Assembly (NCBI GenBank): GCA_016198275.1
Contig: JACQIX010000038.1
Coordinates: 2,340-66,339, forward strand
Source of the DNA: Candidatus Daviesbacteria bacterium
GTDB lineage: Bacteria > Patescibacteriota > Microgenomatia > Daviesbacterales > UBA10151
Direction of reading: 5' to 3'
Length of the DNA stretch: 64,000 nt
Shown: piece after piece, positions 1 through 64,000 of the stretch
Layout of the letters: each line of letters opens with the position of its first letter
Numbering within the stretch: position 1 is the stretch's first letter
The notes under the pieces: generated by a model
What the model was told of the DNA's origin: nothing
Database searches by the model: none
What the model saw: only the letters and a program-made list of their open reading frames with translations
Translations under genes and position numbers: made by a program

Positions 1-2520
1 TTCTTTGGTGGCAGCTTCCTCCAGATCTTTTGGCTCAATGGCTTTTTTACCCTCACGCGCAGCCAAAATAGCTGCCTCATTTAACATATTGGCCAAATCT
101 GCCCCGGAAAAACCAACAGTACGTCTTGCCAGTTTTTCCACACTAACATCCTCTGTAAAAGGTTTTCCTTTCATATGAAGCTGGATAATGGCTTTCCTTT
201 CCTCAAGGTCCGGTAAAGTTAACACCACTCTCCTGTCAAACCTGCCCGGTCTGATTAAAGCTGCATCCAAAAGGTCAGGCCTGTTGGATGCCCCGATCAC
301 GATTACCCTTTCATTAGGAGTAAATCCGTCCATTTCCACCAAAATTTGATTTAAGGTCTGCTCCCTTTCATCATGCCCCCCTGAAATTCCCATCCCCCGC
401 TGACGCCCAATGGATTCAATCTCATCAATAAAAATAATGGAGGGTGAATTCTTTTTAGCCTGTAAAAACATGTCTCTCACTCTCGAAGCACCCACACCTA
501 CGAGCATTTCCATAAACTCGCTGCCGGCAATTGAATAAAATGGTACTCCGGCTTCGCCTGCTATGGCCCGGGAAATTAAGGTATTATGATTTATAAATCC
601 ATTACCTAAAAAGCTGTGAGTTTGGGGGACTGTAAAATCATAAACCCTAGCCTGACTTTGCGTTTTCTCAACTACCCTGGAGAAGAATAGCTTAACTTCT
701 AGCAAATTACGTAAATATTCTAAATGCGGAATTTCAGATTGAAGAGAGTTAGCATATTCCACATAATCGTTTAGTGTTTCCCTCGAAATCCTCCCTCTTC
801 TACGAACTTTATCAATAGTTTTAGATAAATTCTCGTTACTTAATTTTTTAACAGAAACTTCTCTCCAAGATTCTTCCACTATCTTAGCTATTGAAGGAAT
901 CACATCAATATTGGTATTGACTCTCCCCATTTTTTGAACATGCGAATGAAGCAATTGCTGCTTTCTAGATAAACGAAAACCCACACTACTACTGAAGCTG
1001 ATCAGCGACGAACCAGTAATGTTTATTCTGTAAACTGAACGATAATAGCCATTTTCTTTTCTGCCTTTAACATTTAAACTGGCGACGATTCCCAAGTTCA
1101 AAAGCATCATGTGTACCTGTCTGGCCATACGCTCGCTTACTGTGCAGTATTCAAATGCTGCCCTTTTTCTTTCTATAGAACCATCTGTATCAAAAAGTCC
1201 CTGCAGAAAAGCAACTTGGATAATTTCAGAAGCCTGTAGAATTGTTGGTGGTATAACTTTATCATATGATAATAAGTAAGACATACCTAGTTGATACAAT
1301 TGCCTTTTAAAATCCCAATTTGAAATAGTAAACGATTGACCATTAGTACTGGTAGAAATTGCACCTTTTGGGTAATGAGTTTTAAGATAGTTCTTATAAA
1401 ATTCGGTGATTTCTGGTTCGATACTTGTTAGTCCTACTCTTGATGCATGACTTAGATTACCGTCACCTGTTAAAAGACCCAAAAGATATGCTGTATCTTG
1501 ATCTACCAAATCAAGGTTTCCAAAAATTCTTCTTCCAAATTGAATTGCTACATTGTCACCTTCTTGTAAGTATTGAATATTTCTAAAACGTAGCTTACCA
1601 TCGTTATCCATTACTACAACTGGATGCTCAGGAGTTCCCTCAAGAGTAAATCCTTGAGCCAATCTTATCTTAATAGTTTTTTGTTCCCCCAAATTGAACC
1701 AATGAGAAGCAAAGTTTTCGCTGGAAATTACATCATCTGTATTAAAACCTGGAAGTCTTGCTCCGTAGACTTGATGGGATCTTGGATCAACATAAAAATA
1801 ACGCGGAATTTCTCTTATTTCCATTAACCCTTTATTTGTCCAGATAATAGTATCCCCTGTAACACATTTACCTGTTCCGGGCGGTCCTAGCAGAAGTACC
1901 CCTTTAGGCACTCTGGCTCCCAAAGCCCTGAATTTTTCCGGAGTTTTTAAAAACTCAACTATCTCTGACAACTCTCTTTTAGCTTCCTCTGCCCCGGCCA
2001 CATCGGAAAATTTAATTTGGGGAGAATCTTTGGTGAAAAGCCTGGCTCGTGATTGGGCAAAAGAAAAAATTCCCTGAGCGCCTTCGCGGGCATTTCTAAA
2101 AAGAAAAAACATCAAACCTACCAAAACCAGTATTGGTAAAACCGCCGAGATCACCCCCACCCAAGCTTGTTGGATTGACAAATCCTTTACTTCAATGGTG
2201 ACTCCTTTTGGATCAACTCCTGAACTTTCCAAAATTTTATAAATTGATTCCCCTGCTTCCTTGCGGGAAATCAGTTTTTGATCAGAACCTTTAATCTCTG
2301 CTGTGACTTTATCGCCTTCAAGAGAAATCTTTTGCACTTTTTCATCTTTGATTTGGTTAATAATTTGGGAGATTGGCACTTCTCCGCCTGGCGCAGGACT
2401 GCCTGAAACCTGGTAGAAAAAAATCAGTGCCGCCAAAGCTATTAAAAGATAAATCAGGGCTCCTTTAACAGTGGCCCAAACCTTTTTATTTAAATTAATC
2501 CGTCTTTTGCCGTTGGCCAT
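1..2520 (-). CDS. ftsH: ATP-dependent zinc metalloprotease FtsH (N-terminal TM and AAA module; C-terminus lies beyond the window start), interrupted by an intein
   Basis: The minus-strand frame is open from ATG at 2520 to the window edge, so it has no stop in the window and is absent from the ORF track. It has two TM segments and Walker A GPPGTGK. After removing 583..1866 it continues [23 protein letters not shown], then Walker B IIFIDEIDS and [18 protein letters not shown]. Confidence 0.9.
583..1866 (-). mobile_element. Intein (428 codons) with a LAGLIDADG homing-endonuclease domain, inserted between K and T of the FtsH Walker A GKT
   Basis: It starts with Cys (CVTGDTIIW, block A) and has block B GTPEHPV. 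It carries two LAGLIDADG motifs ([11 protein letters not shown] and [11 protein letters not shown]) and ends [21 protein letters not shown], followed by Thr +1. The length is 1284 nt, so it is in frame, and excision restores GPPGTGKT. Confidence 0.85.
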
Positions 2521-2539
2521 GTGGGGATTTTACCATAAT

Positions 2540-3535
2540 TTATAAGAGATAATCTATTTTCATAACCTTTTTAACTTCTGCTAAAGTTTTTTGGGCTTCT
2601 GCTTTTGCTTTTTCAGTCCCCTCATTAAGAATCTTCTTCACCAAATTTGGCTGTTTTTCATATTCAACTCTTTTTTTTCTGATTGGATCTAAGAAATTAT
2701 TTAAAACTTTGACCAGGTACTTTTTTACCTCAATATCTCCTATTTGGCCATTTCTGTATTCTTCTTTAAACTTTGCTATTTGGGCTTTATCCTCTTCTGT
2801 ACCAAAAACATCTAAGTAGATAAATACCGGATTGCCTTCCACTTCTCCTGGATCAGTGGCATGAATTCTCTTTGGGTCCGTATACATACCCATCACCTTT
2901 TTTTCTACTTCCAAAGCAGAATCACTCAGAAAAATTGCATTCCCCAAAGATTTACCCATCTTGGATTGCCCATTTGTGCCTGGCAAAGTTGGTACCTCAC
3001 CTATTAAAGGTTCAGGTATGGGAAAAACCTGCCCATAAAGGTTATTAAACTTAATAGCAATATCCCTGGCAAATTCCACATGAGCTTTTTGATCTTTTCC
3101 CACCGGTACAAGATTGGCTTTTGGCAACAAAATATCAGCTGCCATAAGAATTGGGTATTGGAACAGAGCAAAGGTGTCTTGTTCCCCTGAATCAAGCTTT
3201 TCTTTTAGAGCTGGCTGGCGCTCCAGCACCGCTCTGGAAGTGAGAGTACCCAGAAAATATGCTAATTCCAAAACTTCCGGAACTTTAGATTGTAAAACAA
3301 AGGTCACCTTCTTATGATCAAGTCCAACTGATAAATACCCGAGCATCAGACCCCTGATATTTTTTTGTAAATCAGCTGTTTTATCAAAATGAGTAGTTAA
3401 AGCATGTAAGTCTGCAATTAAAATATAAGTGTCATACTCATATTGCAGTTTAACCCTATTTTTAAGTGATCCAATATAGTTTCCCAGATGGAAACTATCT
3501 AAAGTAGGCCTGTCACCTGTCAGAATCCGTTTCAT
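2540..3535 (-). CDS. trpS: Tryptophanyl-tRNA synthetase
   Basis: MKRILTGDRPT..FHLGNYIGS is a HIGH-type motif. GKDQKAHVEF and KMGKS (KMSKS motif) are also present. Homology begins at Met50 of the tracked ORF 2540..3682, so the shorter start at 3535 is preferred. Confidence 0.85.
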   Translation of the reverse strand: MKRILTGDRPTLDSFHLGNYIGSLKNRVKLQYEYDTYILIADLHALTTHFDKTADLQKNIRGLMLGYLSVGLDHKKVTFVLQSKVPEVLELAYFLGTLTSRAVLERQPALKEKLDSGEQDTFALFQYPILMAADILLPKANLVPVGKDQKAHVEFARDIAIKFNNLYGQVFPIPEPLIGEVPTLPGTNGQSKMGKSLGNAIFLSDSALEVEKKVMGMYTDPKRIHATDPGEVEGNPVFIYLDVFGTEEDKAQIAKFKEEYRNGQIGDIEVKKYLVKVLNNFLDPIRKKRVEYEKQPNLVKKILNEGTEKAKAEAQKTLAEVKKVMKIDYLL

Positions 3536-3566
3536 AACTGCTAAATCATATAATATTTTTCTAATA
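3515..3566. repeat. Direct repeat copy A (52 nt) covering the trpS 5' leader and its first 7 codons
   Basis: acctgtcagaatccgtttcataactgctaaatca plus aatatttttctaata is repeated at 3975..4026, with 49 of 52 positions identical. Confidence 0.9.
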
Positions 3567-3742
3567 AGTGGTAGTTCTTCTGAAATAAATATCCTAAATA
3601 TGGAAATTTGTGGCAGTTTGGAAAAATGCTTCTCAACTTTTCTTTTTCTTTTCCACTTCCCCAAAGAAGGCAAAGAAGGCAAAGAAGGCTAATACCATCA
3701 GTATTCCTATCATAAGTCCTACAAAACGATCATTTAAATCAA

Positions 3743-3967
3743 TCACTGTTCCCCCTTTTTGATGAGTATAACACCTAATCCTATCGCAAACAATCCGCTT
3801 AGTACCAGTAAAGCAAATCGGCCAATCTGGATTGGCTCTCTCATTTGAAATGTCTCTGGTAGAAAAAATGCTGCAGAAGCCCCAAGTAAAATCCCTTCGC
3901 CAAAAGTTCTGACAGAGGATGATAAAAATAACCACTGGTCTCTTGATAGTTTTGGTTTAACTATCAT
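3743..3967 (-). CDS. Small two-TM membrane protein (74 aa), hypothetical
   Basis: The ORF lies between the two 52-nt repeat copies and encodes two hydrophobic segments. Its ATG is 7 nt downstream of the mini-ORF MKRILTG-stop carried by repeat copy B. The competing overlapping ORF 3633..3935 makes the frame choice uncertain. Confidence 0.4.
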   Translation of the reverse strand: MIVKPKLSRDQWLFLSSSVRTFGEGILLGASAAFFLPETFQMREPIQIGRFALLVLSGLFAIGLGVILIKKGEQ

Positions 3968-3974
3968 AATGTTA

Positions 3975-4026
3975 ACCTGTCAGAATCCGTTTCATAACTG
4001 CTAAATCAGCCAATATTTTTCTAATA
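3975..4026. repeat. Direct repeat copy B of the trpS 5' region
   Basis: It matches 3515..3566. On the minus strand it reads ATG AAA CGG ATT CTG ACA GGT TAA, which is the trpS start truncated after 7 codons. Confidence 0.9.
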
Positions 4027-4053
4027 TACACCTTGTCAATAGGAAAATGTGCT

Positions 4054-4275
4054 TTATGGTAAAGAGAATTTAAACCTGCCTAACTTTCCTCCATCTACAA
4101 CTCCCCCGTTCAACAAAGCTCCCTTCATTGCAATTACTCCAATAGTTCTACTTCTTCCCGGACTGATTATAACTCTGCCATCCGGGCACACAGCCTGAAC
4201 TCTAAAGTCTACCGGTTTTCTACTTCTCTCTGTTTCTCCTTGTATAACATCTCCAGGCCTAATTTCTATTGTCAT
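4054..4275 (-). CDS. Hypothetical 73-aa protein
   Basis: The ORF is preceded by a strong SD (aaaggagagtg) about 8 nt upstream and lies directly downstream of the 436-aa gene. No motif was recognised. Confidence 0.55.
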   Translation of the reverse strand: MTIEIRPGDVIQGETERSRKPVDFRVQAVCPDGRVIISPGRSRTIGVIAMKGALLNGGVVDGGKLGRFKFSLP

Positions 4276-4325
4276 AATTTATCACTCTCCTTTCATTTTA
4301 TTTTTAAAAAATCTATCTAAATGAC

Positions 4326-5636
4326 TTAGGAAACTTTATACATAGCTCTAAGCTCTTCAGCGTATAGTAAAGACCTATTAATGAAAGCACGACCCGAGCA
4401 ATCCGGAGAGTTTACCGGAAACCTCTTTTTAGGGAATAAGATAGTAAAACCTTCTTCTGCTCTCCTATTTCCATATAACTCATGTGCTCTACCGTTATGG
4501 AGACCGGTTTGGGGATCCCTCGTGCCAACTTCCAATCTGGAATTTAGATAAGTTTCGCGGTCGTAAAATATTAATTCTAAAGGAACTTGAATATCTTCAA
4601 ACCAGGTCCTTCTCCGCGCACTAAAATTCATTTCAGCAGCCTGACCATGATCTTTACCAGTCTTATCATCTTTTTCCACCCCTACAACTCTTAACTTAGG
4701 GTCAGAATTTATAATTGAAGCTGTCTTATCTGCCAATTCTTCTGGTTTAGCACGGTCATCCATTAAGACAATGATCATCCCAATTGGGTCCAGAACACCA
4801 GTATCCATATGATTTATATCAACCACTCCACCATTTTTTTTAGCTTTGACTAAACATTTAATTACCGCCAATCTATCATCCTTTTTTCTAGGACTCGTAT
4901 ATACCATTAGTTCGTCTTTACCTACATCTATCACTTCACGTCGTATTTTACGAACGGTAGTTGGCACTGTTTTTAAATGAGCTGTAGCAGGAATTCGTTG
5001 CATTGTATTCGGGAATCCAATTACTTGATTGGTTTCATCATCATGAATAGATCCCAAGACAACTCTGCTTCCAGCCCCTACTGGACCTGAAAAATATACC
5101 TGGTTTAGTAGACGGTGAACATCAGATAATCTGGTACGGAGCCTATTATTTAACGTTCGGGAGGCAATCATTGCTGAAATATCCGTCACAAGTATATGTC
5201 TATGAGCCTCATAGGCTAAAACAGGATCAATTTGACCTTCCGGCATGGATGCTAATTCAAATAGATTACTTGGCCTATCTGAAAGTAAACTAATCTCATC
5301 TTTTAATTCCAAACCATCTAATGCTGGTAAAAGTGCGTGATAAAACTCAATAATTCCTATTGCGTGCTTTTGATTTTGCAAATAGAACTCACGAAGATCC
5401 ACATATTCTGGCAAAGAATAACGTATCCTACTAGATCCAAAAACATAATCATCAATAGCTTTAGGCGCATCCTCGGGTAAATTACCTCCAGCTCTCATTA
5501 TTTTACGAAAGCGCAAACTATCCCTGCCCCACCTATCCCTCATTAACAATGCCAACTGACGATTAGTCTCAGGCATCCGATCTTCAACTTCGGGCTGAAA
5601 CATATCTATTGTGACAGGTATTATTTTTTCTGACAT
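4326..5636 (-). CDS. Hypothetical 436-aa protein, possibly a RelA/SpoT-like nucleotidyltransferase fold (weak)
   Basis: This is a long ORF with an SD (aagga). Motifs occur in the order SPRKKDDRLAVIKCLVKAKK, VLDPIGMIIVLMDD, KDHGQAAEMNFS, PLELIFYDRETYLNS, GRAHELYGNRR. That order parallels the RxKxxxSxxxK / DxxGxRhh / GYxSxH / EhQhRT / HxxYK order of RSH synthetase domains. It looks richer in G+C codons than its neighbours. Confidence 0.6.
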   Translation of the reverse strand: MSEKIIPVTIDMFQPEVEDRMPETNRQLALLMRDRWGRDSLRFRKIMRAGGNLPEDAPKAIDDYVFGSSRIRYSLPEYVDLREFYLQNQKHAIGIIEFYHALLPALDGLELKDEISLLSDRPSNLFELASMPEGQIDPVLAYEAHRHILVTDISAMIASRTLNNRLRTRLSDVHRLLNQVYFSGPVGAGSRVVLGSIHDDETNQVIGFPNTMQRIPATAHLKTVPTTVRKIRREVIDVGKDELMVYTSPRKKDDRLAVIKCLVKAKKNGGVVDINHMDTGVLDPIGMIIVLMDDRAKPEELADKTASIINSDPKLRVVGVEKDDKTGKDHGQAAEMNFSARRRTWFEDIQVPLELIFYDRETYLNSRLEVGTRDPQTGLHNGRAHELYGNRRAEEGFTILFPKKRFPVNSPDCSGRAFINRSLLYAEELRAMYKVS

Positions 5637-5647
5637 ATTTTTCCTTT

Positions 5648-5674
5648 AAAAAACCGCCCTTTTTAAGGGGGCGG
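5648..5674 (-). terminator. Intrinsic terminator-like hairpin with T-run
   Basis: The minus strand reads ccgccccc-ttaaaaa-gggcgg followed by tttttt. It ends only about 12 nt upstream of the ATG at 5636. Confidence 0.55.
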
Positions 5675-5683
5675 CTGAAAGTC

Positions 5684-5782
5684 TTAATCCTGATTATCCT
5701 CCGGACTAAGCCCCACAGAGCCCCACACCCCAATAAATAGGGCATACATTTTCCAAAAATTAAAGAGTCCTTTTTTGATCAT
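5684..5782 (-). CDS. Possible 32-codon leader or small hydrophobic peptide (MIKKGLFNFWKMYALFIGVWGSVGLSPEDNQD)
   Basis: It is below the ORF-track size cutoff. It sits between a promoter-like TTGACA-17-TAAAAA and the terminator at 5648..5674. Confidence 0.3.
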   Translation of the reverse strand: MIKKGLFNFWKMYALFIGVWGSVGLSPEDNQD

Positions 5783-5825
5783 ATTTTTAAAACCAAAAAT
5801 CCCTTGAAAGGGATATCTACTCTAA

Positions 5826-5854
5826 TTTTTAATAAATTAAAGAATTTTTGTCAA
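5826..5854 (-). promoter_or_regulatory. Candidate sigma70-type promoter (TTGACA-17 nt-TAAAAA)
   Basis: The minus strand reads ttgaca aaaattctttaatttat taaaaa. It is followed by the hairpin atcccttt-c-aagggat in the presumed 5' UTR. Confidence 0.35.
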
Positions 5855-5889
5855 TAACGATTATACTATGGGTTGACGTAAAAATCAAG

Positions 5890-6315
5890 TTATGATTCCA
5901 CCTCTTCCAAAAATTGAACTGGAGTAACAATTTTAATTCCCTTAAACATTCCCAATTCTAACAAATCCTGATCTCCTGTGATAATAAAATCACATCTGCC
6001 CTCAACTGCTGCCTCTAACACTTTGTTATCATCTATATCCCTGACAATATTAAGTGACTTTTTTGGCTGCACTATCAGAAAAGATTCATTTATACTGGCT
6101 TCAATACCAAGTAAATCAGGGATTAGCTTGGGAAACTTTTTATTTATAACCTCTATCAACTCTATTAAAAGTACTGGCGAGATAACACCTTTGATTTTCT
6201 CTTGTATTGCAAGTAATAGTGCTGCCCTGGGAGCACCACCAAAACCAATTGCTGAAATCAAAATATTGGTATCAAGAACAACTCTAACATGGTTTTCGCC
6301 CGTGCCTGAATTCAT
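5890..6315 (-). CDS. PIN-domain toxin (VapC-like)
   Basis: VVLDTNILISA is the first acidic motif. DNKVLEAAVEG and ITGDQDLL are typical PIN signatures. It overlaps the upstream RHH gene. Confidence 0.85.
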   Translation of the reverse strand: MNSGTGENHVRVVLDTNILISAIGFGGAPRAALLLAIQEKIKGVISPVLLIELIEVINKKFPKLIPDLLGIEASINESFLIVQPKKSLNIVRDIDDNKVLEAAVEGRCDFIITGDQDLLELGMFKGIKIVTPVQFLEEVES

Positions 6316-6535
6316 AAACTATTTCATTAATTTGATCTTCGCTCTTAATTCCCATCTTTTTCATTACTCTCTCTCCCGCTTTGAAAATACGATCCCACGA
6401 ATCTTTCCTTTCCATATATATCCTTAATGCTTCTCTTATTAACTCTGAACGATTCCGATATTCTTTTTTTGCCCTCTCATCTACTTTTTTGACTAATTCT
6501 TTTGGTAAAGAAATATTAAATGTTTGTGTTTGCAT
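6284..6535 (-). CDS. Ribbon-helix-helix (CopG/RHH) antitoxin
   Basis: FNISLPKELVKKVDERAKKEYRNRSELIREALRIYM has the RHH pattern. It lies upstream of and overlaps the PIN gene. Confidence 0.8.
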   Translation of the reverse strand: MQTQTFNISLPKELVKKVDERAKKEYRNRSELIREALRIYMERKDSWDRIFKAGERVMKKMGIKSEDQINEIVYEFRHGRKPC

Positions 6536-6566
6536 ACAAATATTGTATAGATTTTGTATATATCTG

Positions 6567-7310
6567 TCAAGGCTTTAGCTTCCTGGGCCTAACCCCATCA
6601 TATTCAATTTCTTCACCAGGTATTCTTCTAAATGGCTTTTCGCGGATATATTCTTCAAAAATGTGAGCTACCAATCCCACTACCCTGCCGATAATAAAAA
6701 ATCCTTTGCCCAATCTATAGTTAAACCCCATTTCAGAAATTACTGCTGCTATTGCCCCGTCCACATTTATGGGGATTTTTTTACCTTTTTTTTCTTCCAA
6801 AACTTTTTCCACCTCAACTGCTAATTTACAATATTCTCCCCAAAAACCTAAACTTTTTGCTTTGGCAAAAATTTGAGTAGCTCTGGGATCTTCTGTATAA
6901 ACTTTATGACCATAGCCCGGGACCCTATCACCTGATCCAATCACCTTTTCCACCAGTTTCTCTGCTGTCGAACCCATCTGTAGTAATCTAGCGCACTCCT
7001 CTATTGCCCCTCCATGAAATTCCCCTATCCCTAAAACTCCGGCAGCTACTGCTGCCTGCATCGGATTTCCGGCAGAGGCGCAGTTTCTGGCATTCGTTAC
7101 AGAAGGTGGCCCCAGACCATTGTCTATAGTGGAGATCAATATTGCATCCAGCATGGCTTTTTCTTTATCTGTAGGAAGTTCTCCTTTTAACTCTAACCAG
7201 ATTGCATCAGTAAAATTTACTTTGTCTATTAAATCAGTCACTTCGTACCCATGAATATGGGCTTCCCCGTCAATAATCCCAGCAATAGACGTTTTCCATT
7301 TTTTATCCAT
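6567..7310 (-). CDS. Citrate-synthase-like / citryl-CoA lyase domain protein (C-terminal part of ATP-citrate lyase alpha)
   Basis: The motifs are GLGPPSVTNARNCASAG, FHGGAIE and VPGYGHKVYTEDPRA. It is the last gene of the ACL-like cluster. Confidence 0.7.
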   Translation of the reverse strand: MDKKWKTSIAGIIDGEAHIHGYEVTDLIDKVNFTDAIWLELKGELPTDKEKAMLDAILISTIDNGLGPPSVTNARNCASAGNPMQAAVAAGVLGIGEFHGGAIEECARLLQMGSTAEKLVEKVIGSGDRVPGYGHKVYTEDPRATQIFAKAKSLGFWGEYCKLAVEVEKVLEEKKGKKIPINVDGAIAAVISEMGFNYRLGKGFFIIGRVVGLVAHIFEEYIREKPFRRIPGEEIEYDGVRPRKLKP

Positions 7311-7357
7311 ATTGTTTACTTTAACATGCTATATTAAAACAAGTTATGCTTATCTTA

Positions 7358-8242
7358 TCATTTTAACAGATCTGGTATTTCATCCGGCGTCTTGGCAATT
7401 TTAACCCCAGCTGATTTTAGGCTTTCAATCTTGGACTTGTAACTTCCTTTTTTCCCATAAATTATGGCGCCTGCATGGCCTAATTTAGTGCCTTGCGGTA
7501 AGTTTTGGGCAAATAACCCTGAAATAAAGGCGACAACTTTCTTGCTGAATTTACCGTGTTTAATCATGTCTGCTGCCTCTTCTTCATAGGTTCCGCCAAT
7601 CTCTCCAAATAAAACAACTGCTTTTGTTTGTTCATCTTTTTCAAAATCGACCATGAGATCTGCAAAAGTTGAACCCACCAATACATCCCCGCCAATCCCC
7701 ACAACTGTTGATTGCCCCATTCCATTTTTAGTGAGGATCCATGATACCTCGGATGCCATCCCTCCTGATTTGGAAATTACCCCAATATTGCCCTTGTTAA
7801 AAACCCCTCTTGGGTCATCCCCTCCTATTGATCCTACTTTCCCTACTGTGGGAGAAATAATTCCAATAGATGATGGGCCAACAATCCTTACACCAGCTTT
7901 CCGGGCCAAAGCTATTGCTTTGGCAGTATCAGCAATTGGTATATGTTCAGTTAATACATTAATCAAGGGTATTTTGGCCTGTATAGCCTCTTCCATAGCA
8001 CCAAATGCTGCAAAGTTAGGCACAGCTATAAAAGAGGTGTTAATACCCGGGTGATTATCCAAAGCCTCGTTAATGGAGTTATAAACCGGAACTGCATGGA
8101 CTTCCTGCCCTCCTTTTTTGGGAGTGACGCCAGCCAGTACCTTGGTGCCATAGTTTTGCATCTGCAAGGTCACTTTAGACCCTTCTTTACCGGTTATTCC
8201 TTGTACTAGTACTTTTGTTTTTTCATTCACAAGTATTGCCAT
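7358..8242 (-). CDS. CoA-ligase alpha subunit (SucD / AclA N-terminal-like)
   Basis: MAILVNEKTKVLVQGITGKEG is a CoA-binding Rossmann motif. GHAGAII carries the phosphohistidine. The 8 codons upstream in the tracked ORF (to 8266) are encoded by the GIY-YIG flanking repeat, so the start at 8242 is preferred. Confidence 0.8.
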   Translation of the reverse strand: MAILVNEKTKVLVQGITGKEGSKVTLQMQNYGTKVLAGVTPKKGGQEVHAVPVYNSINEALDNHPGINTSFIAVPNFAAFGAMEEAIQAKIPLINVLTEHIPIADTAKAIALARKAGVRIVGPSSIGIISPTVGKVGSIGGDDPRGVFNKGNIGVISKSGGMASEVSWILTKNGMGQSTVVGIGGDVLVGSTFADLMVDFEKDEQTKAVVLFGEIGGTYEEEAADMIKHGKFSKKVVAFISGLFAQNLPQGTKLGHAGAIIYGKKGSYKSKIESLKSAGVKIAKTPDEIPDLLK

Positions 8243-8250
8243 TGTTTCCT

Positions 8251-8286
8251 TTGTCATCCCGACCAAGCGAAGCGCGTGGAGGGACC
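8251..8286. repeat. Left inverted repeat flanking the GIY-YIG cassette
   Basis: ttgtcatcccgaccaagcgaagcgcgtggagggacc. The reverse complement of 8602..8649 begins ttgtcatcccgagcgaag and ends gagggatc. Confidence 0.7.
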
Positions 8287-8291
8287 TATAA

Positions 8292-8585
8292 TCACCAGAT
8301 TAAAGTCTCAAATCTAACTTCTTCAAATCTTGGATTAAATTTGGTGATTAATAATATCTTTTTCTTTCTATTCCAGTTTTTTAGTTGTTTTTCTCTCGCT
8401 ATAGCAGTTTCTGGATCATTAAAAACCTCATAATAAATTAATCTATCTATATTGTATTTCTCAGTATATCCTTTAACCAATTTATTTTTGTGCTCCCATA
8501 ATCTTCTCACCAGATCATTTGTTATTCCTATATAAAAGTTTCCTGATTTATTCCTTAGAATATAAATGTAATATTGTTTACTCAT
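8292..8585 (-). CDS. GIY-YIG nuclease family protein (UPF0213-type)
   Basis: The N-terminus YYIYILRNKSGNFYIGITNDLVRRLWEH and the later REKQLK are GIY-YIG signatures. Confidence 0.85.
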   Translation of the reverse strand: MSKQYYIYILRNKSGNFYIGITNDLVRRLWEHKNKLVKGYTEKYNIDRLIYYEVFNDPETAIAREKQLKNWNRKKKILLITKFNPRFEEVRFETLIW

Positions 8586-8601
8586 TAACTTAGTTGAATG
8601 A

Positions 8602-8649
8602 GATCCCTCGACTTCGGGAAGTTTTACTTCCCTTCGCTCGGGATGACAA
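8602..8649. repeat. Right inverted repeat flanking the GIY-YIG cassette; contains an internal hairpin
   Basis: gatccctcgacttcgggaagttttacttcccttcgctcgggatgacaa, with the hairpin gggaagt-ttt-acttccc. It also supplies the last codons (IVIPSEGK) of the upstream gene. Confidence 0.7.
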
Positions 8650-9847
8650 TTTGTTTCTTACCGTAAGCCAGTTCTACCATGATCTTTGCCGTAGAAGTCA
8701 TTGGTGTTTCTTTGCCATAAATATGAAAATCAAAGCCTTCTTCCTTTCCTATTCTTTTCAACTCCTCAAAAGCCTCTTTATCCCTTGGTCCACCTCTTCT
8801 TATTACAATCGGATATGCAGGTCTAGGTTTTAGCTCTCTTAACCCTTCCACAAACCCCATTAAAGTTTCATAAATATCAGTAAAATTGGCAGTTCCCCCT
8901 ACAAACCAGCAACCTTTTAAGTTAGGTTTGGAAAGAACAATTTTGGTTAACTTTTTTAGCTTTTCCCTGGGAGGATTACCCGAGTGTTCCGTATAATTGG
9001 CAGGTTTTCCGCCCAAAGCAATTAAAGCATCCATATTTACAACAGATCCTCCGCCTCCCGCAGCCATCACCGCAATATCTCCGGGAAGGTCCCAATAAAC
9101 AGAACCTGAGGTTCCTCTATGATCTCCTTCATCAATTTTCCTGGCTTCAATTTCAGCCTTAGCTGGCGGCCTACCAAACAGATTCCTCTCTTCAAATTTT
9201 ACCTCTCTTCTAAAATCAGCATCATCATCTAAAATAACTTTAGCGTCCAAAGCCCAAACTTTACCATTTTTATCCAAACTTAACGGATTAATTTCTGCCA
9301 ATTCACAATCATATTTAATAAAAACTTCCCAAAGCTTTTTTGCAGTATCTACCAACTCCCCAGGTAGGTGTTTCAAAACTTCCTTATCAACCCCTATAAG
9401 AATGTTCACCTCAAAACTTTTGCTCTTACCCTTACTCTCCACTCCTGTCCCGCCTGCACCAAAAGTTAATACAGGCCCCCGAGTTTCTGTGCTATAAGAA
9501 AATGACAAGTAGTACTCTCTGACAATATCCACCATCTCCTCCACCAAAATCTTCTCTACTTTCTCGCCGTTAATAGTTCTTTGAAACAATTCTTTAATCT
9601 TAAATCTTAAATCATTAATCTTTGTTACCTTAACTATTCCCCCTGCATCAGCCCGTTTCCCTGATAAAACCTGAGCTTTTAAAACAACCTCCCCTGTCAT
9701 TCTGACTCTGAGCGAACCTGTACTGAGCGGAGTCGAAGTAGCCGAAGAGGAAGAATCTAATTTCTCAAATGTAATAAGCTGTGACTTTGGCACATTTATG
9801 CCGCAGATCTTAAAAAGTTCTTTCCCCTCAAATTCAAAAAGTTGCAT
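8624..9847 (-). CDS. ATP-grasp beta subunit, ATP-citrate lyase (AclB)-like
   Basis: The strings are GGKPANYTEHSGNPP, GGTANFTDI, IVIRRGGPRDKEA and HIYGKETPMT. As I recall them, these parallel the ACLY/AclB strings ANYGEYSGAPSE, GGSIANFTNV, FVRRGGPNYQEG and HVFGTETHMT rather than SucC. Confidence 0.75.
   Translation of the reverse strand: MQLFEFEGKELFKICGINVPKSQLITFEKLDSSSSATSTPLSTGSLRVRMTGEVVLKAQVLSGKRADAGGIVKVTKINDLRFKIKELFQRTINGEKVEKILVEEMVDIVREYYLSFSYSTETRGPVLTFGAGGTGVESKGKSKSFEVNILIGVDKEVLKHLPGELVDTAKKLWEVFIKYDCELAEINPLSLDKNGKVWALDAKVILDDDADFRREVKFEERNLFGRPPAKAEIEARKIDEGDHRGTSGSVYWDLPGDIAVMAAGGGGSVVNMDALIALGGKPANYTEHSGNPPREKLKKLTKIVLSKPNLKGCWFVGGTANFTDIYETLMGFVEGLRELKPRPAYPIVIRRGGPRDKEAFEELKRIGKEEGFDFHIYGKETPMTSTAKIMVELAYGKKQIVIPSEGK
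9693..9757. repeat. GC-rich dispersed repeat copy embedded in frame in the AclB-like gene
   Basis: cctgtcattctgactctgagcgaacctgtactgagcggagtcgaagtagccgaagaggaagaatc shares tgtcatYcYga, gagcgaa, gtcgaag and gaaRaatc with the GIY-YIG flanks. It encodes DSSSSATSTPLSTGSLRVRMTG. Confidence 0.55.
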
Positions 9848-9955
9848 AAGATTAGTAGAAGTATAGCAATTTCTTGTACTAAGTTGTAGTTGTATATGGG
9901 TGATATAATTATGTCTTGCTTCACAAGATTAATAATTATGAAAGGAGGTGATTTT

Positions 9956-10207
9956 ATGGAAAGAGAACCAATTCCTCAAGCTGTTACTCCAGTTGTTACA
10001 AAACCTGAGAGTGTTGAAGGTATTAAGAATTCAAGATTTCCAGAAAGGGTGGGTAGAACTAGACACTTGAAAGTAGCTGCAGATTCATTAACAGATGCAC
10101 TGCAAGTAGCTACAGTAGGAACAGTATCTAGACATGGCGAAATAACATCATATTTGGTAGACCGTGTTACCTTTACTAGCGTGAGTAGCATGGATGGAAG
10201 GGAATAA
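9956..10207 (+). CDS. Hypothetical 83-aa protein
   Basis: A very strong SD (aaaggaggtgatttt) precedes the ATG at 9956, which is internal to the tracked ORF 9890..10207. No motif was recognised. Confidence 0.55.
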   Translation: MEREPIPQAVTPVVTKPESVEGIKNSRFPERVGRTRHLKVAADSLTDALQVATVGTVSRHGEITSYLVDRVTFTSVSSMDGRE

Positions 10208-10241
10208 AGAAAGCGACCTGATTCCCAAAGTCATATTATAA

Positions 10242-10263
10242 CCCCCCTAGACATCTAGGGGGG
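10242..10263. terminator. Bidirectional terminator hairpin between convergent genes
   Basis: cccccctag-acat-ctagggggg forms a perfect 9-bp stem. It is flanked by T-rich tracts on both strands. Confidence 0.7.
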
Positions 10264-10267
10264 TTAA

Positions 10268-11554
10268 TTAAAGTTTTTTTCTGAATTGATCATAGCTGGT
10301 GAGATTTGGGGTATGCTCAGATATTTGATATTCTTGCTTTACTAAAATCTTAGTATTATCTTTAACATCCTGATATAAAGTAACCCCCGGGCCAACTAGT
10401 GAATTTGCCCCAATTTTAACCCCAGGCATGGTTGAAGCATTAACCCCTACTCTTGATCCTTGGCCGGCAATTAAGCCTAATTTATGTCTACCAGTATCAA
10501 CCTCTTTTTCAGCCACCCTGACTCTAATGGTATGATCATCCAGCCTTAAATTAGCCAATACCGCCCCGGAGCCCATGCCAAAATTTCCCTCAATCACAGA
10601 ATCTCCAATATAATTGGTATGGAACCAACAATTAGGGCCAATGTAGGATCTGGTAATATCAGAATTAAATCCTGTTACTACTCCCTCTTCCAAATTAGTT
10701 TCCCGCACCATGGAATTATTACCCACAACCACCCCTTTACCAATGTAACAAGGACCTTTAATCACAGCCCCTTCAAAAACTTTAGCGCCTTCTTCTATTA
10801 ATACCTTGCCTGTAATAATTGCCTTTTCAGACACATTTGCGTCCGAGTAAATTTTTTGTTCAATACTAGATAAAAAATAGCCCTGGATATCTAAAATCTG
10901 CCATGGATATTTAAGAGGAATCCATGGTCCATCATACTTTATAAACTTTACTTCTATTCCATCAACAATCATCTGGTTTAAAGCTTTTTCGTAAACATTA
11001 TCACTGCCTGAAGTAATTTTTTCTAAGTATTCCACTAATTTTTTACCATCTTTAAAATAATCCACCACCAGTTTTACTAAATCTGAAGGCTCATTCCTCT
11101 CTCCCGGCTTCTCTACTATCCCACTAACCTTGTCTCTATCTACCTTTAAATACCCTCCTGGAAAATATTTGTTTACTTTTAATGCTGCAAAAACTACCTC
11201 TGCTCCGCCTTTTGCTACTTCTGAATATATTTTTCCATCTAATAGATCCTCAGCATTAACTACCAAAATCTCCTCCTTTAAATATTCTTTTGCTGAAAGT
11301 AATCCATCAGCCATACCTTTGGGTTCACTTTGAACAACAACTTGATAAGTCAATTCCAGCTCTTTTGCAACCTTTTCAATATGGTCTTTATTTTGAGGGG
11401 TAGCCACAATAATAAATTCACCTTTTACATTATCTTTAATTTTTTTTAAATTATGGTACAAAAGAGGTTTTCCCAAAAAAGGAATTAAACATTTATCAGT
11501 TTGGATCGGCCACATCCTTTTACCTTCTCCACCAGCTAGAATTATTATCTTCAT
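10268..11554 (-). CDS. Sugar-phosphate nucleotidyltransferase with C-terminal left-handed beta-helix (GlmU / NDP-sugar pyrophosphorylase-like)
   Basis: MKIIILAGGEGKRMWP is the N-terminal signature. The C-terminal half is rich in hexapeptide repeats (IGxxxxI/V). Confidence 0.75.
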   Translation of the reverse strand: MKIIILAGGEGKRMWPIQTDKCLIPFLGKPLLYHNLKKIKDNVKGEFIIVATPQNKDHIEKVAKELELTYQVVVQSEPKGMADGLLSAKEYLKEEILVVNAEDLLDGKIYSEVAKGGAEVVFAALKVNKYFPGGYLKVDRDKVSGIVEKPGERNEPSDLVKLVVDYFKDGKKLVEYLEKITSGSDNVYEKALNQMIVDGIEVKFIKYDGPWIPLKYPWQILDIQGYFLSSIEQKIYSDANVSEKAIITGKVLIEEGAKVFEGAVIKGPCYIGKGVVVGNNSMVRETNLEEGVVTGFNSDITRSYIGPNCWFHTNYIGDSVIEGNFGMGSGAVLANLRLDDHTIRVRVAEKEVDTGRHKLGLIAGQGSRVGVNASTMPGVKIGANSLVGPGVTLYQDVKDNTKILVKQEYQISEHTPNLTSYDQFRKKL

Positions 11555-11580
11555 AATATATAACTATACATTAAACTAAG

Positions 11581-11652
11581 TAGCAGCGGCTGGAATCGGA
11601 CCAGCGGCCTATCGCTTATGAAACGATTGCTCTACCATTGAGCTACGCTGCC
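11581..11652 (-). tRNA. tRNA-Met (or Ile2), anticodon CAU
   Basis: The minus strand reads GGCAGCG-TA-GCTC-AATGGTA-GAGC-A-ATCGT-TTCATAA-GCGAT-AGGCC-GCTGG-TCCGATT-CCAGC-CGCTGCT-A. This is a full cloverleaf, and CCA is not encoded. Confidence 0.85.
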
Positions 11653-11718
11653 GTAAGGGAATTTTATCATATAACTGCTTGACGCAACCTGCAAAATAGG
11701 TTTACTCTTAAATTACTT

Positions 11719-13098
11719 ATGAATTCTTCTGAAAAACTATTTGAAAAAATGGCAGGCGTTCCAGCTGATATGTTAGGTAAAACCATTGAAGTATCAAAAA
11801 ATGTTGCTGACAGTTTTGATACTAGAAAACATATCCAAAGAGCTAAAGATTATTGGCATAATTTGGGACCGGGTTTAACAACCGGCGCAGCAGATGATGA
11901 TCCCTCCGGCATTACCACTTATTCACAAACCGGCGCCCAATACGGCTTTCAACTTCTCTGGTTGGCTCCTTTTACCTTCCCGCTCATGGCAATTATCCAA
12001 GAAATGTGTGCCAGAATCGGCTTGGTCACAGGCAGCGGTTTGGCTGCCAATATCAGACAACATTATCCCAGATGGGTCTTATACACCTGTACGGCATTAC
12101 TTTTTTTGGCAAATACCTTAAATATTGGTGCAGATTTAGGCGCCATGGCCAAAGGGGTACAGCTTATTTTCCCAGAATTCGGTTTTGTCAGCCTGGTGCT
12201 GTTTTTTGCTCTTTTTAGCCTGAGTTTGCAGATTTTTACCAGCTATGAAAGTTACGCCAAATACTTAAAGTGGCTGGCCTTAATATTGCTTTCTTACATC
12301 TTTGCCACCCTGGCTATTAAAGATTTGGATTGGAACCAAATTTTTATCTCCACCATTGTACCTTCAATCACCTTTTCCAAAGATCAGATCTTTTTGATTA
12401 CTGCAGTGCTTGGAACAACTATTTCACCTTATTTGTTTTTTTGGCAGACTTCGCAGGAGGTGGAGGAGGAAATTTTAGCCGGTAAAATCACTTTAAAACT
12501 TCGAAGAGGCACTAATGTGGAGGATGTTAAAAATATGCGTATAGATATTTGGTCAGGGATGTTTTTATCAAATTTAGTGATGTTTTTTATTATCGCTGCT
12601 TGCGGTGCGGTTCTTTTCAGTAGTGGCATTACTTCTATTGCCACTGCCGAGGATGCTGCGCGCGCTCTTAAACCAATTGCCGGGGATCAGGCTTATCTGC
12701 TGTTTGCCTTGGGAATAATTGGCACAGGACTGTTGGCTGTACCTATCCTAGCAGGATCTGCCTCATATGCTCTATCTGAAAGTTTTGGCTGGAAATTTGG
12801 TCTTTACAGAAAATTAAAAGAAGCCAATGCCTTTTATGGAGTCATTATTATTGCCACCATGGTTGGGCTAAGCATTAATCTGTTAGGATTTGACCCAATT
12901 AAGGCTCTCATTTATTCTGCTTTAGCCAACGGCATAATTGCACCGGTAATTTTAGTGTTAATTGTGATGATAAGCAGTAATAAAAAGATTATGGGAGAGT
13001 GGAAAAATAATCTGATTTTTGCTATTTTAGGCTGGCTGATTACCATCCTGATGATTATGGCAGGAATTGCCACCATATTCTCTTTACTCAACCCTTAA
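11719..13098 (+). CDS. mntH: NRAMP-family divalent metal transporter
   Basis: GPGLTTGAADDDPSGITTYSQTGAQYGFQLLW is the NRAMP signature, and the protein has many TM segments. Confidence 0.8.
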   Translation: MNSSEKLFEKMAGVPADMLGKTIEVSKNVADSFDTRKHIQRAKDYWHNLGPGLTTGAADDDPSGITTYSQTGAQYGFQLLWLAPFTFPLMAIIQEMCARIGLVTGSGLAANIRQHYPRWVLYTCTALLFLANTLNIGADLGAMAKGVQLIFPEFGFVSLVLFFALFSLSLQIFTSYESYAKYLKWLALILLSYIFATLAIKDLDWNQIFISTIVPSITFSKDQIFLITAVLGTTISPYLFFWQTSQEVEEEILAGKITLKLRRGTNVEDVKNMRIDIWSGMFLSNLVMFFIIAACGAVLFSSGITSIATAEDAARALKPIAGDQAYLLFALGIIGTGLLAVPILAGSASYALSESFGWKFGLYRKLKEANAFYGVIIIATMVGLSINLLGFDPIKALIYSALANGIIAPVILVLIVMISSNKKIMGEWKNNLIFAILGWLITILMIMAGIATIFSLLNP

Positions 13099-13117
13099 TA
13101 AGTATACCACATTTTAT

Positions 13118-13783
13118 TTAGCTTAAACACCCCTTTTGGAAGTAAGCAGGTTGTGCTGCCTCAGAATCCCTGGGTTTAAAACTTGGGTCATTAGGATTAA
13201 ATGTTCTAAGGCCTTCAAATCTTCCTTGCAAGTTTCCACTACCATCTCTTGTTATGTAATAAGTATGCATCTCTTTATAAGTAGTCAGACAATCTTCACC
13301 TGGTAATTTAAATCCTAAAGAGATTAAGTATTCTTCTCTGGGACCAAAACGAATAACAGGAAATTTTCTAACTGGACCTGCTTTCTCCAATGTTGGAGCG
13401 CAAAAGATTATACCTGGATTGGTGGATAAAACTTGGTCACGTTCATCGCTAATTAACCTAAATTCAGCGTCTTTTCTCAAAATAGTATCCAATACTAAAC
13501 TACCGCCCTGACGAGCTGGATCAAAAGAGAATTTTACAGCCTCTAAAAATGGATGTTGTAGAAAATCAATTCTTCCATCTGTTAATACACCGTTTGCCTC
13601 TGTTAAATCATAGGGACCTTGATTTGGACCATTACCTATAGATCTTATAGCGACAGTTGGCGTGAGAGAGGGCCGCTCAGGAAGTCTGCCACAAGCAGCC
13701 AGTAATAAAAATACACCAGCTCTGAAGCTAGTTGTAAAAAAATCTCTTCTACTTACTCTTTCCACATTTTCAATATAATACAA
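13118..13783 (-). CDS. Hypothetical exported lipoprotein with a twin-arginine-like signal
   Basis: The N-terminus reads SRRDFFTTSFRAGVFLLLAAC-G, which combines a TAT-like SRRxFF motif with a lipobox. Confidence 0.55.
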   Translation of the reverse strand: MYYIENVERVSRRDFFTTSFRAGVFLLLAACGRLPERPSLTPTVAIRSIGNGPNQGPYDLTEANGVLTDGRIDFLQHPFLEAVKFSFDPARQGGSLVLDTILRKDAEFRLISDERDQVLSTNPGIIFCAPTLEKAGPVRKFPVIRFGPREEYLISLGFKLPGEDCLTTYKEMHTYYITRDGSGNLQGRFEGLRTFNPNDPSFKPRDSEAAQPAYFQKGCLS

Positions 13784-14009
13784 GTGTAGTTTTGCCTTTA
13801 GTTGTTTTAAAATATTCTTCTCTTCTTATGGCATCCTTTTTACTTAAATATGCTTCATAGAAGATTAGCTTAAGTGGCATATAGCCTTTCGTAGATAAAT
13901 TTTCTCCATTATTATGACTTTTAAATCTTTTTCTTAAATCACCTGTGGATCCTACATAAATCCAATCACGGCTTAAACTTTGGAGTACATAAACATAATA
14001 GAATTTCAC
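13770..14009 (-). CDS. GIY-YIG nuclease family protein
   Basis: FYYVYVLQSLSRDWIYVGSTGDLRKRFKSHNNG is the N-terminal signature, and RREEYFK follows later. Confidence 0.8.
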   Translation of the reverse strand: MKFYYVYVLQSLSRDWIYVGSTGDLRKRFKSHNNGENLSTKGYMPLKLIFYEAYLSKKDAIRREEYFKTTKGKTTLVLY

Positions 14010-14021
14010 ACCTCTATCTTA

Positions 14022-14108
14022 CCAAAAAGAAAGGGGCGCACCATACGGTGCACCCCTCACTTACCTTCGTTGCAGGCTGCTGTGCAGTCATGCACCATTC
14101 GGTGCATG
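14022..14108 (-). terminator. Pair of GC-rich hairpins, the distal one followed by a T-run on the minus strand
   Basis: The hairpins are ggggcgcacc-atac-ggtgcacccc and catgcacc-attc-ggtgcatg. After the first, the minus strand continues ttcttttt. They lie downstream of the gene 14169..14750. Confidence 0.5.
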
Positions 14109-14168
14109 GTTGCGGGGGCGGGAGGCTGTTAGAACTTACATTTATGCCTGATACTGATGTTATTATGT

Positions 14169-14750
14169 TTATCTTAACAATGTGCCCAACCTAAACCTGA
14201 TTAGAATAGTTAAGAGTAGAGTAACTATCAAGATGTAGACAGGCCAAGCATAGTATGCAAAACTCCAAATATTTATAGTTAATAATGTTATTGCAGCAGA
14301 TGAAGCACCAAGGAGATATACTTTGTAATCTTCAGTTTCAGGTTCATAATAGGATTTTACTATTGTAGGTATAGCTGCTAATCCATCAGCTAGGATGCTA
14401 AATGCTATTGCAGCATTGCCAGTTTTTGTAATATACCAAAACAGTATACCTATTACAGAAATAGTACCACAGATCATGTCAAGCCGACCTAATCTCCAAT
14501 AGGACTTTTTATTAACAAATGAAGCAAGAAAAATCATAAGTGGGGTAAACCCTGTCATAAAAGTCATTAAGGATTGTAAACCAACACCTTGCTTAATTTG
14601 AGCAATAAAAGCAATAAATGGTATTATTGACCACAAAAGCCAAGTAACCCTATCTGGTTTTACCTTTCCCTTTATAGTATCAACAAAGTAACTAATGCTG
14701 CCAATAAGGTTAAGGATTGCTCCCACAATGACAAAATTTGGATGAAGCAT
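14169..14750 (-). CDS. Polytopic membrane protein, hypothetical
   Basis: The ORF encodes 193 aa with about 6 hydrophobic segments. No family was recognised. Confidence 0.6.
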   Translation of the reverse strand: MLHPNFVIVGAILNLIGSISYFVDTIKGKVKPDRVTWLLWSIIPFIAFIAQIKQGVGLQSLMTFMTGFTPLMIFLASFVNKKSYWRLGRLDMICGTISVIGILFWYITKTGNAAIAFSILADGLAAIPTIVKSYYEPETEDYKVYLLGASSAAITLLTINIWSFAYYAWPVYILIVTLLLTILIRFRLGTLLR

Positions 14751-14788
14751 ATTTTTGAGTATAACAGACTAGGAGGAAAAGATTTGTG

Positions 14789-15060
14789 TTGCGGGGGTGG
14801 GAATCGAACCCACTACCTCAAGATTATGCTCCGTTTTGCATTACTGCAAGGGTAGGACTATATCATCATCCTGTTCCGTACGGTACAGGAGTCCGGCGTG
14901 TAGTCTCTACGGGATCCTGAGTATTAATCGAAGGACTTCCCTCGGTATTACCTAGGTATTTAAACATTTAGGTTTCACCGATATAGCCAGATTCTCACAA
15001 AAAATTACTTTCTTGCGGGCCCAAACTGAGCCTTGTGTGCAGCCTTTACACTTCCCCGCG
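14789..15060 (-). tRNA. tRNA(CAU) gene (Met/fMet/Ile2 type) interrupted by a group I intron
   Basis: The 5' exon is 15060..15029 and the 3' exon is 14828..14789. Joined, they give a 72-nt cloverleaf with anticodon loop CUCAUAA, T arm GUGGG-UUCGAUU-CCCAC, and acceptor CGCGGGG/CCCCGCA with a C1xA72 mismatch. Confidence 0.8.
14829..15028 (-). ncRNA. Group I intron (IC3-like, about 200 nt), no ORF
   Basis: It is preceded by U and ends in G (..AAAACGGAG). It contains GGUGAAACCUAAAU and GUAGAGACUACACG, which closely match the core strings of the Azoarcus and Anabaena tRNA introns as I recall them. Exon GGCU can pair with intron GGCC to form P1 with a U.G pair. Confidence 0.75.
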
Positions 15061-15183
15061 AAAAGTATTGTAGCTTTCTTGCTTTTAGTTGTCAATCAAA
15101 CGAATAAATTGTGTTCAGGAGTTGCCAAATCCAAAGTAATTTAACACCATCTATTTATTAGAAAATTTTGGTATAATTAATTA

Positions 15184-15675
15184 ATGCAGCACATCCACGA
15201 AGATTACTTCAGGTCAGCGATGTTTGGACTCCAGGATGGTCTTGTTTCCACAACCGGGGTAGTAGTGGGAGTAAGCACCGGCGTTGAAGATAAAGCAATT
15301 ATCATTCTAGCCAGCTTAGTTACTGTGACTGTTGAAGCAACATCAATGGCTGCTGGTCAATATTCCTCTGAGAAAGCAGTCCATCAAATGGACAAATCTG
15401 GAAAACATACGGACAGTTTACTCCTTGGAGCTATAATTATGTTCCTGGCTTATTTTATGGCTGGAATGATACCTATCATTCCCACCATACTTCTCCCCCA
15501 GCCTAGTGCCAGGTTTGTAGCAATACTTGCAGCACTAACCGGCCTTTTTACAATTGGATTTATAAAAGGACATCTTGTTAACTCAAAACCCTTACGCTCA
15601 GCCGTGGAGCTTGCAGTGATAGGCGGTATAGCAACCTCTATCGGGCTAATCGTTGGCTACTTCCTTAAAATCTAA
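15184..15675 (+). CDS. VIT1/CCC1-family iron/manganese transporter
   Basis: FGLQDGLVSTTGVVVGV is the motif, and the remainder is TM-rich. Confidence 0.7.
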   Translation: MQHIHEDYFRSAMFGLQDGLVSTTGVVVGVSTGVEDKAIIILASLVTVTVEATSMAAGQYSSEKAVHQMDKSGKHTDSLLLGAIIMFLAYFMAGMIPIIPTILLPQPSARFVAILAALTGLFTIGFIKGHLVNSKPLRSAVELAVIGGIATSIGLIVGYFLKI

Positions 15676-15678
15676 AAA

Positions 15679-16053
15679 TCAGTGCCAGAATACCCTTAAC
15701 CAACCTAACCAATTTGGCAGCCTGATTTGAGCTGTCTGGCTTGCTCCCAAAATCATTTTTAATTTTTCCTCCGCAATTACTACCACACTCTCCCCTGTTT
15801 TAGAAAGGCCCAGTTTATTCCTAGCCTGCTCTTCTATAAATTCTACTGATTGAACTTGAAATAATTTTTGCTTTAATTCTTTATTCTTTATCTCCAGCTT
15901 ATAAACTGTTTCTGCTGCCGAGCTTAATCTTTCTCCGGATTTGACAGCTTCCATTATTTGAGCTATCAGATTATAAACTATTACTAAAACAACTAAAATA
16001 ATTAGACCTAAAAAAATTCTTTTAATCATTAAAAATAATTTGCTACTTGACAA
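15679..16053 (-). CDS. ftsB: Septum formation initiator (FtsB/DivIC-like)
   Basis: It has an N-terminal TM segment, then a coiled coil (LEIKNKELKQKL), then EEQARNKLGLSKTGE. Confidence 0.7.
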   Translation of the reverse strand: MSSSKLFLMIKRIFLGLIILVVLVIVYNLIAQIMEAVKSGERLSSAAETVYKLEIKNKELKQKLFQVQSVEFIEEQARNKLGLSKTGESVVVIAEEKLKMILGASQTAQIRLPNWLGWLRVFWH

Positions 16054-16082
16054 AAATACCCTATAACATTAAGCTAAATGTT

Positions 16083-16946
16083 ATGATTTCTTTGCGTGAT
16101 GCTCATCAACAATTTATCGGACACCTTCAAGGCAAATCCCGCTCCTCTGCTACTATCTTAGCGTATGGCAAAGATATTGAGCAACTGGTCAAATTCCTGA
16201 CCGGTTTGAATAAAAATGAGGCTTCTGAAATAATCCTAGGGGACCTACAAGCTTTTATGGAAAAATTAGCCAAAGAGTCTTATACCCCTAAATCAGTCTC
16301 CCGTAAAACCAATTCCACCAAAACCTTTTTTAAATTTTTAAAATCCTCAAATTTAATTCAAAACGATCCTGCGGACAATTTAGAACATCCCAAATTTGAA
16401 AATAAACCTCCTAGAATTTTAACCAAGCTGGAATACCGCTCCTTAAGGGATGCTGCCAGATCAGATATCAGAATGATTGCTGTCATTGAGCTATTTTTGC
16501 AAACAGGAGTCAGAATCGGGGAACTTGCTAAAATTAGCGTAGGGGATGTTAATGTGACCGAAGGAACCATTCACGTTCCCCCGTTTGAAGATACCAGAGA
16601 GAGAATTATCCCGCTAAACAAACCAGCGGCAAACTCCATTGCCAAGTATTTGACTATCAGACCTAAATCCCCTTCCCATACTCTTTTTATTACTAAAACC
16701 GGCAGGCCTTTGTTAATTCGAAATATCCGGACTGCCATTGACAGATATTTTAAAATTGCCGGCATTAAGGGCGCTAAAGTCAATGATTTACGCCATACCT
16801 GGGTAGCCCATCAGTTGCAATCAGGGGTACCTATGACCATTGTTTCCAAGCTGGCAGGCCACAAAAGATTATCCACCACCGAAAGATACCTGCAATTTAT
16901 CCAGGGTCAAACTATAGAAGGTAAAGTTAAACTTGAAGAGCTATAA
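16083..16946 (+). CDS. Tyrosine recombinase XerC/XerD-like
   Basis: The N-terminal SAM-like domain reads LQGKSRSSATILAYGKDIEQ. The catalytic region reads RHTWVAHQLQSG..LAGHKRLSTTERYL. The ATG at 16083 is preferred over 16047, which overlaps ftsB. Confidence 0.8.
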   Translation: MISLRDAHQQFIGHLQGKSRSSATILAYGKDIEQLVKFLTGLNKNEASEIILGDLQAFMEKLAKESYTPKSVSRKTNSTKTFFKFLKSSNLIQNDPADNLEHPKFENKPPRILTKLEYRSLRDAARSDIRMIAVIELFLQTGVRIGELAKISVGDVNVTEGTIHVPPFEDTRERIIPLNKPAANSIAKYLTIRPKSPSHTLFITKTGRPLLIRNIRTAIDRYFKIAGIKGAKVNDLRHTWVAHQLQSGVPMTIVSKLAGHKRLSTTERYLQFIQGQTIEGKVKLEEL

Positions 16947-17021
16947 TGGTGGGCGGACCAGGATTTGAACCTGGAACCAATTGTGTATAAGACAATCGCT
17001 CTACCGTTGAGCTATCCGCCC
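16947..17021 (-). tRNA. tRNA-Ile, anticodon UAU, CCA encoded
   Basis: GGGCGGA-TA-GCTC-AACGGTA-GAGC-G-ATTGT-CTTATAC-ACAAT-TGGTT-CCAGG-TTCAAAT-CCTGG-TCCGCCC-A-CCA. Confidence 0.85.
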
Positions 17022-17036
17022 GTGGGTAGAATTATA

Positions 17037-19379
17037 CTAAAGTCTGGCCCTTGATGCTATCTCCCCCTCCACTTGAACCACATCTCTGCCATATTTTAAG
17101 CGGGATAGTTCTCTGATGGCCTGGCCGATAGCTGGTTTTAACATTGCCTTCCACTTTTTCATATCCTTGGTAGTATCCAAGGAAAACGGCACCACCGGCT
17201 CACCATTGACTATGGTTTTAATATAGGCATGAGGGGATTCAATGTTGACTAGATCCGCCTCTGCAAAGGTTGGTGAAAATTCATGCTGAAGGTAATTAGC
17301 ATCTGTCACTCCTACTCTGAAAGCCAGCACAGTGCCCACATTGCCAAAAACAGCATTTTTTAAATCTTCACCAATTTGGCCGATAAACTGGTTAGCCACA
17401 ATCAGATTTAATCTGTACTTTCTGGCCTCAGATAAAATATCAGCGAAAGTGTCTGTAGCAAAGTTTTGAAACTCATCAACGTATAAGTAAAAATCACGCC
17501 TTTGCTCTATCTGCATGTCTGTCCGAGACATGGCAGCAGCCAAAATTTTGGGGACCAGAATCAGGCCTAAGAAGTTGGAGTTTTCCTCTCCGATCTTTCC
17601 TTTAGACAGGTTCATGATTAAAATTTTCCCTTCATCCATCACTTTGCGAAGATCAAATGATGATTTTGACTGACCAATGATATTTCTTATCATCTTATTG
17701 GTGACAAAACGGCCAAATTTGGAAACCGTGTAATCCAGCACCTCTGATTTATGAAAATCAGTAGTTTGGGCGATTTGATCTGTCCAGTAACGCCGAACAA
17801 CCGGGTCAGCCACTTTTGGCAGTAATTCCCTAACAAAGTTAGCATCAGTCATAATTCTGACTACTTCTACAAAAGTTGCTCCTTCTGAAGACATGGCAGT
17901 CAGCATGGCATTTCTAACTCCATGTTCAAAACGGGGGCCAATAATCCCTGTTTTATTAGGGTCAAATAATTTGTACATCAGCCCGATAATGGAAGCCACC
18001 ACAAAATGTCTCTGCTGTTCGGAATATGCTTCCAACATGTTCAAACCAAAAGGACGAGTCATATCCGAGGGGTCAAAATAAATCACATCTTCGGCCCGGG
18101 ACGGCGGGATGAGTTGCAACATCTCCTCTGCCGCGTCTCCGTGCGGGTCAATAAAACAAAGCCCTTTGCCTGCCAAAACATCTTGTAACATCAAAGTTTT
18201 CAGCAGTTCTGATTTACCGGTGCCTGTCCGGCCGATAATATACATGTGTTTGCGCCTGTCATCTTCTGACAGATAAACCGGCCGACCCACCCCCCTGAAA
18301 ACTGACCTGCCTAAATACAAACCACTGACCGGAATCTTTTCCGGCGCCGGGGCCCGCTTGGATGACAACCAGCTAATGTAGGGTGTTTCAATGGATTTAT
18401 TTGGAAAATGAAACACTGTGGCCAGTTCATCTGCTGTCAAAACCGACAGTTTGGCAAACTTAGGCATATAGCGATAAATAAAATCAGTCAAAAATCCTTT
18501 TTCAGAATAAACTTTATCAGCGCTGAATGAATTGTAGGGCCCGCTAAATTGTTCAAAGGCGGATTTGATATTGGTTAAATGAGCCTTGGCAAGTTCCGAA
18601 GATTCAGATGAAACCACTATTCTAATTACTGTTTCAAAACCGCTTCTGGTAATTTTACCTTCCACTGCTTCCAATTGTTTGGCATCAGGGGCAGGTTTAG
18701 GATTTTTTTCATCCCCGGGTTCTTTTTCTTTTTTCACCCAATTTTTACCCAAGTTTTTCCAGCTGTTATCTGCAGGAGAAATCATCATCTGCACTGCCGC
18801 TCCTTCACTTAACTGCATCTTGGCCAAAGCTGAAGTCAAAGCTGAGAGCGGATCTGTTGGTAAATCCCGGAAAGTTTTAATAGGAAAGTAGTCTGCGCTT
18901 TTCAACTTCAGTTGAGCATAGGCTGTTTGCGAGTTTTCAGAAAAAATATTATATTCCGGCGCTTCTTTAATTTCAGCATCCGGGTAAGCCCCGTGAATTT
19001 GTTTTTCTACTAAATCCTGGTGAGATTGATGGCAGGAAACAAAAAACCTGATAGATTCATGCAAGGCCACAATTTCAAAAGATAAATGAGGTTGGAGCTT
19101 GAAAGCAGATAACATTCCTCCGCTCGAGCGGAGCGAAGCAAAGGTGGCAAATAATTGCTCTGAGGCGTCAATTTTAACTTCATTGCCTCTGGGAACTTTG
19201 ATCTGCAGCAGGACAAATTGCAAAGATTTTTTCTCTCTATCTTTATATTTAATCCAGCCGACAAAAAATTTTTTTAAAAAAAACCCTAGCCCCACCAACA
19301 GTGATAAGACTGCCAAAATTCCCACCACTGCTACTATCAAACTAATAAAATCAATTCCTCCGTTTTGTGTTACTTCCAT
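17037..19379 (-). CDS. Membrane-anchored P-loop ATPase of the TraD/TraG/VirD4 (type IV coupling protein)-like family
   Basis: It has an N-terminal TM segment, Walker A IIGRTGTGKSELL, then CFIDPHGD and Walker B-like FYLYVDEFQNF. Confidence 0.65.
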   Translation of the reverse strand: MEVTQNGGIDFISLIVAVVGILAVLSLLVGLGFFLKKFFVGWIKYKDREKKSLQFVLLQIKVPRGNEVKIDASEQLFATFASLRSSGGMLSAFKLQPHLSFEIVALHESIRFFVSCHQSHQDLVEKQIHGAYPDAEIKEAPEYNIFSENSQTAYAQLKLKSADYFPIKTFRDLPTDPLSALTSALAKMQLSEGAAVQMMISPADNSWKNLGKNWVKKEKEPGDEKNPKPAPDAKQLEAVEGKITRSGFETVIRIVVSSESSELAKAHLTNIKSAFEQFSGPYNSFSADKVYSEKGFLTDFIYRYMPKFAKLSVLTADELATVFHFPNKSIETPYISWLSSKRAPAPEKIPVSGLYLGRSVFRGVGRPVYLSEDDRRKHMYIIGRTGTGKSELLKTLMLQDVLAGKGLCFIDPHGDAAEEMLQLIPPSRAEDVIYFDPSDMTRPFGLNMLEAYSEQQRHFVVASIIGLMYKLFDPNKTGIIGPRFEHGVRNAMLTAMSSEGATFVEVVRIMTDANFVRELLPKVADPVVRRYWTDQIAQTTDFHKSEVLDYTVSKFGRFVTNKMIRNIIGQSKSSFDLRKVMDEGKILIMNLSKGKIGEENSNFLGLILVPKILAAAMSRTDMQIEQRRDFYLYVDEFQNFATDTFADILSEARKYRLNLIVANQFIGQIGEDLKNAVFGNVGTVLAFRVGVTDANYLQHEFSPTFAEADLVNIESPHAYIKTIVNGEPVVPFSLDTTKDMKKWKAMLKPAIGQAIRELSRLKYGRDVVQVEGEIASRARL

Positions 19380-19690
19380 TATGCTGCTTTATTATTTTTC
19401 AATCTAACTTTCTTTAGTCTTTCTAAAGCAAGACTTATTGGATTTTTACTACTGGTTACTCTAGTTCTGGTTAATACTCCTTTGCCACTAGTCCATTCTT
19501 CAACAGCGCCACGACCAAAATGTGATAAATCTCCCGAAGATATATCAACCAGTTTTCCGTCAGGTATCTTGGTCAATGCAGATTGGTCATTTGGATTAAC
19601 AGATTCAGGAGTAGATGGATAATCGGCTTGATTTAAATTACCGCTGACCCCTTTGTGTAAATCCTGATCCCTTTGGGCAGTTGTTTCCAT
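19379..19690 (-). CDS. Hypothetical 103-aa protein
   Basis: The ORF ends where the ATPase gene starts, with a 1-nt overlap. No motif was recognised. Confidence 0.45.
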   Translation of the reverse strand: METTAQRDQDLHKGVSGNLNQADYPSTPESVNPNDQSALTKIPDGKLVDISSGDLSHFGRGAVEEWTSGKGVLTRTRVTSSKNPISLALERLKKVRLKNNKAA

Positions 19691-19750
19691 AAACTAATTA
19701 TCTCACATCTGATTGATTGCGCCAATTAACTAAAACTGTATAATTCCCAC

Positions 19751-20392
19751 ATGCTTTTAAAAGTTTTAGATAAAAAATCAGAAGCTAAAGATGTTTTTAG
19801 CTTAATTTTTGAAAAACCAAAAAGTTTTATTTTTTACCCGGGACAATATTTAGATTATGAACTAGCAGTTAATGACCCAAATGGAAATACCAGAGCTTTT
19901 ACTATCTCCTCATCCCCTACTGAAAATTTCTTAATGTTAGTAACCAAAAAAGGATTTTCTGAATTTAAAAAAGCTCTCATCAAGTTTAAAAAAGGTGATG
20001 AAATTAAAACTTCCCACCCTGCCGGCACTTTCATCCTGGATGAGTCTACCCCTGCTGTTTTTATAGCAGGCGGAATTGGTATTACCCCATTTAGATCAAT
20101 GGTCAAATATGCTGCGGACTATAAATTAAAAATTCCTATCATTTTAATTTACTCAAATTCTGATGAGAATTTTCTTTTCAAAAAGGAGTTGGCAGTTTGG
20201 GAAAAAAACCTATCTAATCTAAAAATTATTTATCACTCTTCCGGCAAAATTGAGCCGATTGTCCAGTACGTTAATAACGCAATATATTATCTGGCTGGGC
20301 CGCCTAAGATGGTGAAAAATTATGAAAAATTACTGCTTGGTTTAGGAATAGACCAGATCAACATCCGCTATGATCAGTTTGATGGATATTGA
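19751..20392 (+). CDS. Ferredoxin-NADP reductase-like FAD/NAD(P)-binding oxidoreductase
   Basis: RAFTISSSP matches the RxYS FAD motif. GGIGITPFRSM is the NAD(P)-binding motif. Confidence 0.7.
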   Translation: MLLKVLDKKSEAKDVFSLIFEKPKSFIFYPGQYLDYELAVNDPNGNTRAFTISSSPTENFLMLVTKKGFSEFKKALIKFKKGDEIKTSHPAGTFILDESTPAVFIAGGIGITPFRSMVKYAADYKLKIPIILIYSNSDENFLFKKELAVWEKNLSNLKIIYHSSGKIEPIVQYVNNAIYYLAGPPKMVKNYEKLLLGLGIDQINIRYDQFDGY

Positions 20393-20439
20393 ATATGATA
20401 AAATAACTTTGCATGGCTTCACAGAGACTAGGAAAGAGA

Positions 20440-20568
20440 ATGTCCATTAAAGAATCTCAATACTGGTCAAGCATAGCATCTCAGTGTGGTCAGATATTTT
20501 TTGGCATATCAGCTGTCACTGTATTTGCAGGGAAATTTGATCAAAGTCAAATACTTGTGATATCATAA
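20440..20568 (+). pseudogene. Small membrane-protein ORF with an in-frame TAA (the frame continues to 20625)
   Basis: MSIKESQYWSSIASQCGQIFFGISAVTVFAGKFDQSQILVIS-stop-ALVSSIIFWIIGWRLNE. The stop falls in the middle of the second hydrophobic segment. Confidence 0.3.
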
Positions 20569-20618
20569 GCATTAGTGTCTTCAATTATTTTCTGGATAAT
20601 TGGATGGAGATTAAATGA

Positions 20619-20738
20619 ATGATAATAGATTTTAATCAAATAAACTGGGGGAATGTTTTAATAGGAGAAGCAATAATTGTAGGGGTAATGATTACTTTTT
20701 TTCTGTTTATTCTAAGCAGAAAAGGTTCACACAAATAA
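20619..20738 (+). CDS. Possible 39-aa single-TM peptide
   Basis: MIIDFNQINWGNVLIGEAIIVGVMITFFLFILSRKGSHK. It is below the ORF-track cutoff. Confidence 0.3.
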   Translation: MIIDFNQINWGNVLIGEAIIVGVMITFFLFILSRKGSHK

Positions 20739-20850
20739 TTATCTTCTTTCAATAGATAATATTGGCCATGATTCCATTAGCAGACTTTATCCATACTAAA
20801 CTTACATTAGGAACCTAAGGGAACAATGATACCTCAAATTCACTAAAATT

Positions 20851-21144
20851 TTAAGGAAGGTAATCTAACAGTTTAAACAGGGGAACCCTATTTTTTACCT
20901 TTTCCTGTTGCTCCGGGGTTGAGGTTTTGTAATTAACCCCAAAACCAACAATCGCACCAACTCCAATTAAGGCCATTTTTAAAAATCTTCTTCTAGATAT
21001 GAGTTGCGATCTAACAGCCTCTCTAGGTTGATGCATTTGTTCGTTTCTCTCACAAGACATACGTGTATTATAACAGATTTGAGCTAATTTAGCAACTATA
21101 GGCTCTGGCGATGTCCTGACCGCTGCTACTAAGGCTCGCCGCAA
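20851..21144 (-). CDS. Small protein with a twin-arginine-like signal (true start probably internal)
   Basis: SRRRFLKMALIGVGAIVGFG is a TAT-type motif. The N-terminal part of the tracked ORF overlaps sodX. Confidence 0.45.
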   Translation of the reverse strand: MRRALVAAVRTSPEPIVAKLAQICYNTRMSCERNEQMHQPREAVRSQLISRRRFLKMALIGVGAIVGFGVNYKTSTPEQQEKVKNRVPLFKLLDYLP

Positions 21145-21503
21145 CAGGTAATTTTAAAACCGCAATTATGACAAATTGCATCTTTTCTGTTTGGACAATC
21201 TATCTTACTCGGATAAACTACTTTTCCCACTATTTGATTTATATTAACTTTGCCAAAATGTCTGGAATCGGTACTGCTCTTTTGATTATCTCCGATCACA
21301 AAAACGCGACGACCGTCAACTTTTTGTATCCGCTTAACTATCTCTTTCCTAGCCAGTTTTATAATCACAATATCTCCTACTTTTGGCTTATTTCCAAAGT
21401 AAGCCCAATTAAAAGATAGTACGTCTTGTCCTGGTTTTAAGGTGGGAAGCATACTATTACCATAAATAGTGAATCTGGAAATAGGAAACATAATACATAC
21501 CAC
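21129..21503 (-). CDS. sodX: S26-type signal-peptidase-like NiSOD maturation protease
   Basis: GNSMLPTL carries the catalytic Ser, and GDNQKSSTDSRHFG is also present. It lies immediately downstream of sodN. Confidence 0.7.
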   Translation of the reverse strand: MVCIMFPISRFTIYGNSMLPTLKPGQDVLSFNWAYFGNKPKVGDIVIIKLARKEIVKRIQKVDGRRVFVIGDNQKSSTDSRHFGKVNINQIVGKVVYPSKIDCPNRKDAICHNCGFKITCCGEP

Positions 21504-21517
21504 CTACTACATGCTAC

Positions 21518-22021
21518 TTATTTATGACTGACTATCTCTCCTTCTGTGGAATAGCCTGAAAGAATTCTGGCAGGTTCAAAACCTTTAGTTTTCCAAAAAA
21601 TTTCAGCAATTTGTTGGACATTAGCAAGCAGTTTTTGGGAAATTTCCAGATCGATTTTTTGCCTGACATCTCCGGTTAATTTAAGAGTCTTCCAAACTAA
21701 ATCGTGCAGATCCGGATAATCTTTAAAATGCTCCTGCTTAAAATAATCTGCCCATAAAGTCACTATCTCATGCTCCACTTTTTGAGCATGCTCCTCTTTA
21801 ACTCTAGTAAATCTTGAAATTTGGGAGATGATCTTTTTTCTTTCATCAAATGGAGGTTCTGAAGAAGTGGGCTTAAGATCATTGATTAAATTTACCATCC
21901 TAATAATGGTGTGCGCTGCCATTTGTGCTTCATGAGGGTCGTAAATCCCGCAAGGAATATCACAATGAGCATAAACTAACTTTGTTGGAAGAATTTTAAT
22001 AAGAGAATTTAGAAGCCTCAT
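21518..22021 (-). CDS. sodN: Nickel superoxide dismutase precursor
   Basis: The leader MRLLNSLIKILPTKLVYA is followed by the Ni-hook HCDIPCGIYDP. The start is set at Met62 of the tracked ORF, which removes the overlap with trxB. Confidence 0.85.
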   Translation of the reverse strand: MRLLNSLIKILPTKLVYAHCDIPCGIYDPHEAQMAAHTIIRMVNLINDLKPTSSEPPFDERKKIISQISRFTRVKEEHAQKVEHEIVTLWADYFKQEHFKDYPDLHDLVWKTLKLTGDVRQKIDLEISQKLLANVQQIAEIFWKTKGFEPARILSGYSTEGEIVSHK

Positions 22022-22064
22022 AAATTTTATATCAGTATTATAACATTTATACCAGTGGTATATA

Positions 22065-22985
22065 TCAAGTAAGATTTTCCAAATATTCTTCCACATCGAA
22101 GCTGGCTTTGCAACCTGCCCCAGCTGCTGTAACTGCCTGGCGGTATTTAAAATCAGATACATCACCTGCTGAAAATACTCCTTCTGCGGAAGTTTTTGTT
22201 CCATCTGCCACCACTACATAACCTTTTTTGTCTAAATCAATTTGTCCTTTTAAAAAGCTGGTATTGGGCTGATGGCCGATGGCAATGAATAATCCATCCA
22301 ATTGCAATTGACTGATCTGCCCATTCTGAGTATTTTTTAATTTCACTCCAGTTACTTTATCCTGCCCTAAGACTTCTATTACTTCGCTGTTCCAGATAAA
22401 ATCAATATTTGGTTTACTTTTGACAAGTCGTTGCAAAGCGTCCTGGGCCCGTAAATTATCCCTGCGATGGATTACCGTCACTTTTTTACAGAGCCTGGAT
22501 AAGAAATTGGCTTCTCTCATGGCAGTATCTCCTCCGCCAACCACTGCCACCTTTTTTCCTTTGAAGAAAAAGCCGTCGCAAACTGCGCAAGCAGACACCC
22601 CTTTTCCGCGTAGCCTTTGTTCTGATTCTAAACCTAACCACGTAGCCGAAGCTCCTGTAGCCAAGATTACTGACTGAGTTAACAAAGTCTGAGTTTCAGT
22701 TTTAATAGCAAAGGGTTTTTGGGAAAAATTTACAGATACAACATCTTCAGCTAAAAATTTGGTGTTAAAACGTTGGGCCTGTTTTCGCATCTTGGCCATC
22801 AAATCAGGACCTTGAATACTTTCATCAAACCCCGGATAATCGTCTACATCGGTTGTCAGCATCAACTGACCGCCTGCCTCTCTTCCGGCAATAACCAAAG
22901 GATGTAAATTCCCCCGGGCAGCATAAATTGCCGCAGTCAAACCAGCTGGTCCAGAACCAATAATGATTAGCCTTTCCGTCCTCAC
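22065..22985 (-). CDS. trxB: Thioredoxin-disulfide reductase
   Basis: IIGSGPAGLTAAIYAAR is the FAD motif, CAVCDG is the redox centre, and VVGGGDTAMREA is the NADPH motif. Confidence 0.9.
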   Translation of the reverse strand: MRTERLIIIGSGPAGLTAAIYAARGNLHPLVIAGREAGGQLMLTTDVDDYPGFDESIQGPDLMAKMRKQAQRFNTKFLAEDVVSVNFSQKPFAIKTETQTLLTQSVILATGASATWLGLESEQRLRGKGVSACAVCDGFFFKGKKVAVVGGGDTAMREANFLSRLCKKVTVIHRRDNLRAQDALQRLVKSKPNIDFIWNSEVIEVLGQDKVTGVKLKNTQNGQISQLQLDGLFIAIGHQPNTSFLKGQIDLDKKGYVVVADGTKTSAEGVFSAGDVSDFKYRQAVTAAGAGCKASFDVEEYLENLT

Positions 22986-23215
22986 CTATTAGTTGCTCCT
23001 TGGGTGGAAATTTTTTGCTTTGTTGATCCTGTTGCCTCCTCTCCCGAGGGGACGGCAGAAGGAGTAGCTGTTGGTGTTGATTGGACACTAACCTGAACTT
23101 GCTCTTCTACTTTCGGGAGCATTGGCGGCTGATATCTACTCCTTAACCAAACTAAAAAGCCGGCTATCACTACAAACATCAAGATAATTATTGTAATTGT
23201 CACATTTCTATTCAT
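22982..23215 (-). CDS. Small membrane-anchored protein, hypothetical
   Basis: It has an N-terminal TM segment and a low-complexity tail. Its stop overlaps the trxB start by 4 nt. Confidence 0.45.
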   Translation of the reverse strand: MNRNVTITIIILMFVVIAGFLVWLRSRYQPPMLPKVEEQVQVSVQSTPTATPSAVPSGEEATGSTKQKISTQGATNR

Positions 23216-23896
23216 TTACAACTCACCCCCTTGGGCATCTTGGGCTATCTTAACTTTTTGTTTTTGCAAAATCAACCCTGACGCAAAAAAACCTACTCCT
23301 GCACCCAGTAAAGTCCCGCCAAAAACATCTGACAACCAATGTTCCCCCAGATAAACTCTGGTTAATCCCATTAGAATTGCCAGAGAAGAAAGGCAGCCAA
23401 AAATAGTCAGCCTGAATAAGAAATTTTTGCTGGAAAAAATGATCATACAGATTAAAACAGTGATAACAAAAATTGTTCTAGTCATATGTCCTGAGGGATA
23501 AGAAAAATCAGTATGAATATAAAAAGAGGGTAGGTTTGTTGGTAGTAATGTTCTATGCAAAAATGCTGGTGGAGCCGGGTGAAAAAGAACCAGTTTTCCA
23601 AAAACCTCAGCTGCGGATGCCGGAATTATCATCAGCCACCCTAAAATTGCCAGCCATTTGCCCTTAAAAAAAGCCAGTGCAGATAATATTAAACAAAAGC
23701 CTAAAGTAATCTCCGCGCTGCCTAATAAACTAAAGTAAGAAAAGATTACATCAAACTTTCGGGAGACATGATCTTGCAATTTGACGGTAGTATCAAAATC
23801 AATTTGCTGCCATCTTTCCTTGGCTACCAGGTAGGAAAAATAAGTAAAAAAACCAATAAAAAAAGCAGCTAGCAGAAATAATTTAATTCTCACCAA
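23216..23896 (-). CDS. PAP2-family phosphatase
   Basis: YPSGHMTRT and RVYLGEHWLSDVFGG are the PAP2 motifs, and the protein is polytopic. Confidence 0.75.
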   Translation of the reverse strand: MVRIKLFLLAAFFIGFFTYFSYLVAKERWQQIDFDTTVKLQDHVSRKFDVIFSYFSLLGSAEITLGFCLILSALAFFKGKWLAILGWLMIIPASAAEVFGKLVLFHPAPPAFLHRTLLPTNLPSFYIHTDFSYPSGHMTRTIFVITVLICMIIFSSKNFLFRLTIFGCLSSLAILMGLTRVYLGEHWLSDVFGGTLLGAGVGFFASGLILQKQKVKIAQDAQGGEL

Positions 23897-23899
23897 TAA

Positions 23900-24340
23900 C
23901 TATCTTACAGTAACTGAGCCGAATAAAGAAGGATTTAGGTGATCATGATATTTATAAGTTCCGGCTTTGGGAAAAGTTAAAGATTTTTTCTCACCAGGTT
24001 TAATCTCACCAAGATTTAAAGGAGGGTAAACCAAGTGGGTTGGATGAACAGCAGAATTAACAGTATGATCCACTGTATCATTATTCATCCAGGCAACACT
24101 ATCCCCTGCTGAAATTGTGATATCTTTGGGAGAAAAACCTACTGAAGTAACTGTGACCAGATTTTTGTTTTCAGTTTCAGCTGCGGAAGGGGAACCGGTA
24201 TCATCAGACTGTGCAGAAACAGGAGCTTGAGTAGGCTGGGATACTACTGGAGCAATAGTTGGTTCGGGGCGCATCAGAAACCAACCGCCAATTACTAAAA
24301 TTAAAACTACTACTGCTGCAATTACTACAGTCCTGGACAT
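23900..24340 (-). CDS. Cupredoxin-like domain protein with an N-terminal anchor
   Basis: The strings are ISAGDSVAWMNNDTVDHTV and YKYHDHLNPSLFGSVTV. Met13 of the tracked ORF is preferred as the start. Confidence 0.55.
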   Translation of the reverse strand: MSRTVVIAAVVVLILVIGGWFLMRPEPTIAPVVSQPTQAPVSAQSDDTGSPSAAETENKNLVTVTSVGFSPKDITISAGDSVAWMNNDTVDHTVNSAVHPTHLVYPPLNLGEIKPGEKKSLTFPKAGTYKYHDHLNPSLFGSVTVR

Positions 24341-24353
24341 AAATCTTAATTTA

Positions 24354-24791
24354 TCAAAGATCCTTTGTTTGTGCAAGTGGCAAAATCTGACTGGTAGAAT
24401 AGTTTCCTATTTTTTTCGTCACAAACTTTAATTTTGCTCCCACTAACTTAGCTATTCTTTGGTGATTATCAATATTAGTATAATCTTTAGTAACAGCAAT
24501 AATATCCGGCTTCAACTTAGTAATTAAACGGTCATAATCCTGATCCGAATCCATCTTAGGCAGATTAACAACTAAGTCTACTGCTTTCAATGCCTGTAAA
24601 ATTTTAGCTCGCTGACTTTGTTTAAAAACAGGTCTTCTATCCCCTTTTAACCTTCTGATCTTTTCATCGCTTTCCAAAAGCACTACCAAGTAATCCCCTA
24701 CCTTTTTGGCTTTTTCCAAAAAAATGATATGGCCGGGGTGCAAAATATCAAAACAGCCTCCCACCAAAACAATTTTTTTCTCTTTTTTCAT
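24354..24791 (-). CDS. Cytidylyltransferase-family nucleotidyltransferase (RfaE domain II / FAD-synthase-like)
   Basis: VLVGGCFDILHPGHIIFL is the HxGH motif. Confidence 0.7.
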   Translation of the reverse strand: MKKEKKIVLVGGCFDILHPGHIIFLEKAKKVGDYLVVLLESDEKIRRLKGDRRPVFKQSQRAKILQALKAVDLVVNLPKMDSDQDYDRLITKLKPDIIAVTKDYTNIDNHQRIAKLVGAKLKFVTKKIGNYSTSQILPLAQTKDL

Positions 24792-24809
24792 TTGTGGTAC
24801 ACTTTTGTT

Positions 24810-26648
24810 ATGAACAATCTATACCAATCGTTGCTCATTTTGCAAACATTTTATCTCAAAATGAGCTTACGAATGGTTATACCCGTAGCAAAGTCATTTG
24901 CAAGTGGTATATCAAAGATTAACACTGTAGCGCAACTTCGAACCTCTTTTACCCAAATTAATCAAAATGGTTTTGCCCATATTCTTACTCTTTTATTTGT
25001 CTTGCTGGGAATCGCTGCTGGAGTTTATTTAGTAAATAACAGAACAACTTTTTTACCAAAAGCGAATGTAGGCTCAGGCAGCGAATATGACGCAGTCGGT
25101 AAATTTACTGCTATACATTCTGACTTTTTTAATCAGAAAAAGAGCCGTGATTTATATCTTTTTGCCCCTGATAATAACCCCACATCTACTTTAATCATCG
25201 ATAGTGGCAATAAACGAATACCAATAGCCGGAGGAAGCAGGATCAGGATAAAGGGAGTCTTAAAAGACGGCAAGATCACAGCGAAAGCCCGCTCTTCAGA
25301 CTTTATAAACATCTTAGAGGATACAGGCAAAAAAGAAGCTTTGGGCGAGATAAAGGTGGGAATAATAAAAGTAAATATTAAAAAAGGAGGGCTAAGGACT
25401 AATCCTGCAAAGATGCCTTCGGATGCTATTTTAAATTCCATAATGGGCAGTGAGGGAGTTGTTAGCAAAGACTATTTCAAAGAAAATTCTTATGGAAAAC
25501 TCCAATTTAACGCTGAGATTATCAAAAATATTGACCTGGAAGATACTCCGGCAGTTGATATTCCAGATGACTTGAAATTTTGCAAATTTCCTAGCATTAT
25601 CACCAATGAGATTGAGAGACAAATTGATAGTAATAAACTTTCCCAATTTACTCACTTAATGTTTATCATTCCAATTGCAGATTTATTTGATTGCCCGAAT
25701 GGAGTTGGAACTATTTTTGCCTCCCTGGATGGTAAGCATCGAACATGGATGCTTACAAACCTTAATAATATTAGTCTTTATGCCCACGAGCTGGGGCATA
25801 ATTTGGGTTTAGGCCACTCTGGAATGATCTCTTGCAGACTAAATGCTCCAAGAGATTATGATAACTGCTTTTTTAACCAATACGGAGAGACTTACAGCGC
25901 CATGGGATATTTATCTTTCGATGAGGATTTGGTCTACCACTATAACGCTTTACAAAAATCAGCACTTGGGTGGCTCAAGAGTGGAGATTCAAAAGGAGTA
26001 GTTGAATTGGATGAGATAGTTAATGAAAAAACTTATAAAATAGCTCCCCTGGAATATCCAGGTAAAGACCAATTGAAACTGGTAAAAATACGTTTAGAGA
26101 GATTTCAAAACCCTCCTTGGGGGAGGGTTTTTGACGAAGAATATCCCTATGTCCTTATTCCGGATATTTTCAAACAAACTGAATACATTTATATTTCTTA
26201 TCGAAGACCAGTGGGATTTGACTCAAGATTGCCACCTGAAATTACTAACGGTGTCAGTATCCATACCTGGACAGGTATCCCATACTACATAACCACTCTT
26301 TGGAACTTACAGCCAGCCAGAGAAATTATCTTCCCTTCTCCGTCTGACGACTCTACACCCCCACCTACACCTACACCTACACCTACACCTACACCTACAC
26401 CTACACCTACACCTACACCTACACCTACTACAAATAATAGCAGGTATTTGTACGGAGGACCGGAAGAAAACTACTTTTATACGGTCAGCCTATGCGATAA
26501 AATAGCTGATTTAGCCTGTAATAAAGACAAGCACCAATTCTTTGGCAGTAAAATTGTGATTGAACAGATAAGCCATGACGCTGACTTTGCAGAAGTTAAG
26601 ATTTATCCTGAAAAGATACCAGTTTTGCCACCCGCTAATACCTACTGA
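24810..26648 (+). CDS. Secreted zinc metalloprotease-like protein with a Pro-Thr linker
   Basis: YAHELGHNLGLGHSG is an extended HExxHxxGxxH zincin motif. It has a TM or signal segment and a (PT)n linker. The start at 24810 avoids the divergent gene. Confidence 0.7.
   Translation: MNNLYQSLLILQTFYLKMSLRMVIPVAKSFASGISKINTVAQLRTSFTQINQNGFAHILTLLFVLLGIAAGVYLVNNRTTFLPKANVGSGSEYDAVGKFTAIHSDFFNQKKSRDLYLFAPDNNPTSTLIIDSGNKRIPIAGGSRIRIKGVLKDGKITAKARSSDFINILEDTGKKEALGEIKVGIIKVNIKKGGLRTNPAKMPSDAILNSIMGSEGVVSKDYFKENSYGKLQFNAEIIKNIDLEDTPAVDIPDDLKFCKFPSIITNEIERQIDSNKLSQFTHLMFIIPIADLFDCPNGVGTIFASLDGKHRTWMLTNLNNISLYAHELGHNLGLGHSGMISCRLNAPRDYDNCFFNQYGETYSAMGYLSFDEDLVYHYNALQKSALGWLKSGDSKGVVELDEIVNEKTYKIAPLEYPGKDQLKLVKIRLERFQNPPWGRVFDEEYPYVLIPDIFKQTEYIYISYRRPVGFDSRLPPEITNGVSIHTWTGIPYYITTLWNLQPAREIIFPSPSDDSTPPPTPTPTPTPTPTPTPTPTPTPTTNNSRYLYGGPEENYFYTVSLCDKIADLACNKDKHQFFGSKIVIEQISHDADFAEVKIYPEKIPVLPPANTY
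26358..26430 (+). repeat. Tandem hexanucleotide repeat (cctaca, about 11 copies) encoding (PT)n
   Basis: The run reads ccacctacacctacacctacacc... and lies inside the metalloprotease ORF. Confidence 0.9.
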
Positions 26649-26655
26649 TAACTTT

Positions 26656-27186
26656 ATGCAAACAATTACTTTGGCTGGAGGTTGCTTTTGGTGCACAGAA
26701 GCTATTTTTAAAAGACTTAAGGGAGTTAAATCTGTGGTATCCGGATACGCGGGAGGAGATGTGGAAAACCCCACCTATCAAGCTGTTTCATCCGGCACAA
26801 CCGGCCATGCGGAAGCAATCCAAATCAAATTTGACCCCAAGATTATTCCTTTGGAAAAAATATTAGACATCTTTTGGCATTTAATTAATCCTACCAGCTT
26901 AAATAAACAGGGGGCAGACATTGGGACGCAGTACCGTTCTGTTATTTTTTATCAAAACAATGATCAGAAAAAAATTGCCGAAGCATCCAGGAAAAAAATT
27001 GAACAATCAGGATTATATACTGACCCAATTGTAACTAAAATTGAGCAATTCAAAAATTTCTATCCTGCAGAAAGCTACCATCAGAATTATTATGAAAGAA
27101 ATTACTCTCAATCCTATTGCCAGTTAATCATCAGTCCCAAGATAGAAAAACTAATTAAACAATTTGGGGAAAGTGTCAAAAATTAG
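26656..27186 (+). CDS. msrA: Peptide-methionine (S)-S-oxide reductase
   Basis: MQTITLAGGCFWCTEAIF carries the GCFWC motif, and HAEAIQIKFDP follows. The start is Met28 of the tracked ORF. Confidence 0.9.
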   Translation: MQTITLAGGCFWCTEAIFKRLKGVKSVVSGYAGGDVENPTYQAVSSGTTGHAEAIQIKFDPKIIPLEKILDIFWHLINPTSLNKQGADIGTQYRSVIFYQNNDQKKIAEASRKKIEQSGLYTDPIVTKIEQFKNFYPAESYHQNYYERNYSQSYCQLIISPKIEKLIKQFGESVKN

Positions 27187-27410
27187 ATGCCCGCTACTAA
27201 CTTTTCTTTGGCTAATTTTGCTTCAGCTTTCTTTTTAATTAAGAGAGCGCTTTTTTCTTTACGTTCAGCTGTAACTTGATCGACTATTTTTTGGCAACCG
27301 GCATCAGGACAGATGGTTAAGGTATAGGTAACTGTAGAACTGCCAATTTTCCCCTTCCAGGTTTTACCATCAAGTCTTTGTTTTCCGCACCTAATACAAG
27401 GGTTACTCAT
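27183..27410 (-). CDS. Small zinc-ribbon protein, hypothetical
   Basis: It has two Cys pairs, CIRC and CPDAGC, and a lysine-rich tail. Confidence 0.5.
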   Translation of the reverse strand: MSNPCIRCGKQRLDGKTWKGKIGSSTVTYTLTICPDAGCQKIVDQVTAERKEKSALLIKKKAEAKLAKEKLVAGI

Positions 27411-27479
27411 AAATGAAGTCGTGCATAGTATAGCAGAACTTGCTGACTAAAACAATAACGTGTTACCAGGTTTTTCCAG

Positions 27480-27749
27480 TTAAGAAAATGATTTTCTGAC
27501 AATTCCTCCTACCTCACTACCAATTTCATCAGCTGCCTTTAAAATTCCCATTACGGCACCTTTTGCAAGTTCTCCTGAATCTGCACCAATATCCCCTGCT
27601 GCTTGGATTGCTCCCTCAACAGCAGATATAGCCACTTCTCCTACAACTTGGTCAACTGTTTGAAGACCGCTGCTTGCTACATCTCCTGTTCCCTGAAGAA
27701 GTTTGACAACATTTTCCCGAGCTACATTTTGAACAAAGGTATAATTCAT
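27480..27749 (-). CDS. Truncated paralog of the Gly/Ala/Val-rich repeat protein at 33192..33752
   Basis: VARENVVKLLQGTGDVASSGLQTVD and GEVAISAVEGAIQAAGDIGADSGELAKGAVMGILKAADEIGSEVGGIVRK are near-identical to segments of the 186-aa protein. Confidence 0.55.
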   Translation of the reverse strand: MNYTFVQNVARENVVKLLQGTGDVASSGLQTVDQVVGEVAISAVEGAIQAAGDIGADSGELAKGAVMGILKAADEIGSEVGGIVRKSFS

Positions 27750-27973
27750 GAAGACTACACTGGGTTAGCTGATACTACCAGGGCAGAAGGAGCTAGAAAT
27801 GCAGCTACAATCCTTGGAAAGAAAGAAGGGCAATTATTAAATCAGGAGGACATAAACCCGAAATGTTAGTAAGGGTCTTAACGCATACTTTAACTGATGT
27901 TTTTGGAGCTAGCCAAGAAGAAATAACCGAAGTATTTTCTCATCATAAAGGAAGAAGATATTAAGAAAAATTT

Positions 27974-29293
27974 TTACTTCCCTGCAAGATAATCTTTATT
28001 AATTTCCGAGGCAGTGCGTGCTATTCTGGAAAGTCTTAGTTCATCGACAATACCGTTGAAGAATCTGTTATCCAAAACCTTTTGGTTTGGTGAATTATTA
28101 ATGCTTGAAGAATCTTGATTGAGTGGTGAAATTCCTACCATCACTTGTGCGGCGTCTCGTATGGTAACGGGGGTTTGACCTTGAGAAACTAATTTGCCAT
28201 TTAGATAGAGTTTCATGTCGGTATTTGGTCCATTTTGTGTCGCGGCAATATGAAAGAATTCAGACGTGTTTAATTGACTATACGCAACACCAATACTGCT
28301 TGCACCATTGTCTCCTGCAACAGTGAATTTCAATTGTCCCTCATCGAGCAAAAGTTCAAGTCCCTTACGATTTAAGGATTTTGAAATAATTACCTGACCA
28401 TCACTCAGTGAATCAAATTTTACCCACATCTCTATTGTTTTGATATTTTCCACAACGTCAACTGGGCCAAAATCAATATAGTTACCCTCAGAAGAGACAA
28501 CCCCACTATTCCTTATTATTTGTGCTCTCCCAAATTTTCCAATTACAGAATTTGTACCAACTGGCGTACCCGGATAGATTCCATTAGGCGCACCTGCTAC
28601 CGGTGTGCTGTTGCACGAATTTACCAAAGCAGCAGATTTGGTGGCTTCTTCAAATTTCCATAATGCTATTGTTTGGCTATCGCAGCCAACAGATTCTTGC
28701 GCTGATTTTGTCCGACCCATAGAGGCTGGAGCAGGGTTACAACGAATAGTCGCCTTTTGAACAGCGCTTTCATTTATAGTTGTCCCTCCAAAGTTTTTTA
28801 ATTTCCAATAAATATCTTTGCCACAGACATATCGATCCCACTGTAAAATCGATTCTACAACTATTGGGCTTACCAAAGATCCCTGATCTATGCCGGGGGC
28901 AACATCTAGTTGAAAAGTAGGATCGGTGGACATAACAACATCGTATTCAACCGAACTACCATCATAGCTAAATTGGAATATGGCCTTGTCGGAAAACAGA
29001 TTTGCAGAAAGGTCGCTAAACACACCCGTTTTTTGTGGCAAACTTCTTACAACTGGTGGTGGGGAACTTGGATTAGTTCCAACAGATGGCGGATTATTTG
29101 CCTGCTTAAATTCAACAGCTGGTAGGGTTGACACGCCTAGAATTCGATAGCTAATAAACCCAAGTAAAAGAAGAAAAACAGTAACACATATTATGAAGAT
29201 GAGCTTTTTCCAATTCTTTTTTCCATAAGAAGGCTTTAAAGGTTGCACAGGAGGAACTGCGGAAGCAATCGACTCTTGTGTTTGATCGTCCAT
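27974..29293 (-). CDS. Membrane-anchored LamG (concanavalin A-like) domain protein
   Basis: It has an N-terminal TM segment. The C-terminus FFNGIVDELRLSRIARTASEI is typical of LamG-like jellyroll domains. Confidence 0.65.
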   Translation of the reverse strand: MDDQTQESIASAVPPVQPLKPSYGKKNWKKLIFIICVTVFLLLLGFISYRILGVSTLPAVEFKQANNPPSVGTNPSSPPPVVRSLPQKTGVFSDLSANLFSDKAIFQFSYDGSSVEYDVVMSTDPTFQLDVAPGIDQGSLVSPIVVESILQWDRYVCGKDIYWKLKNFGGTTINESAVQKATIRCNPAPASMGRTKSAQESVGCDSQTIALWKFEEATKSAALVNSCNSTPVAGAPNGIYPGTPVGTNSVIGKFGRAQIIRNSGVVSSEGNYIDFGPVDVVENIKTIEMWVKFDSLSDGQVIISKSLNRKGLELLLDEGQLKFTVAGDNGASSIGVAYSQLNTSEFFHIAATQNGPNTDMKLYLNGKLVSQGQTPVTIRDAAQVMVGISPLNQDSSSINNSPNQKVLDNRFFNGIVDELRLSRIARTASEINKDYLAGK

Positions 29294-29376
29294 TCACTCA
29301 AGTATTTCATATATTAAAAGGTAAATCAAATTGCAAATATTTTCAACTAAAAAAGGCTTAATGAAGACGGGGCTTT

Positions 29377-30201
29377 TTAAGAACTCTTAACTATTATATT
29401 TGTCAAAGAAAAAATTATCAAAGTAACTAAAACAATCGCTCCTCCTGCTGCCAAATTTAGGTAATAAGAGGCAAATATACCAACAATCACGGAAAATAAG
29501 GAGATTATTTCTGCAAAGATTATGGTGGTCAAAAAACCCTTTTTCAATTGTAGGGCTGCAGTAACAGGGATGACCATCAAACCTGAAATAAGCAAAACTC
29601 CCACAATTCTTAAAGAAATTGCAATGGTGGTGGCAGTCAGGATAATAAGGAGTGAATTAATAAATTTTGTCGGAACTCCTGATACCCGGGCTGTTTCTTC
29701 ATCAAACGAAATATAGACTAATTCTTTGTAGAAAAGGACTATCAACCCGATTACTGCAATTCCTAAAATGGAAATAGTTCCCAAATCAGATGCTTGTACA
29801 GTGGTAATGCTGCCGAAAAGATAGCCGAATAAATCTGCATTAAATCCCCGGGCAAGGCTTATTAAAACAATTGCCAGCGCCAAACTGCCGGAAAGAAACA
29901 ATGCTAAGGCTGATTCTCCATATACTCTTTTTGTCTCCCGCAGCTTTTCAATAGCGATGGAAGAAATAATAGTAGTAATCAAAGCAGTAATAAAAGGGTT
30001 TATTTTGGTAATTAGGCCAATTGCCACCCCTGCCAGCGAAACATGAGCCAAAGTATCAGCCATCAGTGAATAACGGCGAAGAACCAGAAAAATACCAATC
30101 AGAGGACAAATCAGCCCGACAATTAGTCCTGCCTGAAGGGCCCTAACCATAAAAGAATATTGAAAAATTTCTAGCATATTAATATTAAAAATGTTTGTCA
30201 A
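29377..30201 (-). CDS. Metal ABC transporter permease (ZnuB/TroD-like)
   Basis: It is polytopic and lies in an operon with the ATPase and the ZnuA-like binding protein. Confidence 0.75.
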   Translation of the reverse strand: MTNIFNINMLEIFQYSFMVRALQAGLIVGLICPLIGIFLVLRRYSLMADTLAHVSLAGVAIGLITKINPFITALITTIISSIAIEKLRETKRVYGESALALFLSGSLALAIVLISLARGFNADLFGYLFGSITTVQASDLGTISILGIAVIGLIVLFYKELVYISFDEETARVSGVPTKFINSLLIILTATTIAISLRIVGVLLISGLMVIPVTAALQLKKGFLTTIIFAEIISLFSVIVGIFASYYLNLAAGGAIVLVTLIIFSLTNIIVKSS

Positions 30202-30892
30202 TAAATTTTGTTTTCAGCAAATCAGCAGGGCGTCCATAGAATAATACTTTTTTGTTCATAAAGGCTACTTCCAAAACCCCGTGATGCAAAATTATATCCA
30301 TATCATGAGTAATCAGTACCAGTGTTAAGGCTAATTTTTTATTCAAAACCTCCAAAAGTGTAAAAAACTGATTTCTGGTTTCTATATCAACTCCAACTGT
30401 TGGCTCATCCAAAAAGATCACCTCTGGCTGGGAAACAAGCGCCCTGGCAATAAACACCCTTTGCTGCTGTCCCCCGGACAGATCACCAATCCGTCTCATA
30501 GCAAATTTTTGCATACCTACCTTCGCCAAAGCTTCCTCTGCTGCCTGCCAATCTTTCCCAGTTAAGGGTTTGAATAACCCCTTTTTCCCATACATTCCCA
30601 TTCCTACTACCTCTTTGGCAGTTGAGGGAAAGTTAGGGTCAAAATTAACCTTCTGAGGCACATAGCCAATACGATCTTGGTTAAGCAGTTTAATAGTACC
30701 TTTGGTAGGTTTAAGCAGACCAAGGATACATTTTAAAAGAGTGGTTTTACCGCCACCATTAGGCCCAACAATACCAAGATAGTCTCCTTTTTGAATTTGC
30801 AGGTTGATATTTTCTAAAACTTCCTCACTACCGTAGGCAAATGAGACATTATTTATTTCAATTATATTCTGGCTGTGATCGGCGTTTTGCAT
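30185..30892 (-). CDS. Metal ABC transporter ATP-binding protein (ZnuC-like)
   Basis: Walker A is GPNGGGKTT, the signature is LSGGQQQR, and Walker B is IFLDEP. Confidence 0.85.
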   Translation of the reverse strand: MQNADHSQNIIEINNVSFAYGSEEVLENINLQIQKGDYLGIVGPNGGGKTTLLKCILGLLKPTKGTIKLLNQDRIGYVPQKVNFDPNFPSTAKEVVGMGMYGKKGLFKPLTGKDWQAAEEALAKVGMQKFAMRRIGDLSGGQQQRVFIARALVSQPEVIFLDEPTVGVDIETRNQFFTLLEVLNKKLALTLVLITHDMDIILHHGVLEVAFMNKKVLFYGRPADLLKTKFIDKHF

Positions 30893-30899
30893 CAGGTCC

Positions 30900-31772
30900 T
30901 CATTGGCATTTTAAAGCTATTTTTAAATTTTGCAGATTTTCCTCCATGATTGTAAAGTAATTCTTTTTCCCATTTTTATGATCACTAATTCCTTCTATAG
31001 GATCAAGTACCAAAGTTTGTACCCCAATTTCTTTTGCGATTGTTTCTGCTAATTTTGGACTGACCAGGTTTTCAAAAAAAATATACTCTATATTATTTTC
31101 CCTGGCAAACTTGGTGACTTTAGCCATCTGTGCCGGAGACGGTTCTTCCTGGGGGGACAAGCCGGAAATTGGAACCTGGGTTAAATTGTATTCTCTTGCT
31201 AAGTATCCAAAGGCTGCATGGGAAGTAATAAAACTGTTCTGTTTACAGGAACTGAAACCTTGTTTGAATTTGTTATCCAGCTCAGTAAGTTTTCTCTTTA
31301 ATTCTTCTGCATTTGCCTCATAATAACTTCTGCTGCTAGAATCCATCTGTATATACCCTTGCAGTATTTTGTCTACTTGTGATTTTGCCAAAACAGGGCT
31401 AAGCCAGATGTGCGAATCTTTGCTTTGTTGATTTATCCCTGCTGAAGTATCTATAATAGGAATACTCTCTAACTCCTTTTTTAACTTATCAACCCAAGGT
31501 TCAAAACCCAAACCATTAACAATCAAAAGTTTACTTTCTAAGATACGGACAATATCTTGGGGGCTGGGATCATAATCATGAGGTTCAATGCCAGAGGGAG
31601 TAATATTAAAAACTTCTGCTTTACCTTTCCCTATTTCAGAGGCAAAGAAATAAAGAGGGTAAAAAGAAGCTGCAATTTGAATTTTTTGACTGGAAACTCT
31701 GGGAGTTTGGGCAACTTGATAGATTAAAGCAGCTATCAATAAAACCACAATCAAGATAATTTTGTTTCTCAT
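30900..31772 (-). CDS. Metal ABC transporter substrate-binding protein (ZnuA/TroA family)
   Basis: It has a signal anchor, FYPLYFF..EPHDYDPSP, and DSHIWLSP. Confidence 0.8.
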   Translation of the reverse strand: MRNKIILIVVLLIAALIYQVAQTPRVSSQKIQIAASFYPLYFFASEIGKGKAEVFNITPSGIEPHDYDPSPQDIVRILESKLLIVNGLGFEPWVDKLKKELESIPIIDTSAGINQQSKDSHIWLSPVLAKSQVDKILQGYIQMDSSSRSYYEANAEELKRKLTELDNKFKQGFSSCKQNSFITSHAAFGYLAREYNLTQVPISGLSPQEEPSPAQMAKVTKFARENNIEYIFFENLVSPKLAETIAKEIGVQTLVLDPIEGISDHKNGKKNYFTIMEENLQNLKIALKCQ

Positions 31773-31839
31773 CTTTGGAAACTATAAAATATTTGAAGCT
31801 AATAATCAACATAAAGCTTGTAAATGTTAAGATAAAGAT

Positions 31840-32412
31840 ATGGAAGAATTGGCTAATTTAAATACCCGCTGGAAGCACTGGCAGTTTAAGAATACCGCTT
31901 TACTCATTGTCAGCATGGTTATCTTTTTTCTTTTTGTTGGACATCCTGCTTTGCAAGATGCCATCAAATTGATTGGAAGTTTTGGCTATATTGGAGCTTT
32001 TGCTGTAGGAATATTGTTTGTTTCTCTTTTTACTGTAGCCCCCGCAGCAGTTGTTCTCTATTTTTTGGCAGATTACTTAAATCCCCTACTGATTGCATTA
32101 TTTGCCGGATTAGGGGCAGTTGTTGGTGATTATTTGATCTTGAAGTTTTTGAAAGATCGGGTATTTGAGGAGCTTAAACCTTTGGTTGTCAAAAATGGAG
32201 GTGATACCTTCCTAAAGTTATTTAAAACACCCCTATTTGGCTGGTTACTGCCTTTTGTAGGTGCGGTTATTATTGCTTCTCCTTTGCCAGATGAAATAGG
32301 AATCGGGCTACTTGGAGCATCAAAGTTAAAAAACTGGCAGTTTCTTATGCTATCTTTCCTTTTAAACTCAGTTGGGATATTTATGGTGATAATTGCATCC
32401 AGGTCTTTTTAA
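31840..32412 (+). CDS. Membrane protein, hypothetical
   Basis: The ORF encodes 190 aa with about 5 TM segments. Confidence 0.55.
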   Translation: MEELANLNTRWKHWQFKNTALLIVSMVIFFLFVGHPALQDAIKLIGSFGYIGAFAVGILFVSLFTVAPAAVVLYFLADYLNPLLIALFAGLGAVVGDYLILKFLKDRVFEELKPLVVKNGGDTFLKLFKTPLFGWLLPFVGAVIIASPLPDEIGIGLLGASKLKNWQFLMLSFLLNSVGIFMVIIASRSF

Positions 32413-32659
32413 TAATTATTAATTGTACCAAAACTCTCTTTCTTCATCTTCATTTTTAAACTTGGGTAATTTTAAGTGGTTTCTTCATACAAGTACGCCT
32501 TCCTTTTTGTTAATATTTCTTACTGAATATAATTCTAATTTTTCCCTTATACACTCAAAATAAGTTTTGTCAACGGTAAGACAAATCTCGTCTATCCTGA
32601 AAGTGATTTTTAGTACCAATTCAGGTATAATTTTCCTCCATAAGTAAAGAATGTACTAA

Positions 32660-33166
32660 ATGATTGAGAAATACTATCTTTTCAGACATGGTCATACCAA
32701 AGTAACAAATGAACAAGCCGAAACAAGTTTGCCAATCCATTATGATGAAACAAACCTTACTGCTCCTATTCTGTCTGAAGGCGTTCAAGTTTTAGAGAGA
32801 ATGGGAAGATTTTTAGGTCATGAGGATATTGATGGATGGTTTTCTTCTCCCCTGCTTCGCTGCAAGCAAACTTGTGAAGTAATCAGTGCAGTCACAGGAA
32901 AAAAATTTGAGTTTGCTGAAGGACTAGCAGAAGACGAAACACAAACTCTTGAGCAAAAAGAGCAAAGATTAACAGATTTCTTGGCAAGTTTAGCTGGAGT
33001 TAATTATCAAAGTGTGGCAATCTGCACTCATGGAACCAATCTTTCAATCTTGGTTAATCTGCTTAGTAAGGCTAAAAGGTTTACTGACCCATCAAAAGAA
33101 TTTCCTAAACCAGGAATAATCATAGTAATAATAGATGGTAATATAAACGAAGTTAACTTCAATTAA
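32660..33166 (+). CDS. Histidine phosphatase (phosphoglycerate mutase-like) family protein
   Basis: YLFRHGHT is the RHG motif, and a later CTHG is present. Confidence 0.65.
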   Translation: MIEKYYLFRHGHTKVTNEQAETSLPIHYDETNLTAPILSEGVQVLERMGRFLGHEDIDGWFSSPLLRCKQTCEVISAVTGKKFEFAEGLAEDETQTLEQKEQRLTDFLASLAGVNYQSVAICTHGTNLSILVNLLSKAKRFTDPSKEFPKPGIIIVIIDGNINEVNFN

Positions 33167-33191
33167 TCAAATTGGTGCAGACAAGTTACTT

Positions 33192-33752
33192 TCACTCTGT
33201 TCTACCAGTTAGAAGAGCATCAATAATATCATGAGGTAGGGCTGCTGCATTAAGAAGTGCTTTTCTAACAATACTGCCTACTTCTGATCCAATTTCATCT
33301 GCTGCTTTAAGGGTTCCCATGACAGCGCTTTTGGCAAGTTCTCCCGAATCTTCACCAATGTCACCCGCTGCTTTGATTGCTCCCTCAACAGAAGATATGG
33401 CTACTTCTCCTACATCTCCACCAACTTTGGAGGCTGTTTTAACAGCTTGTGAAGCTGCTTCTCCTGCTGCTTGGGTAACGTTTACTCCTGTTTCTTTTGC
33501 CCCATTAACCACACCTCTAACCAAACCTGCAGCCCCATCAGTTAAATTAACTCCTGTTTGGGATATGGTTTCCAAACCTTCACTTACAACATTATCAACT
33601 GTTTGAATACCTGAGGTAGCAACATCACCTGCACCTTGCAGAAGTTTAACAACATTTTCCCTTGCTACATCTTGGACAGTTGAGGCAACATCACCTACAC
33701 CTGAAACTAAAGAAGAAAGAGCATTTTTTAAATCATCAGTGAAATTTGGCAT
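33192..33752 (-). CDS. Gly/Ala/Val-rich internally repetitive protein, hypothetical
   Basis: It has repeated G(D/E)V(A/G)..V.. segments. A truncated paralog lies at 27480..27749. Confidence 0.6.
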   Translation of the reverse strand: MPNFTDDLKNALSSLVSGVGDVASTVQDVARENVVKLLQGAGDVATSGIQTVDNVVSEGLETISQTGVNLTDGAAGLVRGVVNGAKETGVNVTQAAGEAASQAVKTASKVGGDVGEVAISSVEGAIKAAGDIGEDSGELAKSAVMGTLKAADEIGSEVGSIVRKALLNAAALPHDIIDALLTGRTE

Positions 33753-33846
33753 TAATACTATACTATCATATTTGTAAAAAATCTGTCAACCCTCTACAGA
33801 CGCTTGAATTTTTTGTGTAATTATACAATAATAAAATAAATACATC

Positions 33847-34188
33847 ATGGAAGTAATCATTTTGGGCGTTATTGTAGGTCTGGGGATTGGCTATTTTGCT
33901 ACTCAAAATACTAATCTGATTAGTTTATACATTGGTCCTTACGCTATTCCAAATATCCCTCTTTATCTTGTAGTAATAAGCACCCTTCTTATAGGATTGC
34001 TTCTTGCTTGGATTTTTTATTTAGTCAACTCATTCTCTTCTAAAATTACTTTATACGGAAAAGAGAATAAAATTAAAGCAGACGAGAAAACTATTGCAGA
34101 GCTTACCAAAGAAATCCACAAACTCGAACTTGAGAATACCCGTTTGAGAGAAAAATCCGGAGAGGAAGAAGATGTCAAATCTTTATGA
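33847..34188 (+). CDS. LapA-domain (DUF1049-like) membrane protein
   Basis: It has two TM segments followed by a coiled coil (IAELTKEIHKLELENTRLREK). Confidence 0.55.
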   Translation: MEVIILGVIVGLGIGYFATQNTNLISLYIGPYAIPNIPLYLVVISTLLIGLLLAWIFYLVNSFSSKITLYGKENKIKADEKTIAELTKEIHKLELENTRLREKSGEEEDVKSL

Positions 34189-34646
34189 CCAGTCTTTTGG
34201 CAAAACTGTGGCGATTGCTTAAACTCCCCAAAAATATTCAGCTTAATATCATGAGACTGACCCAAGATCAATTCCTAGTTGGAACAACAGGGATTATCTT
34301 CAATAACAAAAATGAGGTTCTGCTATTTAAGCATACTTATAGACAAAATCAGTGGAGCTTGCCTGGTGGTTATATGAAAGCAACAGAACACCCTTCTGAA
34401 GGTCTAGACAGGGAGATAGAGGAAGAGTCTGGACTCATTGTAAGCATTGATAAGGAAATGAAAATCAGGGCAGACAGGGAAACAGCAAGATTGGATATTA
34501 CATACATTGGTACTTATATTGGTGGCAGGTTTACACCCAGCAGTGAAGTGTCCGATGCCAGATTTTTCTCTTTTGAGAATTTACCCATTTTGCCTAAAAA
34601 TCAGCTACTTATGATCAAGGAGGCTCTGCAGATAAAAGTCACCTAA
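34185..34646 (+). CDS. NUDIX hydrolase
   Basis: The Nudix box reads GGYMKATEHPSEGLDREIEEESGL. The true start may be the internal Met at 34251. Confidence 0.75.
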   Translation: MTSLLAKLWRLLKLPKNIQLNIMRLTQDQFLVGTTGIIFNNKNEVLLFKHTYRQNQWSLPGGYMKATEHPSEGLDREIEEESGLIVSIDKEMKIRADRETARLDITYIGTYIGGRFTPSSEVSDARFFSFENLPILPKNQLLMIKEALQIKVT

Positions 34647-34652
34647 AATGTG

Positions 34653-34967
34653 TCATCTGAACCCAACTAGATATAGTACCAAACCTACAATTATAGCAAT
34701 AACTAACATTGAAGAAAGTCCTCCAAAAGCTAATATCCCCAAAACTGATAGTATCCATAAAATAAGAAAAACGCCAGCTACTTCTCTAAAAGGAGAAGGT
34801 AATACCCCAATTATTGATGAAATAACAAGCAGAATCAGAATATTCCATAAAGTAATTGGTTGACCATTAATGTTAAATAAAACTAAATCAGGAATGGGAA
34901 AAGCATCAACTCTTAAATACCCTGCAAACCAAAGGATGATCAAAATGACAAGTAAAGCTTCAAGCAT
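34653..34967 (-). CDS. Small polytopic membrane protein, hypothetical
   Basis: It encodes 104 aa and is almost entirely hydrophobic. Confidence 0.5.
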   Translation of the reverse strand: MLEALLVILIILWFAGYLRVDAFPIPDLVLFNINGQPITLWNILILLVISSIIGVLPSPFREVAGVFLILWILSVLGILAFGGLSSMLVIAIIVGLVLYLVGFR

Positions 34968-35418
34968 TTGAATCGACTTCTTTGTCTACTTCATCTGGGG
35001 TAATTGGTTTAATAAATTGGAATAATTGAACAATACCGTAGGCTAACAATAGATATACTATTCCAGCAATGACTGTTGACCATTCAAATATTGAAGTACC
35101 ACTGGCCATTGGACTGACCACTCCGATAAAGGGCAAAGCTAGCGGGTTACTAAGAGAATAGATTAAATTAGTAAAACCACTAAAAGGATTTGCTCCAATC
35201 ATTTTTAATAAGAAACGAAATATTAGTAATACCTCAATAATACTTAAGATATACCAAATTATTTGATAGGAACGGAAAATGACTTTCTTTTTTTGAAATA
35301 CTTTTTGCGGGTGTTCTGTTTGTATCGGTGATGGAGTCACCCTGCTAATTTTTCTGACAACCTGACCAGGTGAAGATTTTTCAACTGTGGTGATTTCTTC
35401 TCTAGTTTGATCCTCCAT
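34960..35418 (-). CDS. YggT-family membrane protein
   Basis: IWYILSIIEVLLIFRFLLKMIGANP is followed by a second hydrophobic half. Confidence 0.55.
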   Translation of the reverse strand: MEDQTREEITTVEKSSPGQVVRKISRVTPSPIQTEHPQKVFQKKKVIFRSYQIIWYILSIIEVLLIFRFLLKMIGANPFSGFTNLIYSLSNPLALPFIGVVSPMASGTSIFEWSTVIAGIVYLLLAYGIVQLFQFIKPITPDEVDKEVDSNA

Positions 35419-35557
35419 AAAATCCCTTTATAATTATTTATACTAAATAAACATTACTTTTGCAAGTAAATTGTTTAATCATCTTCCCTCATATGCCTGC
35501 TTTAAACCAGAAACGCTTCGGTCACTCACGCCGATTTCTCCTATTTAATTTCATAAG

Positions 35558-35755
35558 TCAATTACCAACAATGCGAAGTTTCCGCCCTTCAACTAATACC
35601 AGGGATACTTTTTTGTACGCGGAGGAGAGGACTCTTTGGAAGGTGGACTGCGATACATCCATTTTTTTGGCAGCTTCGGTTTGGTCAAAATCTTTAATAT
35701 TTTCAAGCCTTAAAGATTCCAACTCTTCAAGGGTTATAATTAAAAGACCTTTTGC
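35558..35755 (-). pseudogene. 5'-truncated DUF134/UPF0251-like HTH gene remnant
   Basis: The frame is open with no ATG at its head. LIITLEELESLRLENIKDFDQTEAAKKMDVSQSTFQRVLSSAYKKVSLVLVEGRKL matches the C-terminal two thirds of DUF134 proteins. A GC-rich repeat lies where the N-terminal part should be. Confidence 0.45.
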
Positions 35756-35846
35756 TCACCAGATGGGCTTTAGAAGTGAGCCATTCGGCCCTGAGCTCAT
35801 GGTCGAAGGACTTGTCGAACTGACGATTTTAGACAAATTGATCGGG

Positions 35847-37892
35847 TTAGTGAGATAGAATTTCCAAATCTCTTTTTATTTCATCGACGCTGATTTTTTC
35901 GAAAGGGCCAATAACAATAGGCATCCTAATAAAAGCAGTTACTTTAACTCCATTCTTATCAATAACTTTGCTTCGGTAACGATCTTGGAAAGTGTTGGTT
36001 AAATAACAGCCACTTTGATTCTCTATGATTAACTGATAAATATCAGGGTTGACATTTGGCATGAATCCTAATTTAAAGTCAAAATCCTTATCAAAGCTGC
36101 ACAATTTAATATTGAAGGCGAACTTTTCTAGATCTACAACTTGTATTTCATTTTTTTCAAAGATTGTTCCTTTTTGGAGAAAAACTTGGTTTAGAGAGAG
36201 GTTTTGAACTTGTTCTGCGGTGAGTAAATCTTTGTGAATAATGATATATTGTATGCCGATAGCATACAACTCTTTAAGTTTATTTTCCTCAAAGGGTATT
36301 TTAAAAGATCCCAAAAAGTAAAACGCGTCAGGAGGGGTGTAACCATTGTATCCATTGATCATTTTTTCGCCAGTTAAAGTGCCAAAGTTGAGAATTCCCG
36401 TTGTGTCACCTAGGGTGTAGGAATGAAACGTGCCTTTGCCTTTTAAGAAGCTAAAATTATGTTTGATATAATCTTTTTCCCCGAGAATTGCAGAGGTAGA
36501 ATCAAACCTAAAGTGATTAAAATTCTCTACTATTAATAGAGTCGCCAACAAAATCAGGATCGGCAGAAAAGAACGTTTTTTAGTCCTGAAAATCATCAAA
36601 GAGCCATAAGCTACTAGAATTGAAAAGGGAATATAAAAGATAAATTGAAACCTTGACAGCACCCTTATGCCTTTGAAAATCGGTAACCATTGAATAAGGT
36701 AATGAAATGGCATTTTGATATTGCTACTTTGACTTGAATTGAAAGCTAAGTTTGGTCCAAAAGCCAGCATACCACTCGTAATTAAGACGAGACAACTGGT
36801 GGCCAAAACTAATCGGTCGTTATTTTCTCTATTATCCCATCTTCGAAGTGATTTAATAAGAAAAAATAAACCCAGTATAGCTAAGATTGAAGGTATAGTA
36901 TTTAAGAAAAGGGTATGTTCCTCACTTGCTGTATCACCTCCTCCAGGAATTTTTTCAGATCTATCTGTCTTCAACAAATTCTTATATAAAAGGTTATTAG
37001 GAAGTGGCGAAACCCAGTCTTCTAAAGTTGCTGAATACCACCATAAGTACTGGATATCAAAAGCAGCCTTTTCTTTATGTGCAAAGTTTAAAATAGGCAG
37101 GTAGAAAAAGGTTAATATGGGAATAAATAGAATAAAAAATAAGCTTTTCTTCAAGATTTTTACAAAATAAATGTAGTTTCTTCTATAAAAATTCAGGAAG
37201 AAGAAAAATAGAAGGTAGACAACTAAAGCAAAATTACTAAAAAACATAAGGTAGAAGGAAGTTAAAGCATTGAGGGTAAAAAACAAGAAAAAAAGAAGCG
37301 CTGCCTTAGTCTCCGGCTTTTTAAAAAACAAATATCCATATAACAACAAAGGAGGAAGAAAATATTTACCCATCAATTGAACATGATTGGGGAAATGAGC
37401 ATAAGTCATTGGATTAAAGGTATAAACTATAGCTCCAATAAAAGAGGCATATTTATTTTTTATTAGATAGTTTAGGCAATAAAAACTAGAAATAAATGAT
37501 AGAACAAAACTTAGGAAAACATAGAAGTTAACAGAGAATGCTAATTGTTGGCTTATCCAGTAAATAGGTGAAAAAATTAACGATGGAATAAATAAAAATT
37601 CACCAAAAGCTACTGAATATGGCCAAGGATAGAGTTGGAAAGAATTAAAATATTGATTTGGATTTAAAATTCTGCCCGTAGCAAGAGAAAGCTGGTTGTA
37701 CCAAAGAATGTAACCGTTCAAAGGATAATCTCCAATATCTGAATAAAATGTTGCGAGCTTAAGAAGAAATGGCCAAGTGAGAATTGTTGTTAAAATACTC
37801 CCCAGGACTATGAGAATAAATAGTTGAAATAATTTTTGTCTCACTTTAAATTCATTTAGTATGAAGTTACCATAATGTCTACCCCTGAACAA
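35847..37892 (-). CDS. Large polytopic membrane protein, possibly a GT-C-type glycosyltransferase
   Basis: The ORF encodes 681 aa, with at least 12 TM segments followed by a soluble C-terminal domain. Only the architecture supports the call. Confidence 0.6.
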   Translation of the reverse strand: MFRGRHYGNFILNEFKVRQKLFQLFILIVLGSILTTILTWPFLLKLATFYSDIGDYPLNGYILWYNQLSLATGRILNPNQYFNSFQLYPWPYSVAFGEFLFIPSLIFSPIYWISQQLAFSVNFYVFLSFVLSFISSFYCLNYLIKNKYASFIGAIVYTFNPMTYAHFPNHVQLMGKYFLPPLLLYGYLFFKKPETKAALLFFLFFTLNALTSFYLMFFSNFALVVYLLFFFFLNFYRRNYIYFVKILKKSLFFILFIPILTFFYLPILNFAHKEKAAFDIQYLWWYSATLEDWVSPLPNNLLYKNLLKTDRSEKIPGGGDTASEEHTLFLNTIPSILAILGLFFLIKSLRRWDNRENNDRLVLATSCLVLITSGMLAFGPNLAFNSSQSSNIKMPFHYLIQWLPIFKGIRVLSRFQFIFYIPFSILVAYGSLMIFRTKKRSFLPILILLATLLIVENFNHFRFDSTSAILGEKDYIKHNFSFLKGKGTFHSYTLGDTTGILNFGTLTGEKMINGYNGYTPPDAFYFLGSFKIPFEENKLKELYAIGIQYIIIHKDLLTAEQVQNLSLNQVFLQKGTIFEKNEIQVVDLEKFAFNIKLCSFDKDFDFKLGFMPNVNPDIYQLIIENQSGCYLTNTFQDRYRSKVIDKNGVKVTAFIRMPIVIGPFEKISVDEIKRDLEILSH

Positions 37893-37990
37893 CAGACTTT
37901 ACACGCAAGAAGTAGCTATCTTTTACAACTTTTTCAAAATTAAGGAAGTAGCTTTTCTCCTTGATACTCGAATACATCGTAGTCTGGGAA

Positions 37991-38290
37991 CTAAGAAACC
38001 CTTTTGTTTAGTAGATATCTCAAATATTCGTATAGCCTAGAGAAAGAAACGTTATTTTGATTAATGAAGCTCCTCATCGACTCAAGAAGGCTGTTGCTAT
38101 CTAAATGCCTCTGCAGAGTAGTTTTTATATCTTCTGGTATATCTTTAGAGACCTGCACCTCCTCCATTAATTTATCGATCTTGTGATTAGAACTAACCTG
38201 TTCGCCCACGGTAATCAATAACCCTTTCATTAGAAGCTCAAGGCCGTGATAGAAATTGAATTTCCAGAACTTACTCTCCAGCAAACTCAA
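37991..38290 (-). CDS. Small helical protein, HEPN-like (weak)
   Basis: FNFYHGLELLMKGLLITVGEQVSSNHKIDKL resembles the HEPN helix pattern. It starts at a non-ATG codon (TTG). Confidence 0.35.
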   Translation of the reverse strand: MSLLESKFWKFNFYHGLELLMKGLLITVGEQVSSNHKIDKLMEEVQVSKDIPEDIKTTLQRHLDSNSLLESMRSFINQNNVSFSRLYEYLRYLLNKRVS

Positions 38291-38349
38291 GACTTATTAG
38301 CTATAGCTTAATCACCTGATATTTCGGGTAAGGTAGTTGTCCCAAATAT

Positions 38350-39606
38350 TTATTTAATTCTCCAGCGATGGATACGTTTTACCTTAATACTTTCGACACT
38401 CCCTTTCCTAGCCAACGAAATTAAAATATTCCGTGTGCCATCTTTGGATCGAACCATATTATGTTCATCTTTTAAATACTCTAATAACTGAACAATGGTT
38501 ATATCGGGATATCTTGCCAAAACTCCTAAAACCGTACCTGCAAATACTTCTCTCTCAAGGACATATGGAGATCGATTTTTAGCCCTCAAAAGCAAACTAG
38601 TTACTCTTTGAGGGTCTGCTATAAAATTACGTGCATACTCACTATTTCTTCTCATCCAATCTGGATTCATCTGCTGGAATTGATCAATGACAGTTAATAG
38701 ATCTGCTAGTCTAAGTCTTTGATTATCAGTTAAGTCGATTTCTGATTTCACATTGTATCCGAATTTACCTTTTTCTAAATATCCCTGCTTGACTAAGCTT
38801 GCTAATACACCTGAAACGGTAGCCATCTTCTTATGACCTCCCTGTACTACTGAAGCTGTTACTTGTTGTATATCTACTAACTCGCCAGAATGCCGCAACA
38901 TAAAATCATATATTTCTTCTGTTAATTTAACCGATGTTCGATAAGTATTAGGTGTGTTTGCTGGTCTTTCTGAAGATAGCCTAAAAAATGACACTGGAGC
39001 CTCGGATTCGGCAGCATGATATGTAATAACGTTACCTCTTCCAAGTACATCTAAATGTTCACCTATCTGAAAAGGTGCTACTCCTAATGATAGTGCTAGT
39101 TCATAGGTTTTAATCGGAAGTTTCTGGGTTAATAACTCCCAAAAGATGCGAAACCTGTTTAAAGGTGATCTAACTTTATCTCTTAACGTATCTTCCGGCA
39201 CTGGAGAATTATCTGTTTTGAAAAAACTAGACGCTGTAGAACCAAATAGTTGACGGAGTGACACATCTTCATGCCTTTCTAAGAATGATATTAATGCACC
39301 TATGAATGGTTCCCCCACATTTTGCCCATATTCTGTTTTAATATAACCGTAAGTGGATAGGTCTGGGTTTAACACCTCTTTAGCTACCAAGCCAGTAGGC
39401 TCAAGAGAATTTTGAAGGTACTGAAATGGACCATTTACATTCATTCTCCAACTTACATATGACCCCTGAACATCAATAAATAATCTATGCGCACTAGGAC
39501 GATTATAGATCGTATGAGGATCCATAGCTACAAGAAGAACTCCTTTTGCCTCATGATTGCCCACAGATGCTAATAGGTTTCCTATTTCGTTTTCCTGAAA
39601 ACTCAT
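38350..39606 (-). CDS. Hypothetical 418-aa protein, apparently with several winged-helix-like modules
   Basis: This is a long ORF. Segments such as TVSGVLASLVKQGYLEKGKFGY and RNILISLARKGSVESIKV look like wHTH recognition regions. Confidence 0.6.
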   Translation of the reverse strand: MSFQENEIGNLLASVGNHEAKGVLLVAMDPHTIYNRPSAHRLFIDVQGSYVSWRMNVNGPFQYLQNSLEPTGLVAKEVLNPDLSTYGYIKTEYGQNVGEPFIGALISFLERHEDVSLRQLFGSTASSFFKTDNSPVPEDTLRDKVRSPLNRFRIFWELLTQKLPIKTYELALSLGVAPFQIGEHLDVLGRGNVITYHAAESEAPVSFFRLSSERPANTPNTYRTSVKLTEEIYDFMLRHSGELVDIQQVTASVVQGGHKKMATVSGVLASLVKQGYLEKGKFGYNVKSEIDLTDNQRLRLADLLTVIDQFQQMNPDWMRRNSEYARNFIADPQRVTSLLLRAKNRSPYVLEREVFAGTVLGVLARYPDITIVQLLEYLKDEHNMVRSKDGTRNILISLARKGSVESIKVKRIHRWRIK

Positions 39607-39715
39607 AGGGTTAATTATAGCGCAAAAGGATTAAAATATCAAACTATAGGACTTTGCTCCGTAATCCTAGTTTTAATCGAACTAAAGGTTTAACACAAGT
39701 TATTAGGGCTTCTAT

Positions 39716-39997
39716 TTAAAGAGCTACTTTCTTCTCACCTTTTACGTATTGGCTAATCAGCAAGTTAATAAGAGTTTGGTAGGCAATTCTATTTCTTTTA
39801 GCCTTAGCTTTCACTTTAATTAAATCTTCCTTGTTAATCCTTAGAGTAATGCTTTTAGTTCCCTGTAATTCTCTGTAGTTTTTAACAGCTTCCTTAAACA
39901 GAAGTTTAGTATCTTCAAGATTAGAAACACTTTCAAACTCACCCTTTTCTAAAGCATCTTCAATCTCCTGTTCGTACTTATCATGAGTAATCTTCAT
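39716..39997 (-). CDS. brnA: BrnA-type (CopG/RHH-like) antitoxin
   Basis: KSITLRINKEDLIKVKAKAKRNRIAYQTLINLLISQY is the motif. It overlaps the upstream toxin gene by 4 nt. Confidence 0.7.
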   Translation of the reverse strand: MKITHDKYEQEIEDALEKGEFESVSNLEDTKLLFKEAVKNYRELQGTKSITLRINKEDLIKVKAKAKRNRIAYQTLINLLISQYVKGEKKVAL

Positions 39998-40317
39998 CTT
40001 TTCATCCCTCCTTTCAAATATTTTTCTGTTAACACCCTGCTCGGGTAGACAGTCTTAAGAAAGATCACTTTCCTGTTTGAATCTATGACATAAGGCACAG
40101 CATAGGCATATTTATCTCTCTTTATTACCAGTATTCTTTGGTGAGCATATTTTTTATTACTATGCTTTAAATCACCCAGTATCTCTTTTTCTTCAATAGC
40201 AACAATAATATCCTCAAGCCCTATACCTCTGGTTTCTTTTAATAACAAATTTTTCTCTTCAGAAAACTCAATTCTGTAACCTCTATACTTCACATATTCA
40301 TTATACTCTATGTACAT
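39994..40317 (-). CDS. brnT: BrnT-type (DUF497) toxin
   Basis: IEFSEEKNLLLKETRGIGLEDI parallels the BrnT pattern FEWDxxKxxxNxxKHGhxFEEA. The toxin-first order is as in brnTA operons. Confidence 0.6.
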   Translation of the reverse strand: MYIEYNEYVKYRGYRIEFSEEKNLLLKETRGIGLEDIIVAIEEKEILGDLKHSNKKYAHQRILVIKRDKYAYAVPYVIDSNRKVIFLKTVYPSRVLTEKYLKGGMKR

Positions 40318-40867
40318 ACTTTGTCAATACACAGTATAATTTATTTTAAGAGAATCATAACTCTAATAAAACTATTCAATTAGCTTGTATCTACAAGGCT
40401 TTCTTTAACTTTAGGCTTGCACTTGTTCTGAGCGGACTTGTGGTGAGCAAAGTCGAACCAGCCGAAGGATAGCTCAAATCAGGGAGGAAATAGAAAAAAG
40501 TAGTTTTATCTAACCGTGGGTAATCCGTAAACGGTACCTATTGGAAAAACAAATAAGGTTTTTGTTTGATTTGGTTCTGTTGGAGCTTTTAAACCACAGC
40601 CGTATTCTATCATACAAAACAGAGTACCACGCCTTTAGGCGTGGGTGAATGTTTTTCCGCCGACTTGTCCTGAGCTTGTCGAAGGAAGGCGGTCTTCGCG
40701 AAGCGAAGTATGAGAAGATACCACGGCTTTATAAGAACTATCTGACTCCCCCTAATTGACTTATTCAGGAACCGAAAGCTTGAGTTTGGTTGTGACCTAA
40801 GTAGCCTCAAAATCCTTTACTCTGAACTTAATATACCAGAACCGAACTATAGATATGCTTAGAACTC

Positions 40868-42241
40868 TTAATTATGCAAAGGCATATCAAGAAGCTTTTG
40901 AGTAGCATTATATTTAATATATTTTCCTTCTCTGAGTCCCTTTATCAAACCTATCTTTACCAGCTGTTTAATATCTTTAGCCGCCGTCTGTCTAGAAATA
41001 TTATTAAGAGTAGCATGAGATGTAATTGTTGAGTAAGCATTAGTCTCAGATGCTAAATGATGTATCAAATATCTCTGTCTATCTACAAGATTTATATCTT
41101 TGCTAATAATACTATCTATCTGCTTATTTTCTAAAATTTTCTCATTCACATACTCATTAAAGTCACTCAGAGCCTGCATAATTTTTCTTATATGAAAATC
41201 AAAAAAGTACGTAGCATCATAAAAATCTTGTTCTGAATAGATATAAGCCATTGAGTATTGAATTGGAGCTCGCTTAATTACCAGAGAAATTGGTAAGTAC
41301 ATAAAGGTCCAATACTTTTTCTTTAGGAGATACCAATAAAATAAAGTCCTTGCCAGTCTACCATTTCCATCAACAAAAGGGTGTAAATAACCAATCCAAA
41401 AATGCAAGAAGATGGCTTTAACAATAGGATGTAAAAACTTCTCACTATCTTCATCGTTCGCGAATTCGATCACTCTCCTTATTTCTTCTTTTACAAAATT
41501 CTCATTTGGAGGTATATGCGAAATATACTCCTGACTTCCAATCATACCCTGCACTACAATATTATCTGAATCCTTCCTAAATCTACCTTGCTGCTCCTCT
41601 TTTATTGTTTTCTGGGTTAACATTCTATGCATTTCGAATAATAAGGCTTCAGAAAGAGGTTGACTCTTATAATCTTCATCAATTTTTGCAATAGTATTGT
41701 AATTATTTAGAATCATTTGTTCATCTTTGTTTCTTGGTTCTCTTTTTTCAGTTATCATTTTTTTAGCTGCTTGCCTTGTAGTGTGAGCCCCTTCTAATTG
41801 ACTTGATGCTATTGCTTCCTCCAAAATCCCCCTGGAAATAAACTTTTGTTTGTTAGATTCTGACAACGCCTCCATTGTAGTAAAAATTTGACCACCTGAA
41901 CTAATATCAATTTTATGCAAAAATTCATCTACATAAGGCAGTCTAATCCATCTGAAATAATCCTTCTTTTCTGTTTTAATAGGGGTTGCCCTTGAGACAG
42001 CATTCCGAAACTGCCTAACAAGAAACCATGTCTCCTCTGGAGTTAACCCCTCCGGCATTTGTTTGTATTTCATTTCATCCCAATAGAGATAGCGTGGTTC
42101 ATTTATTACCTGAAGGAACTCAGTGAATTTATTTCCTAAACTTTCAAGTTTTTCAAAAATCTTACTTCTATCTACTCGTCCTAAATCTGGTTTTTCTAAA
42201 AAATAACGCTGTAGTTGATAATTGGTAGTTGTATCTGACAT
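40868..42241 (-). CDS. Fic/DOC family protein with a C-terminal winged helix
   Basis: The Fic motif reads HPFVDGNGRLARTLFYW. The C-terminus reads NISRQTAAKDIKQLVKIGLIKGLREGKYIKY. Confidence 0.85.
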   Translation of the reverse strand: MSDTTTNYQLQRYFLEKPDLGRVDRSKIFEKLESLGNKFTEFLQVINEPRYLYWDEMKYKQMPEGLTPEETWFLVRQFRNAVSRATPIKTEKKDYFRWIRLPYVDEFLHKIDISSGGQIFTTMEALSESNKQKFISRGILEEAIASSQLEGAHTTRQAAKKMITEKREPRNKDEQMILNNYNTIAKIDEDYKSQPLSEALLFEMHRMLTQKTIKEEQQGRFRKDSDNIVVQGMIGSQEYISHIPPNENFVKEEIRRVIEFANDEDSEKFLHPIVKAIFLHFWIGYLHPFVDGNGRLARTLFYWYLLKKKYWTFMYLPISLVIKRAPIQYSMAYIYSEQDFYDATYFFDFHIRKIMQALSDFNEYVNEKILENKQIDSIISKDINLVDRQRYLIHHLASETNAYSTITSHATLNNISRQTAAKDIKQLVKIGLIKGLREGKYIKYNATQKLLDMPLHN

Positions 42242-42320
42242 GTTAAATACATGTTAACTATGTGTTAACACTTAACATGTTAACATCGTGTTAACTATAT
42301 GTCAATATTTAACATATTCG
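42240..42320. promoter_or_regulatory. Array of TGTTAAC (GTTAAC palindrome) repeats directly upstream of the Fic start codon; putative operator
   Basis: TGTTAAC occurs at 42252, 42263, 42278 and 42289, giving spacings of 11, 15 and 11 nt. A TGTTAAA variant lies at the start codon, and inverted TTAACAT copies lie at about 42272 and 42309. Confidence 0.5.
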
Positions 42321-42480
42321 TGCGTACTCTAATTTGCTCCCCCTAGTAAATACGCTTAGAACTTTTGACTACTCACTATTTCAAGGTTACCAGCCACAGT
42401 TTTTACAAGCTTATGCGTAAAAATCAAATTGATGCAAACATATCTGGTAAAATGGCTTGTGATTATTGTAAACTATAATT

Positions 42481-43722
42481 ATGGAAAAAAGTAATGATTT
42501 GAATAATCCTGGAATTGATATACCACAATCTCAACAAGCACAAACGGGCAGTTTACAGCAACCGGTTAATGAAACCTCGCCACGGCCCCCAATCCAACCC
42601 CAATCTAGTAAGAAATGGTTAATACCAGGCTTAATTGGTCTTATTGTATTGTCTTTAAGTTTTGCAGTGTATTTTGCCTATCAAAATATTCAGTTAAAAA
42701 AGCAGTCTAGTTCTATCCAACCAACCCCAACACCATCTTTTTCTCAGGCTCTATCACCCGCGAATAACCCAGTAAGCAAACCAGAATTGAGCAATAAGCT
42801 TATTTCATACACCACAAATGAAGGATTGGTGGTATCCGATATTGATGGAAATAATAAAAAGGTTGTTTTTACAGTAAAAGACCCATATTTTTCTTGGGAT
42901 TGGAACCCTAAAGCTAACGAAGTTGTTGCTAGTAATGCAATTCTAAAAAATCTTGATACTGGAATTGAAAAGAAAGTCCCAGCAGGCAGATGCCACAACT
43001 GGTCTCCAGACGGTAGCAAAATTGCTTATGAAGGTGGAGGTGGGCTTTTCTATATGAACTCTGACGGCACAAATCCTGTCAAAATAACCGATGAAGGTTC
43101 GTTGTGCGGAGGCTCCAATAGTGTATTTCACTGGCTACCTGACAGTAAATCGCTAATATATTTAACTAATAATGGTGCCACATATACTAACGAGGTAGTT
43201 CACTCTATTATGAAATACGATACTAGTAACCGTTCAACAACAAAGATATACCAAGACGAAAAAGGGTCAGGACAAATAAGAACCCCTTCAATTTCCCCAG
43301 ATGGGACAAAGGTGGTATTTATGATGAGTGTTGACAGAGGAAATAATTCAAATCAATTAACCGAAAATGTTTACATTATAAACATAGACGGCTCAGGACT
43401 TACCCAACTTACAAACTTGGAGGCAGAAGGCGAATATGGTCAAGGTATAGGTATGCCCATTTTTAGCACAGATAGTAAAAGCATATTCTTTGTTAGCAAT
43501 AGCACTATAAGCAAATACCAAGGTTTAACAATGTTGGATATTCAAACAAAAACGATTACTCGCCTAGCAAACGAAACAGCAAACGCATACTCTCCCGCGA
43601 CAATTTCGCCTGATGGTAAATATGTCGCATATGATGCCTTTGGTAAAGTCGTAGTAGTTAACTTGGAAACAAAGAATAAAACCCTAATCAATAACGCAGG
43701 ATTTGTGCTGTGGCAAAAATAA
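42481..43722 (+). CDS. Membrane-anchored TolB-like beta-propeller (PD40/WD40-like repeats) protein
   Basis: It has an N-terminal TM segment and repeated SPDG motifs (SPDGSKIAYE, SPDGTKVVFM, SPDGKYVAYD). Confidence 0.7.
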   Translation: MEKSNDLNNPGIDIPQSQQAQTGSLQQPVNETSPRPPIQPQSSKKWLIPGLIGLIVLSLSFAVYFAYQNIQLKKQSSSIQPTPTPSFSQALSPANNPVSKPELSNKLISYTTNEGLVVSDIDGNNKKVVFTVKDPYFSWDWNPKANEVVASNAILKNLDTGIEKKVPAGRCHNWSPDGSKIAYEGGGGLFYMNSDGTNPVKITDEGSLCGGSNSVFHWLPDSKSLIYLTNNGATYTNEVVHSIMKYDTSNRSTTKIYQDEKGSGQIRTPSISPDGTKVVFMMSVDRGNNSNQLTENVYIINIDGSGLTQLTNLEAEGEYGQGIGMPIFSTDSKSIFFVSNSTISKYQGLTMLDIQTKTITRLANETANAYSPATISPDGKYVAYDAFGKVVVVNLETKNKTLINNAGFVLWQK

Positions 43723-44133
43723 TTCTCCAAAAAATAATCTTCTTCAACTTTTTAACTCATATAGGTTACGCCAAAGCAGTATAATTGCATTGGAGCGTAG
43801 TAATGAAAAAAGTAACGAAATTACCACTAGTTGACCCGGATTTATACAAAGTTAGTGATAGCAAGGGTATCACTCTGGGTAAACTGAACCAGTTGCCCCT
43901 GAAGAACGGGTTAAGTTTATTGAACCCATAATTCAAGCAAACAATGAGCAGTTTAGTAAGCTCGCCAATACCATCGCAGAAGTTGCTAACTTCGGTAAAA
44001 CATTTAGCAATCTTGCCACTTCAATTAAATTTCCAATTATTGATATTCTAGACAACTTAAAGCTCCCAGAGTTGCCACAAATACCTGATTTTTATAGCGG
44101 CATTGACACTAAAGCCATTTTTACACTACCAGA

Positions 44134-44651
44134 TTGACTAAACAGCCTCATGGATATATTAATTTAATTAAAAGCTTTGTACCAATTAAAGCTAACCAGT
44201 TGTGGTGTTCGGATTTAAGTTACATTAAGTTCCTGGATAGATTCTGGTACCTAGCAACCATTGAGGATATATTTACCAGACAAATAGTTGGAGTAAATTT
44301 TGGCAAATACCACAACAGTGAGCTGGTTTTGCAAACCGTGAAACAAGCCATTTTAAATACTAAACAAACCCCTGGAACTTTCCACTCTGACCAAGGAACT
44401 GAATTCATGGCTAAAACTTGACAGATTATTTAGAAGAAAAAGGAGCCAAAATATCAGTATCAGACAAAGCCTCACCTTGGCAAAATGGCTACCAGGAATC
44501 ATTTTACTCAGGGTTTAAGTTGGATTTAGGTCCTACCAGTCACATTAAGGAGTTGGGAGAATTGTTTGAGGTGATTGCTAAAACTATGAATTACTACAAC
44601 AACTCAAGAATTCATACTAGCCTGAAAATGAGTCCGGTAGCGTTTAGATAA
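44134..44651 (+). pseudogene. IS3-family transposase (OrfB, rve integrase core) remnant, 5'-truncated and frameshifted
   Basis: NQLWCSDLSYIKF..WYLATIEDIFTRQIVG..FHSDQGTEFMAKT-stop is followed in another frame by TDYLEEKGAKISVSDKASPWQNGYQESF..YNNSRIHTSL. OrfA and the OrfB N-terminus are absent. Confidence 0.8.
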
Positions 44652-44661
44652 GGTAGAGAAT

Positions 44662-44778
44662 ATTTGTTCAAAGAATTGGGTACTTGACATAGAGCAGGGA
44701 AGGAATATTTCAATTAAAACTGCTTATAACATTGCCCATGCTTTAGGAAGAAAATTAAAGGATCTTTTTGATTTCTAA
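44662..44778 (+). pseudogene. XRE-family HTH gene remnant (C-terminal half only)
   Basis: ..LDIEQGRNISIKTAYNIAHALGRKLKDLFDF-stop resembles the C-terminus of the intact XRE at 51814..52038 (IYKIARALDVKVKDIFPF). It abuts the IS3 remnant. Confidence 0.45.
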
Positions 44779-44791
44779 TTTATAAAATATT

Positions 44792-45574
44792 TTAAGTGGT
44801 TTGTTCGCTAAAGACGATAAATTCTTTACCCAATATAGGACAAAGAGAAGAATAAGAATTATCTAAAGTCCACAGTGTACTTCTTCCCATCTGATCAACA
44901 GCAATTACAGCATCTCCAATAGATTTATTGATACTAGGTTTTTCAGAGTTTTTAGTTTCTTTCTGAACCTCTATTAGTCTAGTATGGATTTTTTTAAACC
45001 CTTTATTTTTTAAGTGATTAATACCCTCTTTAGTTAATTTATCTAAATCTTGTTTATGTTTATCCCAGAACCTTTTTAAAGGTATAGTTGGTCTTTCCAT
45101 ATACAACATTAGAAAACCTTCAAAGTCCTCTTTGGAATTTATTCGATACTTCACTATTGGATCGCCACCGAAATCTCCAGTTAGGCTTTTTATATTTGTA
45201 TCAAAATTATCAATTAACCAAATAATTTTTGCTTCTAACTCATCTAAAAAATTGTCTGATCGCTCACTTATCTCATTGCTAAGTTTTAAGATTAAAGAAG
45301 TGACTAATAAAATATTTTTTAATTCTCTAGGTTGAAATTTTTGTGACCATGCAGCATAAGCCCTACTAGGACTACCAGTAATCTTAACTAAATTGTAAAA
45401 ATCAATACAAGATTTTATCAGACTAATCTTAAACTCATATAAAACGAAGTAAGAGGAATAAAGAATTACGTTGCTTTTAGCAAAAGTAAGTGTATAAACC
45501 CAGTCAAAGAAAAATTTAGTTATTTGTACCGATGTTTCGAGGAGAATTTTATTAGGCAAGGATTTATTAGGCAT
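44792..45574 (-). CDS. Hypothetical 260-aa protein, possibly a PIN-like nuclease (weak)
   Basis: It is the third gene of a tight operon. KILLETSVQI near the N-terminus and IGDAVIAVDQ..LWTLD near the C-terminus resemble the first and last PIN acidic motifs. Confidence 0.6.
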   Translation of the reverse strand: MPNKSLPNKILLETSVQITKFFFDWVYTLTFAKSNVILYSSYFVLYEFKISLIKSCIDFYNLVKITGSPSRAYAAWSQKFQPRELKNILLVTSLILKLSNEISERSDNFLDELEAKIIWLIDNFDTNIKSLTGDFGGDPIVKYRINSKEDFEGFLMLYMERPTIPLKRFWDKHKQDLDKLTKEGINHLKNKGFKKIHTRLIEVQKETKNSEKPSINKSIGDAVIAVDQMGRSTLWTLDNSYSSLCPILGKEFIVFSEQTT

Positions 45575-46219
45575 TTATTTGGCTCTTTTTATAGGAGTTA
45601 ATCCTAATCTATATGCTTGTTTAGTGAAGATTTTTACATCACTCAATTTAAATTTCCCTTCATTAAATCTTTTCAACTCTTCATGCAAAGCCTTAACTCT
45701 TCCTAAAGGTATTTCACTCCAAATACTATGATCAAAAATTAACATTAATGTATTTGCTACAACTCTACTGTTTGGGTCAGAAGCGAAGAAGGAATAATTG
45801 CTTGTAAGACTCTCTTTTATACTAGCAATAAAGACTAATGAATCGCTAGTACCAAATTCTACCCATTTTTCAAAGTCAGCAATGACTTTATTTAGAGTTT
45901 CCTTAAGTTTTAGAGTTTGGTAAGGAGAAGAGGGGGTTGACTCTTCTTGTGAAATTAGCATCCTTTCGCTTTCCAAGTCTTTAGTCTGATCTTTACTCGA
46001 CATTATTGGATTCTTAAACTCTACTGGCTTTGTTTCATCTTCAAATGAGAAACGTGGTTCTTGAGGTATGGACTTTCGTAATTCTGTTCCATCAAAATCA
46101 CCCATTAATGAATCAGTTTTATCTTTTTTGAAGGTTGACCTATCTTCTTGATGAGAAGTTCTTAAAAATGGATTAGAAATATTTGTTGCCCAACTATTGG
46201 CGGTAAAAGGTTGCAGCAT
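45575..46219 (-). CDS. Hypothetical 214-aa protein (disordered N-terminal half, helical C-terminal half)
   Basis: It is the middle gene. Its stop abuts the next ATG with a 0-nt gap. Confidence 0.6.
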   Translation of the reverse strand: MLQPFTANSWATNISNPFLRTSHQEDRSTFKKDKTDSLMGDFDGTELRKSIPQEPRFSFEDETKPVEFKNPIMSSKDQTKDLESERMLISQEESTPSSPYQTLKLKETLNKVIADFEKWVEFGTSDSLVFIASIKESLTSNYSFFASDPNSRVVANTLMLIFDHSIWSEIPLGRVKALHEELKRFNEGKFKLSDVKIFTKQAYRLGLTPIKRAK

Positions 46220-46223
46220 ACTG

Positions 46224-46940
46224 TTATTTAAATATATAACTATTATATTCTTTTAAGAGTTTAGTCACTTCCTTATGGGCAGTGGTTAATTTATCTTCTA
46301 CATTCGTAGCAGTTAGATTCTCTACTTCAAAAACGTCTATATCAACATATAAGTTCGCATCAGTCAATTTATCAACATTGTCCTCTTCGGAAAAATTTGC
46401 TTGAAAACGTTTTATTGCCTGTTGTTTATTCACTGGTCCTATTTGTACACGACTCTTTAACCCGTTCTGTTGTTCTGAAACAAGTACAAAAACCGCATCT
46501 TTAATGCTCTCACCTACCAATACTTTTAGCTTCTTATCCTGATTATAGAATTTGTTAAATATAATATCTTTTAACTCATTAAGTTTAAGATTTGTTGACC
46601 ATACTTCGGTAGCCCTAACTCCGATCCTCCCTACTTTTTTCAAGTTGGCTAATTTATTAAGAGATTTAAAAGCCTTTTTTACAATGGTATCAAGTTCTGT
46701 AAAATCCTTCTTGCTCTCATTTAAATAGGTAATTTTATCAGAAGCTATTTGTAAGAACTTTTTCTCCGATGGTGTGTATAACGTTACATCATCACTTTTT
46801 TCTGCAAGCCATTCTTCAAATTTATTTTCGTACTCAGAAGCAGCTTTTGAAGCTATATCAAAAGAAATTAAGTTGGGCCTAAATCTTATTTGCCCAATGA
46901 GTCTTATTAGTACATTATCAACATCTAACATAGTGGTCAT
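46224..46940 (-). CDS. Hypothetical 238-aa protein, TIGR04255-like (recalled resemblance only)
   Basis: It is the first gene of the operon. The N-terminal LIRLIGQIRFRPNL resembles the conserved N-terminus I recall for that family. Confidence 0.6.
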   Translation of the reverse strand: MTTMLDVDNVLIRLIGQIRFRPNLISFDIASKAASEYENKFEEWLAEKSDDVTLYTPSEKKFLQIASDKITYLNESKKDFTELDTIVKKAFKSLNKLANLKKVGRIGVRATEVWSTNLKLNELKDIIFNKFYNQDKKLKVLVGESIKDAVFVLVSEQQNGLKSRVQIGPVNKQQAIKRFQANFSEEDNVDKLTDANLYVDIDVFEVENLTATNVEDKLTTAHKEVTKLLKEYNSYIFK

Positions 46941-47255
46941 TTAAACGAACAGGTTGCGATTATTTTATCAAATTTACATAATAAAAACACCTTTGTGCAT
47001 TAATTTAGTGTAGTAATTTTATATATACTATATTTTAATACTAGATATTAGGTGGAGTTTAAGTTGGATAGTTTATTATAAAGACTTACTACTACCGCCT
47101 CATTCATCAAAAATGAGGCTAAGTTCGAGTAAGAACTATCTAGCTCCCCAATGTTAGCGCACTTAGAAGTTATTTTCTAGAGACGGAGGAAGACTTTGAG
47201 CCCATTTTTATTTAATGGTGACAAAACTTACAAAAATGGTATACGATAAATAACA

Positions 47256-47858
47256 ATGCTAAGTAATTTAAACTGCCTAAAATCTAACGATAGCATAATC
47301 AGAATCGCGCTCATGGAGATACTTAGCAAAGACCATGAAGGCGATCCCGATACAAAAATCATCCCAGAACTCGGTTTAAAACATGGTGAAACTAGGGTGG
47401 ATATTGCAGTAGTTAATGGAGTCATTCATGGTTATGAGCTTAAAAGTGATCTTGATACTCTAATCCGTCTCCCGAATCAGATGAGAATTTATAATTCTGT
47501 TCTTGACCAAGTTACTTTAGTGGTGAGTAAAGATCATCTCCATGAAGCTATTAAGCTCATACCAGATTGGTGGGGAATTATCGTTGCTAAAATGGTCGGG
47601 TCAACTGGAAATATTAAATTCTGCCACATACGTAAACCTGAGGAAAATCACTTTAAAGATAGCTTATCAATTGCTAAGCTTTTATGGAGAGAAGAAGCTC
47701 TAAGTATCCTGGAAAAGTTAAATAAAGCAAATGGGGTGCGTTCCAAATCTAGGCAAATAATCTATGAGAGATTGGCAGCAAATTTAAATCAGGAAATCTT
47801 AGGAAATGAAGTTAGAAAGTGTTTAAAAACTAGGGTAAATTGGAGACCTGTGATATGA
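47256..47858 (+). CDS. PD-(D/E)xK-like protein (resembles the 'sce7726 family')
   Basis: IIPELGLKHGETRVDIAVVNGVIHGYELKSDLDTLIRLPNQ contains a D...ExK arrangement (VDIAVV...YELKS). Its 3' end overlaps the convergent gene by 29 nt. Confidence 0.65.
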   Translation: MLSNLNCLKSNDSIIRIALMEILSKDHEGDPDTKIIPELGLKHGETRVDIAVVNGVIHGYELKSDLDTLIRLPNQMRIYNSVLDQVTLVVSKDHLHEAIKLIPDWWGIIVAKMVGSTGNIKFCHIRKPEENHFKDSLSIAKLLWREEALSILEKLNKANGVRSKSRQIIYERLAANLNQEILGNEVRKCLKTRVNWRPVI

Positions 47859-48933
47859 CACAAGCCAGATGATGATTGATTCCAGCCCTTAGCCAGGTTC
47901 TTGGATTTCCTGTCTCTTTTGTAGTAATATCACTACCGATCCTAGCTATATAAGCATCCCCAAAACTAAAACCTGCACCAAAAAACTCTTTCTGCTCTAA
48001 TAATAAATGAGCCTGAGCGGGATATTGTGCATGGCCTGCACTATTCTCTCCTCTTAAACCCTGGCCCCTCATTATCATCCACTTATCTGGCAAAGTGTAT
48101 CTTATACTTGCACTTGGATTAGATCCTGGAGATGGTTCCAAATAGATAGGATGTTGAATAGTATAGTCACCAAAAGCTGGTTTCCGTAGAAGATCTCCTG
48201 AGTTGATTTGTTCTAACCAGCAGTTCCAATCTGAACGTTCTTTAAAATGCATGTCTACAGTAAATTCCATTAAGTCTTTCGGGAATGTTCCGCTTATAAC
48301 TGTAAAAGTTCTCCAATCAGAAATACTCGGAATTTGTTTTATAAAATCTTTTATCTCTAGACATTTACTGTCTGTTATTTGAAAATCAATTATTAAATCC
48401 ACCTGGTTTGCTAATAATCCCTGGTTTGTGAGAAAACTCTTAACATCATCCCCCAAAGAAGGTTTAAAATCACTTCTAAATAATCGTAGACATATGCCTT
48501 GTTTACTTTTTTGAGCATGTAATGTTGCAACTTTCTTAAGATCATTATCAGATGCTAAGGTAACCACAGGGATTAAATACAGTCCCATATCAATTCCTGT
48601 TGAGAGAATATCTTCCAAACCATTAACTCTAAGAGAGAAATCAATTAGACTTAAGTCTATAAAGATTGGGGCCGTACCCCAAAACTTCAAAATCTCCTCT
48701 GGTATTCCTGGAATTTTACTCTTAAGTTTTTCTATAGATTCATTAAGAAGCTCTTCATGAGTCTTTATAATTTTCACCTCTCCTTCTCCAGTTCTGAATG
48801 CCACGGGTTGGGGCATTATTAATTCAATCAATGGAGTTAGGTACTTCTTTTCTTTATCACTTAACTTTTCCAGCGCCTCTTTCTCAGCAGCTTTCCACCT
48901 TAAAACTGATACATAATGCTTATAATCAAACAT
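47830..48933 (-). CDS. 'Beta protein' family-like protein (resembles the 'sce7725 family')
   Basis: The N-terminus YKHYVSVLRWKAAEKEALEKLSDKEKKYLTPLIELIMPQ matches the YVPxLKxKxGExxAL..PLxE pattern I recall for that family. It is the last gene of the higB operon. Confidence 0.6.
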   Translation of the reverse strand: MFDYKHYVSVLRWKAAEKEALEKLSDKEKKYLTPLIELIMPQPVAFRTGEGEVKIIKTHEELLNESIEKLKSKIPGIPEEILKFWGTAPIFIDLSLIDFSLRVNGLEDILSTGIDMGLYLIPVVTLASDNDLKKVATLHAQKSKQGICLRLFRSDFKPSLGDDVKSFLTNQGLLANQVDLIIDFQITDSKCLEIKDFIKQIPSISDWRTFTVISGTFPKDLMEFTVDMHFKERSDWNCWLEQINSGDLLRKPAFGDYTIQHPIYLEPSPGSNPSASIRYTLPDKWMIMRGQGLRGENSAGHAQYPAQAHLLLEQKEFFGAGFSFGDAYIARIGSDITTKETGNPRTWLRAGINHHLACVISQVSNLP

Positions 48934-48934
48934 A

Positions 48935-50122
48935 TTACTTTTTCTCCTTTACTTCCTGGAAGAGTTTACCTACCTCCCCTTGTCCTAGAAGAGCAATTAA
49001 ATAGGGATATCTATCATTTTCACGCCTCATTCTTCCTGCTACAATCGCTGGGTGAATACCTAACTCTCGAGCTAAACTATGAGCAGCTATAGGGGACGGA
49101 ACTAACCTAGCTGGACTATTTACCCATTTATTCTCTGGAATCAAAGCTTCTCTAGCCTCTTTATCAGCAGCTTCCTCTTCATCGCTGGTAGCATCTTTAT
49201 CATCTAAGTCATCATAAAATAAATCTACAGGATTATTGGAATGTAACTCCATATGAGCTAACTCGTGCATTAAAGTAAACCAAAAATTATCCAATCTGTC
49301 ATACCTAATAGTTAAGCCAATAATTGGACGGTCCTTATTAGTCATAATTGTTACAGCATCTAAATAGGTATTTTGAAAGTGAGGTACTACCACTAAACCG
49401 ATTCCATGTTCTTTCAGAAACTCACAGGCTTGTAAAGGACCTTTAGGATCTAAACTTAATTTAGCTACTTCACGCATAAAGCCTAGATTAACCGAACCCT
49501 TTTTGAATTTAGTAGGATATTCAATCTTATTGGCTTTTTTAACAACAGAGGCTAGCCAAATAGTAAGAGAATATTTATTAACTGGCTTTTTAGAACGATA
49601 ATAAGTTTTGCGTAACATACCTACAAAAGAATCAGGAGCCCCAACTGGACGAAAGAATTCTTCAATAAGTTCTTTAGCACTATAACTTTTTAAATTTTTA
49701 TCCCCGAAATAACCTCTTTTTTCCATCTCCTTTATGGGGTAATTACTCCACTCATCTGGTTTATTCAATAAGACTTTTGCTGGAATATTTAAACCAGACT
49801 CAAGATTTCTTATCATCTCGACGGTTAATGATCTTTTACGAGATAAGACTTCAGATACTCTGCTACTACTTCCAAGATAGGGAACTAAGTCAACAGGTTT
49901 TAGATTCTGTTGTTCCATACGGAACAATATTGCATCAACAGGATCAGGAAGGGATTCAGGAAATGCATTAGATTCATAATCTTTTATTAAAGTAGCAAGA
50001 AGATCTAATTGTTGACCTTCATCAGAGTCTGGATCAGGATCTTTGCTCATTAATTCCTCTACCCAACCAAGGGCTTCTCTGTAATCATCTTCTGTTTTAA
50101 TTGGTCTAATTTTTATATCCAT
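48935..50122 (-). CDS. HigA-like HTH antitoxin fused to an ImmA/IrrE-type zinc metalloprotease domain
   Basis: The N-terminus PIKTEDDYREALGWVEELMSK..LDLLATLIKDYE is HigA-type. The HTH reads LGSSSRVSEVLSRKRSLTVEMIRNLE, and the C-terminal region carries HEXXH (LMHELAHMELH). Confidence 0.7.
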   Translation of the reverse strand: MDIKIRPIKTEDDYREALGWVEELMSKDPDPDSDEGQQLDLLATLIKDYESNAFPESLPDPVDAILFRMEQQNLKPVDLVPYLGSSSRVSEVLSRKRSLTVEMIRNLESGLNIPAKVLLNKPDEWSNYPIKEMEKRGYFGDKNLKSYSAKELIEEFFRPVGAPDSFVGMLRKTYYRSKKPVNKYSLTIWLASVVKKANKIEYPTKFKKGSVNLGFMREVAKLSLDPKGPLQACEFLKEHGIGLVVVPHFQNTYLDAVTIMTNKDRPIIGLTIRYDRLDNFWFTLMHELAHMELHSNNPVDLFYDDLDDKDATSDEEEAADKEAREALIPENKWVNSPARLVPSPIAAHSLARELGIHPAIVAGRMRRENDRYPYLIALLGQGEVGKLFQEVKEKK

Positions 50123-50132
50123 ATATTCCTTT

Positions 50133-50417
50133 CTATTTAATAACCCATTTCATGTATTGACTGTGGGTTCCAACTTCTTTTATCAACACAATTCCATTTT
50201 TATAATTTACTTTTATCCAAAGACGGTAGTTATTCCCTTTTATATTAAAGACAATATTCCCATCTATAATACTTGCGCTGGCATACCGCTGCTTAACATC
50301 CATTGGACTGCTCCATTCTGCTTCTTCCACCTCTGCCAACCAGGAGTTAACCTGTGCACTAGCATCTGAATGCTTAGCTTTAAATTCATCAAGTACTCCT
50401 TTGCCAATAACTTTCAT
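50133..50417 (-). CDS. higB: HigB-family (RelE-like) toxin
   Basis: VFNIKGNNYRLWIKVNYKNGIVLIKEVGTHSQY is the characteristic HigB_toxin C-terminal pattern. Confidence 0.8.
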   Translation of the reverse strand: MKVIGKGVLDEFKAKHSDASAQVNSWLAEVEEAEWSSPMDVKQRYASASIIDGNIVFNIKGNNYRLWIKVNYKNGIVLIKEVGTHSQYMKWVIK

Positions 50418-50555
50418 TTTTTAATGATGTTAGTGATACCCTATAAATCATTACCATCTTGGGAAGATTGTACAGGGTATATCTTTATTTGTCAAGTTTT
50501 GATTTAAGATCCCCTACCTTGAGAAAAAATTATCCCAAGGTTGTAAAATAAAGTT

Positions 50556-50936
50556 ATGGAACCAACCCATCTACTTCAATCAAGAAACCTTACCTTAAAA
50601 CAAAGACTCTGGCTTAAGTATTATATTGAAACAGGTAACGCCACTGAAGCAGCTCGACAGGCTGGGTATAACTGCCAAAATGAAGAGAATTACAGGTATA
50701 TTGGCTATCAGAACTACACCAAGCTCCACATTCCTGAGCTTCTAGAGGAAATGGGTCTCACTAAAGTTGTTTTACTAAAAGTCTTAGCAACAGGAATTAC
50801 AAAACCAGTTAAGTATCTGACAAAGCTTGTAACACATGGTAAGGATACTCAGTCAATTGAACATATTGAGGTTCCTGATTACGAGACAAGACATAAATAT
50901 TTAGCTCTGGCTCTTAAGATGCAAGGAATGTTATAA
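50556..50936 (+). CDS. Terminase small subunit-like HTH protein
   Basis: LTLKQRLWLKYYIETGNATEAARQAGY is the typical N-terminal pattern of phage small terminase. Confidence 0.55.
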   Translation: MEPTHLLQSRNLTLKQRLWLKYYIETGNATEAARQAGYNCQNEENYRYIGYQNYTKLHIPELLEEMGLTKVVLLKVLATGITKPVKYLTKLVTHGKDTQSIEHIEVPDYETRHKYLALALKMQGML

Positions 50937-50946
50937 ATTATAGGAA

Positions 50947-51705
50947 TTAGCTACATTGCTTTTGATAGAAAGGATTAGCATAAACCATATCCCTTATTTT
51001 CTTTATGTATACATCTAGAAAACAGTTCTTATCCGAACCACATTGATTGGTTGCATAATCCGATACTTGGTTAAAACTACTAACAAGTTGTAATTGAGGA
51101 TGTAAATTAGGTTCATTATCTATTCTATAGATTAAAGACCTTAACTCCTCGTCATTTAATTGGGAAATAAATAAAGACTGACTTAGGAACGCTTCTGCCT
51201 CCTTATCCATACAGGATAAATCATTTTCTCCGTTTAATGCTCTAATAAATTGATATGCGTGTGTGATTTCATGCTTCAGCAAGAGTGCAGTTATTAAATC
51301 ATCTGTTTCTTTATAACTATTATCTACATAGACAGGTAAGTAGTTTGCATTTGCTTCTTTATCACCAAATATAAAATATCCTTCAGCACCAATTGTGTTC
51401 TTAACGTCAGTATACTTAACTACAACACAGGGTGTTAAGTTGGTCAAATTAGCTGTTATATTATTCTTTCGGATGTACTCAGTACCTCTTTGATTAATTA
51501 GACTTAATGCTCTATCAAATTCAGGAGGGTTGTCATACCTTTCAGTTCTTGTACATTTATATTTTGAATCGGCTAAGCTACCATTTGGTATCTCAATTTT
51601 TTTATAAGTATGGCTGTAATTACTGGTTACCCAACCTACCAAAAAAATTACCACTATTCCAATAAATATACCTACTACAGTTAGCGCCTTACCTGGCTTC
51701 TTCAT
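50947..51705 (-). CDS. Membrane-anchored protein with an HExxH motif, hypothetical metalloprotease
   Basis: It has an N-terminal TM segment and LLKHEITHAYQF. Confidence 0.5.
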   Translation of the reverse strand: MKKPGKALTVVGIFIGIVVIFLVGWVTSNYSHTYKKIEIPNGSLADSKYKCTRTERYDNPPEFDRALSLINQRGTEYIRKNNITANLTNLTPCVVVKYTDVKNTIGAEGYFIFGDKEANANYLPVYVDNSYKETDDLITALLLKHEITHAYQFIRALNGENDLSCMDKEAEAFLSQSLFISQLNDEELRSLIYRIDNEPNLHPQLQLVSSFNQVSDYATNQCGSDKNCFLDVYIKKIRDMVYANPFYQKQCS

Positions 51706-51813
51706 ACAATTTAAATCCTAACCTATTGGTTTATAAAAAACAATAATTATTGAAGCTAAATCTTAATATATGAGTTAGTTAATATTTCTATCCAAGATTG
51801 CTAGCGTTAAAGC

Positions 51814-52038
51814 ATGGCAACTAAGAAAGTAACTGAACAAGATTTTAAATTAGGAAGAAAAATCCATAAAATTCGAAAAGAAAAGGGGTTTACCCAAGAA
51901 AAATTAGCAGAGAAGATGGGGGTTTCTACCACTTGGATTGGTTATATTGAAACAGGATATAGAGTCCCAAATTTAAAAATGATTTATAAAATCGCACGAG
52001 CCTTAGATGTAAAAGTTAAAGATATATTCCCCTTCTGA
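51814..52038 (+). CDS. XRE-family HTH transcriptional regulator
   Basis: KIRKEKGFTQEKLAEKMGVSTTWIGYIETGYRVPNLKMIYKIARAL. Confidence 0.8.
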   Translation: MATKKVTEQDFKLGRKIHKIRKEKGFTQEKLAEKMGVSTTWIGYIETGYRVPNLKMIYKIARALDVKVKDIFPF

Positions 52039-52129
52039 AGCTAAATTTCCTTTATCAATAGGCTTTACCTATAAAAACCCTTCTAGAAAGTTACTCTAGA
52101 AATATAGGGTATTTTTAATCCCTAAATTT

Positions 52130-52408
52130 TTGACTATGAAGGATAAAGAAGTTTTCGAGACAAAGGATAAACAGCTTGTACCGTTTCTGCTAACACAGCA
52201 GGATATTAGCTTCATTGGTACTAAACTAATTGGTTCCCTACTGTACTTTCAATTCACCCCTTTAGATAAATGCCATCAGTTAATAGTTGATTTTGCCACT
52301 AGAAAAGCTCCACTAGTCCAACCAAAGGACATATTAGAAGCAGTTGAAACATTTAGGGATATGGTTTTTGAGATGAAGGAGAAAAACAGAGGATATGGCA
52401 AACCGTAG
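52130..52408 (+). CDS. Hypothetical 92-aa protein (DUF5659-like, weak)
   Basis: This small ORF sits in the phage-like module. LVPFLLTQQDISFIGTK..LYFQF resembles that family as I recall it. Confidence 0.45.
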   Translation: MTMKDKEVFETKDKQLVPFLLTQQDISFIGTKLIGSLLYFQFTPLDKCHQLIVDFATRKAPLVQPKDILEAVETFRDMVFEMKEKNRGYGKP

Positions 52409-53117
52409 AATGCTTCATAAGTCAATTTCAATTAATCTCCAGGTTAATTCTTTAAGTGAATTTGCACAGCTTATTTTTACTTGGACAATACCCCACTTAG
52501 ATGATTTTGGAAAGATTGAGGGTGAGACTGAAGTTATTAAAGCTTTAGTTAAACCTATGAGTGGTAGATCAATTGATGACTTTGAAGCTGCCCTTAACGA
52601 GATAGTTCAAGCTGGGCTAATAGAAAGATACATTGTTGATGGTAAAAAGATTATCTGCTTTCCCACTTTTGATAAGCATCAGACGGGGTTAACTAGGAGA
52701 ACCGAAAGTAGATATCCTGATAATCCTGCAAAACATTCAGAGAATTTCAATGAAAATCAAATAAGTTCTCCACTAACTGAACAGAACCTAACAGAAGATA
52801 AATTAAGAGAATCTAACCAAAAAAGAAGTAAAGAAGAAGTGAAGCGAAGCGAACGTAATACTGATTCTGGTAGGGATAAGGATGTAAATCCAGTTAGTTT
52901 TTTCCCATCCAATGACGGTGAAGAATTAGCTCTTACTACATGGAGAGAATTCGCTCCTGATAATCCAGAACTTTTTGGTTCTCTTTTTCTTAAAGCCTTA
53001 AGGCAAGGATTATCTGTTTTAGATTATAGAAAGATTGCCACTGACTCAGCGAGAACTAGTGATCCAATCTCGAGCTTTATCAAGAAAGTTGATGAATTTC
53101 TAAATCTTCCCTTCTAA
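52395..53117 (+). CDS. Phage-type replication-initiator-like protein (weak)
   Basis: The N-terminus RRMLHKSISINLQVNSLSEFAQLIFTWTIPHLDDFGKIEG parallels the RRMISKDI...DDDGF pattern of phage replication-associated proteins I recall. Confidence 0.45.
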   Translation: MANRRMLHKSISINLQVNSLSEFAQLIFTWTIPHLDDFGKIEGETEVIKALVKPMSGRSIDDFEAALNEIVQAGLIERYIVDGKKIICFPTFDKHQTGLTRRTESRYPDNPAKHSENFNENQISSPLTEQNLTEDKLRESNQKRSKEEVKRSERNTDSGRDKDVNPVSFFPSNDGEELALTTWREFAPDNPELFGSLFLKALRQGLSVLDYRKIATDSARTSDPISSFIKKVDEFLNLPF

Positions 53118-53121
53118 ATCT

Positions 53122-53349
53122 ATGTATATACTTACTTCGGCATCTGCTTTCAAACTCCAAAAGATTCTTAGTAAAAGATTAGGTCGAGAATTAGATGAGG
53201 AGGAACTAAACCAAGCCCACGAGGCTCTAATGGGATTTGCAGAAGCTCTAATGGATTTAGAGCCTTCAGAAAATAAACCTATTACTAATAACCACACTAT
53301 TAAGAAATCAAAACAATCTATTGAAAATAATAAATATGTTACTGTATAG
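53122..53349 (+). CDS. Hypothetical 75-aa protein
   Basis: The ORF lies in the phage-like module. No motif was recognised. Confidence 0.4.
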   Translation: MYILTSASAFKLQKILSKRLGRELDEEELNQAHEALMGFAEALMDLEPSENKPITNNHTIKKSKQSIENNKYVTV

Positions 53350-53368
53350 TGTTGATAGAGGTTCAAAT

Positions 53369-53548
53369 ATGAAAAAAGGGTTAGTAACTGTTAAAAAGGC
53401 AGCAGAAATAATGGGAGTTAGTGTTCAAACTGTTATTAGATGGGATAAAAAGGGGAAATTAAAAGCTACAAGGCACCCAATGAATAATTATCGTTTATAT
53501 AGATTAGTTGATCTTCAAACCATTGCAAAGAAAGTAGGAGAAGAATGA
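53369..53548 (+). CDS. Excisionase/MerR-type HTH DNA-binding protein
   Basis: VTVKKAAEIMGVSVQTVIRWDKKGKLKATR is the motif. Its stop overlaps the recombinase start by 4 nt. Confidence 0.65.
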   Translation: MKKGLVTVKKAAEIMGVSVQTVIRWDKKGKLKATRHPMNNYRLYRLVDLQTIAKKVGEE

Positions 53549-55125
53549 ACGATATTACAGTTCTAACTTATGAGAGGGTTTCAACAGAAGATCAAACAGT
53601 CACTAAATCTTGTGATGACCAGAAAACTGTTAATGATAGGTTTATTGCTTCTCAAGGCTGGAAAGTGGCAGAAAACGGTGATTATAGGGATGAGGGTATA
53701 TCTGGTTCAACTATAGATAGACCAGGAGTACAAGACATACTAATAAGATGTGGTGAGGACAAAACCATTAAAGCTATCGTTGTAACTGAATCAGATAGAA
53801 TAGCCAGAGGTAATTTAGCATATTTATTCATCAGAGAGGCACTTAAAAAGTATGGAGTAAAGATTGTGGCTGTCACCCAACCAATGATTGATGATAGTGA
53901 TGAAGGTGAAATGATTGGTGAGATTATGGGTGCTGTTAATGGGTTCTTAGGAAAAATAACTAGGCGTAAATCTATGAGAGCCCTAGATGAGAAAGCAGCT
54001 AGAGGTTGGTGGCCTGGGAAAGCCCCCATAGGCTACAAAAACGTCAATATTGGTACAGAAGAGAAGCCTGATAGGATTATTGAAGTTGATGAAGATTTTG
54101 CTCCTTACGTTCGCCAAATTCCCTCTTGGTATAATCAGGGCTATTCCTACCAAGATATTGCTGACAAACTTCATGGACAAGGATTAATAGGAAAGTTAAA
54201 TGGGAAGGTATCTCCTGAAGAGGTTAGAAAGATTATTTTCAATGATTTTTATTTAGGGGAGTTTTTGTGGAGAGGTAAAAAATATAAGGCAAATCATCCC
54301 CCACTCTTGAGATACTTAGAAGTCCATAAAGCACGTAGTAGATCCAAAGAAAAAGGACATACTCATAGCACAAAAGAATTAAAAGACAAATTTCCTTATA
54401 AGAAACTAGATTTTTATTGCTTTGATTGCAAGGACTTAAGAATTACAGCAGAATCTAAAACTAAACACTACCCACGTACTAATAGAACTGTTGAATATAC
54501 CTTTTATCACTGTACTAAATCTAAAGGTGGGTGGTCTAAGTGCACTCAGCCTAGTATTAATAAGGAAGATCTCATTGTACAACTGGCACAAAAAGTAGTA
54601 CTTCCAATCGAGGTTGACGAAGAATTGGCTGAATTTATATTTGAAGAAATGAACAATCAATATACTCATAATAAGGAGGAACAGGCGCAATTCTCACATT
54701 CGATTAATAGACGTTTGGGACAAATAGATATAGAGCTTCAAAATCTTATGGAAATGCGTATAGCAGGTAAAATCCTGCCAATTGGCAATAAAACCCCTGA
54801 TGAAGTTTATGAAGAATATGTAGGCAAAAAGGAATTTGAAAGAAAAAACTTATTATCTACTAAGTTAAAACTGGAAAATAATAGTCTTGAATGGCGTAAA
54901 AAAGCTTCGAACTTCCTTACGGATTGTCAGGATGCCACAAACAAATTTCTAAAAGCTGAGGATGAGAAAAAAGTTAAATTTTTAAGGCGTATAACTTCGA
55001 ACCTATTTTTAAACAACAAAGAGCTTGTTGTGACGCACCAATTTCCCTTTAGCTACCTCCTAAAAGAAGGCAGCCATCCTTCTGTGCTCCCCCGCGTGGA
55101 TTCGAACCACGAACCTCGATCTTAA
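53545..55125 (+). CDS. Large serine recombinase
   Basis: The N-terminal resolvase domain reads LTYERVSTEDQ with the catalytic Ser. A recombinase domain, a Cys-rich zinc ribbon (CFDC..CTKSKGGWSKC) and a coiled coil follow. The last 13 codons are read off the antisense of tRNA-Asn. Confidence 0.85.
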   Translation: MNDITVLTYERVSTEDQTVTKSCDDQKTVNDRFIASQGWKVAENGDYRDEGISGSTIDRPGVQDILIRCGEDKTIKAIVVTESDRIARGNLAYLFIREALKKYGVKIVAVTQPMIDDSDEGEMIGEIMGAVNGFLGKITRRKSMRALDEKAARGWWPGKAPIGYKNVNIGTEEKPDRIIEVDEDFAPYVRQIPSWYNQGYSYQDIADKLHGQGLIGKLNGKVSPEEVRKIIFNDFYLGEFLWRGKKYKANHPPLLRYLEVHKARSRSKEKGHTHSTKELKDKFPYKKLDFYCFDCKDLRITAESKTKHYPRTNRTVEYTFYHCTKSKGGWSKCTQPSINKEDLIVQLAQKVVLPIEVDEELAEFIFEEMNNQYTHNKEEQAQFSHSINRRLGQIDIELQNLMEMRIAGKILPIGNKTPDEVYEEYVGKKEFERKNLLSTKLKLENNSLEWRKKASNFLTDCQDATNKFLKAEDEKKVKFLRRITSNLFLNNKELVVTHQFPFSYLLKEGSHPSVLPRVDSNHEPRS

Positions 55126-55158
55126 CAGGATCTCGCTCTACCGTTGAGCTACAGGGGA
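55087..55158 (-). tRNA. tRNA-Asn, anticodon GUU
   Basis: TCCCCTG-TA-GCTC-AACGGTA-GAGC-G-AGATC-CTGTTAA-GATCG-AGGTT-CGTGG-TTCGAAT-CCACG-CGGGGGA-G. Confidence 0.85.
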
Positions 55159-55404
55159 ATGTATTAAGTTTTTAATGAACTGACGACCTCGATAACTTTT
55201 TAACTGCCTCTCTCTTATTAGAGCTGCTTGCCTAGTTTCGCACTCTTCTTTGTAAAGAAATACCCACTCTCCATCAAACTTAGCAGTATAACTATTCCTA
55301 AATTCCTTATCGTTGTGCAATTTAATCCTCTGATCCAAATTATCAGTTTGACCTATGTAGATTTTACAATGCTTCTTGTTATAAATACTATAAACATAAA
55401 ACAT
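55138..55404 (-). CDS. GIY-YIG nuclease family protein
   Basis: MFYVYSIYNKKHCKIYIGQTDNLDQRIKLHN is the N-terminal signature. The start is Met19 of the tracked ORF. Its last codons overlap the 5' end of tRNA-Asn. Confidence 0.8.
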   Translation of the reverse strand: MFYVYSIYNKKHCKIYIGQTDNLDQRIKLHNDKEFRNSYTAKFDGEWVFLYKEECETRQAALIRERQLKSYRGRQFIKNLIHSPVAQR

Positions 55405-55413
55405 ATTTAATCC

Positions 55414-55454
55414 CGCTCTACCTCCGCCAGCTGGCGGAGAGCTACAGGGGAATA
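55414..55454 (-). repeat. Degenerate duplicate of the 5' part of tRNA-Asn with a 16-nt palindrome replacing part of the D-loop
   Basis: The minus strand reads TCCCCTGTAGCTC-TCCGCCAGCTGGCGGA-GGTAGAGCGGGA. The functional tRNA reads TCCCCTGTAGCTC-AAC-GGTAGAGCGAGA. Confidence 0.75.
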
Positions 55455-55528
55455 TCAATGTACGAGTGATATTCTATCATCCAATAATGCCTAAATCCAC
55501 CCTAATCTTCTCTGTTATAATCCAACTA

Positions 55529-56368
55529 ATGTCTGTTAAAAAAATAGCTCTTTTGATTCTTGGAATTCTGGTAATCCTTATTTCAATCTATTCCTATAAA
55601 CTTTTAAACAAAAATAAACCTCTTGATTACACCCTGGTGTTTGTTGGAGATTCTATGACAGAATATTTGGGTAATTTTGATGAATTAAGAAATTATTTAA
55701 AAAAATATTACCCTAATAAAAATTATACGCTTTTAAATTATGGCTTTAGTTCAACTAATATTTTATCTGTCCCGGATAGAATGGAAAAACTAACTGACCG
55801 TGCAGGAAGAGGTTTTCGACCGATCAATGATATAACCTTTGACTTAATATTTATTGAATCTTTTGGCTACAACCCTTTATCACAATTTTCTCTGGCAGAC
55901 GGATTAAAAAAGCAAAAAGAAACTTTAGATCAGATTATCAATATCATTATTCAAAAACACCCTAAAGCCAGTATTGTTTTTATAGCAACTATTGCTCCTA
56001 ATAAAGAAGTATTCGGAGGAGGAGTATTAAATCTGCTGCCTGATCAAAAAAAGCAGTGGGTTAGCGAAAGAATTGCCTATATTAAAAACCATATTGAATA
56101 TGCCAAATCTCACAATATTCCCCTGATAAATATTTATCAAAATAGTTTAAACGAAAAGGGTGACGGGAACATTGATTATATAAATAGTACTGATTTTATC
56201 CACCCCTCCCCTACTGGAATTTACTTTATCAGCAAACAGATAGCAGATTTTATTTTGTGCGAGAATACTCCGCCTTTGGCGGGGGATAAACGCACGAAAG
56301 AACTTGTCCCGCCTTTTGCGGGATACCCCACTGCTTGCAGTGGGGAGGGGTTCATTTATTCCAGATAG
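55529..56368 (+). CDS. SGNH/GDSL-family hydrolase with an N-terminal anchor
   Basis: [11 protein letters not shown] is block I (GDS). The C-terminal DFIHPS resembles the block V DxxH. The last ~30 codons run through GC-rich hairpin repeats. The start at 55529 is preferred. Confidence 0.65.
56269..56345. repeat. Three GC-rich hairpins between convergent genes (probable terminators / dispersed repeat copies)
   Basis: The hairpins are tccgcc-ttt-ggcggg, cccgc-ctttt-gcggg and ccccactgc-tt-gcagtgggg. Confidence 0.6.
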
Positions 56369-57447
56369 TCCCTTAGTTTCTTGGCCCTGGTTGGGTGTTT
56401 TAGCTTTCTGATGGCTTTGGCTTCAATTTGCCTGATTCGCTCGCGTGTGACCCCAAACTCTTTGCCTACTTCCTCCAATGTCCTTTGTTTTCCATCTTCC
56501 AACCCAAACCTAAGTTGTAACACTCTTTTTTCCCTGGGAGATAACGAGTCTAAAACTTCATCCAAATGAATTTTTAAAAGTTCCCTGGTGGCTTGTTCAT
56601 CCGGCTGCAAGCCCTGATCAGCAATAAAATCCCCCAAATGTGAATCTTCCTCGTCCCCCACCGGAGTTTCCAAGGAGGTGGGCTCTTGTGAAACTTTTAT
56701 AATTTCTCTGGCTTTGCTTTCGTCAATACCAGAAGCCCTAGCTACTTCCTCAGGTAAAGGTTCCCTGCCCAACTCTTGCATTAGCCTACGTTGAGTTCGG
56801 TTAAAACGGTTGATGGTTTCCACCATATGAACCGGAATTCTGATGGTTCTGGCCTGATCCGCAATTGCCCGGGTGATAGCCTGACGGATCCACCAAGTGG
56901 CATAAGTGGAAAATTTGTAGCCTCTTCTCCAGTCATATTTATCAACCGCCCTCATCAGCCCAATATTCCCTTCCTCTATTAAATCCAGCAAGCTCATCCC
57001 CCTACCAACATATTTTTTAGCAATGGAAACAACCAATCTTAAATTAGCTGAAATTAACTTATCGCGGGCAATTTTGACATTTTTCTCTGCTTTTTTGGCC
57101 AGTTCAATCTCATCAGCAGCTGTTAAAAGCGGAATTTTACCAATATCCCGAAGATACTGCCTGACAGGATCTGTCACAGACCCTTCTTCCAAGGTAGATA
57201 AAACCTCCAGTTCCTTTTCCAACTCGGTGGCACTTTTGTTATCAGCTTCTAATTCTTCTGCTGTTGTTTCAAAAACATCAATATTATCCTTGATTAGCTT
57301 AATATAAAAAAGGTCTAGCTGTTCAATTGTTTCCTCTGGTTTTGGGAAAACTTGCAAAATCTCTTCCTGAGTAATAAAACCCCTCTCTTTACCGAGTTTA
57401 AGCAACTTTTTAATATCTAATGGTGTTTCTTTATTTTTTTTAGCCAT
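56356..57447 (-). CDS. rpoD: RNA polymerase sigma factor RpoD (sigma-70)
   Basis: Region 2 reads [27 protein letters not shown]. Region 4 reads [27 protein letters not shown]. Confidence 0.9.
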
Positions 57448-59222
57448 TATAAATTCTTCAGTTTCACTGACAAATCTCTAAATCTTTTGTTTAACCCTTC
57501 CAATATTTCCATTTTACCAAATTCTTGGGCATTCTTAATCTCCAAAGATAATTTTTCCAAAGATGCTTTGATTAAAGCTTTTTTCAATTCAGCAACTACT
57601 CCCATTACTTCCTTTTGCCAATTTTTTTGTTCACTAAGTTTACTGTCAAGCTCAGTTAAATATAACCTGTCTACATCCAAAAGTAATTCTTTAGGCAAGT
57701 CGGCGCTAAATTCATTAATATTAAAAGCTCTGCTTTTAAAAGAGATCGAATCTAAATAAAGTACCAAATAAACAAACAGTTGCCGCCATTTTTCTTCAAA
57801 AAATAGAGTTTCAGGAAAAGGAGGAACAAAAATTGAATCCTTTGGAGATTGTAGTAATAGTGCCATTAAATACTCCTCTAAAAGTTGTCGCCGGGACTTA
57901 AGGGCAACAATATTATCTGCCCCTGTTTTTTGTCTGAAAACTTGAGCATAACTCTTTTGGCTATTTTTTTGCTCTTTGATGATAGCCTCTCTTAAAATCC
58001 CCTCTTCGGTTTTCAAAAATGCTGCCAGCTTTTGTACATACCTTTCTCTAACTAAATTATCAGTTATTTTTGCCCAAATAGGTATTAACTCCGCTCCAAT
58101 TTTTTTTAAATCAGCAGCTTTTTTAATATCAAAACGTGAAGCTGTAGATGCTAAATAATAATCATAAATTGGGATAGAGCCTTCAATTGCCCTCTGCCAA
58201 AGCTTGGGATTTTCCCCAACTGCTTCAGCTGTATCTTTTCCACCCTCGATTTGGATAACCTCAATGTTGAAACCAAACTGGTCCGCCATTTCAATTCCTC
58301 TTCTGGAAGCGCTGTCTCCTGCCAAATCCATATCAAAACAAAGCTTTAGATTTTCCGTATATTTTTTTAAAAGTTCTATTTGGCCTGAAGTTAATCCAGT
58401 ACCTTTGGTGGCAACCACATTTTTAACTCCTGCTTGGTGAGATAGTATCACATCCATTTCTCCTTCCACCAGAATAACTTCTTTTTTCTGTCTGATTTCA
58501 GTTTTGGCCAAATTAATTCCATATAAAAAATTCCCTTTATCAAAAATCGGCGTTTGAGGGGTGTTAATATATTTTGGTTCACTGGCATATAAAACCCGGC
58601 CGGAAAAACCCCTTAGTTTATCTTTTCCGTCAATTAAAGGGAAAATAATTCTCCCCCTGAAACGGTCATATGCTCCCTCTCTTGCAGGCACCCCTAAACC
58701 GGAGGTGATAATTTCAGAAATAGTAAATCCTCTTTTAAGTAAAAATTTAGTCAAAGATTCCCAGGAATTAGGGGCATACCCTAAACCAAACTCTTCTAAA
58801 GAAAAATCGCTGATGCCTCTTTGTCGCAGATACGTATAAGCTGTTTTGCCTAAAGGGTATTTGGTTAAAATATAGTGGAAAAATTCTTGAGCTTTTAAAT
58901 TAATTTCAAATAGTCTGTCTTTAAAATCTTTTTTATCAGGCATTTTTTTCAAAGACACTCCTGCTTTTTTAGCTAATATTTCCAGCGCTTCCTTAAATTC
59001 CATTCCTTCTTTTTCCATTAAAAAGGTAAAATGGTCCCCGCCCTTCTGGCAGCCAAAACAATGCCAGATTTGACGTTCAGGTGAGACTACAAATGAGGGG
59101 GTTTTTTCATTATGAAAAGGACAATTGGCTTTAAAATTTATACCGGACTTTTTCAAAGTGAGATATTCGCTTATTAAATCAACAATATTAATTTTCTCTT
59201 TAATTAAGTCTGTATCATCCAT
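57447..59222 (-). CDS. dnaG: DNA primase
   Basis: The CHC2 zinc finger reads [25 protein letters not shown]. The TOPRIM region reads [10 protein letters not shown]. Confidence 0.9.
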
Positions 59223-59361
59223 AATAGCAGTAATTCATCCAGTCGTCCCAAACTCAATGTTAACAACTAGAGATTACTGCGCAAATAATACACCAAAGAA
59301 GTCCCGAAAACAATCTTTGGATAATCGTTTGGAATAACTATTTTGATATAATGTGGCCACA

Positions 59362-59451
59362 GGAGAGGTCGCATAGTGGCCTAGTGCGGTTGCTTGGAGA
59401 GCAGCTATACCCGCAAGGGTATCGTGGGTTCAAATCCCACCCTCTCCGCCA
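59362..59451 (+). tRNA. tRNA-Ser, anticodon GGA, CCA encoded
   Basis: GGAGAGG..GTTGC-TTGGAGA-GCAGC, then a long variable arm (CTATACCCGCAAGGGTATC), then GTGGG-TTCAAAT-CCCAC-CCTCTCC-G-CCA. Confidence 0.85.
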
Positions 59452-59456
59452 GTTAG

Positions 59457-59537
59457 GAAATATCTTTATTGGCTCGCCAAATGATTGCAAAAATTGCTAA
59501 AGAGTTAGGCGTACAAATGGAAGATTTGCTAAAATAA
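59457..59537 (+). pseudogene. XRE-family HTH gene remnant (C-terminal helix only) immediately 3' of tRNA-Ser
   Basis: The frame opens after a TAG just 2 nt past the tRNA. It reads EISLLARQMIAKIAKELGVQMEDLLK-stop. Confidence 0.4.
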
Positions 59538-59541
59538 AATT

Positions 59542-60570
59542 ATGAATATTAAAATATTCAAAGGTGATTTTTTTGAAGTCGGCCAACAGCAGGGTAAGAT
59601 TTATAAAGCAAACGGAATGAATTTTGACAAAGTTAAAATTGATCCGGTTCTTTATAAAAATCAGCTTCAAGTTTATGAGGAACACTACCCCAAATTACTG
59701 AAAGAATTTAGGGGAATAGCTAAGGGCGGAAATTTTGATGAAGAAAAGCTGATTTATATTTTTATTACCAGCGAGATTTTTTATTACAGAAACAGATTTG
59801 GATTAGATAAAGCATGCACAATTTTTGGTTATAAAGTCAAAAATAATCTTTTTGTGGGCAGAAATTACGATTGGCTTCCAGAAACTGACAAAATATTTGA
59901 AGTTTATAAAGTTGTTAATCCCGAAAGAAATTCTTTTCTAGCTGTAACAGATATGGGAATTGATAATCCTGCCACGGCAAAGATTAGATATTTCTTTTAC
60001 AATGCAGACGATGCCATAAACGATAAAGGATTATTTATCGGGCTTACTTTCGCTTACGCGGATCAATGGTCGTACGGTGTTTCTTGTATTCATATGACGA
60101 AAATTATTGCGGAAACATGCGAGACGGTAAAAGAGGCGATAAAAGTTTTTGAAAAGGTTCCGCTTTGTTTCCCGAAAAATTTCTTTATCGCTGATAAAAA
60201 CGGAGATATGGTGATAGTTGAACATACTTCAAAAAAGTTCAAAGTTGTTTATCCGAAAGATAATATTCTGATTCAAACCAACCATTACGTTGATAATGAA
60301 TTGACAAAAGAAGACACTGTCTTAAAAAGAGTTCCTTTCCATAACACTTTTATTAGGTATTATGAAACCTTGCAAAAGATAAATCTTGAAAGAGATAAAT
60401 TTAAACTAGACAGTGCTATTAAAATTTTGGGTAAACCTGGTAGTTATACTTGCCAAAATTTTCCCGGTATTAAAACTATTTGGACATTGGCGCTTGACAT
60501 GACAAACAAAAAATACAAAATATATTGGGACATTTCTGGAAAAAGAAAAACGGAAGAATTGGTAATTTGA
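59542..60570 (+). CDS. Ntn-hydrolase-like protein (C45 peptidase / acyl-CoA:6-APA acyltransferase-like)
   Basis: A candidate nucleophile Cys sits in LDKACTIFGYK, and RNYDW follows. The call is from recalled family patterns. Confidence 0.5.
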   Translation: MNIKIFKGDFFEVGQQQGKIYKANGMNFDKVKIDPVLYKNQLQVYEEHYPKLLKEFRGIAKGGNFDEEKLIYIFITSEIFYYRNRFGLDKACTIFGYKVKNNLFVGRNYDWLPETDKIFEVYKVVNPERNSFLAVTDMGIDNPATAKIRYFFYNADDAINDKGLFIGLTFAYADQWSYGVSCIHMTKIIAETCETVKEAIKVFEKVPLCFPKNFFIADKNGDMVIVEHTSKKFKVVYPKDNILIQTNHYVDNELTKEDTVLKRVPFHNTFIRYYETLQKINLERDKFKLDSAIKILGKPGSYTCQNFPGIKTIWTLALDMTNKKYKIYWDISGKRKTEELVI

Positions 60571-60753
60571 AAAGAATTTGCCGCCGAACCGAAGCATTGC
60601 TTCGGAGTTCCACCAGATCTCCTTCTACAGGAACCGGGGGAAATACAGGCAACCCTACTGCAACCAGCTTGTCAATCCCCACTTATTCCTGTAACTTTAG
60701 CCATTGCCCTATTAATGCCAAAACTTTGCAGATATGTGAGCTGCAATGCACCC

Positions 60754-61317
60754 CTAATCAGTTACTTTTACTAACAGCAGATATTCCTTATTCCCTGCTC
60801 CACCTAAGATTGGAGACTCCATTTGAACTAAAATCTTAAATTCTAAATTTTCAATCTTTCTGACTACTGCATTTTTTACCTGCTCTACTAATTCAGGCTT
60901 TAGTACCCCTTTAATTAAATCCTTTTTATCTGTTTCATAATGCGGTTTTAATAAAGCAATAATCTGCCCATTAGTTTTTAAAAACTTTTTAACAACAGGC
61001 AAAATTATTTCTAGCCTAGTCCATCCAGCATCAATGGTAATTAAATCCAACTGTTGGGGCAAGTTTTCCAAATAAAGGATATTAGTCCGCTCCATTACCA
61101 CTACTCTGGGATCATTTCTGAGTTTCCAGGCTAACTCTCCATAGGAAACATCCAAAGCATAAACTTTTGCTGCCCCATTTTGCAGCAAACAATCTACAAA
61201 TCCCCCTGTTGAAGAACCAACATCTAATACAACTTGATTCTTAATATCTACTAAGAATTTCTCAATGGCTGCCTGAAGCTTATCCCCGCCCCGGGAAACA
61301 AAGCGTTTACTTGTCAT
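60754..61317 (-). CDS. tlyA: TlyA-family rRNA 2'-O-methyltransferase (no S4 domain)
   Basis: FVSRGGDKLQAAIEKF is followed by the SAM motif VLDVGSSTGGFVDCLLQNGAAKVYALDV. Confidence 0.8.
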   Translation of the reverse strand: MTSKRFVSRGGDKLQAAIEKFLVDIKNQVVLDVGSSTGGFVDCLLQNGAAKVYALDVSYGELAWKLRNDPRVVVMERTNILYLENLPQQLDLITIDAGWTRLEIILPVVKKFLKTNGQIIALLKPHYETDKKDLIKGVLKPELVEQVKNAVVRKIENLEFKILVQMESPILGGAGNKEYLLLVKVTD

Positions 61318-61711
61318 ATAATTCTAGGGCTTTTTTAAATAATGTTTTGTCTTGGGGAAAAGTCAGCTGTTTTAATGCCTTGTCTGGCTCATACCAATCA
61401 GCTTCTTCCACTTCCCAATCATGGTCCTTTGGATCACCCGAAACAAATTTCATTAAAAAGTAAGTGACTACCTTAAAAACTTTCTCTCCTTCGTGGACAT
61501 AAACATACTTTGAATAACCCACTTTATCGATAATTTCAGCTGCTACTCCACCTTCTTCTTTTACTTCCCTGACAGCTGCCTGCTTTGATGTTTGCCCGGG
61601 ATCAATTAAACCTTTGGGGAAACTCCAGTGTTTATTTTGAGAGTGCTTAGTCAAAAGCACTTGTCCTTGTTGATTAAAAACAATTCCACCAGCAGAAAAT
61701 TCCCTTTTCAT
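61307..61711 (-). CDS. NUDIX hydrolase
   Basis: The Nudix box reads PKGLIDPGQTSKQAAVREVKEEGGV. Confidence 0.8.
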   Translation of the reverse strand: MKREFSAGGIVFNQQGQVLLTKHSQNKHWSFPKGLIDPGQTSKQAAVREVKEEGGVAAEIIDKVGYSKYVYVHEGEKVFKVVTYFLMKFVSGDPKDHDWEVEEADWYEPDKALKQLTFPQDKTLFKKALELYDK

Positions 61712-61723
61712 AATATTTTAAAG

Positions 61724-61811
61724 CGGAGGCGGTAGGATTTGAACCTACGTGAATCTTTCGACTCCCAGGGTTTTCGAAACCCGGCTGATAAACCACTCCA
61801 AGCACGCCTCC
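61724..61811 (-). tRNA. tRNA-Ser, anticodon CGA
   Basis: GGAGGCG..anticodon loop TTCGAAA in the stem CGGGT/ACCCT, then a long variable arm and T arm GTAGG-TTCAAAT-CCTAC-CGCCTCC-G. Confidence 0.8.
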
Positions 61812-61812
61812 T

Positions 61813-61888
61813 TGGCGTCCCCGGAGGGAATTGAACCCCCAACCACATGGACCGCAACCATGCGTTCTATCCGTTGAACTACGGGGAC
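61813..61888 (-). tRNA. tRNA-Arg, anticodon GCG, CCA encoded
   Basis: GTCCCCG-TA-GTTC-AACGGATA-GAAC-G-CATGG-TTGCGGT-CCATG-TGGTT-GGGGG-TTCAATT-CCCTC-CGGGGAC-G-CCA. It is 1 nt from tRNA-Ser(CGA). Confidence 0.8.
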
Positions 61889-61962
61889 AATATAGGTATT
61901 TTAACATTGTTTGATTGCCAAGGGATATACCATATGGTATATCCCTTGCAATGACGAGGAAA

Positions 61963-62553
61963 CTATCTATGAATATTTTCCAGCGGAAAATGTTTTTGTA
62001 GCGATTCTGACCATTTTTCCATCCAGGTTTTATAAGGCACCTCAACAAATGGTAAAAACCTGGATATAATTTTCTTGACTTTTTCTTCATTTACTGCTGA
62101 ACCTAAAACCAACATCAATTGGGCCGGAAATCTGAGTCTAGTTTGGATGTGTAACACTTTTGAGTCTTCTTTTTCCTTAAACCAGAATGAGTCTAAAAAA
62201 TGCCAAAAGTAAAAATCTTCCCCAATGGTGATGCCTTGGGTAGAAATTCTATATCTGACATTATGCGGGGGTACAAAAGCCAAAACGTATGCCACAAAAG
62301 TTAAAGCCAAAATTGCTCCTATCAGCAAAAATTGCTGAAAAAGAAAAGCAATCAGGCTTAAAAGAACCACCAAAATAGCTGTAGTGGTATAGTAGGACCT
62401 GTCTTTTTTTCTAAAAGGATGGGATGGAGCTTGCCAGAAAAGCAAGGTTTTCACTTCCATTGCTTCCATCATTTTGGGGGTTAAAAATTCATCTTCTACA
62501 GTTTGTTTAGGCTGGTTCTTTTTAGGTGGATTTTGTTTAGTATTTTTATCCAT
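61963..62553 (-). CDS. Membrane protein, hypothetical
   Basis: The ORF encodes 196 aa with two central TM segments. Confidence 0.55.
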   Translation of the reverse strand: MDKNTKQNPPKKNQPKQTVEDEFLTPKMMEAMEVKTLLFWQAPSHPFRKKDRSYYTTTAILVVLLSLIAFLFQQFLLIGAILALTFVAYVLAFVPPHNVRYRISTQGITIGEDFYFWHFLDSFWFKEKEDSKVLHIQTRLRFPAQLMLVLGSAVNEEKVKKIISRFLPFVEVPYKTWMEKWSESLQKHFPLENIHR

Positions 62554-62826
62554 TTGACTTTAGTTTAACTATAATAAGTTAATATGTAAAGAAGCGGTGC
62601 CTAGTTGACTACGTTGGAACCTACTTTAAGGAACAAATAGACAAAGGTTTAATTCTTCCACAGTTTCAACTAACACCAATTCTTACCAGGTAATTATATC
62701 TCATTTCTTACAAAACCCAAACGTCTAACTACCCCATACCACCCAAGCAAGGGCAATCGCCTTTTGCATGTTAACCCCTCAAGTATCCGCAATATAAAAA
62801 TAACTTTCGTACTCGCGGTAGTTCTG

Positions 62827-62855
62827 TTGACTTTACTATTAAAATAGCCTATAAT
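62827..62855 (+). promoter_or_regulatory. Near-consensus sigma70 promoter TTGACT-17 nt-TATAAT
   Basis: ttgact ttactattaaaatagcc tataat. The ATG of the downstream ORF is only 13 nt past the -10 hexamer. Confidence 0.6.
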
Positions 62856-62868
62856 TTGCGGATTAACT

Positions 62869-64000
62869 ATGGCACAAGCTGAAAGACCAACAAATGGTGA
62901 AGCATTACAACCACAAGTAGCCCTCACAGAAGGACAACGTAGGGCTGCACAAGGTGTATTAAAAGCATTAGATACTACCTCTGAAAGAAGGGTAGTTTTT
63001 TTGGAGGGTTTAGGAGGCACTGGTAAGGACTTCACAATAGATGCACTTACTCCTTATATTACAGCAAAAGGTGCATTTGTAAATAAACATATAGAGATTT
63101 CTTTGAGCATATTCCCATCTGCTGATACAGAAAGAACGTTAAGAGAAGGACATGTAGTAGGTTCTGGCGACCTTAGACAGCAAGAGCTTCTTCAACAAAC
63201 CTTATCAAGAGAATATCCTGACAACAAATTGGTTACTGTTCCTTTACAGGGTATGACTTTGTTTGAAGCCCTTAATTATGTTAGGGCTATTAAAGGTGAA
63301 CAGCCACGACTACTTACAGATGAACAATTAGCAGCTTCTTCTTTGGGTATTCATGAGGTAGCACAAATGTTAGTTGCTGACCCTCACTTACCGGAGGACC
63401 TTGCAGTAAGAGTGGCGGGTAGTCATTTGGGAAGCGATTTACAAAGGTCAGATAGATACCACGACAAATACCCAGAAGCCGTAAAACGTTATTTAAGAAT
63501 TGAGCCAACTGCTGCAATGGTTGAGATTACCCAACAACAAGGAGGATTTCGACAAGGACACCTTTATGACAGATTAGGTAGAGTTCTCAAAAATAAGTTT
63601 GACCTTCAACAAAAAGGTGGAGATGAGGAAAGTCCATTATTTGTTGCCCCTGAGAGTGTCGATATATACAACCGACTTCTTCAAAGCGATGCTATATATG
63701 AAGGTATAAGGATTTTTGTACCTGAGGTTCCTATGCAAGACTTCCCTGCATTAGCTCGAGCTTTTGGTTTGGAAGCCACAAAACAATATCGTGCACAAGG
63801 ATATAGTGACGATGGATATAGAGATGGTACCCGCGTAAGAATGTTTAAAGAAAATGAAAGAAAAGTAGATACATGGTTTAAAGAACCTGATGGAAAAATT
63901 TACTTATCAGATGCACACGAAGGAAGGCATACAGATGAAATAGGCAGAAAATACGAGCAGCGTTTCAGAAGAGGCGAATTACCTGTACAAGCAAGGCATA
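62869..64000 (+). CDS. Hypothetical protein with a P-loop-like GLGGTGKD motif (3' end beyond the window)
   Basis: I read the frame codon by codon from ATG 62869 to the window end (377 codons) and found no stop. It is absent from the ORF track because no stop lies in the window. Two tracked minus-strand ORFs here are antisense artefacts. Confidence 0.7.
   Translation, partial: MAQAERPTNGEALQPQVALTEGQRRAAQGVLKALDTTSERRVVFLEGLGGTGKDFTIDALTPYITAKGAFVNKHIEISLSIFPSADTERTLREGHVVGSGDLRQQELLQQTLSREYPDNKLVTVPLQGMTLFEALNYVRAIKGEQPRLLTDEQLAASSLGIHEVAQMLVADPHLPEDLAVRVAGSHLGSDLQRSDRYHDKYPEAVKRYLRIEPTAAMVEITQQQGGFRQGHLYDRLGRVLKNKFDLQQKGGDEESPLFVAPESVDIYNRLLQSDAIYEGIRIFVPEVPMQDFPALARAFGLEATKQYRAQGYSDDGYRDGTRVRMFKENERKVDTWFKEPDGKIYLSDAHEGRHTDEIGRKYEQRFRRGELPVQARH

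Follow-up and report, generated by a model that had tools for sequence, protein, structure and literature searches.

A probable stack of insertions at a tRNA-Asn gene in Candidatus Daviesbacteria, with an intact serine recombinase element whose attP lies inside the recombinase gene

The stretch of genome DNA analysed here (the window, 64 kb) belongs to Candidatus Daviesbacteria (CPR/Microgenomates) and contains a block of accessory genes (37991-55158) that ends at tRNA-Asn beside a large serine recombinase (LSR). The question raised by this locus is whether the block is one mobile unit, as the title of the initial annotation implied, or the product of several insertions. Its accessory character was confirmed by HMM searches, by its composition and by comparing it with relatives. 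The k-mer and GC comparison suggested in that annotation supports an island: windows in 36-56 kb lie at a tetranucleotide distance of 0.23-0.27 from the core profile, core windows at 0.149 +/- 0.018 (maximum 0.188), and GC is 0.34-0.35 in the island and 0.37-0.39 in the core. In the related species L009, the block is absent between the same flanks, and 2.4 kb separates tRNA-Asn from the counterpart of the 681-aa membrane protein gene, compared with 17.2 kb here. The block very probably represents several insertions stacked at the tRNA-Asn 3' end, consisting of an intact element (E1), a remnant (E2) and older Fic and BrnT/BrnA genes. The features of E1 and its target are as follows.

55086..55158, minus strand: tRNA-Asn(GTT) (ARAGORN; Rfam, 61 bits; alignment with relatives)
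55086-55092: attR core, GCTCCCC on the plus strand, the last 7 nt of the tRNA-Asn gene sequence
53545..55125, plus strand: LSR, integrated-form ORF, 526 aa (Pfam Resolvase 1.4e-22, Recombinase 3e-11)
53321..53548, plus strand: MerR/HTH_17 excisionase-like gene (Pfam), 4-nt overlap with the LSR start
52130..53349, plus strand: conserved backbone u92, Rep-like u240 (52395-53117) and u75 (PHROG, L069 homologues)
51814..52038, plus strand: XRE-type regulator of E1 (Pfam HTH_3 5.9e-16)
50947-51705, minus strand: 252-aa cargo/accessory protein with no assigned function
50556-50936, plus strand: 126-aa cargo/accessory protein with a terminase-small-type N-terminal HTH only (Pfam, PHROG)
47830..50417, minus strand: predicted PD-lambda-2 anti-phage operon, complete (PADLOC; Pfam)
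50133-50417, minus strand: PD-lambda-2 A, HigB-like (PADLOC 1e-37; Pfam HigB 5.6e-25)
48935-50122, minus strand: PD-lambda-2 B, Xre-HTH + M78 peptidase (PADLOC 7e-140)
47830-48933, minus strand: PD-lambda-2 C, Beta_protein (PADLOC 7e-42)
47256..47858, plus strand: sce7726 / phage P4 cII-like gene (NCBIfam NF033832 7.8e-49; PADLOC 'cll'; precomputed PF26915)
47150..47215, plus strand: attP 'P arm', the detached last 21 LSR codons (NVSALRSYFLETEEDFEPIFI) and stop, colinear with L069 and L070
47143..47149, no strand: attL core GCTCCCC, direct repeat of 55086-55092
47100..47142, minus strand: displaced native flank of tRNA-Asn (attB' side), tagataGTTCTTACTCGAACTTAGCCtcattttt… (match to relatives)

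E1 spans 47143-55092 and is bounded by the 7-bp direct repeat GCTCCCC, giving 7,943 bp as a circle. The initial annotation failed to find the tRNA 3' end repeated; a repeat does exist, though of no more than 7 bp (47143-47149). GGGGAGC occurs four times in the window, three of them at E1/tRNA/relic junctions. The displaced flank, preceded by GGGGAGC, is identical at 20 of 20 positions (47117-47136) to what immediately follows tRNA-Asn on its 3' side in L017, for which the chance expectation is none, and flanks similar to it follow tRNA-Asn in L028 and L030. Reconstructed attP (55085, core, 47150) gives a single HSP to L069 (5863-6222, 361 nt, 68%) that crosses the junction; in the same comparison attR alone ends at the junction and attL alone begins there. 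L069 is a 9,450-bp circle, because its termini overlap by exactly 30 nt, and it has u92, Rep, u75, Xis and LSR in common with E1 (35% identity for u92, 43% for u240 and 56% for u75). Other bounded integrated copies measure 5.46 kb (L042) and 10.1 kb (L073). A search of 971 kb gave six occurrences of the motif CTAAG-N12-GG[GA]GAGC, each of them distal to the 3' end of a tRNA-Asn. Predicted attP is …CATCCTTCTGT GCTCCCC AATGTTAGCGCACTTAG…, with weak dyad symmetry, and predicted attB is …GGTTCGAATCCACGCG GGGGAGC TAGATAGTTCTTACTCGAAC…. It is proposed that the LSR acts on attP, which lies within the 3' end of the LSR gene itself, and recombines it with attB, which would comprise the T-arm and acceptor end of tRNA-Asn and about 25 nt downstream. 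The common 7-bp core GGGGAGC would then consist of five bases of the acceptor stem together with the discriminator base and the initial C of CCA. The tRNA gene has no intron and CCA is not encoded (…GGGGGAGC followed by aca); it would survive integration intact except for the encoded CCA.

The serine recombinase assigned beside tRNA-Asn has the expected Resolvase and Recombinase domains, a PHROG integrase match (5e-57) and homologues at 55-72% identity. Its ORF extends 40 nt into tRNA-Asn, the element-encoded part stops at 55085, and the next 13 codons to the stop are antisense tRNA (core, then …RVDSNHEPRS). The P arm is contiguous with this ORF only when the element is circularised. E1's own integration interrupts the LSR gene shortly before its end, attP being inside this gene; the last 21 codons have moved 7.9 kb away and, as a consequence, the integrated gene ends in antisense-tRNA codons. 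Integration would thus exchange one set of terminal codons for another, and the C-termini of the homologues fall into two classes: some end in antisense-tRNA sequence (…DSNHEP), others in the predicted attP-form tail (P0009, P0021). The tail swap may have a regulatory effect.

The XRE, replication-like and excisionase-like genes proposed in the initial annotation were all recovered, the replication-like one as u240 (PHROG replication initiation protein, 9e-13). MerR/HTH_17 partners that are 62-70% identical lie upstream of the LSR in L042, L069 and L070, and the protein is a candidate directionality factor or regulator; an Xis-like role as directionality factor may be suggested. E1 is the innermost and sole intact unit, integrative and episome-like. 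Its cargo is a complete predicted PD-lambda-2 abortive-infection system and a P4 cII-like gene, which is convergent with PD-lambda-2 C. HigB had been named correctly, but one operon described as uncharacterised forms with it this known defence system. The same three genes in the same order (HigB-like, Xre-HTH + M78 peptidase, P4 Beta-like) were described by Vassallo et al. (2022; PMC9519451); the system here differs in its CPR genome, its location as cargo of an LSR element and the convergent sce7726 gene.

Between E1 and the edge of the island lie the following features.

42367..47099, no strand: E2, LSR-less element remnant (4.8 kb counted from 42336)
44792-46940, minus strand: E2 operon u260-u214-u238, function not assigned
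about 44641-44778, plus strand: E2 truncated XRE C-terminus
44134-44651, plus strand: E2 two IS3-type rve fragments (9e-14 and 2e-11)
42481-43722, plus strand: E2 PD40 beta-propeller protein (Pfam 2.7e-13)
42336..42366, minus strand: second attL-type relic, P-arm motif TTCTAAG-N12 then GGGGAGC core, marking the outer end of E2
40868..42311, minus strand: Fic/SoFic gene (Pfam 8.7e-18; PADLOC SoFic 4.6e-42)
39716..40317, minus strand: BrnT/BrnA toxin-antitoxin pair (homologues' PF04365 matches; conserved TTGACA-17-TATAAT-type promoter)
37991..39606, minus strand: 418-aa weak wHTH protein and 99-aa weak HEPN-like protein (sub-threshold Pfam only; island edge)

The spacing within the relic is the same as in E1, L042, L041, L028 and L011, and the two attP-arm relics of one CTAAG-N12-GGGGAGC architecture agree with the earlier suggestion of successive insertions of related elements. 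The beta-propeller protein and the IS3 remnant stood as annotated. The truncated XRE end at 44778 also exists; its identity of about 44% to the XRE at 51814-52038, named as its paralogue, is ordinary HTH_3 family-level similarity. The truncated XRE gene was probably disrupted by IS3. No recognisable core was found at the tRNA-proximal end of E2, and the order native flank, E2, P-arm relic is not what a simple insertion at the tRNA would leave.

The Fic gene, also correctly called, is preceded by a tandem 37-nt operator-like repeat (42238-42311). A 56% homologue directly follows tRNA-Asn and its flank in L017, as do BrnT/BrnA homologues (72-75%) in L030. Being found beside tRNA-Asn in other species, at an identity near that of core genes, Fic and BrnT/BrnA are old residents of a tRNA-Asn hot spot rather than recent cargo. 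The assignment of BrnT/BrnA is partly indirect, as BrnA falls under the cut-off and BrnT has no direct match, but five of six BrnT homologues match PF04365. The proposed HEPN-like and multi-wHTH pair remains weak (HEPN E 6e-4, under the Pfam cut-off; sub-threshold MarR matches only for the 418-aa protein), and neither protein has a match in PADLOC or NCBIfam. Lying beyond E2 with Fic and BrnT/BrnA, the pair would also belong to the older residents.

The view that the whole 37991-55158 is a single LSR-mobilised genomic island of 17 kb can draw on the lone LSR at the tRNA end, the composition deviating uniformly across 36-56 kb and the short distance between the flanks in L009. It is already contradicted and barely tenable: attL and the displaced tRNA flank are present at 47143, the circular 9.45-kb relative is colinear with the 47150/55085 junction, and Fic and BrnT/BrnA adjoin tRNA-Asn in species without this LSR, so that the LSR mobilises 47143-55092 only. 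The nature of E1 is the second debatable issue. It could be a PICI-like phage satellite, whose terminase-small-like protein hijacks a helper phage, rather than a plasmid-like episome, considering that it is small, has an integrase, XRE and Rep, carries P4-related genes (cII-like, Beta) and encodes the 126-aa protein with a Terminase_2/PHROG-51 N-terminal match, and that L042 also has a small TerS-style HTH protein (judged by eye). However, the match behind the earlier "small terminase" is real but covers the HTH alone (profile positions 1-51 of 141), and the protein has no conserved counterpart in L069, L042 or L073. Moreover, PHROGs revealed no capsid, portal or redirecting gene in E1, and IMG/VR holds no close LSR relative (<=32% identity), which makes a satellite improbable. 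The label "phage-like block" does not fit either, as no phage structural gene was recognised and the close relatives, small elements that are circular or integrated, are not phages.

An episome-like E1 might still be an immobilised relic of an old integration, having lost excision and been retained for its defence cargo. Only integrated junctions were seen: no excised circle or empty site was detected for this strain, all five Logan contigs from several related samples show integrated attL, and the metagenome scan gave no same-species relative. Decay of such elements at their site of insertion is seen in E2, L041 and L028. Nevertheless, the backbone ORFs and both att arms are intact, the LSR retains the catalytic and Cys residues that are invariant in the family alignment, and the detached 21-codon tail has kept an open frame and a stop where the family has it; we therefore regard a relic as rather unlikely, and this copy of E1 may still be able to excise. 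The tail itself could be read differently, namely that P-arm conservation reflects only a DNA-binding-site constraint, with the LSR ending at its first stop and the tail peptide meaningless. Half-sites of attP are conserved DNA, and the CTTAG motif is fixed 12 nt from the core in six sites. However, conservation reaches about 60 nt past the core, longer than a typical att half-site, and the motif varies synonymously (CTTCG and CTCCG; AGA to CGA, CTT to CTC) with Leu-Arg kept. Four of five sequences share the position of the stop codon, and dN/dS is 0.08-0.6, below 1 in 10 of 10 pairs. A constraint on DNA only is thus possible but doubtful. Conservation of the detached tail as a peptide, judged from about 20 codons and a helix predicted with moderate confidence (pLDDT 65-75), is the better-fitting reading.

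The LSR shares with the serine integrases of phages Bxb1, phiC31 and A118 the Resolvase, recombinase and zinc-ribbon/coiled-coil architecture, and E1 resembles their elements in the integrase gene at one end, att sites with only a short common core and a small upstream partner that may be a directionality factor. In contrast to them, E1 targets the 3' end of a tRNA gene and has attP inside the integrase ORF, and it resides in a CPR host as an 8-10 kb episome-like element without recognised phage or conjugation genes. In Myxococcus phage Mx8 (intP/attP), attP likewise lies within the integrase gene. The same is true of archaeal SSV-type 'suicidal' tyrosine integrases (PMC8371274), and both there and in E1 integration changes the gene product, since the attachment site is inside the coding sequence. 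However, SSV-type enzymes are tyrosine recombinases, reported exclusive to archaea, whose gene is split and inactivated, whereas the serine recombinase of E1 retains every domain, the loss or exchange being confined to its last 21 residues. Tandem accretion in tRNA-linked defence islands (e.g., E. coli hot spots, pipolins) likewise brings together defence genes, toxin-antitoxin genes and decayed element remnants at a tRNA site, but the relics there are tyrosine-integrase direct repeats of the tRNA 3' end, and here they are serine-integrase attP arms.

The general statement that tRNA genes are integration hot spots, made in the initial annotation, applies mainly to tyrosine integrases; serine integrases have been described as 'not known for targeting tRNA genes', with only 14 of 297 predicted cases and none proven (PMC7192596). 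The order LSR, tRNA-Asn, rpoD-dnaG was found again in other Microgenomates, where the att core co-varies with the acceptor stem (GCGGAGC). The LSR family targets tRNA-Asn across Microgenomates, a type of targeting rarely reported for serine integrases.

By DnaG, RpoD, and adjacent genes, the window belongs to Candidatus Daviesbacteria (CPR, Microgenomates). The locus was compared with 42 related genome loci in which DnaG is 63-76% identical. The backbone in related species consists of dnaG, rpoD, tRNA-Asn, a variable stretch, and homologues of window genes from 24.8 down to 17 kb. The variable stretch at tRNA-Asn measures 2.4-8 kb in six species vs 30 kb in the window. Because positions 24792-37990 (13 kb) are missing in six related species between tRNA-Asn and a CTP-transferase/PAP2/thioredoxin-reductase-like block, the species-level variable region is about 30 kb and not the 17 kb (37991-55158) proposed as an accessory island in the initial annotation. 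The genes at 24.8-37.9 kb are of the housekeeping type and have native composition (MsrA, ZnuABC, Nudix, YggT, histidine phosphatase, a 681-aa membrane protein), and some of them recur at the tRNA-Asn locus in other species. Composition supports the proposed island: at ~36-56 kb, windows differ from the core profile by a tetranucleotide distance of 0.23-0.27 vs 0.149 +/- 0.018 in core windows, and the 24-34 kb stretch is core-like. The outer limits of the proposed island are also reasonable, since in one related locus (L009) tRNA-Asn and the homologue of the membrane protein (68%) are separated by 2.4 kb vs 17.2 kb in the window. HY384_04200, from a Daviesbacteria MAG, is an identical match to one protein of the island.

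The tRNA-proximal part of the island is an element, E1, with a large serine recombinase (LSR) gene at its tRNA-proximal end, abutting tRNA-Asn. E1 is bounded by a 7-bp direct repeat, GCTCCCC, and its circle would be 7,943 bp. The features of this end are:

47143-47149 and 55086-55092, the two copies of the repeat
53545-55125, forward strand, LSR ORF, 526 aa in the integrated form, extending 40 nt into tRNA-Asn
55086-55158, reverse strand, tRNA-Asn(GTT) without intron (ARAGORN, Rfam)

The outer boundary was found solely by probing with the sequence that follows tRNA-Asn in relatives. The probe …GGGGGAGCCA-ggta-GTTCTTACTCGAACTTAGCC…, located directly after tRNA-Asn in L017, L028, and L030, matches 20/20 nt at 47117-47136, where it is preceded in tRNA orientation by GGGGAGC, and on this basis the 7-bp repeat was taken as the boundary. 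GGGGAGC occurs four times in the whole window. Generic repeat finding returned only pairs at chance level, and a search for the terminal 29 nt of the tRNA 3' end, allowing up to 3 mismatches, gave no long repeat elsewhere in the window. The second copy that was missed in the initial annotation does exist, but it is 7 bp long. An end at ~50.5 kb, delimiting a "phage-like block" by analogy with L042, is ruled out by attL at 47143. The flank GTGGCACTTAATATACC of L041 and L006 is absent at the expected place and is probably part of another element type.

Hybrid attL and attR were identified on both sides of E1, a contiguous attP is present in a circular relative (L069), and contiguous attB-type sequence, with tRNA-Asn followed directly by the flank, is found in L017 and L030, which represent other species. 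The predicted attP junction of E1 would read …GAAGGCAGCCATCCTTCTGTGCTCCCCAATGTTAGCGCACTTAGAAGTTATTTTC…, and the predicted empty attB, in tRNA orientation, …GGTTCGAATCCACGCGGGGGAGCTAGATAGTTCTTACTCGAACTTAGCCTC…. In terms of LSR att-site architecture, TTCGAA (T-arm) and TTCGAG (flank, inverted) are placed symmetrically around the core end, and the P-arm motif is 5 bp further out; little weight is given to this pattern. An unoccupied site is known at the species level only, and a metagenome scan with the GDSL protein gave neither a same-species relative nor synteny. All five additional contigs from related samples contain the integrated attL. We only infer current mobility of E1, because no same-strain empty site was found and the E1 circle itself was encountered neither in these five contigs nor in a viral-contig scan with the attP junction.

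The contig encoding the LSR homologue P0009 (L069) is 9,480 nt long and its 30-nt terminal overlap is exact, so it represents a 9,450-bp circle. When the E1 ends are joined (55085, core, 47150), one 361-nt HSP with L069 spans the join; with attR by itself the alignment stops at the junction, and with attL by itself it covers just the far side. Common to L069 and E1 are u92, Rep-like, u75, Xis-like, and LSR genes (35-70% identity), and the cargo differs. LSR homologues mostly end in antisense-tRNA peptides (…LPRVDSNHEP and similar), and P0009 and P0021 end in …NVSALRSYFLETEEDFEPIFI, the peptide predicted when the window LSR frame is continued through the core to 47150 and beyond. These tails are independent proof of the predicted E1 boundary. 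Other integrated copies with both ends mapped likewise are those in L042 (5.46 kb) and L073 (10.1 kb). LSR genes adjoin tRNA-Asn in many related species, and the order LSR, tRNA-Asn, rpoD-dnaG recurs in two loci of other Microgenomates (L163, L164), where the core is GCGGAGC, tracking the acceptor stem of their tRNA. No description of this LSR element family was found in the literature searched.

L069 has a second P-arm-like copy at 7335-7390, ~1.1 kb downstream of the LSR stop; over 57 nt it shares 79% identity with the P-arm region of the window from ~47154, which hints at past recombination or fusion between elements. In L011 (12917-17500), a BrnTA-flank-core-P-arm unit is inverted relative to rpoD, and a distant LSR relative (32% identity) has a 16-nt fragment of the tRNA 3' end nearby; this arrangement suggests that the hot spot underwent an inversion, whether by an LSR or otherwise.

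The window LSR contains an N-terminal resolvase catalytic domain (PF00239, 1.4e-22, residues 7-154) with the motif YERVSTEDQ, and Ser13, at the position of the Ser nucleophile, is invariant in a 44-sequence alignment. A Recombinase domain (PF07508, 3.1e-11) follows, and the PHROG 95 integrase match (5.4e-57) covers residues 4-497. The zinc-ribbon PF13408 has no match in the window LSR, and only distant homologues are annotated with it; in the same alignment, two cysteines (Cys292, Cys322) never vary and a third (Cys332) hardly does. In the AF2 model of P0009, beta-hairpins flank long helices at 358-443. With its predicted resolvase and Recombinase domains and attP x attB hybrid junctions, the window protein is assigned to the LSRs. 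The candidate directionality (RDF) partner is a conserved MerR/HTH_17 gene (75-aa Xis-like product) overlapping the LSR gene. Exact-protein look-ups with RpoD and LSR returned no match.

The attP arm of E1 (P arm, 47150-47215) comprises the last 21 codons and stop of the LSR gene, detached by integration. None of the family LSR ORFs examined has a stop before the core: integrated ORFs read into the antisense tRNA strand, in a frame that differs among elements, and circular-state ORFs run on for 21 codons past the core, which would give an LSR of 537 aa in E1. This tail is kept as a peptide in E1, L041, L073, L069, and L070, four of which share the position of the stop codon. Its dN/dS is 0.08-0.6 in 10/10 pairs, and changes within the tail DNA motif (CTTAG, CTTCG, CTCCG) are synonymous. 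AlphaFold predicts the tail as a helix with moderate confidence and the rest of the LSR fold confidently (pLDDT 87). We infer a possible regulatory role of the tail swap. The principle of attP lying within the integrase gene is represented by Mx8. It is likewise known for archaeal "suicidal" tyrosine integrases (PMC8371274). The likeness is in principle only: SSV-type suicidal integrases are tyrosine recombinases, and integration splits and inactivates their gene, whereas the E1 enzyme is a serine recombinase and exchanges only its last 21 codons. No report of attP within the ORF of a serine integrase was found in the literature searched. A wider model, which we put forward tentatively and consider rather doubtful, assumes that Microgenomates-wide serine integrases evolved attP in their own 3' coding region, aimed at the tRNA-Asn acceptor end. 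Only the excised circle would then yield the conserved, acidic, helical tail of 21 residues, the integrated copy being tail-swapped, and the swap would be a built-in integration-state sensor biasing integration vs excision. Bacterial serine recombinases would thereby have their own version of the archaeal principle, in elements ferrying defence systems between CPR bacteria.

The cargo of E1 includes three contiguous, co-oriented genes at 47830-50417 assigned by PADLOC to PD-lambda-2: HigB-like A (1e-37), B with Xre-HTH and ImmA/IrrE peptidase (7.4e-140), and Beta-protein C (7e-42), with the Pfam matches HigB_toxin, Peptidase_M78, and Beta_protein. The system is, as predicted from these matches, complete. 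In the initial annotation it appeared as HigB plus an uncharacterised operon; HigB was correct, and the operon turns out to be characterised, the two together forming PD-lambda-2. PD-lambda-2, discovered in E. coli (PMC9519451), consists of three genes and acts by abortive infection; protection against phage is known only for that E. coli system. A sce7726/P4 cII-like gene adjoins PD-lambda-2. In relatives, type I restriction-modification or other cargo occupies the same position, just downstream of LSR in the circle.

The kind of element was considered in view of this gene content. E1 does not qualify as a temperate prophage: no capsid, portal, large terminase, or tail genes were found among its ORFs (Pfam, PHROGs), and the small terminase called earlier does have a match, but one covering only an HTH. 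A satellite lifestyle (PICI/P4-like) is conceivable: integrase, regulator, and replication module are present in E1, and packaging redirection would depend on that same HTH-only match, in a protein not conserved in the family. The L069 cargo contains no phage structural genes (PHROGs), conjugation genes were not recognised in E1 or L069, and close LSR relatives are absent from IMG/VR (viral-contig scans with the LSR, the attP junction, and the family profile). For these reasons, the family is named, on its predicted gene content, integrative episome-like elements.

Outward of E1 lies a second, LSR-less element remnant, E2, ending in a relic with the same architecture as the E1 P arm:

42336-42366, E2 P-arm relic: TTCTAAG, 12 nt, GGGGAGC

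The relic encodes a tail-like peptide, LVNTLRTF…. The pattern CTAAG-N12-GG[GA]GAGC occurs six times in 971 kb (window and loci), against a rough chance expectation of ~0.2, and all six lie distal to a tRNA-Asn 3' end. Between the relic and the displaced tRNA-Asn downstream sequence (47100-47142), E2 comprises 4.8 kb with a PD40 gene, an IS3 remnant, a truncated XRE gene broken by it, and u260-u214-u238; comparable LSR-less units are present in L041 and L028. The second relic and E2 support the successive insertions of related elements proposed earlier. The truncated XRE C-terminus called earlier (end at 44778) does exist, but it resembles the other XRE (44% identity) no more closely than is usual within this family. 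The 47100-47142 flank is treated as native because no LSR C-terminus is encoded in it (read by eye) and no LSR gene adjoins it in any locus (tblastn with the window LSR); the alternative is the P' arm of an older element. This flank sits on the tRNA side of E2, an order that a simple insertion at the tRNA would not give. The u260-u214-u238 operon (44792-46940, reverse strand) has nothing above the Pfam threshold, and a set of 5.8 billion proteins contains only three homologues of u238 (39-100% identity); the operon is orphan cargo of the decayed element.

Outward of E2 are Fic and then BrnTA. A Fic homologue (56%) occurs directly after tRNA-Asn and flank in L017, and BrnTA homologues (72-75%), with the same promoter, do so in L030; because of these positions in other species, both look like long-standing residents. 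HMM searches confirmed the earlier calls of Fic/SoFic, PD40 propeller, two rve fragments, HigB, XRE, MerR/HTH_17 excisionase-like, and replication-initiator-like genes. For BrnT/BrnA, BrnA is below threshold and BrnT is supported only via homologues (a PDB sequence search with BrnT was negative as single sequence and profile), and the HEPN and 418-aa "wHTH" calls have sub-threshold matches only. The HEPN-like and 418-aa proteins, u252, u260, u214, and u238 have no match in PHROGs, PADLOC, or NCBIfam.

Directly upstream of Fic, a tandem 37-nt repeat (42238-42311) is rich in ACATGTTAAC-like motifs, and in L017 an analogous repeated TGCACATGTAT motif precedes the Fic homologue; the repeat is probably an operator array. 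The 550 nt between BrnT and Fic (40318-40867) are gene-free, with GC-rich hairpin-like segments and no Rfam match. They contain, inverted, the 12-mer ACTTAATATACC, which lies directly after tRNA-Asn in six other species. Positions 40850-40874 are 80% identical to the E2 P arm, without the core, and may be the scar of a third, badly decayed element, a resemblance too weak to claim.

The other side of tRNA-Asn may hold a different kind of insertion. A GIY-YIG nuclease ORF (55138-55458, reverse strand) lies immediately 5' of the tRNA, its last codons being the first 21 nt of the tRNA, and is preceded by an incomplete repeat of the tRNA 5' end (~55410-55455), which a hairpin interrupts in the D-loop region; a 15-nt direct repeat, GAGCTACAGGGGAAT, is found at 55146-55160 and 55439-55453. 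The same adjacency occurs in L006 (18334-18678, 80% identity). The 5' part of the tRNA was apparently duplicated when this unit, seemingly a mobile insertion of its own, arrived. The window tRNA-Asn lacks the group I intron carried in the anticodon loop by many Daviesbacteria/Microgenomates relatives, because of which ARAGORN misses their tRNA-Asn genes. The introns, of which the first four exceed the Rfam gathering threshold for RF00028, are:

L007, 13357-13638
L009, 14148-14389
L024, 11249-11533
L028, 13066-13248
L164, ~11.6-11.9 kb

In L009, a LAGLIDADG-like ORF (13421-14125, by eye) lies upstream of the intron core. Another group I intron is present in the window at 14834-15038 (reverse strand, Rfam 80.6 bits). 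In L163 (12244-14643), DnaG is seemingly split or interrupted, with weak intein/LAGLIDADG Pfam matches, possibly an intein in the primase.

LSR integrative elements and tRNA-linked defence islands are already known. New are the tRNA-Asn 3'-end target for an LSR, the position of attP within the recombinase ORF together with a detachable but conserved tail, the occurrence in a CPR host, and the precise definition of the family. Serine integrases were described as "not known for targeting tRNA genes", and a 2020 survey considered their use of tRNA genes unproven (PMC7192596); the family adds well-supported bioinformatic cases. Mobile elements of CPR/Patescibacteria are poorly charted, and the LSR with attP, attB, and a candidate directionality factor forms a precisely delimited system that could become a genetic tool for organisms now without any. 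The location of attP in the ORF gives a testable hypothesis of how serine integrases might detect whether they are integrated. Ultra-small bacteria have such elements as carriers of PD-lambda-2, an abortive-infection system known from E. coli, and a "defence island" can therefore grow by the stacking and decay of these elements.

Follow-up and report, generated by a model that had tools for sequence, protein, structure and literature searches.

A small GIY-YIG nuclease gene and a 16-nt palindrome recur as an accessory, probably mobile cassette beside partly duplicated tRNA genes

In the 64-kb stretch of DNA analysed here (the window), a gene for a small GIY-YIG nuclease lies between an intact tRNA-Asn gene and a displaced partial copy of that tRNA, and the displaced copy is interrupted by a GC-rich palindrome of 16 nt. 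We favour, with modest confidence, the explanation that an Ssn-like nuclease and its cognate hairpin constitute an accessory, probably mobile or selfish cassette that was lodged in the tRNA gene by a duplication that spared the tRNA. Judged by sequence comparison, the system looks like an undescribed variant of the hairpin-guided Ssn nucleases. The features of the locus and of its immediate neighbour are as follows.

53545..55125, plus strand: gene for a large serine recombinase that belongs to a neighbouring integrated element (Pfam Resolvase and Recombinase).
55086..55158, minus strand: intact tRNA-Asn(GTT), the inner, functional copy (ARAGORN; Rfam RF00005).
First 21 bases of this tRNA-Asn, minus strand: also the last six codons and the stop of the nuclease gene (from the sequence).
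55138..55404, minus strand: ORF of the Ssn-like single-domain GIY-YIG nuclease, 88 aa (Pfam PF01541); its stop TAG is tRNA positions 19-21.
55405..55409, minus strand: spacer TAAAT, 5 nt, from the tRNA-like fragment to the ATG (sequence and alignment A2).
55410..55422, minus strand: outer fragment after the palindrome, GGTAGAGCGGGAT, matching tRNA positions 17-29 except for a G in place of A.
55423..55438, no strand: palindrome TCCGCCAGCTGGCGGA, 16 nt, the proposed cognate hairpin of the nuclease (from its uniqueness and recurrence).
55439..55451, minus strand: outer fragment before the palindrome, TCCCCTGTAGCTC, tRNA positions 1-13 (13/13 identity), comprising the acceptor 5' strand and the D-stem 5' strand.
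55471..55479, minus strand: extended -10-like box TGATAGAAT, 19 nt upstream of the outer fragment (read from the sequence).

The tRNA-Asn called by ARAGORN matches Rfam RF00005 over its full length with 61.2 bits (gathering score 29). Upstream of the nuclease ORF, at 55451-55410 on the minus strand, tRNA positions 1-29 recur as TCCCCTGTAGCTC-TCCGCCAGCTGGCGGA-GGTAGAGCGGGAT, with 13 of 13 bases identical to tRNA-Asn before the palindrome and 12 of 13 after it; the G that is specific to the outer copy is shared with two related loci (L003 and L002). The ORF runs into the intact tRNA, and its terminal codons (TCC CCT GTA GCT CAA CGG TAG) are tRNA positions 1-21. The sequence-only reading had described this cassette, with a duplicated 5' part of tRNA-Asn around the ORF and final codons borrowed from the tRNA, and all its coordinates are confirmed. 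Its account of the palindrome can be refined: the 16-mer in the outer D loop is not a pure insertion, as it stands in place of three D-loop bases (AAC). An assembly artefact, which that reading had named as a way for its claim to fail, is not the source of the duplication, because an independent Logan assembly (L001, SRR12113429) reproduces the region 55087-55999 at 99.9% identity. The palindrome occurs once in the 64 kb, with 0.05 copies expected by chance, and a genome-wide repeat is thus rejected for the window. A group I intron between the tRNA copies was also considered and rejected, since the tRNA is the sole Rfam match at E<=1 between 54000 and 57000; true group I introns were detected in the tRNA-Asn genes of L006, L009, L020 and L032.

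The ORF matches the Pfam GIY-YIG family over residues 1-71 (E=7.8e-15), and Y5, Y16, R26, H30 and E65 are kept in at least 95% of 81 relatives; the protein has both the catalytic Tyr, Tyr, Arg, His and Glu and the beta-beta-alpha-beta-alpha fold of the superfamily. In the AF2 model (pLDDT 92) the fold takes up residues 2-82 and is followed by a disordered tail (residues 83-88); neither Pfam nor AF2 shows a DNA-binding domain, and the whole 88-aa chain is the catalytic domain. The top PDB matches were UPF0213, Slx1/HIGLE and I-TevI, and PADLOC, PHROGs and NCBIfam returned only generic GIY-YIG or homing-endonuclease matches. Profile comparison identifies the cassette protein as homologous to the Ssn family: hhalign of the cassette family (A1) with a family of canonical Ssn-type members that are flanked by inverted NTS hairpins and have an SRM match on both sides of the gene (L208-210) gave a full-length alignment with 97.8% probability and E=6.8e-13, and pairwise BLAST to Ssn-type relatives gave 24% identity (E=9e-6). 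Ssn nucleases, whose membership is defined by a top CDD match to cd10448 or by tblastn E<1e-10 to Neisseria meningitidis SsnA, bind a hairpin repeat adjoining their own gene and cut single-stranded DNA beside the hairpin; this cleavage is hairpin-guided and limited to single-stranded DNA, with no cutting of double-stranded DNA (PMC11893778). Hairpin recognition and specificity for single-stranded DNA would be carried over to the cassette protein from relatives that are only 24% identical.

Several properties are common to the cassette and the Ssn systems (cd10448; Chenal et al. 2025, PMC11893778), namely a protein of about 90-100 aa that consists of a single GIY-YIG domain and lacks a further domain for DNA binding, the same catalytic spacing, a short GC-rich hairpin-forming repeat that accompanies the gene (upstream here, downstream in the mirror loci described below), and an accessory layout of IS-like appearance. 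The differences concern mainly the hairpin. The NTS is directional, whereas the cassette hairpin is a perfect 16-nt palindrome that lacks a conserved oriented flank and fails the SRM consensus (HGTCWY..YYVSBRH..WNVSBRG..RNCYNB), which has no match in the window and only 4 matches in the 657 kb of 80 cassette loci. In addition, the cassette usually has one low-copy hairpin, unlike the inverted pair or hundreds of copies of the Ssn systems, its ORF is fused to a tRNA gene, and its hairpin lies inside partial tRNA duplicates; the Ssn paper does not mention tRNA (PMC11893778). The window also contains another small GIY-YIG gene, which is accompanied by a hairpin pair of its own.

The arrangement is not confined to this locus. 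Relatives of the gene are encoded by at least 346 CPR species genomes, of which we inspected 80 related loci, picked by protein similarity alone (81 in the palindrome count), and a handful of more distant ones. The layout of partial tRNA copy, palindrome, nuclease gene and intact tRNA was found in all but 3 of the 80 loci, all CPR. Of 81 loci, 78 have the palindrome no more than 130 nt upstream of the ORF, in 55 cases as the exact 16-mer and in others with variants that include compensatory changes in the arms; this recurrence in loci chosen by similarity is the strongest argument that the association did not arise by chance. Directly after the ORF there is a tRNA or a contig end in 80/80 loci (ARAGORN calls tRNA-Asn in 66 and tRNA-Lys in 1, and an intron-split tRNA-Asn follows in 10), and the stop codon lies within the tRNA in 54 of 64. 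As in the window, the palindrome swaps out 3 nt in 52 of the 53 cases with both flanks locatable in the local tRNA. The outer fragment is usually a copy of that local tRNA: acceptor and anticodon-stem bases peculiar to a lineage are common to the outer and inner copies, and the same holds where the tRNA is Lys-TTT (L072), Lys-CTT (L202/203) or Arg-TCT (L201). No single simple insertion geometry covers all loci, because in L002 and L056 the fragment is of another type than the local tRNA.

The unit also occurs in other forms. In a mirror form (L198 and L200), tRNA-Asn is followed by a terminator, the ORF and a 3' fragment whose T loop contains a covarying palindrome; L198 is an Ignavibacteriae genome, thus non-CPR, in which the mirror unit is repeated twice. 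The duplication boundary falls at about tRNA positions 37-45 in the 5' and mirror 3' forms alike. Tandem units are found in L058, L079 and L198, and redundant or pseudo tRNA copies that bear the palindrome in L052, L199, L201, L007 and L015. Across loci, the palindrome is placed in D loops, T loops, acceptor stems and its own centre, and variants of the hairpin arms track protein clades (L036/L042, L198, L200). An origin of the palindrome by P-nucleotide or fold-back synthesis, as an excision footprint or by arm slippage was rejected, as it leaves a constant sequence at unrelated sites unexplained. A search of viral contigs found neither family members nor the 25-mer GCTC-palindrome-GGTAG, which represents the D-arm context, and a phage origin was rejected; we found no homologues on plasmids.

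Both parts of the unit are constrained. The ORF is under purifying selection (dN/dS 0.07-0.19). For the fragment and hairpin, the constraint shows in comparisons of relatives: the outer fragment keeps an identity of 82-100% where that of the ORF third codon positions is 51-77%, it is held constant while the silent sites of the ORF diverge to dS 0.6-0.8, and the DNA upstream of it is scrambled in the same relatives, being free to vary beyond about -7. The palindrome is the most conserved sequence of the unit and not an incidental mark on a decaying pseudo-fragment. The cassette is accessory, present in some lineages and absent in others. Specifically, it occupies the interval between rpoD and tRNA-Asn in 29 of the 80 loci, and a comparison of tRNA-Asn loci with and without it, as the sequence-only reading had proposed, revealed empty rpoD-tRNA-Asn sites in L083 and L147. 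One locus (L152) retains the fragment and no GIY-YIG gene, an arrangement that had been named as a possible refutation; it reads as a remnant that has lost its ORF, because its upstream DNA is homologous to that of the ORF-bearing L063. A metagenome scan with RpoD returned mostly distant non-CPR genomes and few informative empty sites. GIY-YIG identity and RpoD identity are uncorrelated (Spearman 0.08), and this flat relation could reflect saturation instead of horizontal transfer.

We propose that the cassette consists of two co-inherited parts, a minimal Ssn-type GIY-YIG nuclease and a 16-nt GC-rich hairpin as its putative recognition element, in a unit that would run from the native promoter through the displaced tRNA (about -7 to about 29-38, with the hairpin in the D loop) and the ORF to the intact tRNA. 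By analogy with Neisseria SsnA, the protein would bind the hairpin only in single-stranded DNA, which might be provided by replication, by R-loops at the heavily transcribed tRNA gene or by incoming transforming DNA, and would nick a few bases beside the hairpin, i.e. within the tRNA-like fragment. Such nicks could provoke local recombination, yielding tandem fragments, tandem cassettes and a spread of the hairpin into the loops of redundant tRNA copies, and the tRNA-derived repeats may act as portable homology arms for recombination into the tRNA genes of other lineages. Surviving arrangements would be those that keep one hairpin-free tRNA, because the tRNA is probably single-copy. Against this explanation stands the fact that GIY-YIG enzymes are hydrolases and not strand transferases, so that the mechanism leaves the insertion of hairpin and ORF unexplained. 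A bolder idea, which we think unlikely, makes the 16-nt palindrome a minimal mobile element in its own right, inserted at the level of single-stranded DNA into the loops of DNA hairpins by or with the nuclease, always with three bases replaced. The tRNA genes would then be natural targets, as the displaced strand of a heavily transcribed tRNA gene could fold into a cloverleaf, and the tRNA duplications would be universal homology arms that allow movement between distant lineages by natural transformation.

Homing-type mobility, which had first been proposed for the cassette, offers a more familiar route. A classical free-standing homing endonuclease would cut the double-stranded tRNA-Asn gene of cassette-free genomes and have its ORF copied in by double-strand-break repair, the cassette bringing a replacement 5' half that regenerates the tRNA, as with GIY-YIG and LAGLIDADG ORFs at the ends of fungal mitochondrial genes. 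The accessory nature of the cassette, present or absent at a conserved site, and the re-creation of its layout at other tRNAs fit this model, as do the GIY-YIG catalytic domain and the common boundary near the middle of the tRNA, which is expected if an insertion there replaces one half. It also has parallels in the partial atp6 and cob duplications that adjoin homing endonuclease ORFs in fungal mitochondria (PMC6279837) and in the GIY-YIG enzyme SegB of phage T4, whose target is a tRNA gene region (PMC2330249). However, the protein is a bare 88-aa catalytic fold without a DNA-binding domain, the presumed target is kept intact next to the gene (the outer copy alone is interrupted), so that the element, unlike homing elements, leaves its own target undestroyed and has no self-immunity, the invariant 16-mer at its various sites is unexplained, and the nearest characterised relatives, the Ssn nucleases, do not cut double-stranded DNA (PMC11893778). 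The classical homing model is thus only partly supported, and we consider it improbable.

The constraint on the fragment could equally stem from a cis-regulatory or RNA role. In such a scheme the nuclease would have been domesticated by the host, for instance to keep recombination or transformation in check at the integration hotspot of tRNA-Asn, and the fragment and hairpin would serve its gene as a leader or operator (a 5' stem-loop in the RNA, a processing signal of the minihelix type, a mask over the Shine-Dalgarno sequence or a DNA operator), conserved for the control of expression and not for mobility. We regard this as possible but rather unlikely. Consistent with it, conservation of fragment and hairpin is strong up to the ATG and ends upstream at about -7; the 3' arm of the hairpin and the D-loop GGT together read GGAGGT; TATAAT stands 6-10 nt before the ATG in many loci, where the hairpin falls in the -35 region; in CPR genomes the acceptor stem of tRNA-Lys has the same sequence as the hairpin arms, and nested forms give a 12-bp minihelix; the rpoD-tRNA-Asn synteny is retained in the 29 loci mentioned above; and Neisseria SsnA has a host-level role in transformation (PMC11893778). 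These points are countered by the mirror form, in which the hairpin lies downstream of the ORF, by palindromes in pseudo-tRNAs that adjoin no ORF, and by a hairpin-to-ATG distance that ranges from about 10 to 45 nt. Moreover, the RNA fold of the whole unit is not better than that of shuffled sequence (z=-0.95), and an essential host gene would hardly show the patchy distribution, the tandem copies and the loss of the ORF seen here. As for expression, TGATAGAAT is probably the native tRNA promoter, now serving fragment, ORF and tRNA together: similar TATAAT boxes precede the outer fragment in many loci, and one of this type also precedes the tRNA in the empty site L147. A strict sigma-70 two-hexamer scan of the minus strand called no promoter, and TGATAGAAT is readable by eye only. 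In the minimum-free-energy fold, the outer acceptor strand pairs with the 3' end of the tRNA, a trivial outcome of the duplication. The differences observed in L070, L081 and L002 do not keep the outer fragment paired with the 3' half of the tRNA, which speaks against selection for such pairing.

The tRNA is also used from its other end. The serine recombinase gene reads its last ~13 codons from the complement of the tRNA 3' part, and its homologues abut or overlap tRNA-Asn at its 3' end in at least ten other loci (L018, L025, L068, L016, L012, L061 and others), in keeping with the earlier suggestion that two elements use this one tRNA; the recombinase is outside the cassette, yet a user of the same tRNA. 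Alternatively, the partial tRNA copy might be a passive by-product: an integrase-type element, for instance this neighbour, could have left it long ago as a duplicated attachment site, with ORF and palindrome as unrelated passengers. Serine recombinase genes at so many of these tRNAs mark tRNA-Asn as an integration hotspot, and displaced 3' fragments do occur downstream of some tRNAs, but the repeats enclose the 267-bp ORF alone, with no recombinase in the cassette. Furthermore, the three parts occur together in the 78 of 81 loci, with or without a recombinase nearby, the fragment is constrained, and the window holds no displaced 3' half of tRNA-Asn that would mark the far end of the serine-recombinase element. 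This reading is already disfavoured, and we hold it to be very improbable. Integrase-mediated integration into the tRNA was rejected on the same grounds, no recombinase lying between the repeats and the serine recombinase lying on the other side of the tRNA.

Our favoured explanation of a nuclease and hairpin lodged together in a tRNA gene has partial precedents beyond the Ssn family. Like phage T4 SegB and other free-standing GIY-YIG homing endonucleases (PMC2330249), the nuclease gene lies among or adjoining tRNA genes and may promote its own inheritance; Seg enzymes and I-TevI differ in having C-terminal DNA-binding domains and cutting double-stranded DNA, with neither a target duplication nor an associated palindrome. 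In the fungal mitochondrial case (atp6 and cob; Endoconidiophora; PMC6279837), a nuclease ORF likewise has the intact gene on one side and a displaced partial copy of it on the other. The host gene remains functional there too, but the hosts are organellar protein genes, it is the 3' end that is duplicated, and the displaced copy carries no conserved palindrome. GC-rich palindromic elements are present in such mitochondrial genomes. RAYT/REP and IS200/IS605 systems resemble the cassette in pairing a small nuclease gene with short palindromic repeats that are recognised as single-stranded hairpins and seemingly inserted at new sites, but they use HUH/Y1 transposases and covalent intermediates, unlike a hydrolytic GIY-YIG enzyme; the cassette has no HUH/Y1 domain. 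Finally, tRNA-targeting integrative elements are also flanked by a direct repeat of part of a tRNA that stays intact, and the cassette differs from them in its lack of an integrase, the duplication of the 5' half, an insert of ~300 bp and a displaced copy that is broken by a palindrome.

The cassette bears on the question of what Ssn-type nucleases do outside Neisseria and how hairpin repeats spread, and it does so as a compact low-copy system of one gene, one 16-nt hairpin and a defined class of targets, the tRNA genes, with relatives of the gene also encoded by some non-CPR bacteria. It makes three ideas testable, namely that a nuclease and a hairpin can form a selfish unit, that an essential single-copy tRNA gene can be occupied through duplication of one half, and that an enzyme can drive the insertion of hairpins into DNA stem-loops. 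If the palindrome were indeed a minimal mobile element, it would parasitise essential RNA genes in a new way that leaves them functional, and a hydrolytic GIY-YIG enzyme would be driving a process akin to transposition. On the practical side, assemblies of CPR genomes often break at tRNA-Asn loci, which also give rise to spurious long ORF calls, and a nuclease that has a 16-nt hairpin site would usefully extend the tools for single-stranded DNA.

The GIY-YIG cassette comes from a Candidatus Daviesbacteria contig (candidate phyla radiation, CPR; Patescibacteria), and an NCBI Daviesbacteria entry matches its protein at 100% identity. The cassette and the gene beside it comprise the following features:

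55451-55410, minus strand: outer tRNA fragment, TCCCCTGTAGCTC-TCCGCCAGCTGGCGGA-GGTAGAGCGGGAT, 5 bases 5' of the ATG
55404-55138, minus strand: 88-aa GIY-YIG ORF (Pfam GIY-YIG, E=7.8e-15)
55086-55158, minus strand: intact tRNA-Asn(GTT) (ARAGORN and Rfam)
53545-55125, plus strand: large serine recombinase, 526 aa, ending within the tRNA 3' part (complementary strand)

The outer fragment corresponds to tRNA positions 1-13 (13/13 identical) and 17-29 (12/13 identical), with a 16-nt perfect palindrome in place of the D-loop bases AAC; this palindrome occurs once in the 64-kb window, compared to 0.05 copies expected by chance. The 3' end of the ORF overlaps the tRNA, its last codons (TCC CCT GTA GCT CAA CGG TAG) being tRNA positions 1-21. 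The sequence-only reading had described this tRNA-Asn 5' duplication and palindrome around the ORF and interpreted them as a homing-type footprint. An independent assembly of the locus (L001; handles of this form denote retrieved loci) matches 55087-55999 at 99.9% identity, so the observation is correct and no artefact, while the interpretation holds only in part.

Searching one genome per species, we found 346 genomes that encode a relative of the GIY-YIG protein and inspected the best 80 of these 346, all CPR and from many classes, plus a handful of more distant loci. Among the 80, the 3' neighbour of the ORF is a tRNA-Asn called by ARAGORN in 66 loci, a tRNA-Lys in one and an intron-split tRNA-Asn (group I, after anticodon position 35) in 10; in the rest, a contig end or masked sequence follows. 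Of 64 loci in which its position could be measured, 54 have the ORF stop codon within the tRNA. The palindrome is present at most 130 nt upstream of the ORF in 78 of 81 loci (the exact 16-mer in 55) and varies almost solely at the four bases of its centre; a single arm change, TCCGGC...GCCGGA, is compensatory and occurs in two sister loci, L036 and L042. Its usual site is the D loop of a copied 5' half of the local tRNA, which starts ~4-15 nt before tRNA +1, ends at positions 25-38, and has lineage-specific acceptor and anticodon-stem bases in common with the adjoining intact tRNA. Exactly three tRNA bases are replaced in 52 of the 53 cases in which both flanks can be located in the intact tRNA. 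Variants include nested palindromes (a second copy at the centre of the first), palindromes elsewhere in the fragment or in the T loop of 3' tRNA fragments or whole pseudo-tRNAs, tandem fragments and tandem cassettes. The layout is a recurrent architecture and no local accident.

In more distant family members, the same order of 5' fragment with palindrome, ORF and intact tRNA is found with the respective tRNA's own fragment at tRNA-Lys-TTT (L072), tRNA-Lys-CTT (L202/L203) and tRNA-Arg-TCT (L201), and in L199 the ORF is followed by tRNA-Lys and two pseudo-tRNA-Lys, each with a D-loop palindrome. A mirror form, with the cassette 3' of tRNA-Asn, occurs in L198 (an Ignavibacteriae genome), where the unit is repeated twice, and in L200; here the tRNA 3' portion is duplicated, and three T-loop bases give way to a covarying palindrome, TCCGTCAGCCGACGGA or TCCGTTAGCTAACGGA. 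The rule that emerges is an intact tRNA on one side of the ORF and, on the other, a redundant part of that tRNA with the palindrome in one of its loops.

Both ORF and fragment bear signs of selection. The ORF is a working gene: at least 95% of 81 sequences retain the catalytic residues Y5, Y16, R26, H30 and E65, and ORF dN/dS is 0.07-0.19 across eleven close pairs. The AF2 model of the 88-aa protein (pLDDT 92) is a bare GIY-YIG fold. Residues 83-88, the tail encoded by the tRNA, are disordered in it, and for the protein the tRNA overlap therefore looks incidental. We compared the window with L002, L003 and L004, for which ORF dS is 0.58, 0.78 and saturated, respectively. ORF third-position identity is 51-77% and the alignment is lost upstream of about -7; by contrast, identity is 82-100% over fragment, palindrome and post-palindrome segment. 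The outer fragment is evidently not a decaying pseudogene, and that it is a passive att-site remnant is highly improbable. A G specific to the outer copy (A in the tRNA) is common to the window, L003 and L002, indicating that the fragment is not simply overwritten by the tRNA. A regulatory or domesticated role would account for this constraint, but it accounts neither for the mirror form nor for palindromes in ORF-less pseudo-tRNAs, and we consider it doubtful.

The cassette is accessory. Upstream rpoD in 29 of 80 loci marks rpoD-tRNA-Asn as an old synteny, and the interval is without the cassette in L083 and L147. In L152, fragment and palindrome alone stand immediately before the tRNA; further upstream, the locus shares homology with the ORF-bearing L063, so L152 reads as ORF loss. 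GIY-YIG identity between pairs stays at about 0.61 and shows no correlation with RpoD identity (Spearman 0.08): L004 and L081 have RpoD at 0.94, GIY-YIG at 0.59 and different palindrome positions, and L004 and L012 have RpoD at 0.61 and GIY-YIG at 0.70. This fits cassette turnover, with saturation as the alternative. An outer fragment of foreign tRNA-Asn type in L002 and L056 implies that fragment and ORF were transferred together. This patchy, accessory occurrence agrees with the mobility at a tRNA that had been proposed for the cassette. However, a classical dsDNA homing endonuclease is quite unlikely, as the protein has no DNA-binding domain and the intact target remains next to the gene.

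Ssn proteins (CDD cd10448) are GIY-YIG nucleases that consist of one domain and have about 94 aa. They bind a hairpin repeat (NTS/SRM) solely in single-stranded DNA and cleave a few bases upstream of the hairpin; Ssn genes typically lie between their own hairpins in an IS-like layout (NTS-ssnA-NTS), and Neisseria Ssn restricts incoming transforming DNA (Chenal et al. 2025, PMC11893778). That paper does not mention tRNA or Patescibacteria. Database matches of the window protein are to generic GIY-YIG only. A search with a consensus sequence retrieved a large family with a member in three metagenome contigs (L208-L210), whose gene is bracketed on both sides by the canonical NTS, TGTCATTCCCGCGCAAGCGGGAATCCA, in inverted orientation. 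There, at ~2470-2830, the canonical Ssn-type gene and its NTS pair lie between the two succinyl-CoA ligase subunit genes, a position suggestive of IS-type insertion into an operon. The CPR family aligns with this NTS-flanked family over its full length (97.8% probability, E=6.8e-13, 24% identity), but pairwise BLAST gives E=9e-6 only and the CPR palindrome deviates from the published SRM consensus; we therefore call the CPR proteins Ssn-like and candidate members of cd10448. We regard the feature as a novel form of the Ssn nuclease-plus-hairpin type, embedded in a tRNA gene, and we found no description of such a tRNA-embedded layout in the searchable literature.

A second pairing of this kind lies elsewhere in the window:

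13791-14003, minus strand: second small GIY-YIG gene, encoding 73 aa (27% identity to the first)
14038-14052 and 14092-14106: two copies of a GC-rich hairpin, TGCACCG[A/T]ATGGTGC, just upstream of the second gene

The hairpin is absent from the rest of the window, its gene-proximal copy doubles as a terminator-like stem, and the gene product matches the Ssn-like family by hhalign (97.4% probability). A check for similar target duplications at other GIY-YIG copies had been suggested; this gene has neither a tRNA duplication nor a tRNA fragment. It supports, as a general rule, the association of each small GIY-YIG gene with one private hairpin. Among 60 representative proteins with ORF calls overrunning the flanks, 14 translate the palindrome (PPAGG, SASWR or RQLAE peptides) and about as many translate plain tRNAs. 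In L161 (~6275-6650), another small GIY-YIG subfamily (39% identical) lies just 3' of a cassette-free tRNA-Asn. Together with the overrunning calls through whole tRNAs, this locus suggests that tRNA proximity may be a general habit of small GIY-YIG genes.

For this constrained three-part unit, found at several tRNAs in both orientations, patchily spread and homologous to Ssn, we lean slightly towards a model of an Ssn-like nuclease with a cognate hairpin and nick-driven recombination. The palindrome would be the cognate hairpin, and the enzyme would nick beside it while the DNA is single-stranded. Nicks would lead to local recombination, yielding tandem fragments, cassette copies and spread of the palindrome into redundant tRNA loops; the tRNA-derived repeats would serve as homology arms for entry into other tRNA genes, and viability selection would keep one clean tRNA. 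The model does not explain how a hydrolase inserts a constant 16-mer while removing three bases, nor why the palindrome arms (TCCGCC/GGCGGA) equal the first six acceptor-stem base pairs of the CPR tRNA-Lys in L072 and L199. By this match, the palindrome resembles an acceptor-stem microhelix and nested forms a 12-bp minihelix; the likeness was noticed post hoc, with a chance of coincidence of roughly 1%. Nested palindromes (L014, L003, L032, L015, L046, L047, L029) read TCCGCC-[TCCGCCAGTTGGCGGA]-T-GGCGGA or its reverse complement, and the centre of the inner copy is AGTT, not AGCT, in nearly all cases, unrelated lineages included; none of the mechanisms considered accounts for AGTT. In L038 (~4950-4985), a close relative of L023 and L047, the D-loop slot is filled by an unrelated AT-rich 16-mer of the same length, TTTATTAATCAGTGAA, and the acceptor-part palindrome of the same fragment is intact. 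Two palindromes 75 nt apart within an apparent lysine-rich coding repeat (KKHPPAGGKK; L051, 323-413) suggest that the palindrome can also persist in coding sequence.

The proposal that one tRNA-Asn is used by two different elements is supported by serine recombinase homologues that are placed likewise with respect to tRNA-Asn in at least 10 other loci. In L012, L016, L018, L025, L041, L054, L061 and L068, the recombinase ends inside or adjoining the tRNA-Asn 3' end on the opposite strand. tRNA-Asn thus seems to be a conserved attachment site used by a family of integrated elements; within the 64-kb window, no far att site was found. Group I introns splitting tRNA-Asn are a known CPR feature (PMC13011429). 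Intron-split tRNA-Asn lies beside the cassette in L006, L009, L011, L020, L030, L031, L032, L059, L063 and L073, with Rfam RF00028 scores of 65-88 bits in the four loci tested. The very close relatives L020 (intron) and L024 (no intron) have an ORF dS of 0.067; presence of the intron therefore varies over short evolutionary distances. Finally, public contigs end at or within a few bases of the tRNA-Asn 3' end in L001, L002, L010, L023, L029, L036, L078 and L081, suggesting that strain heterogeneity or repeats at tRNA-Asn break assemblies.
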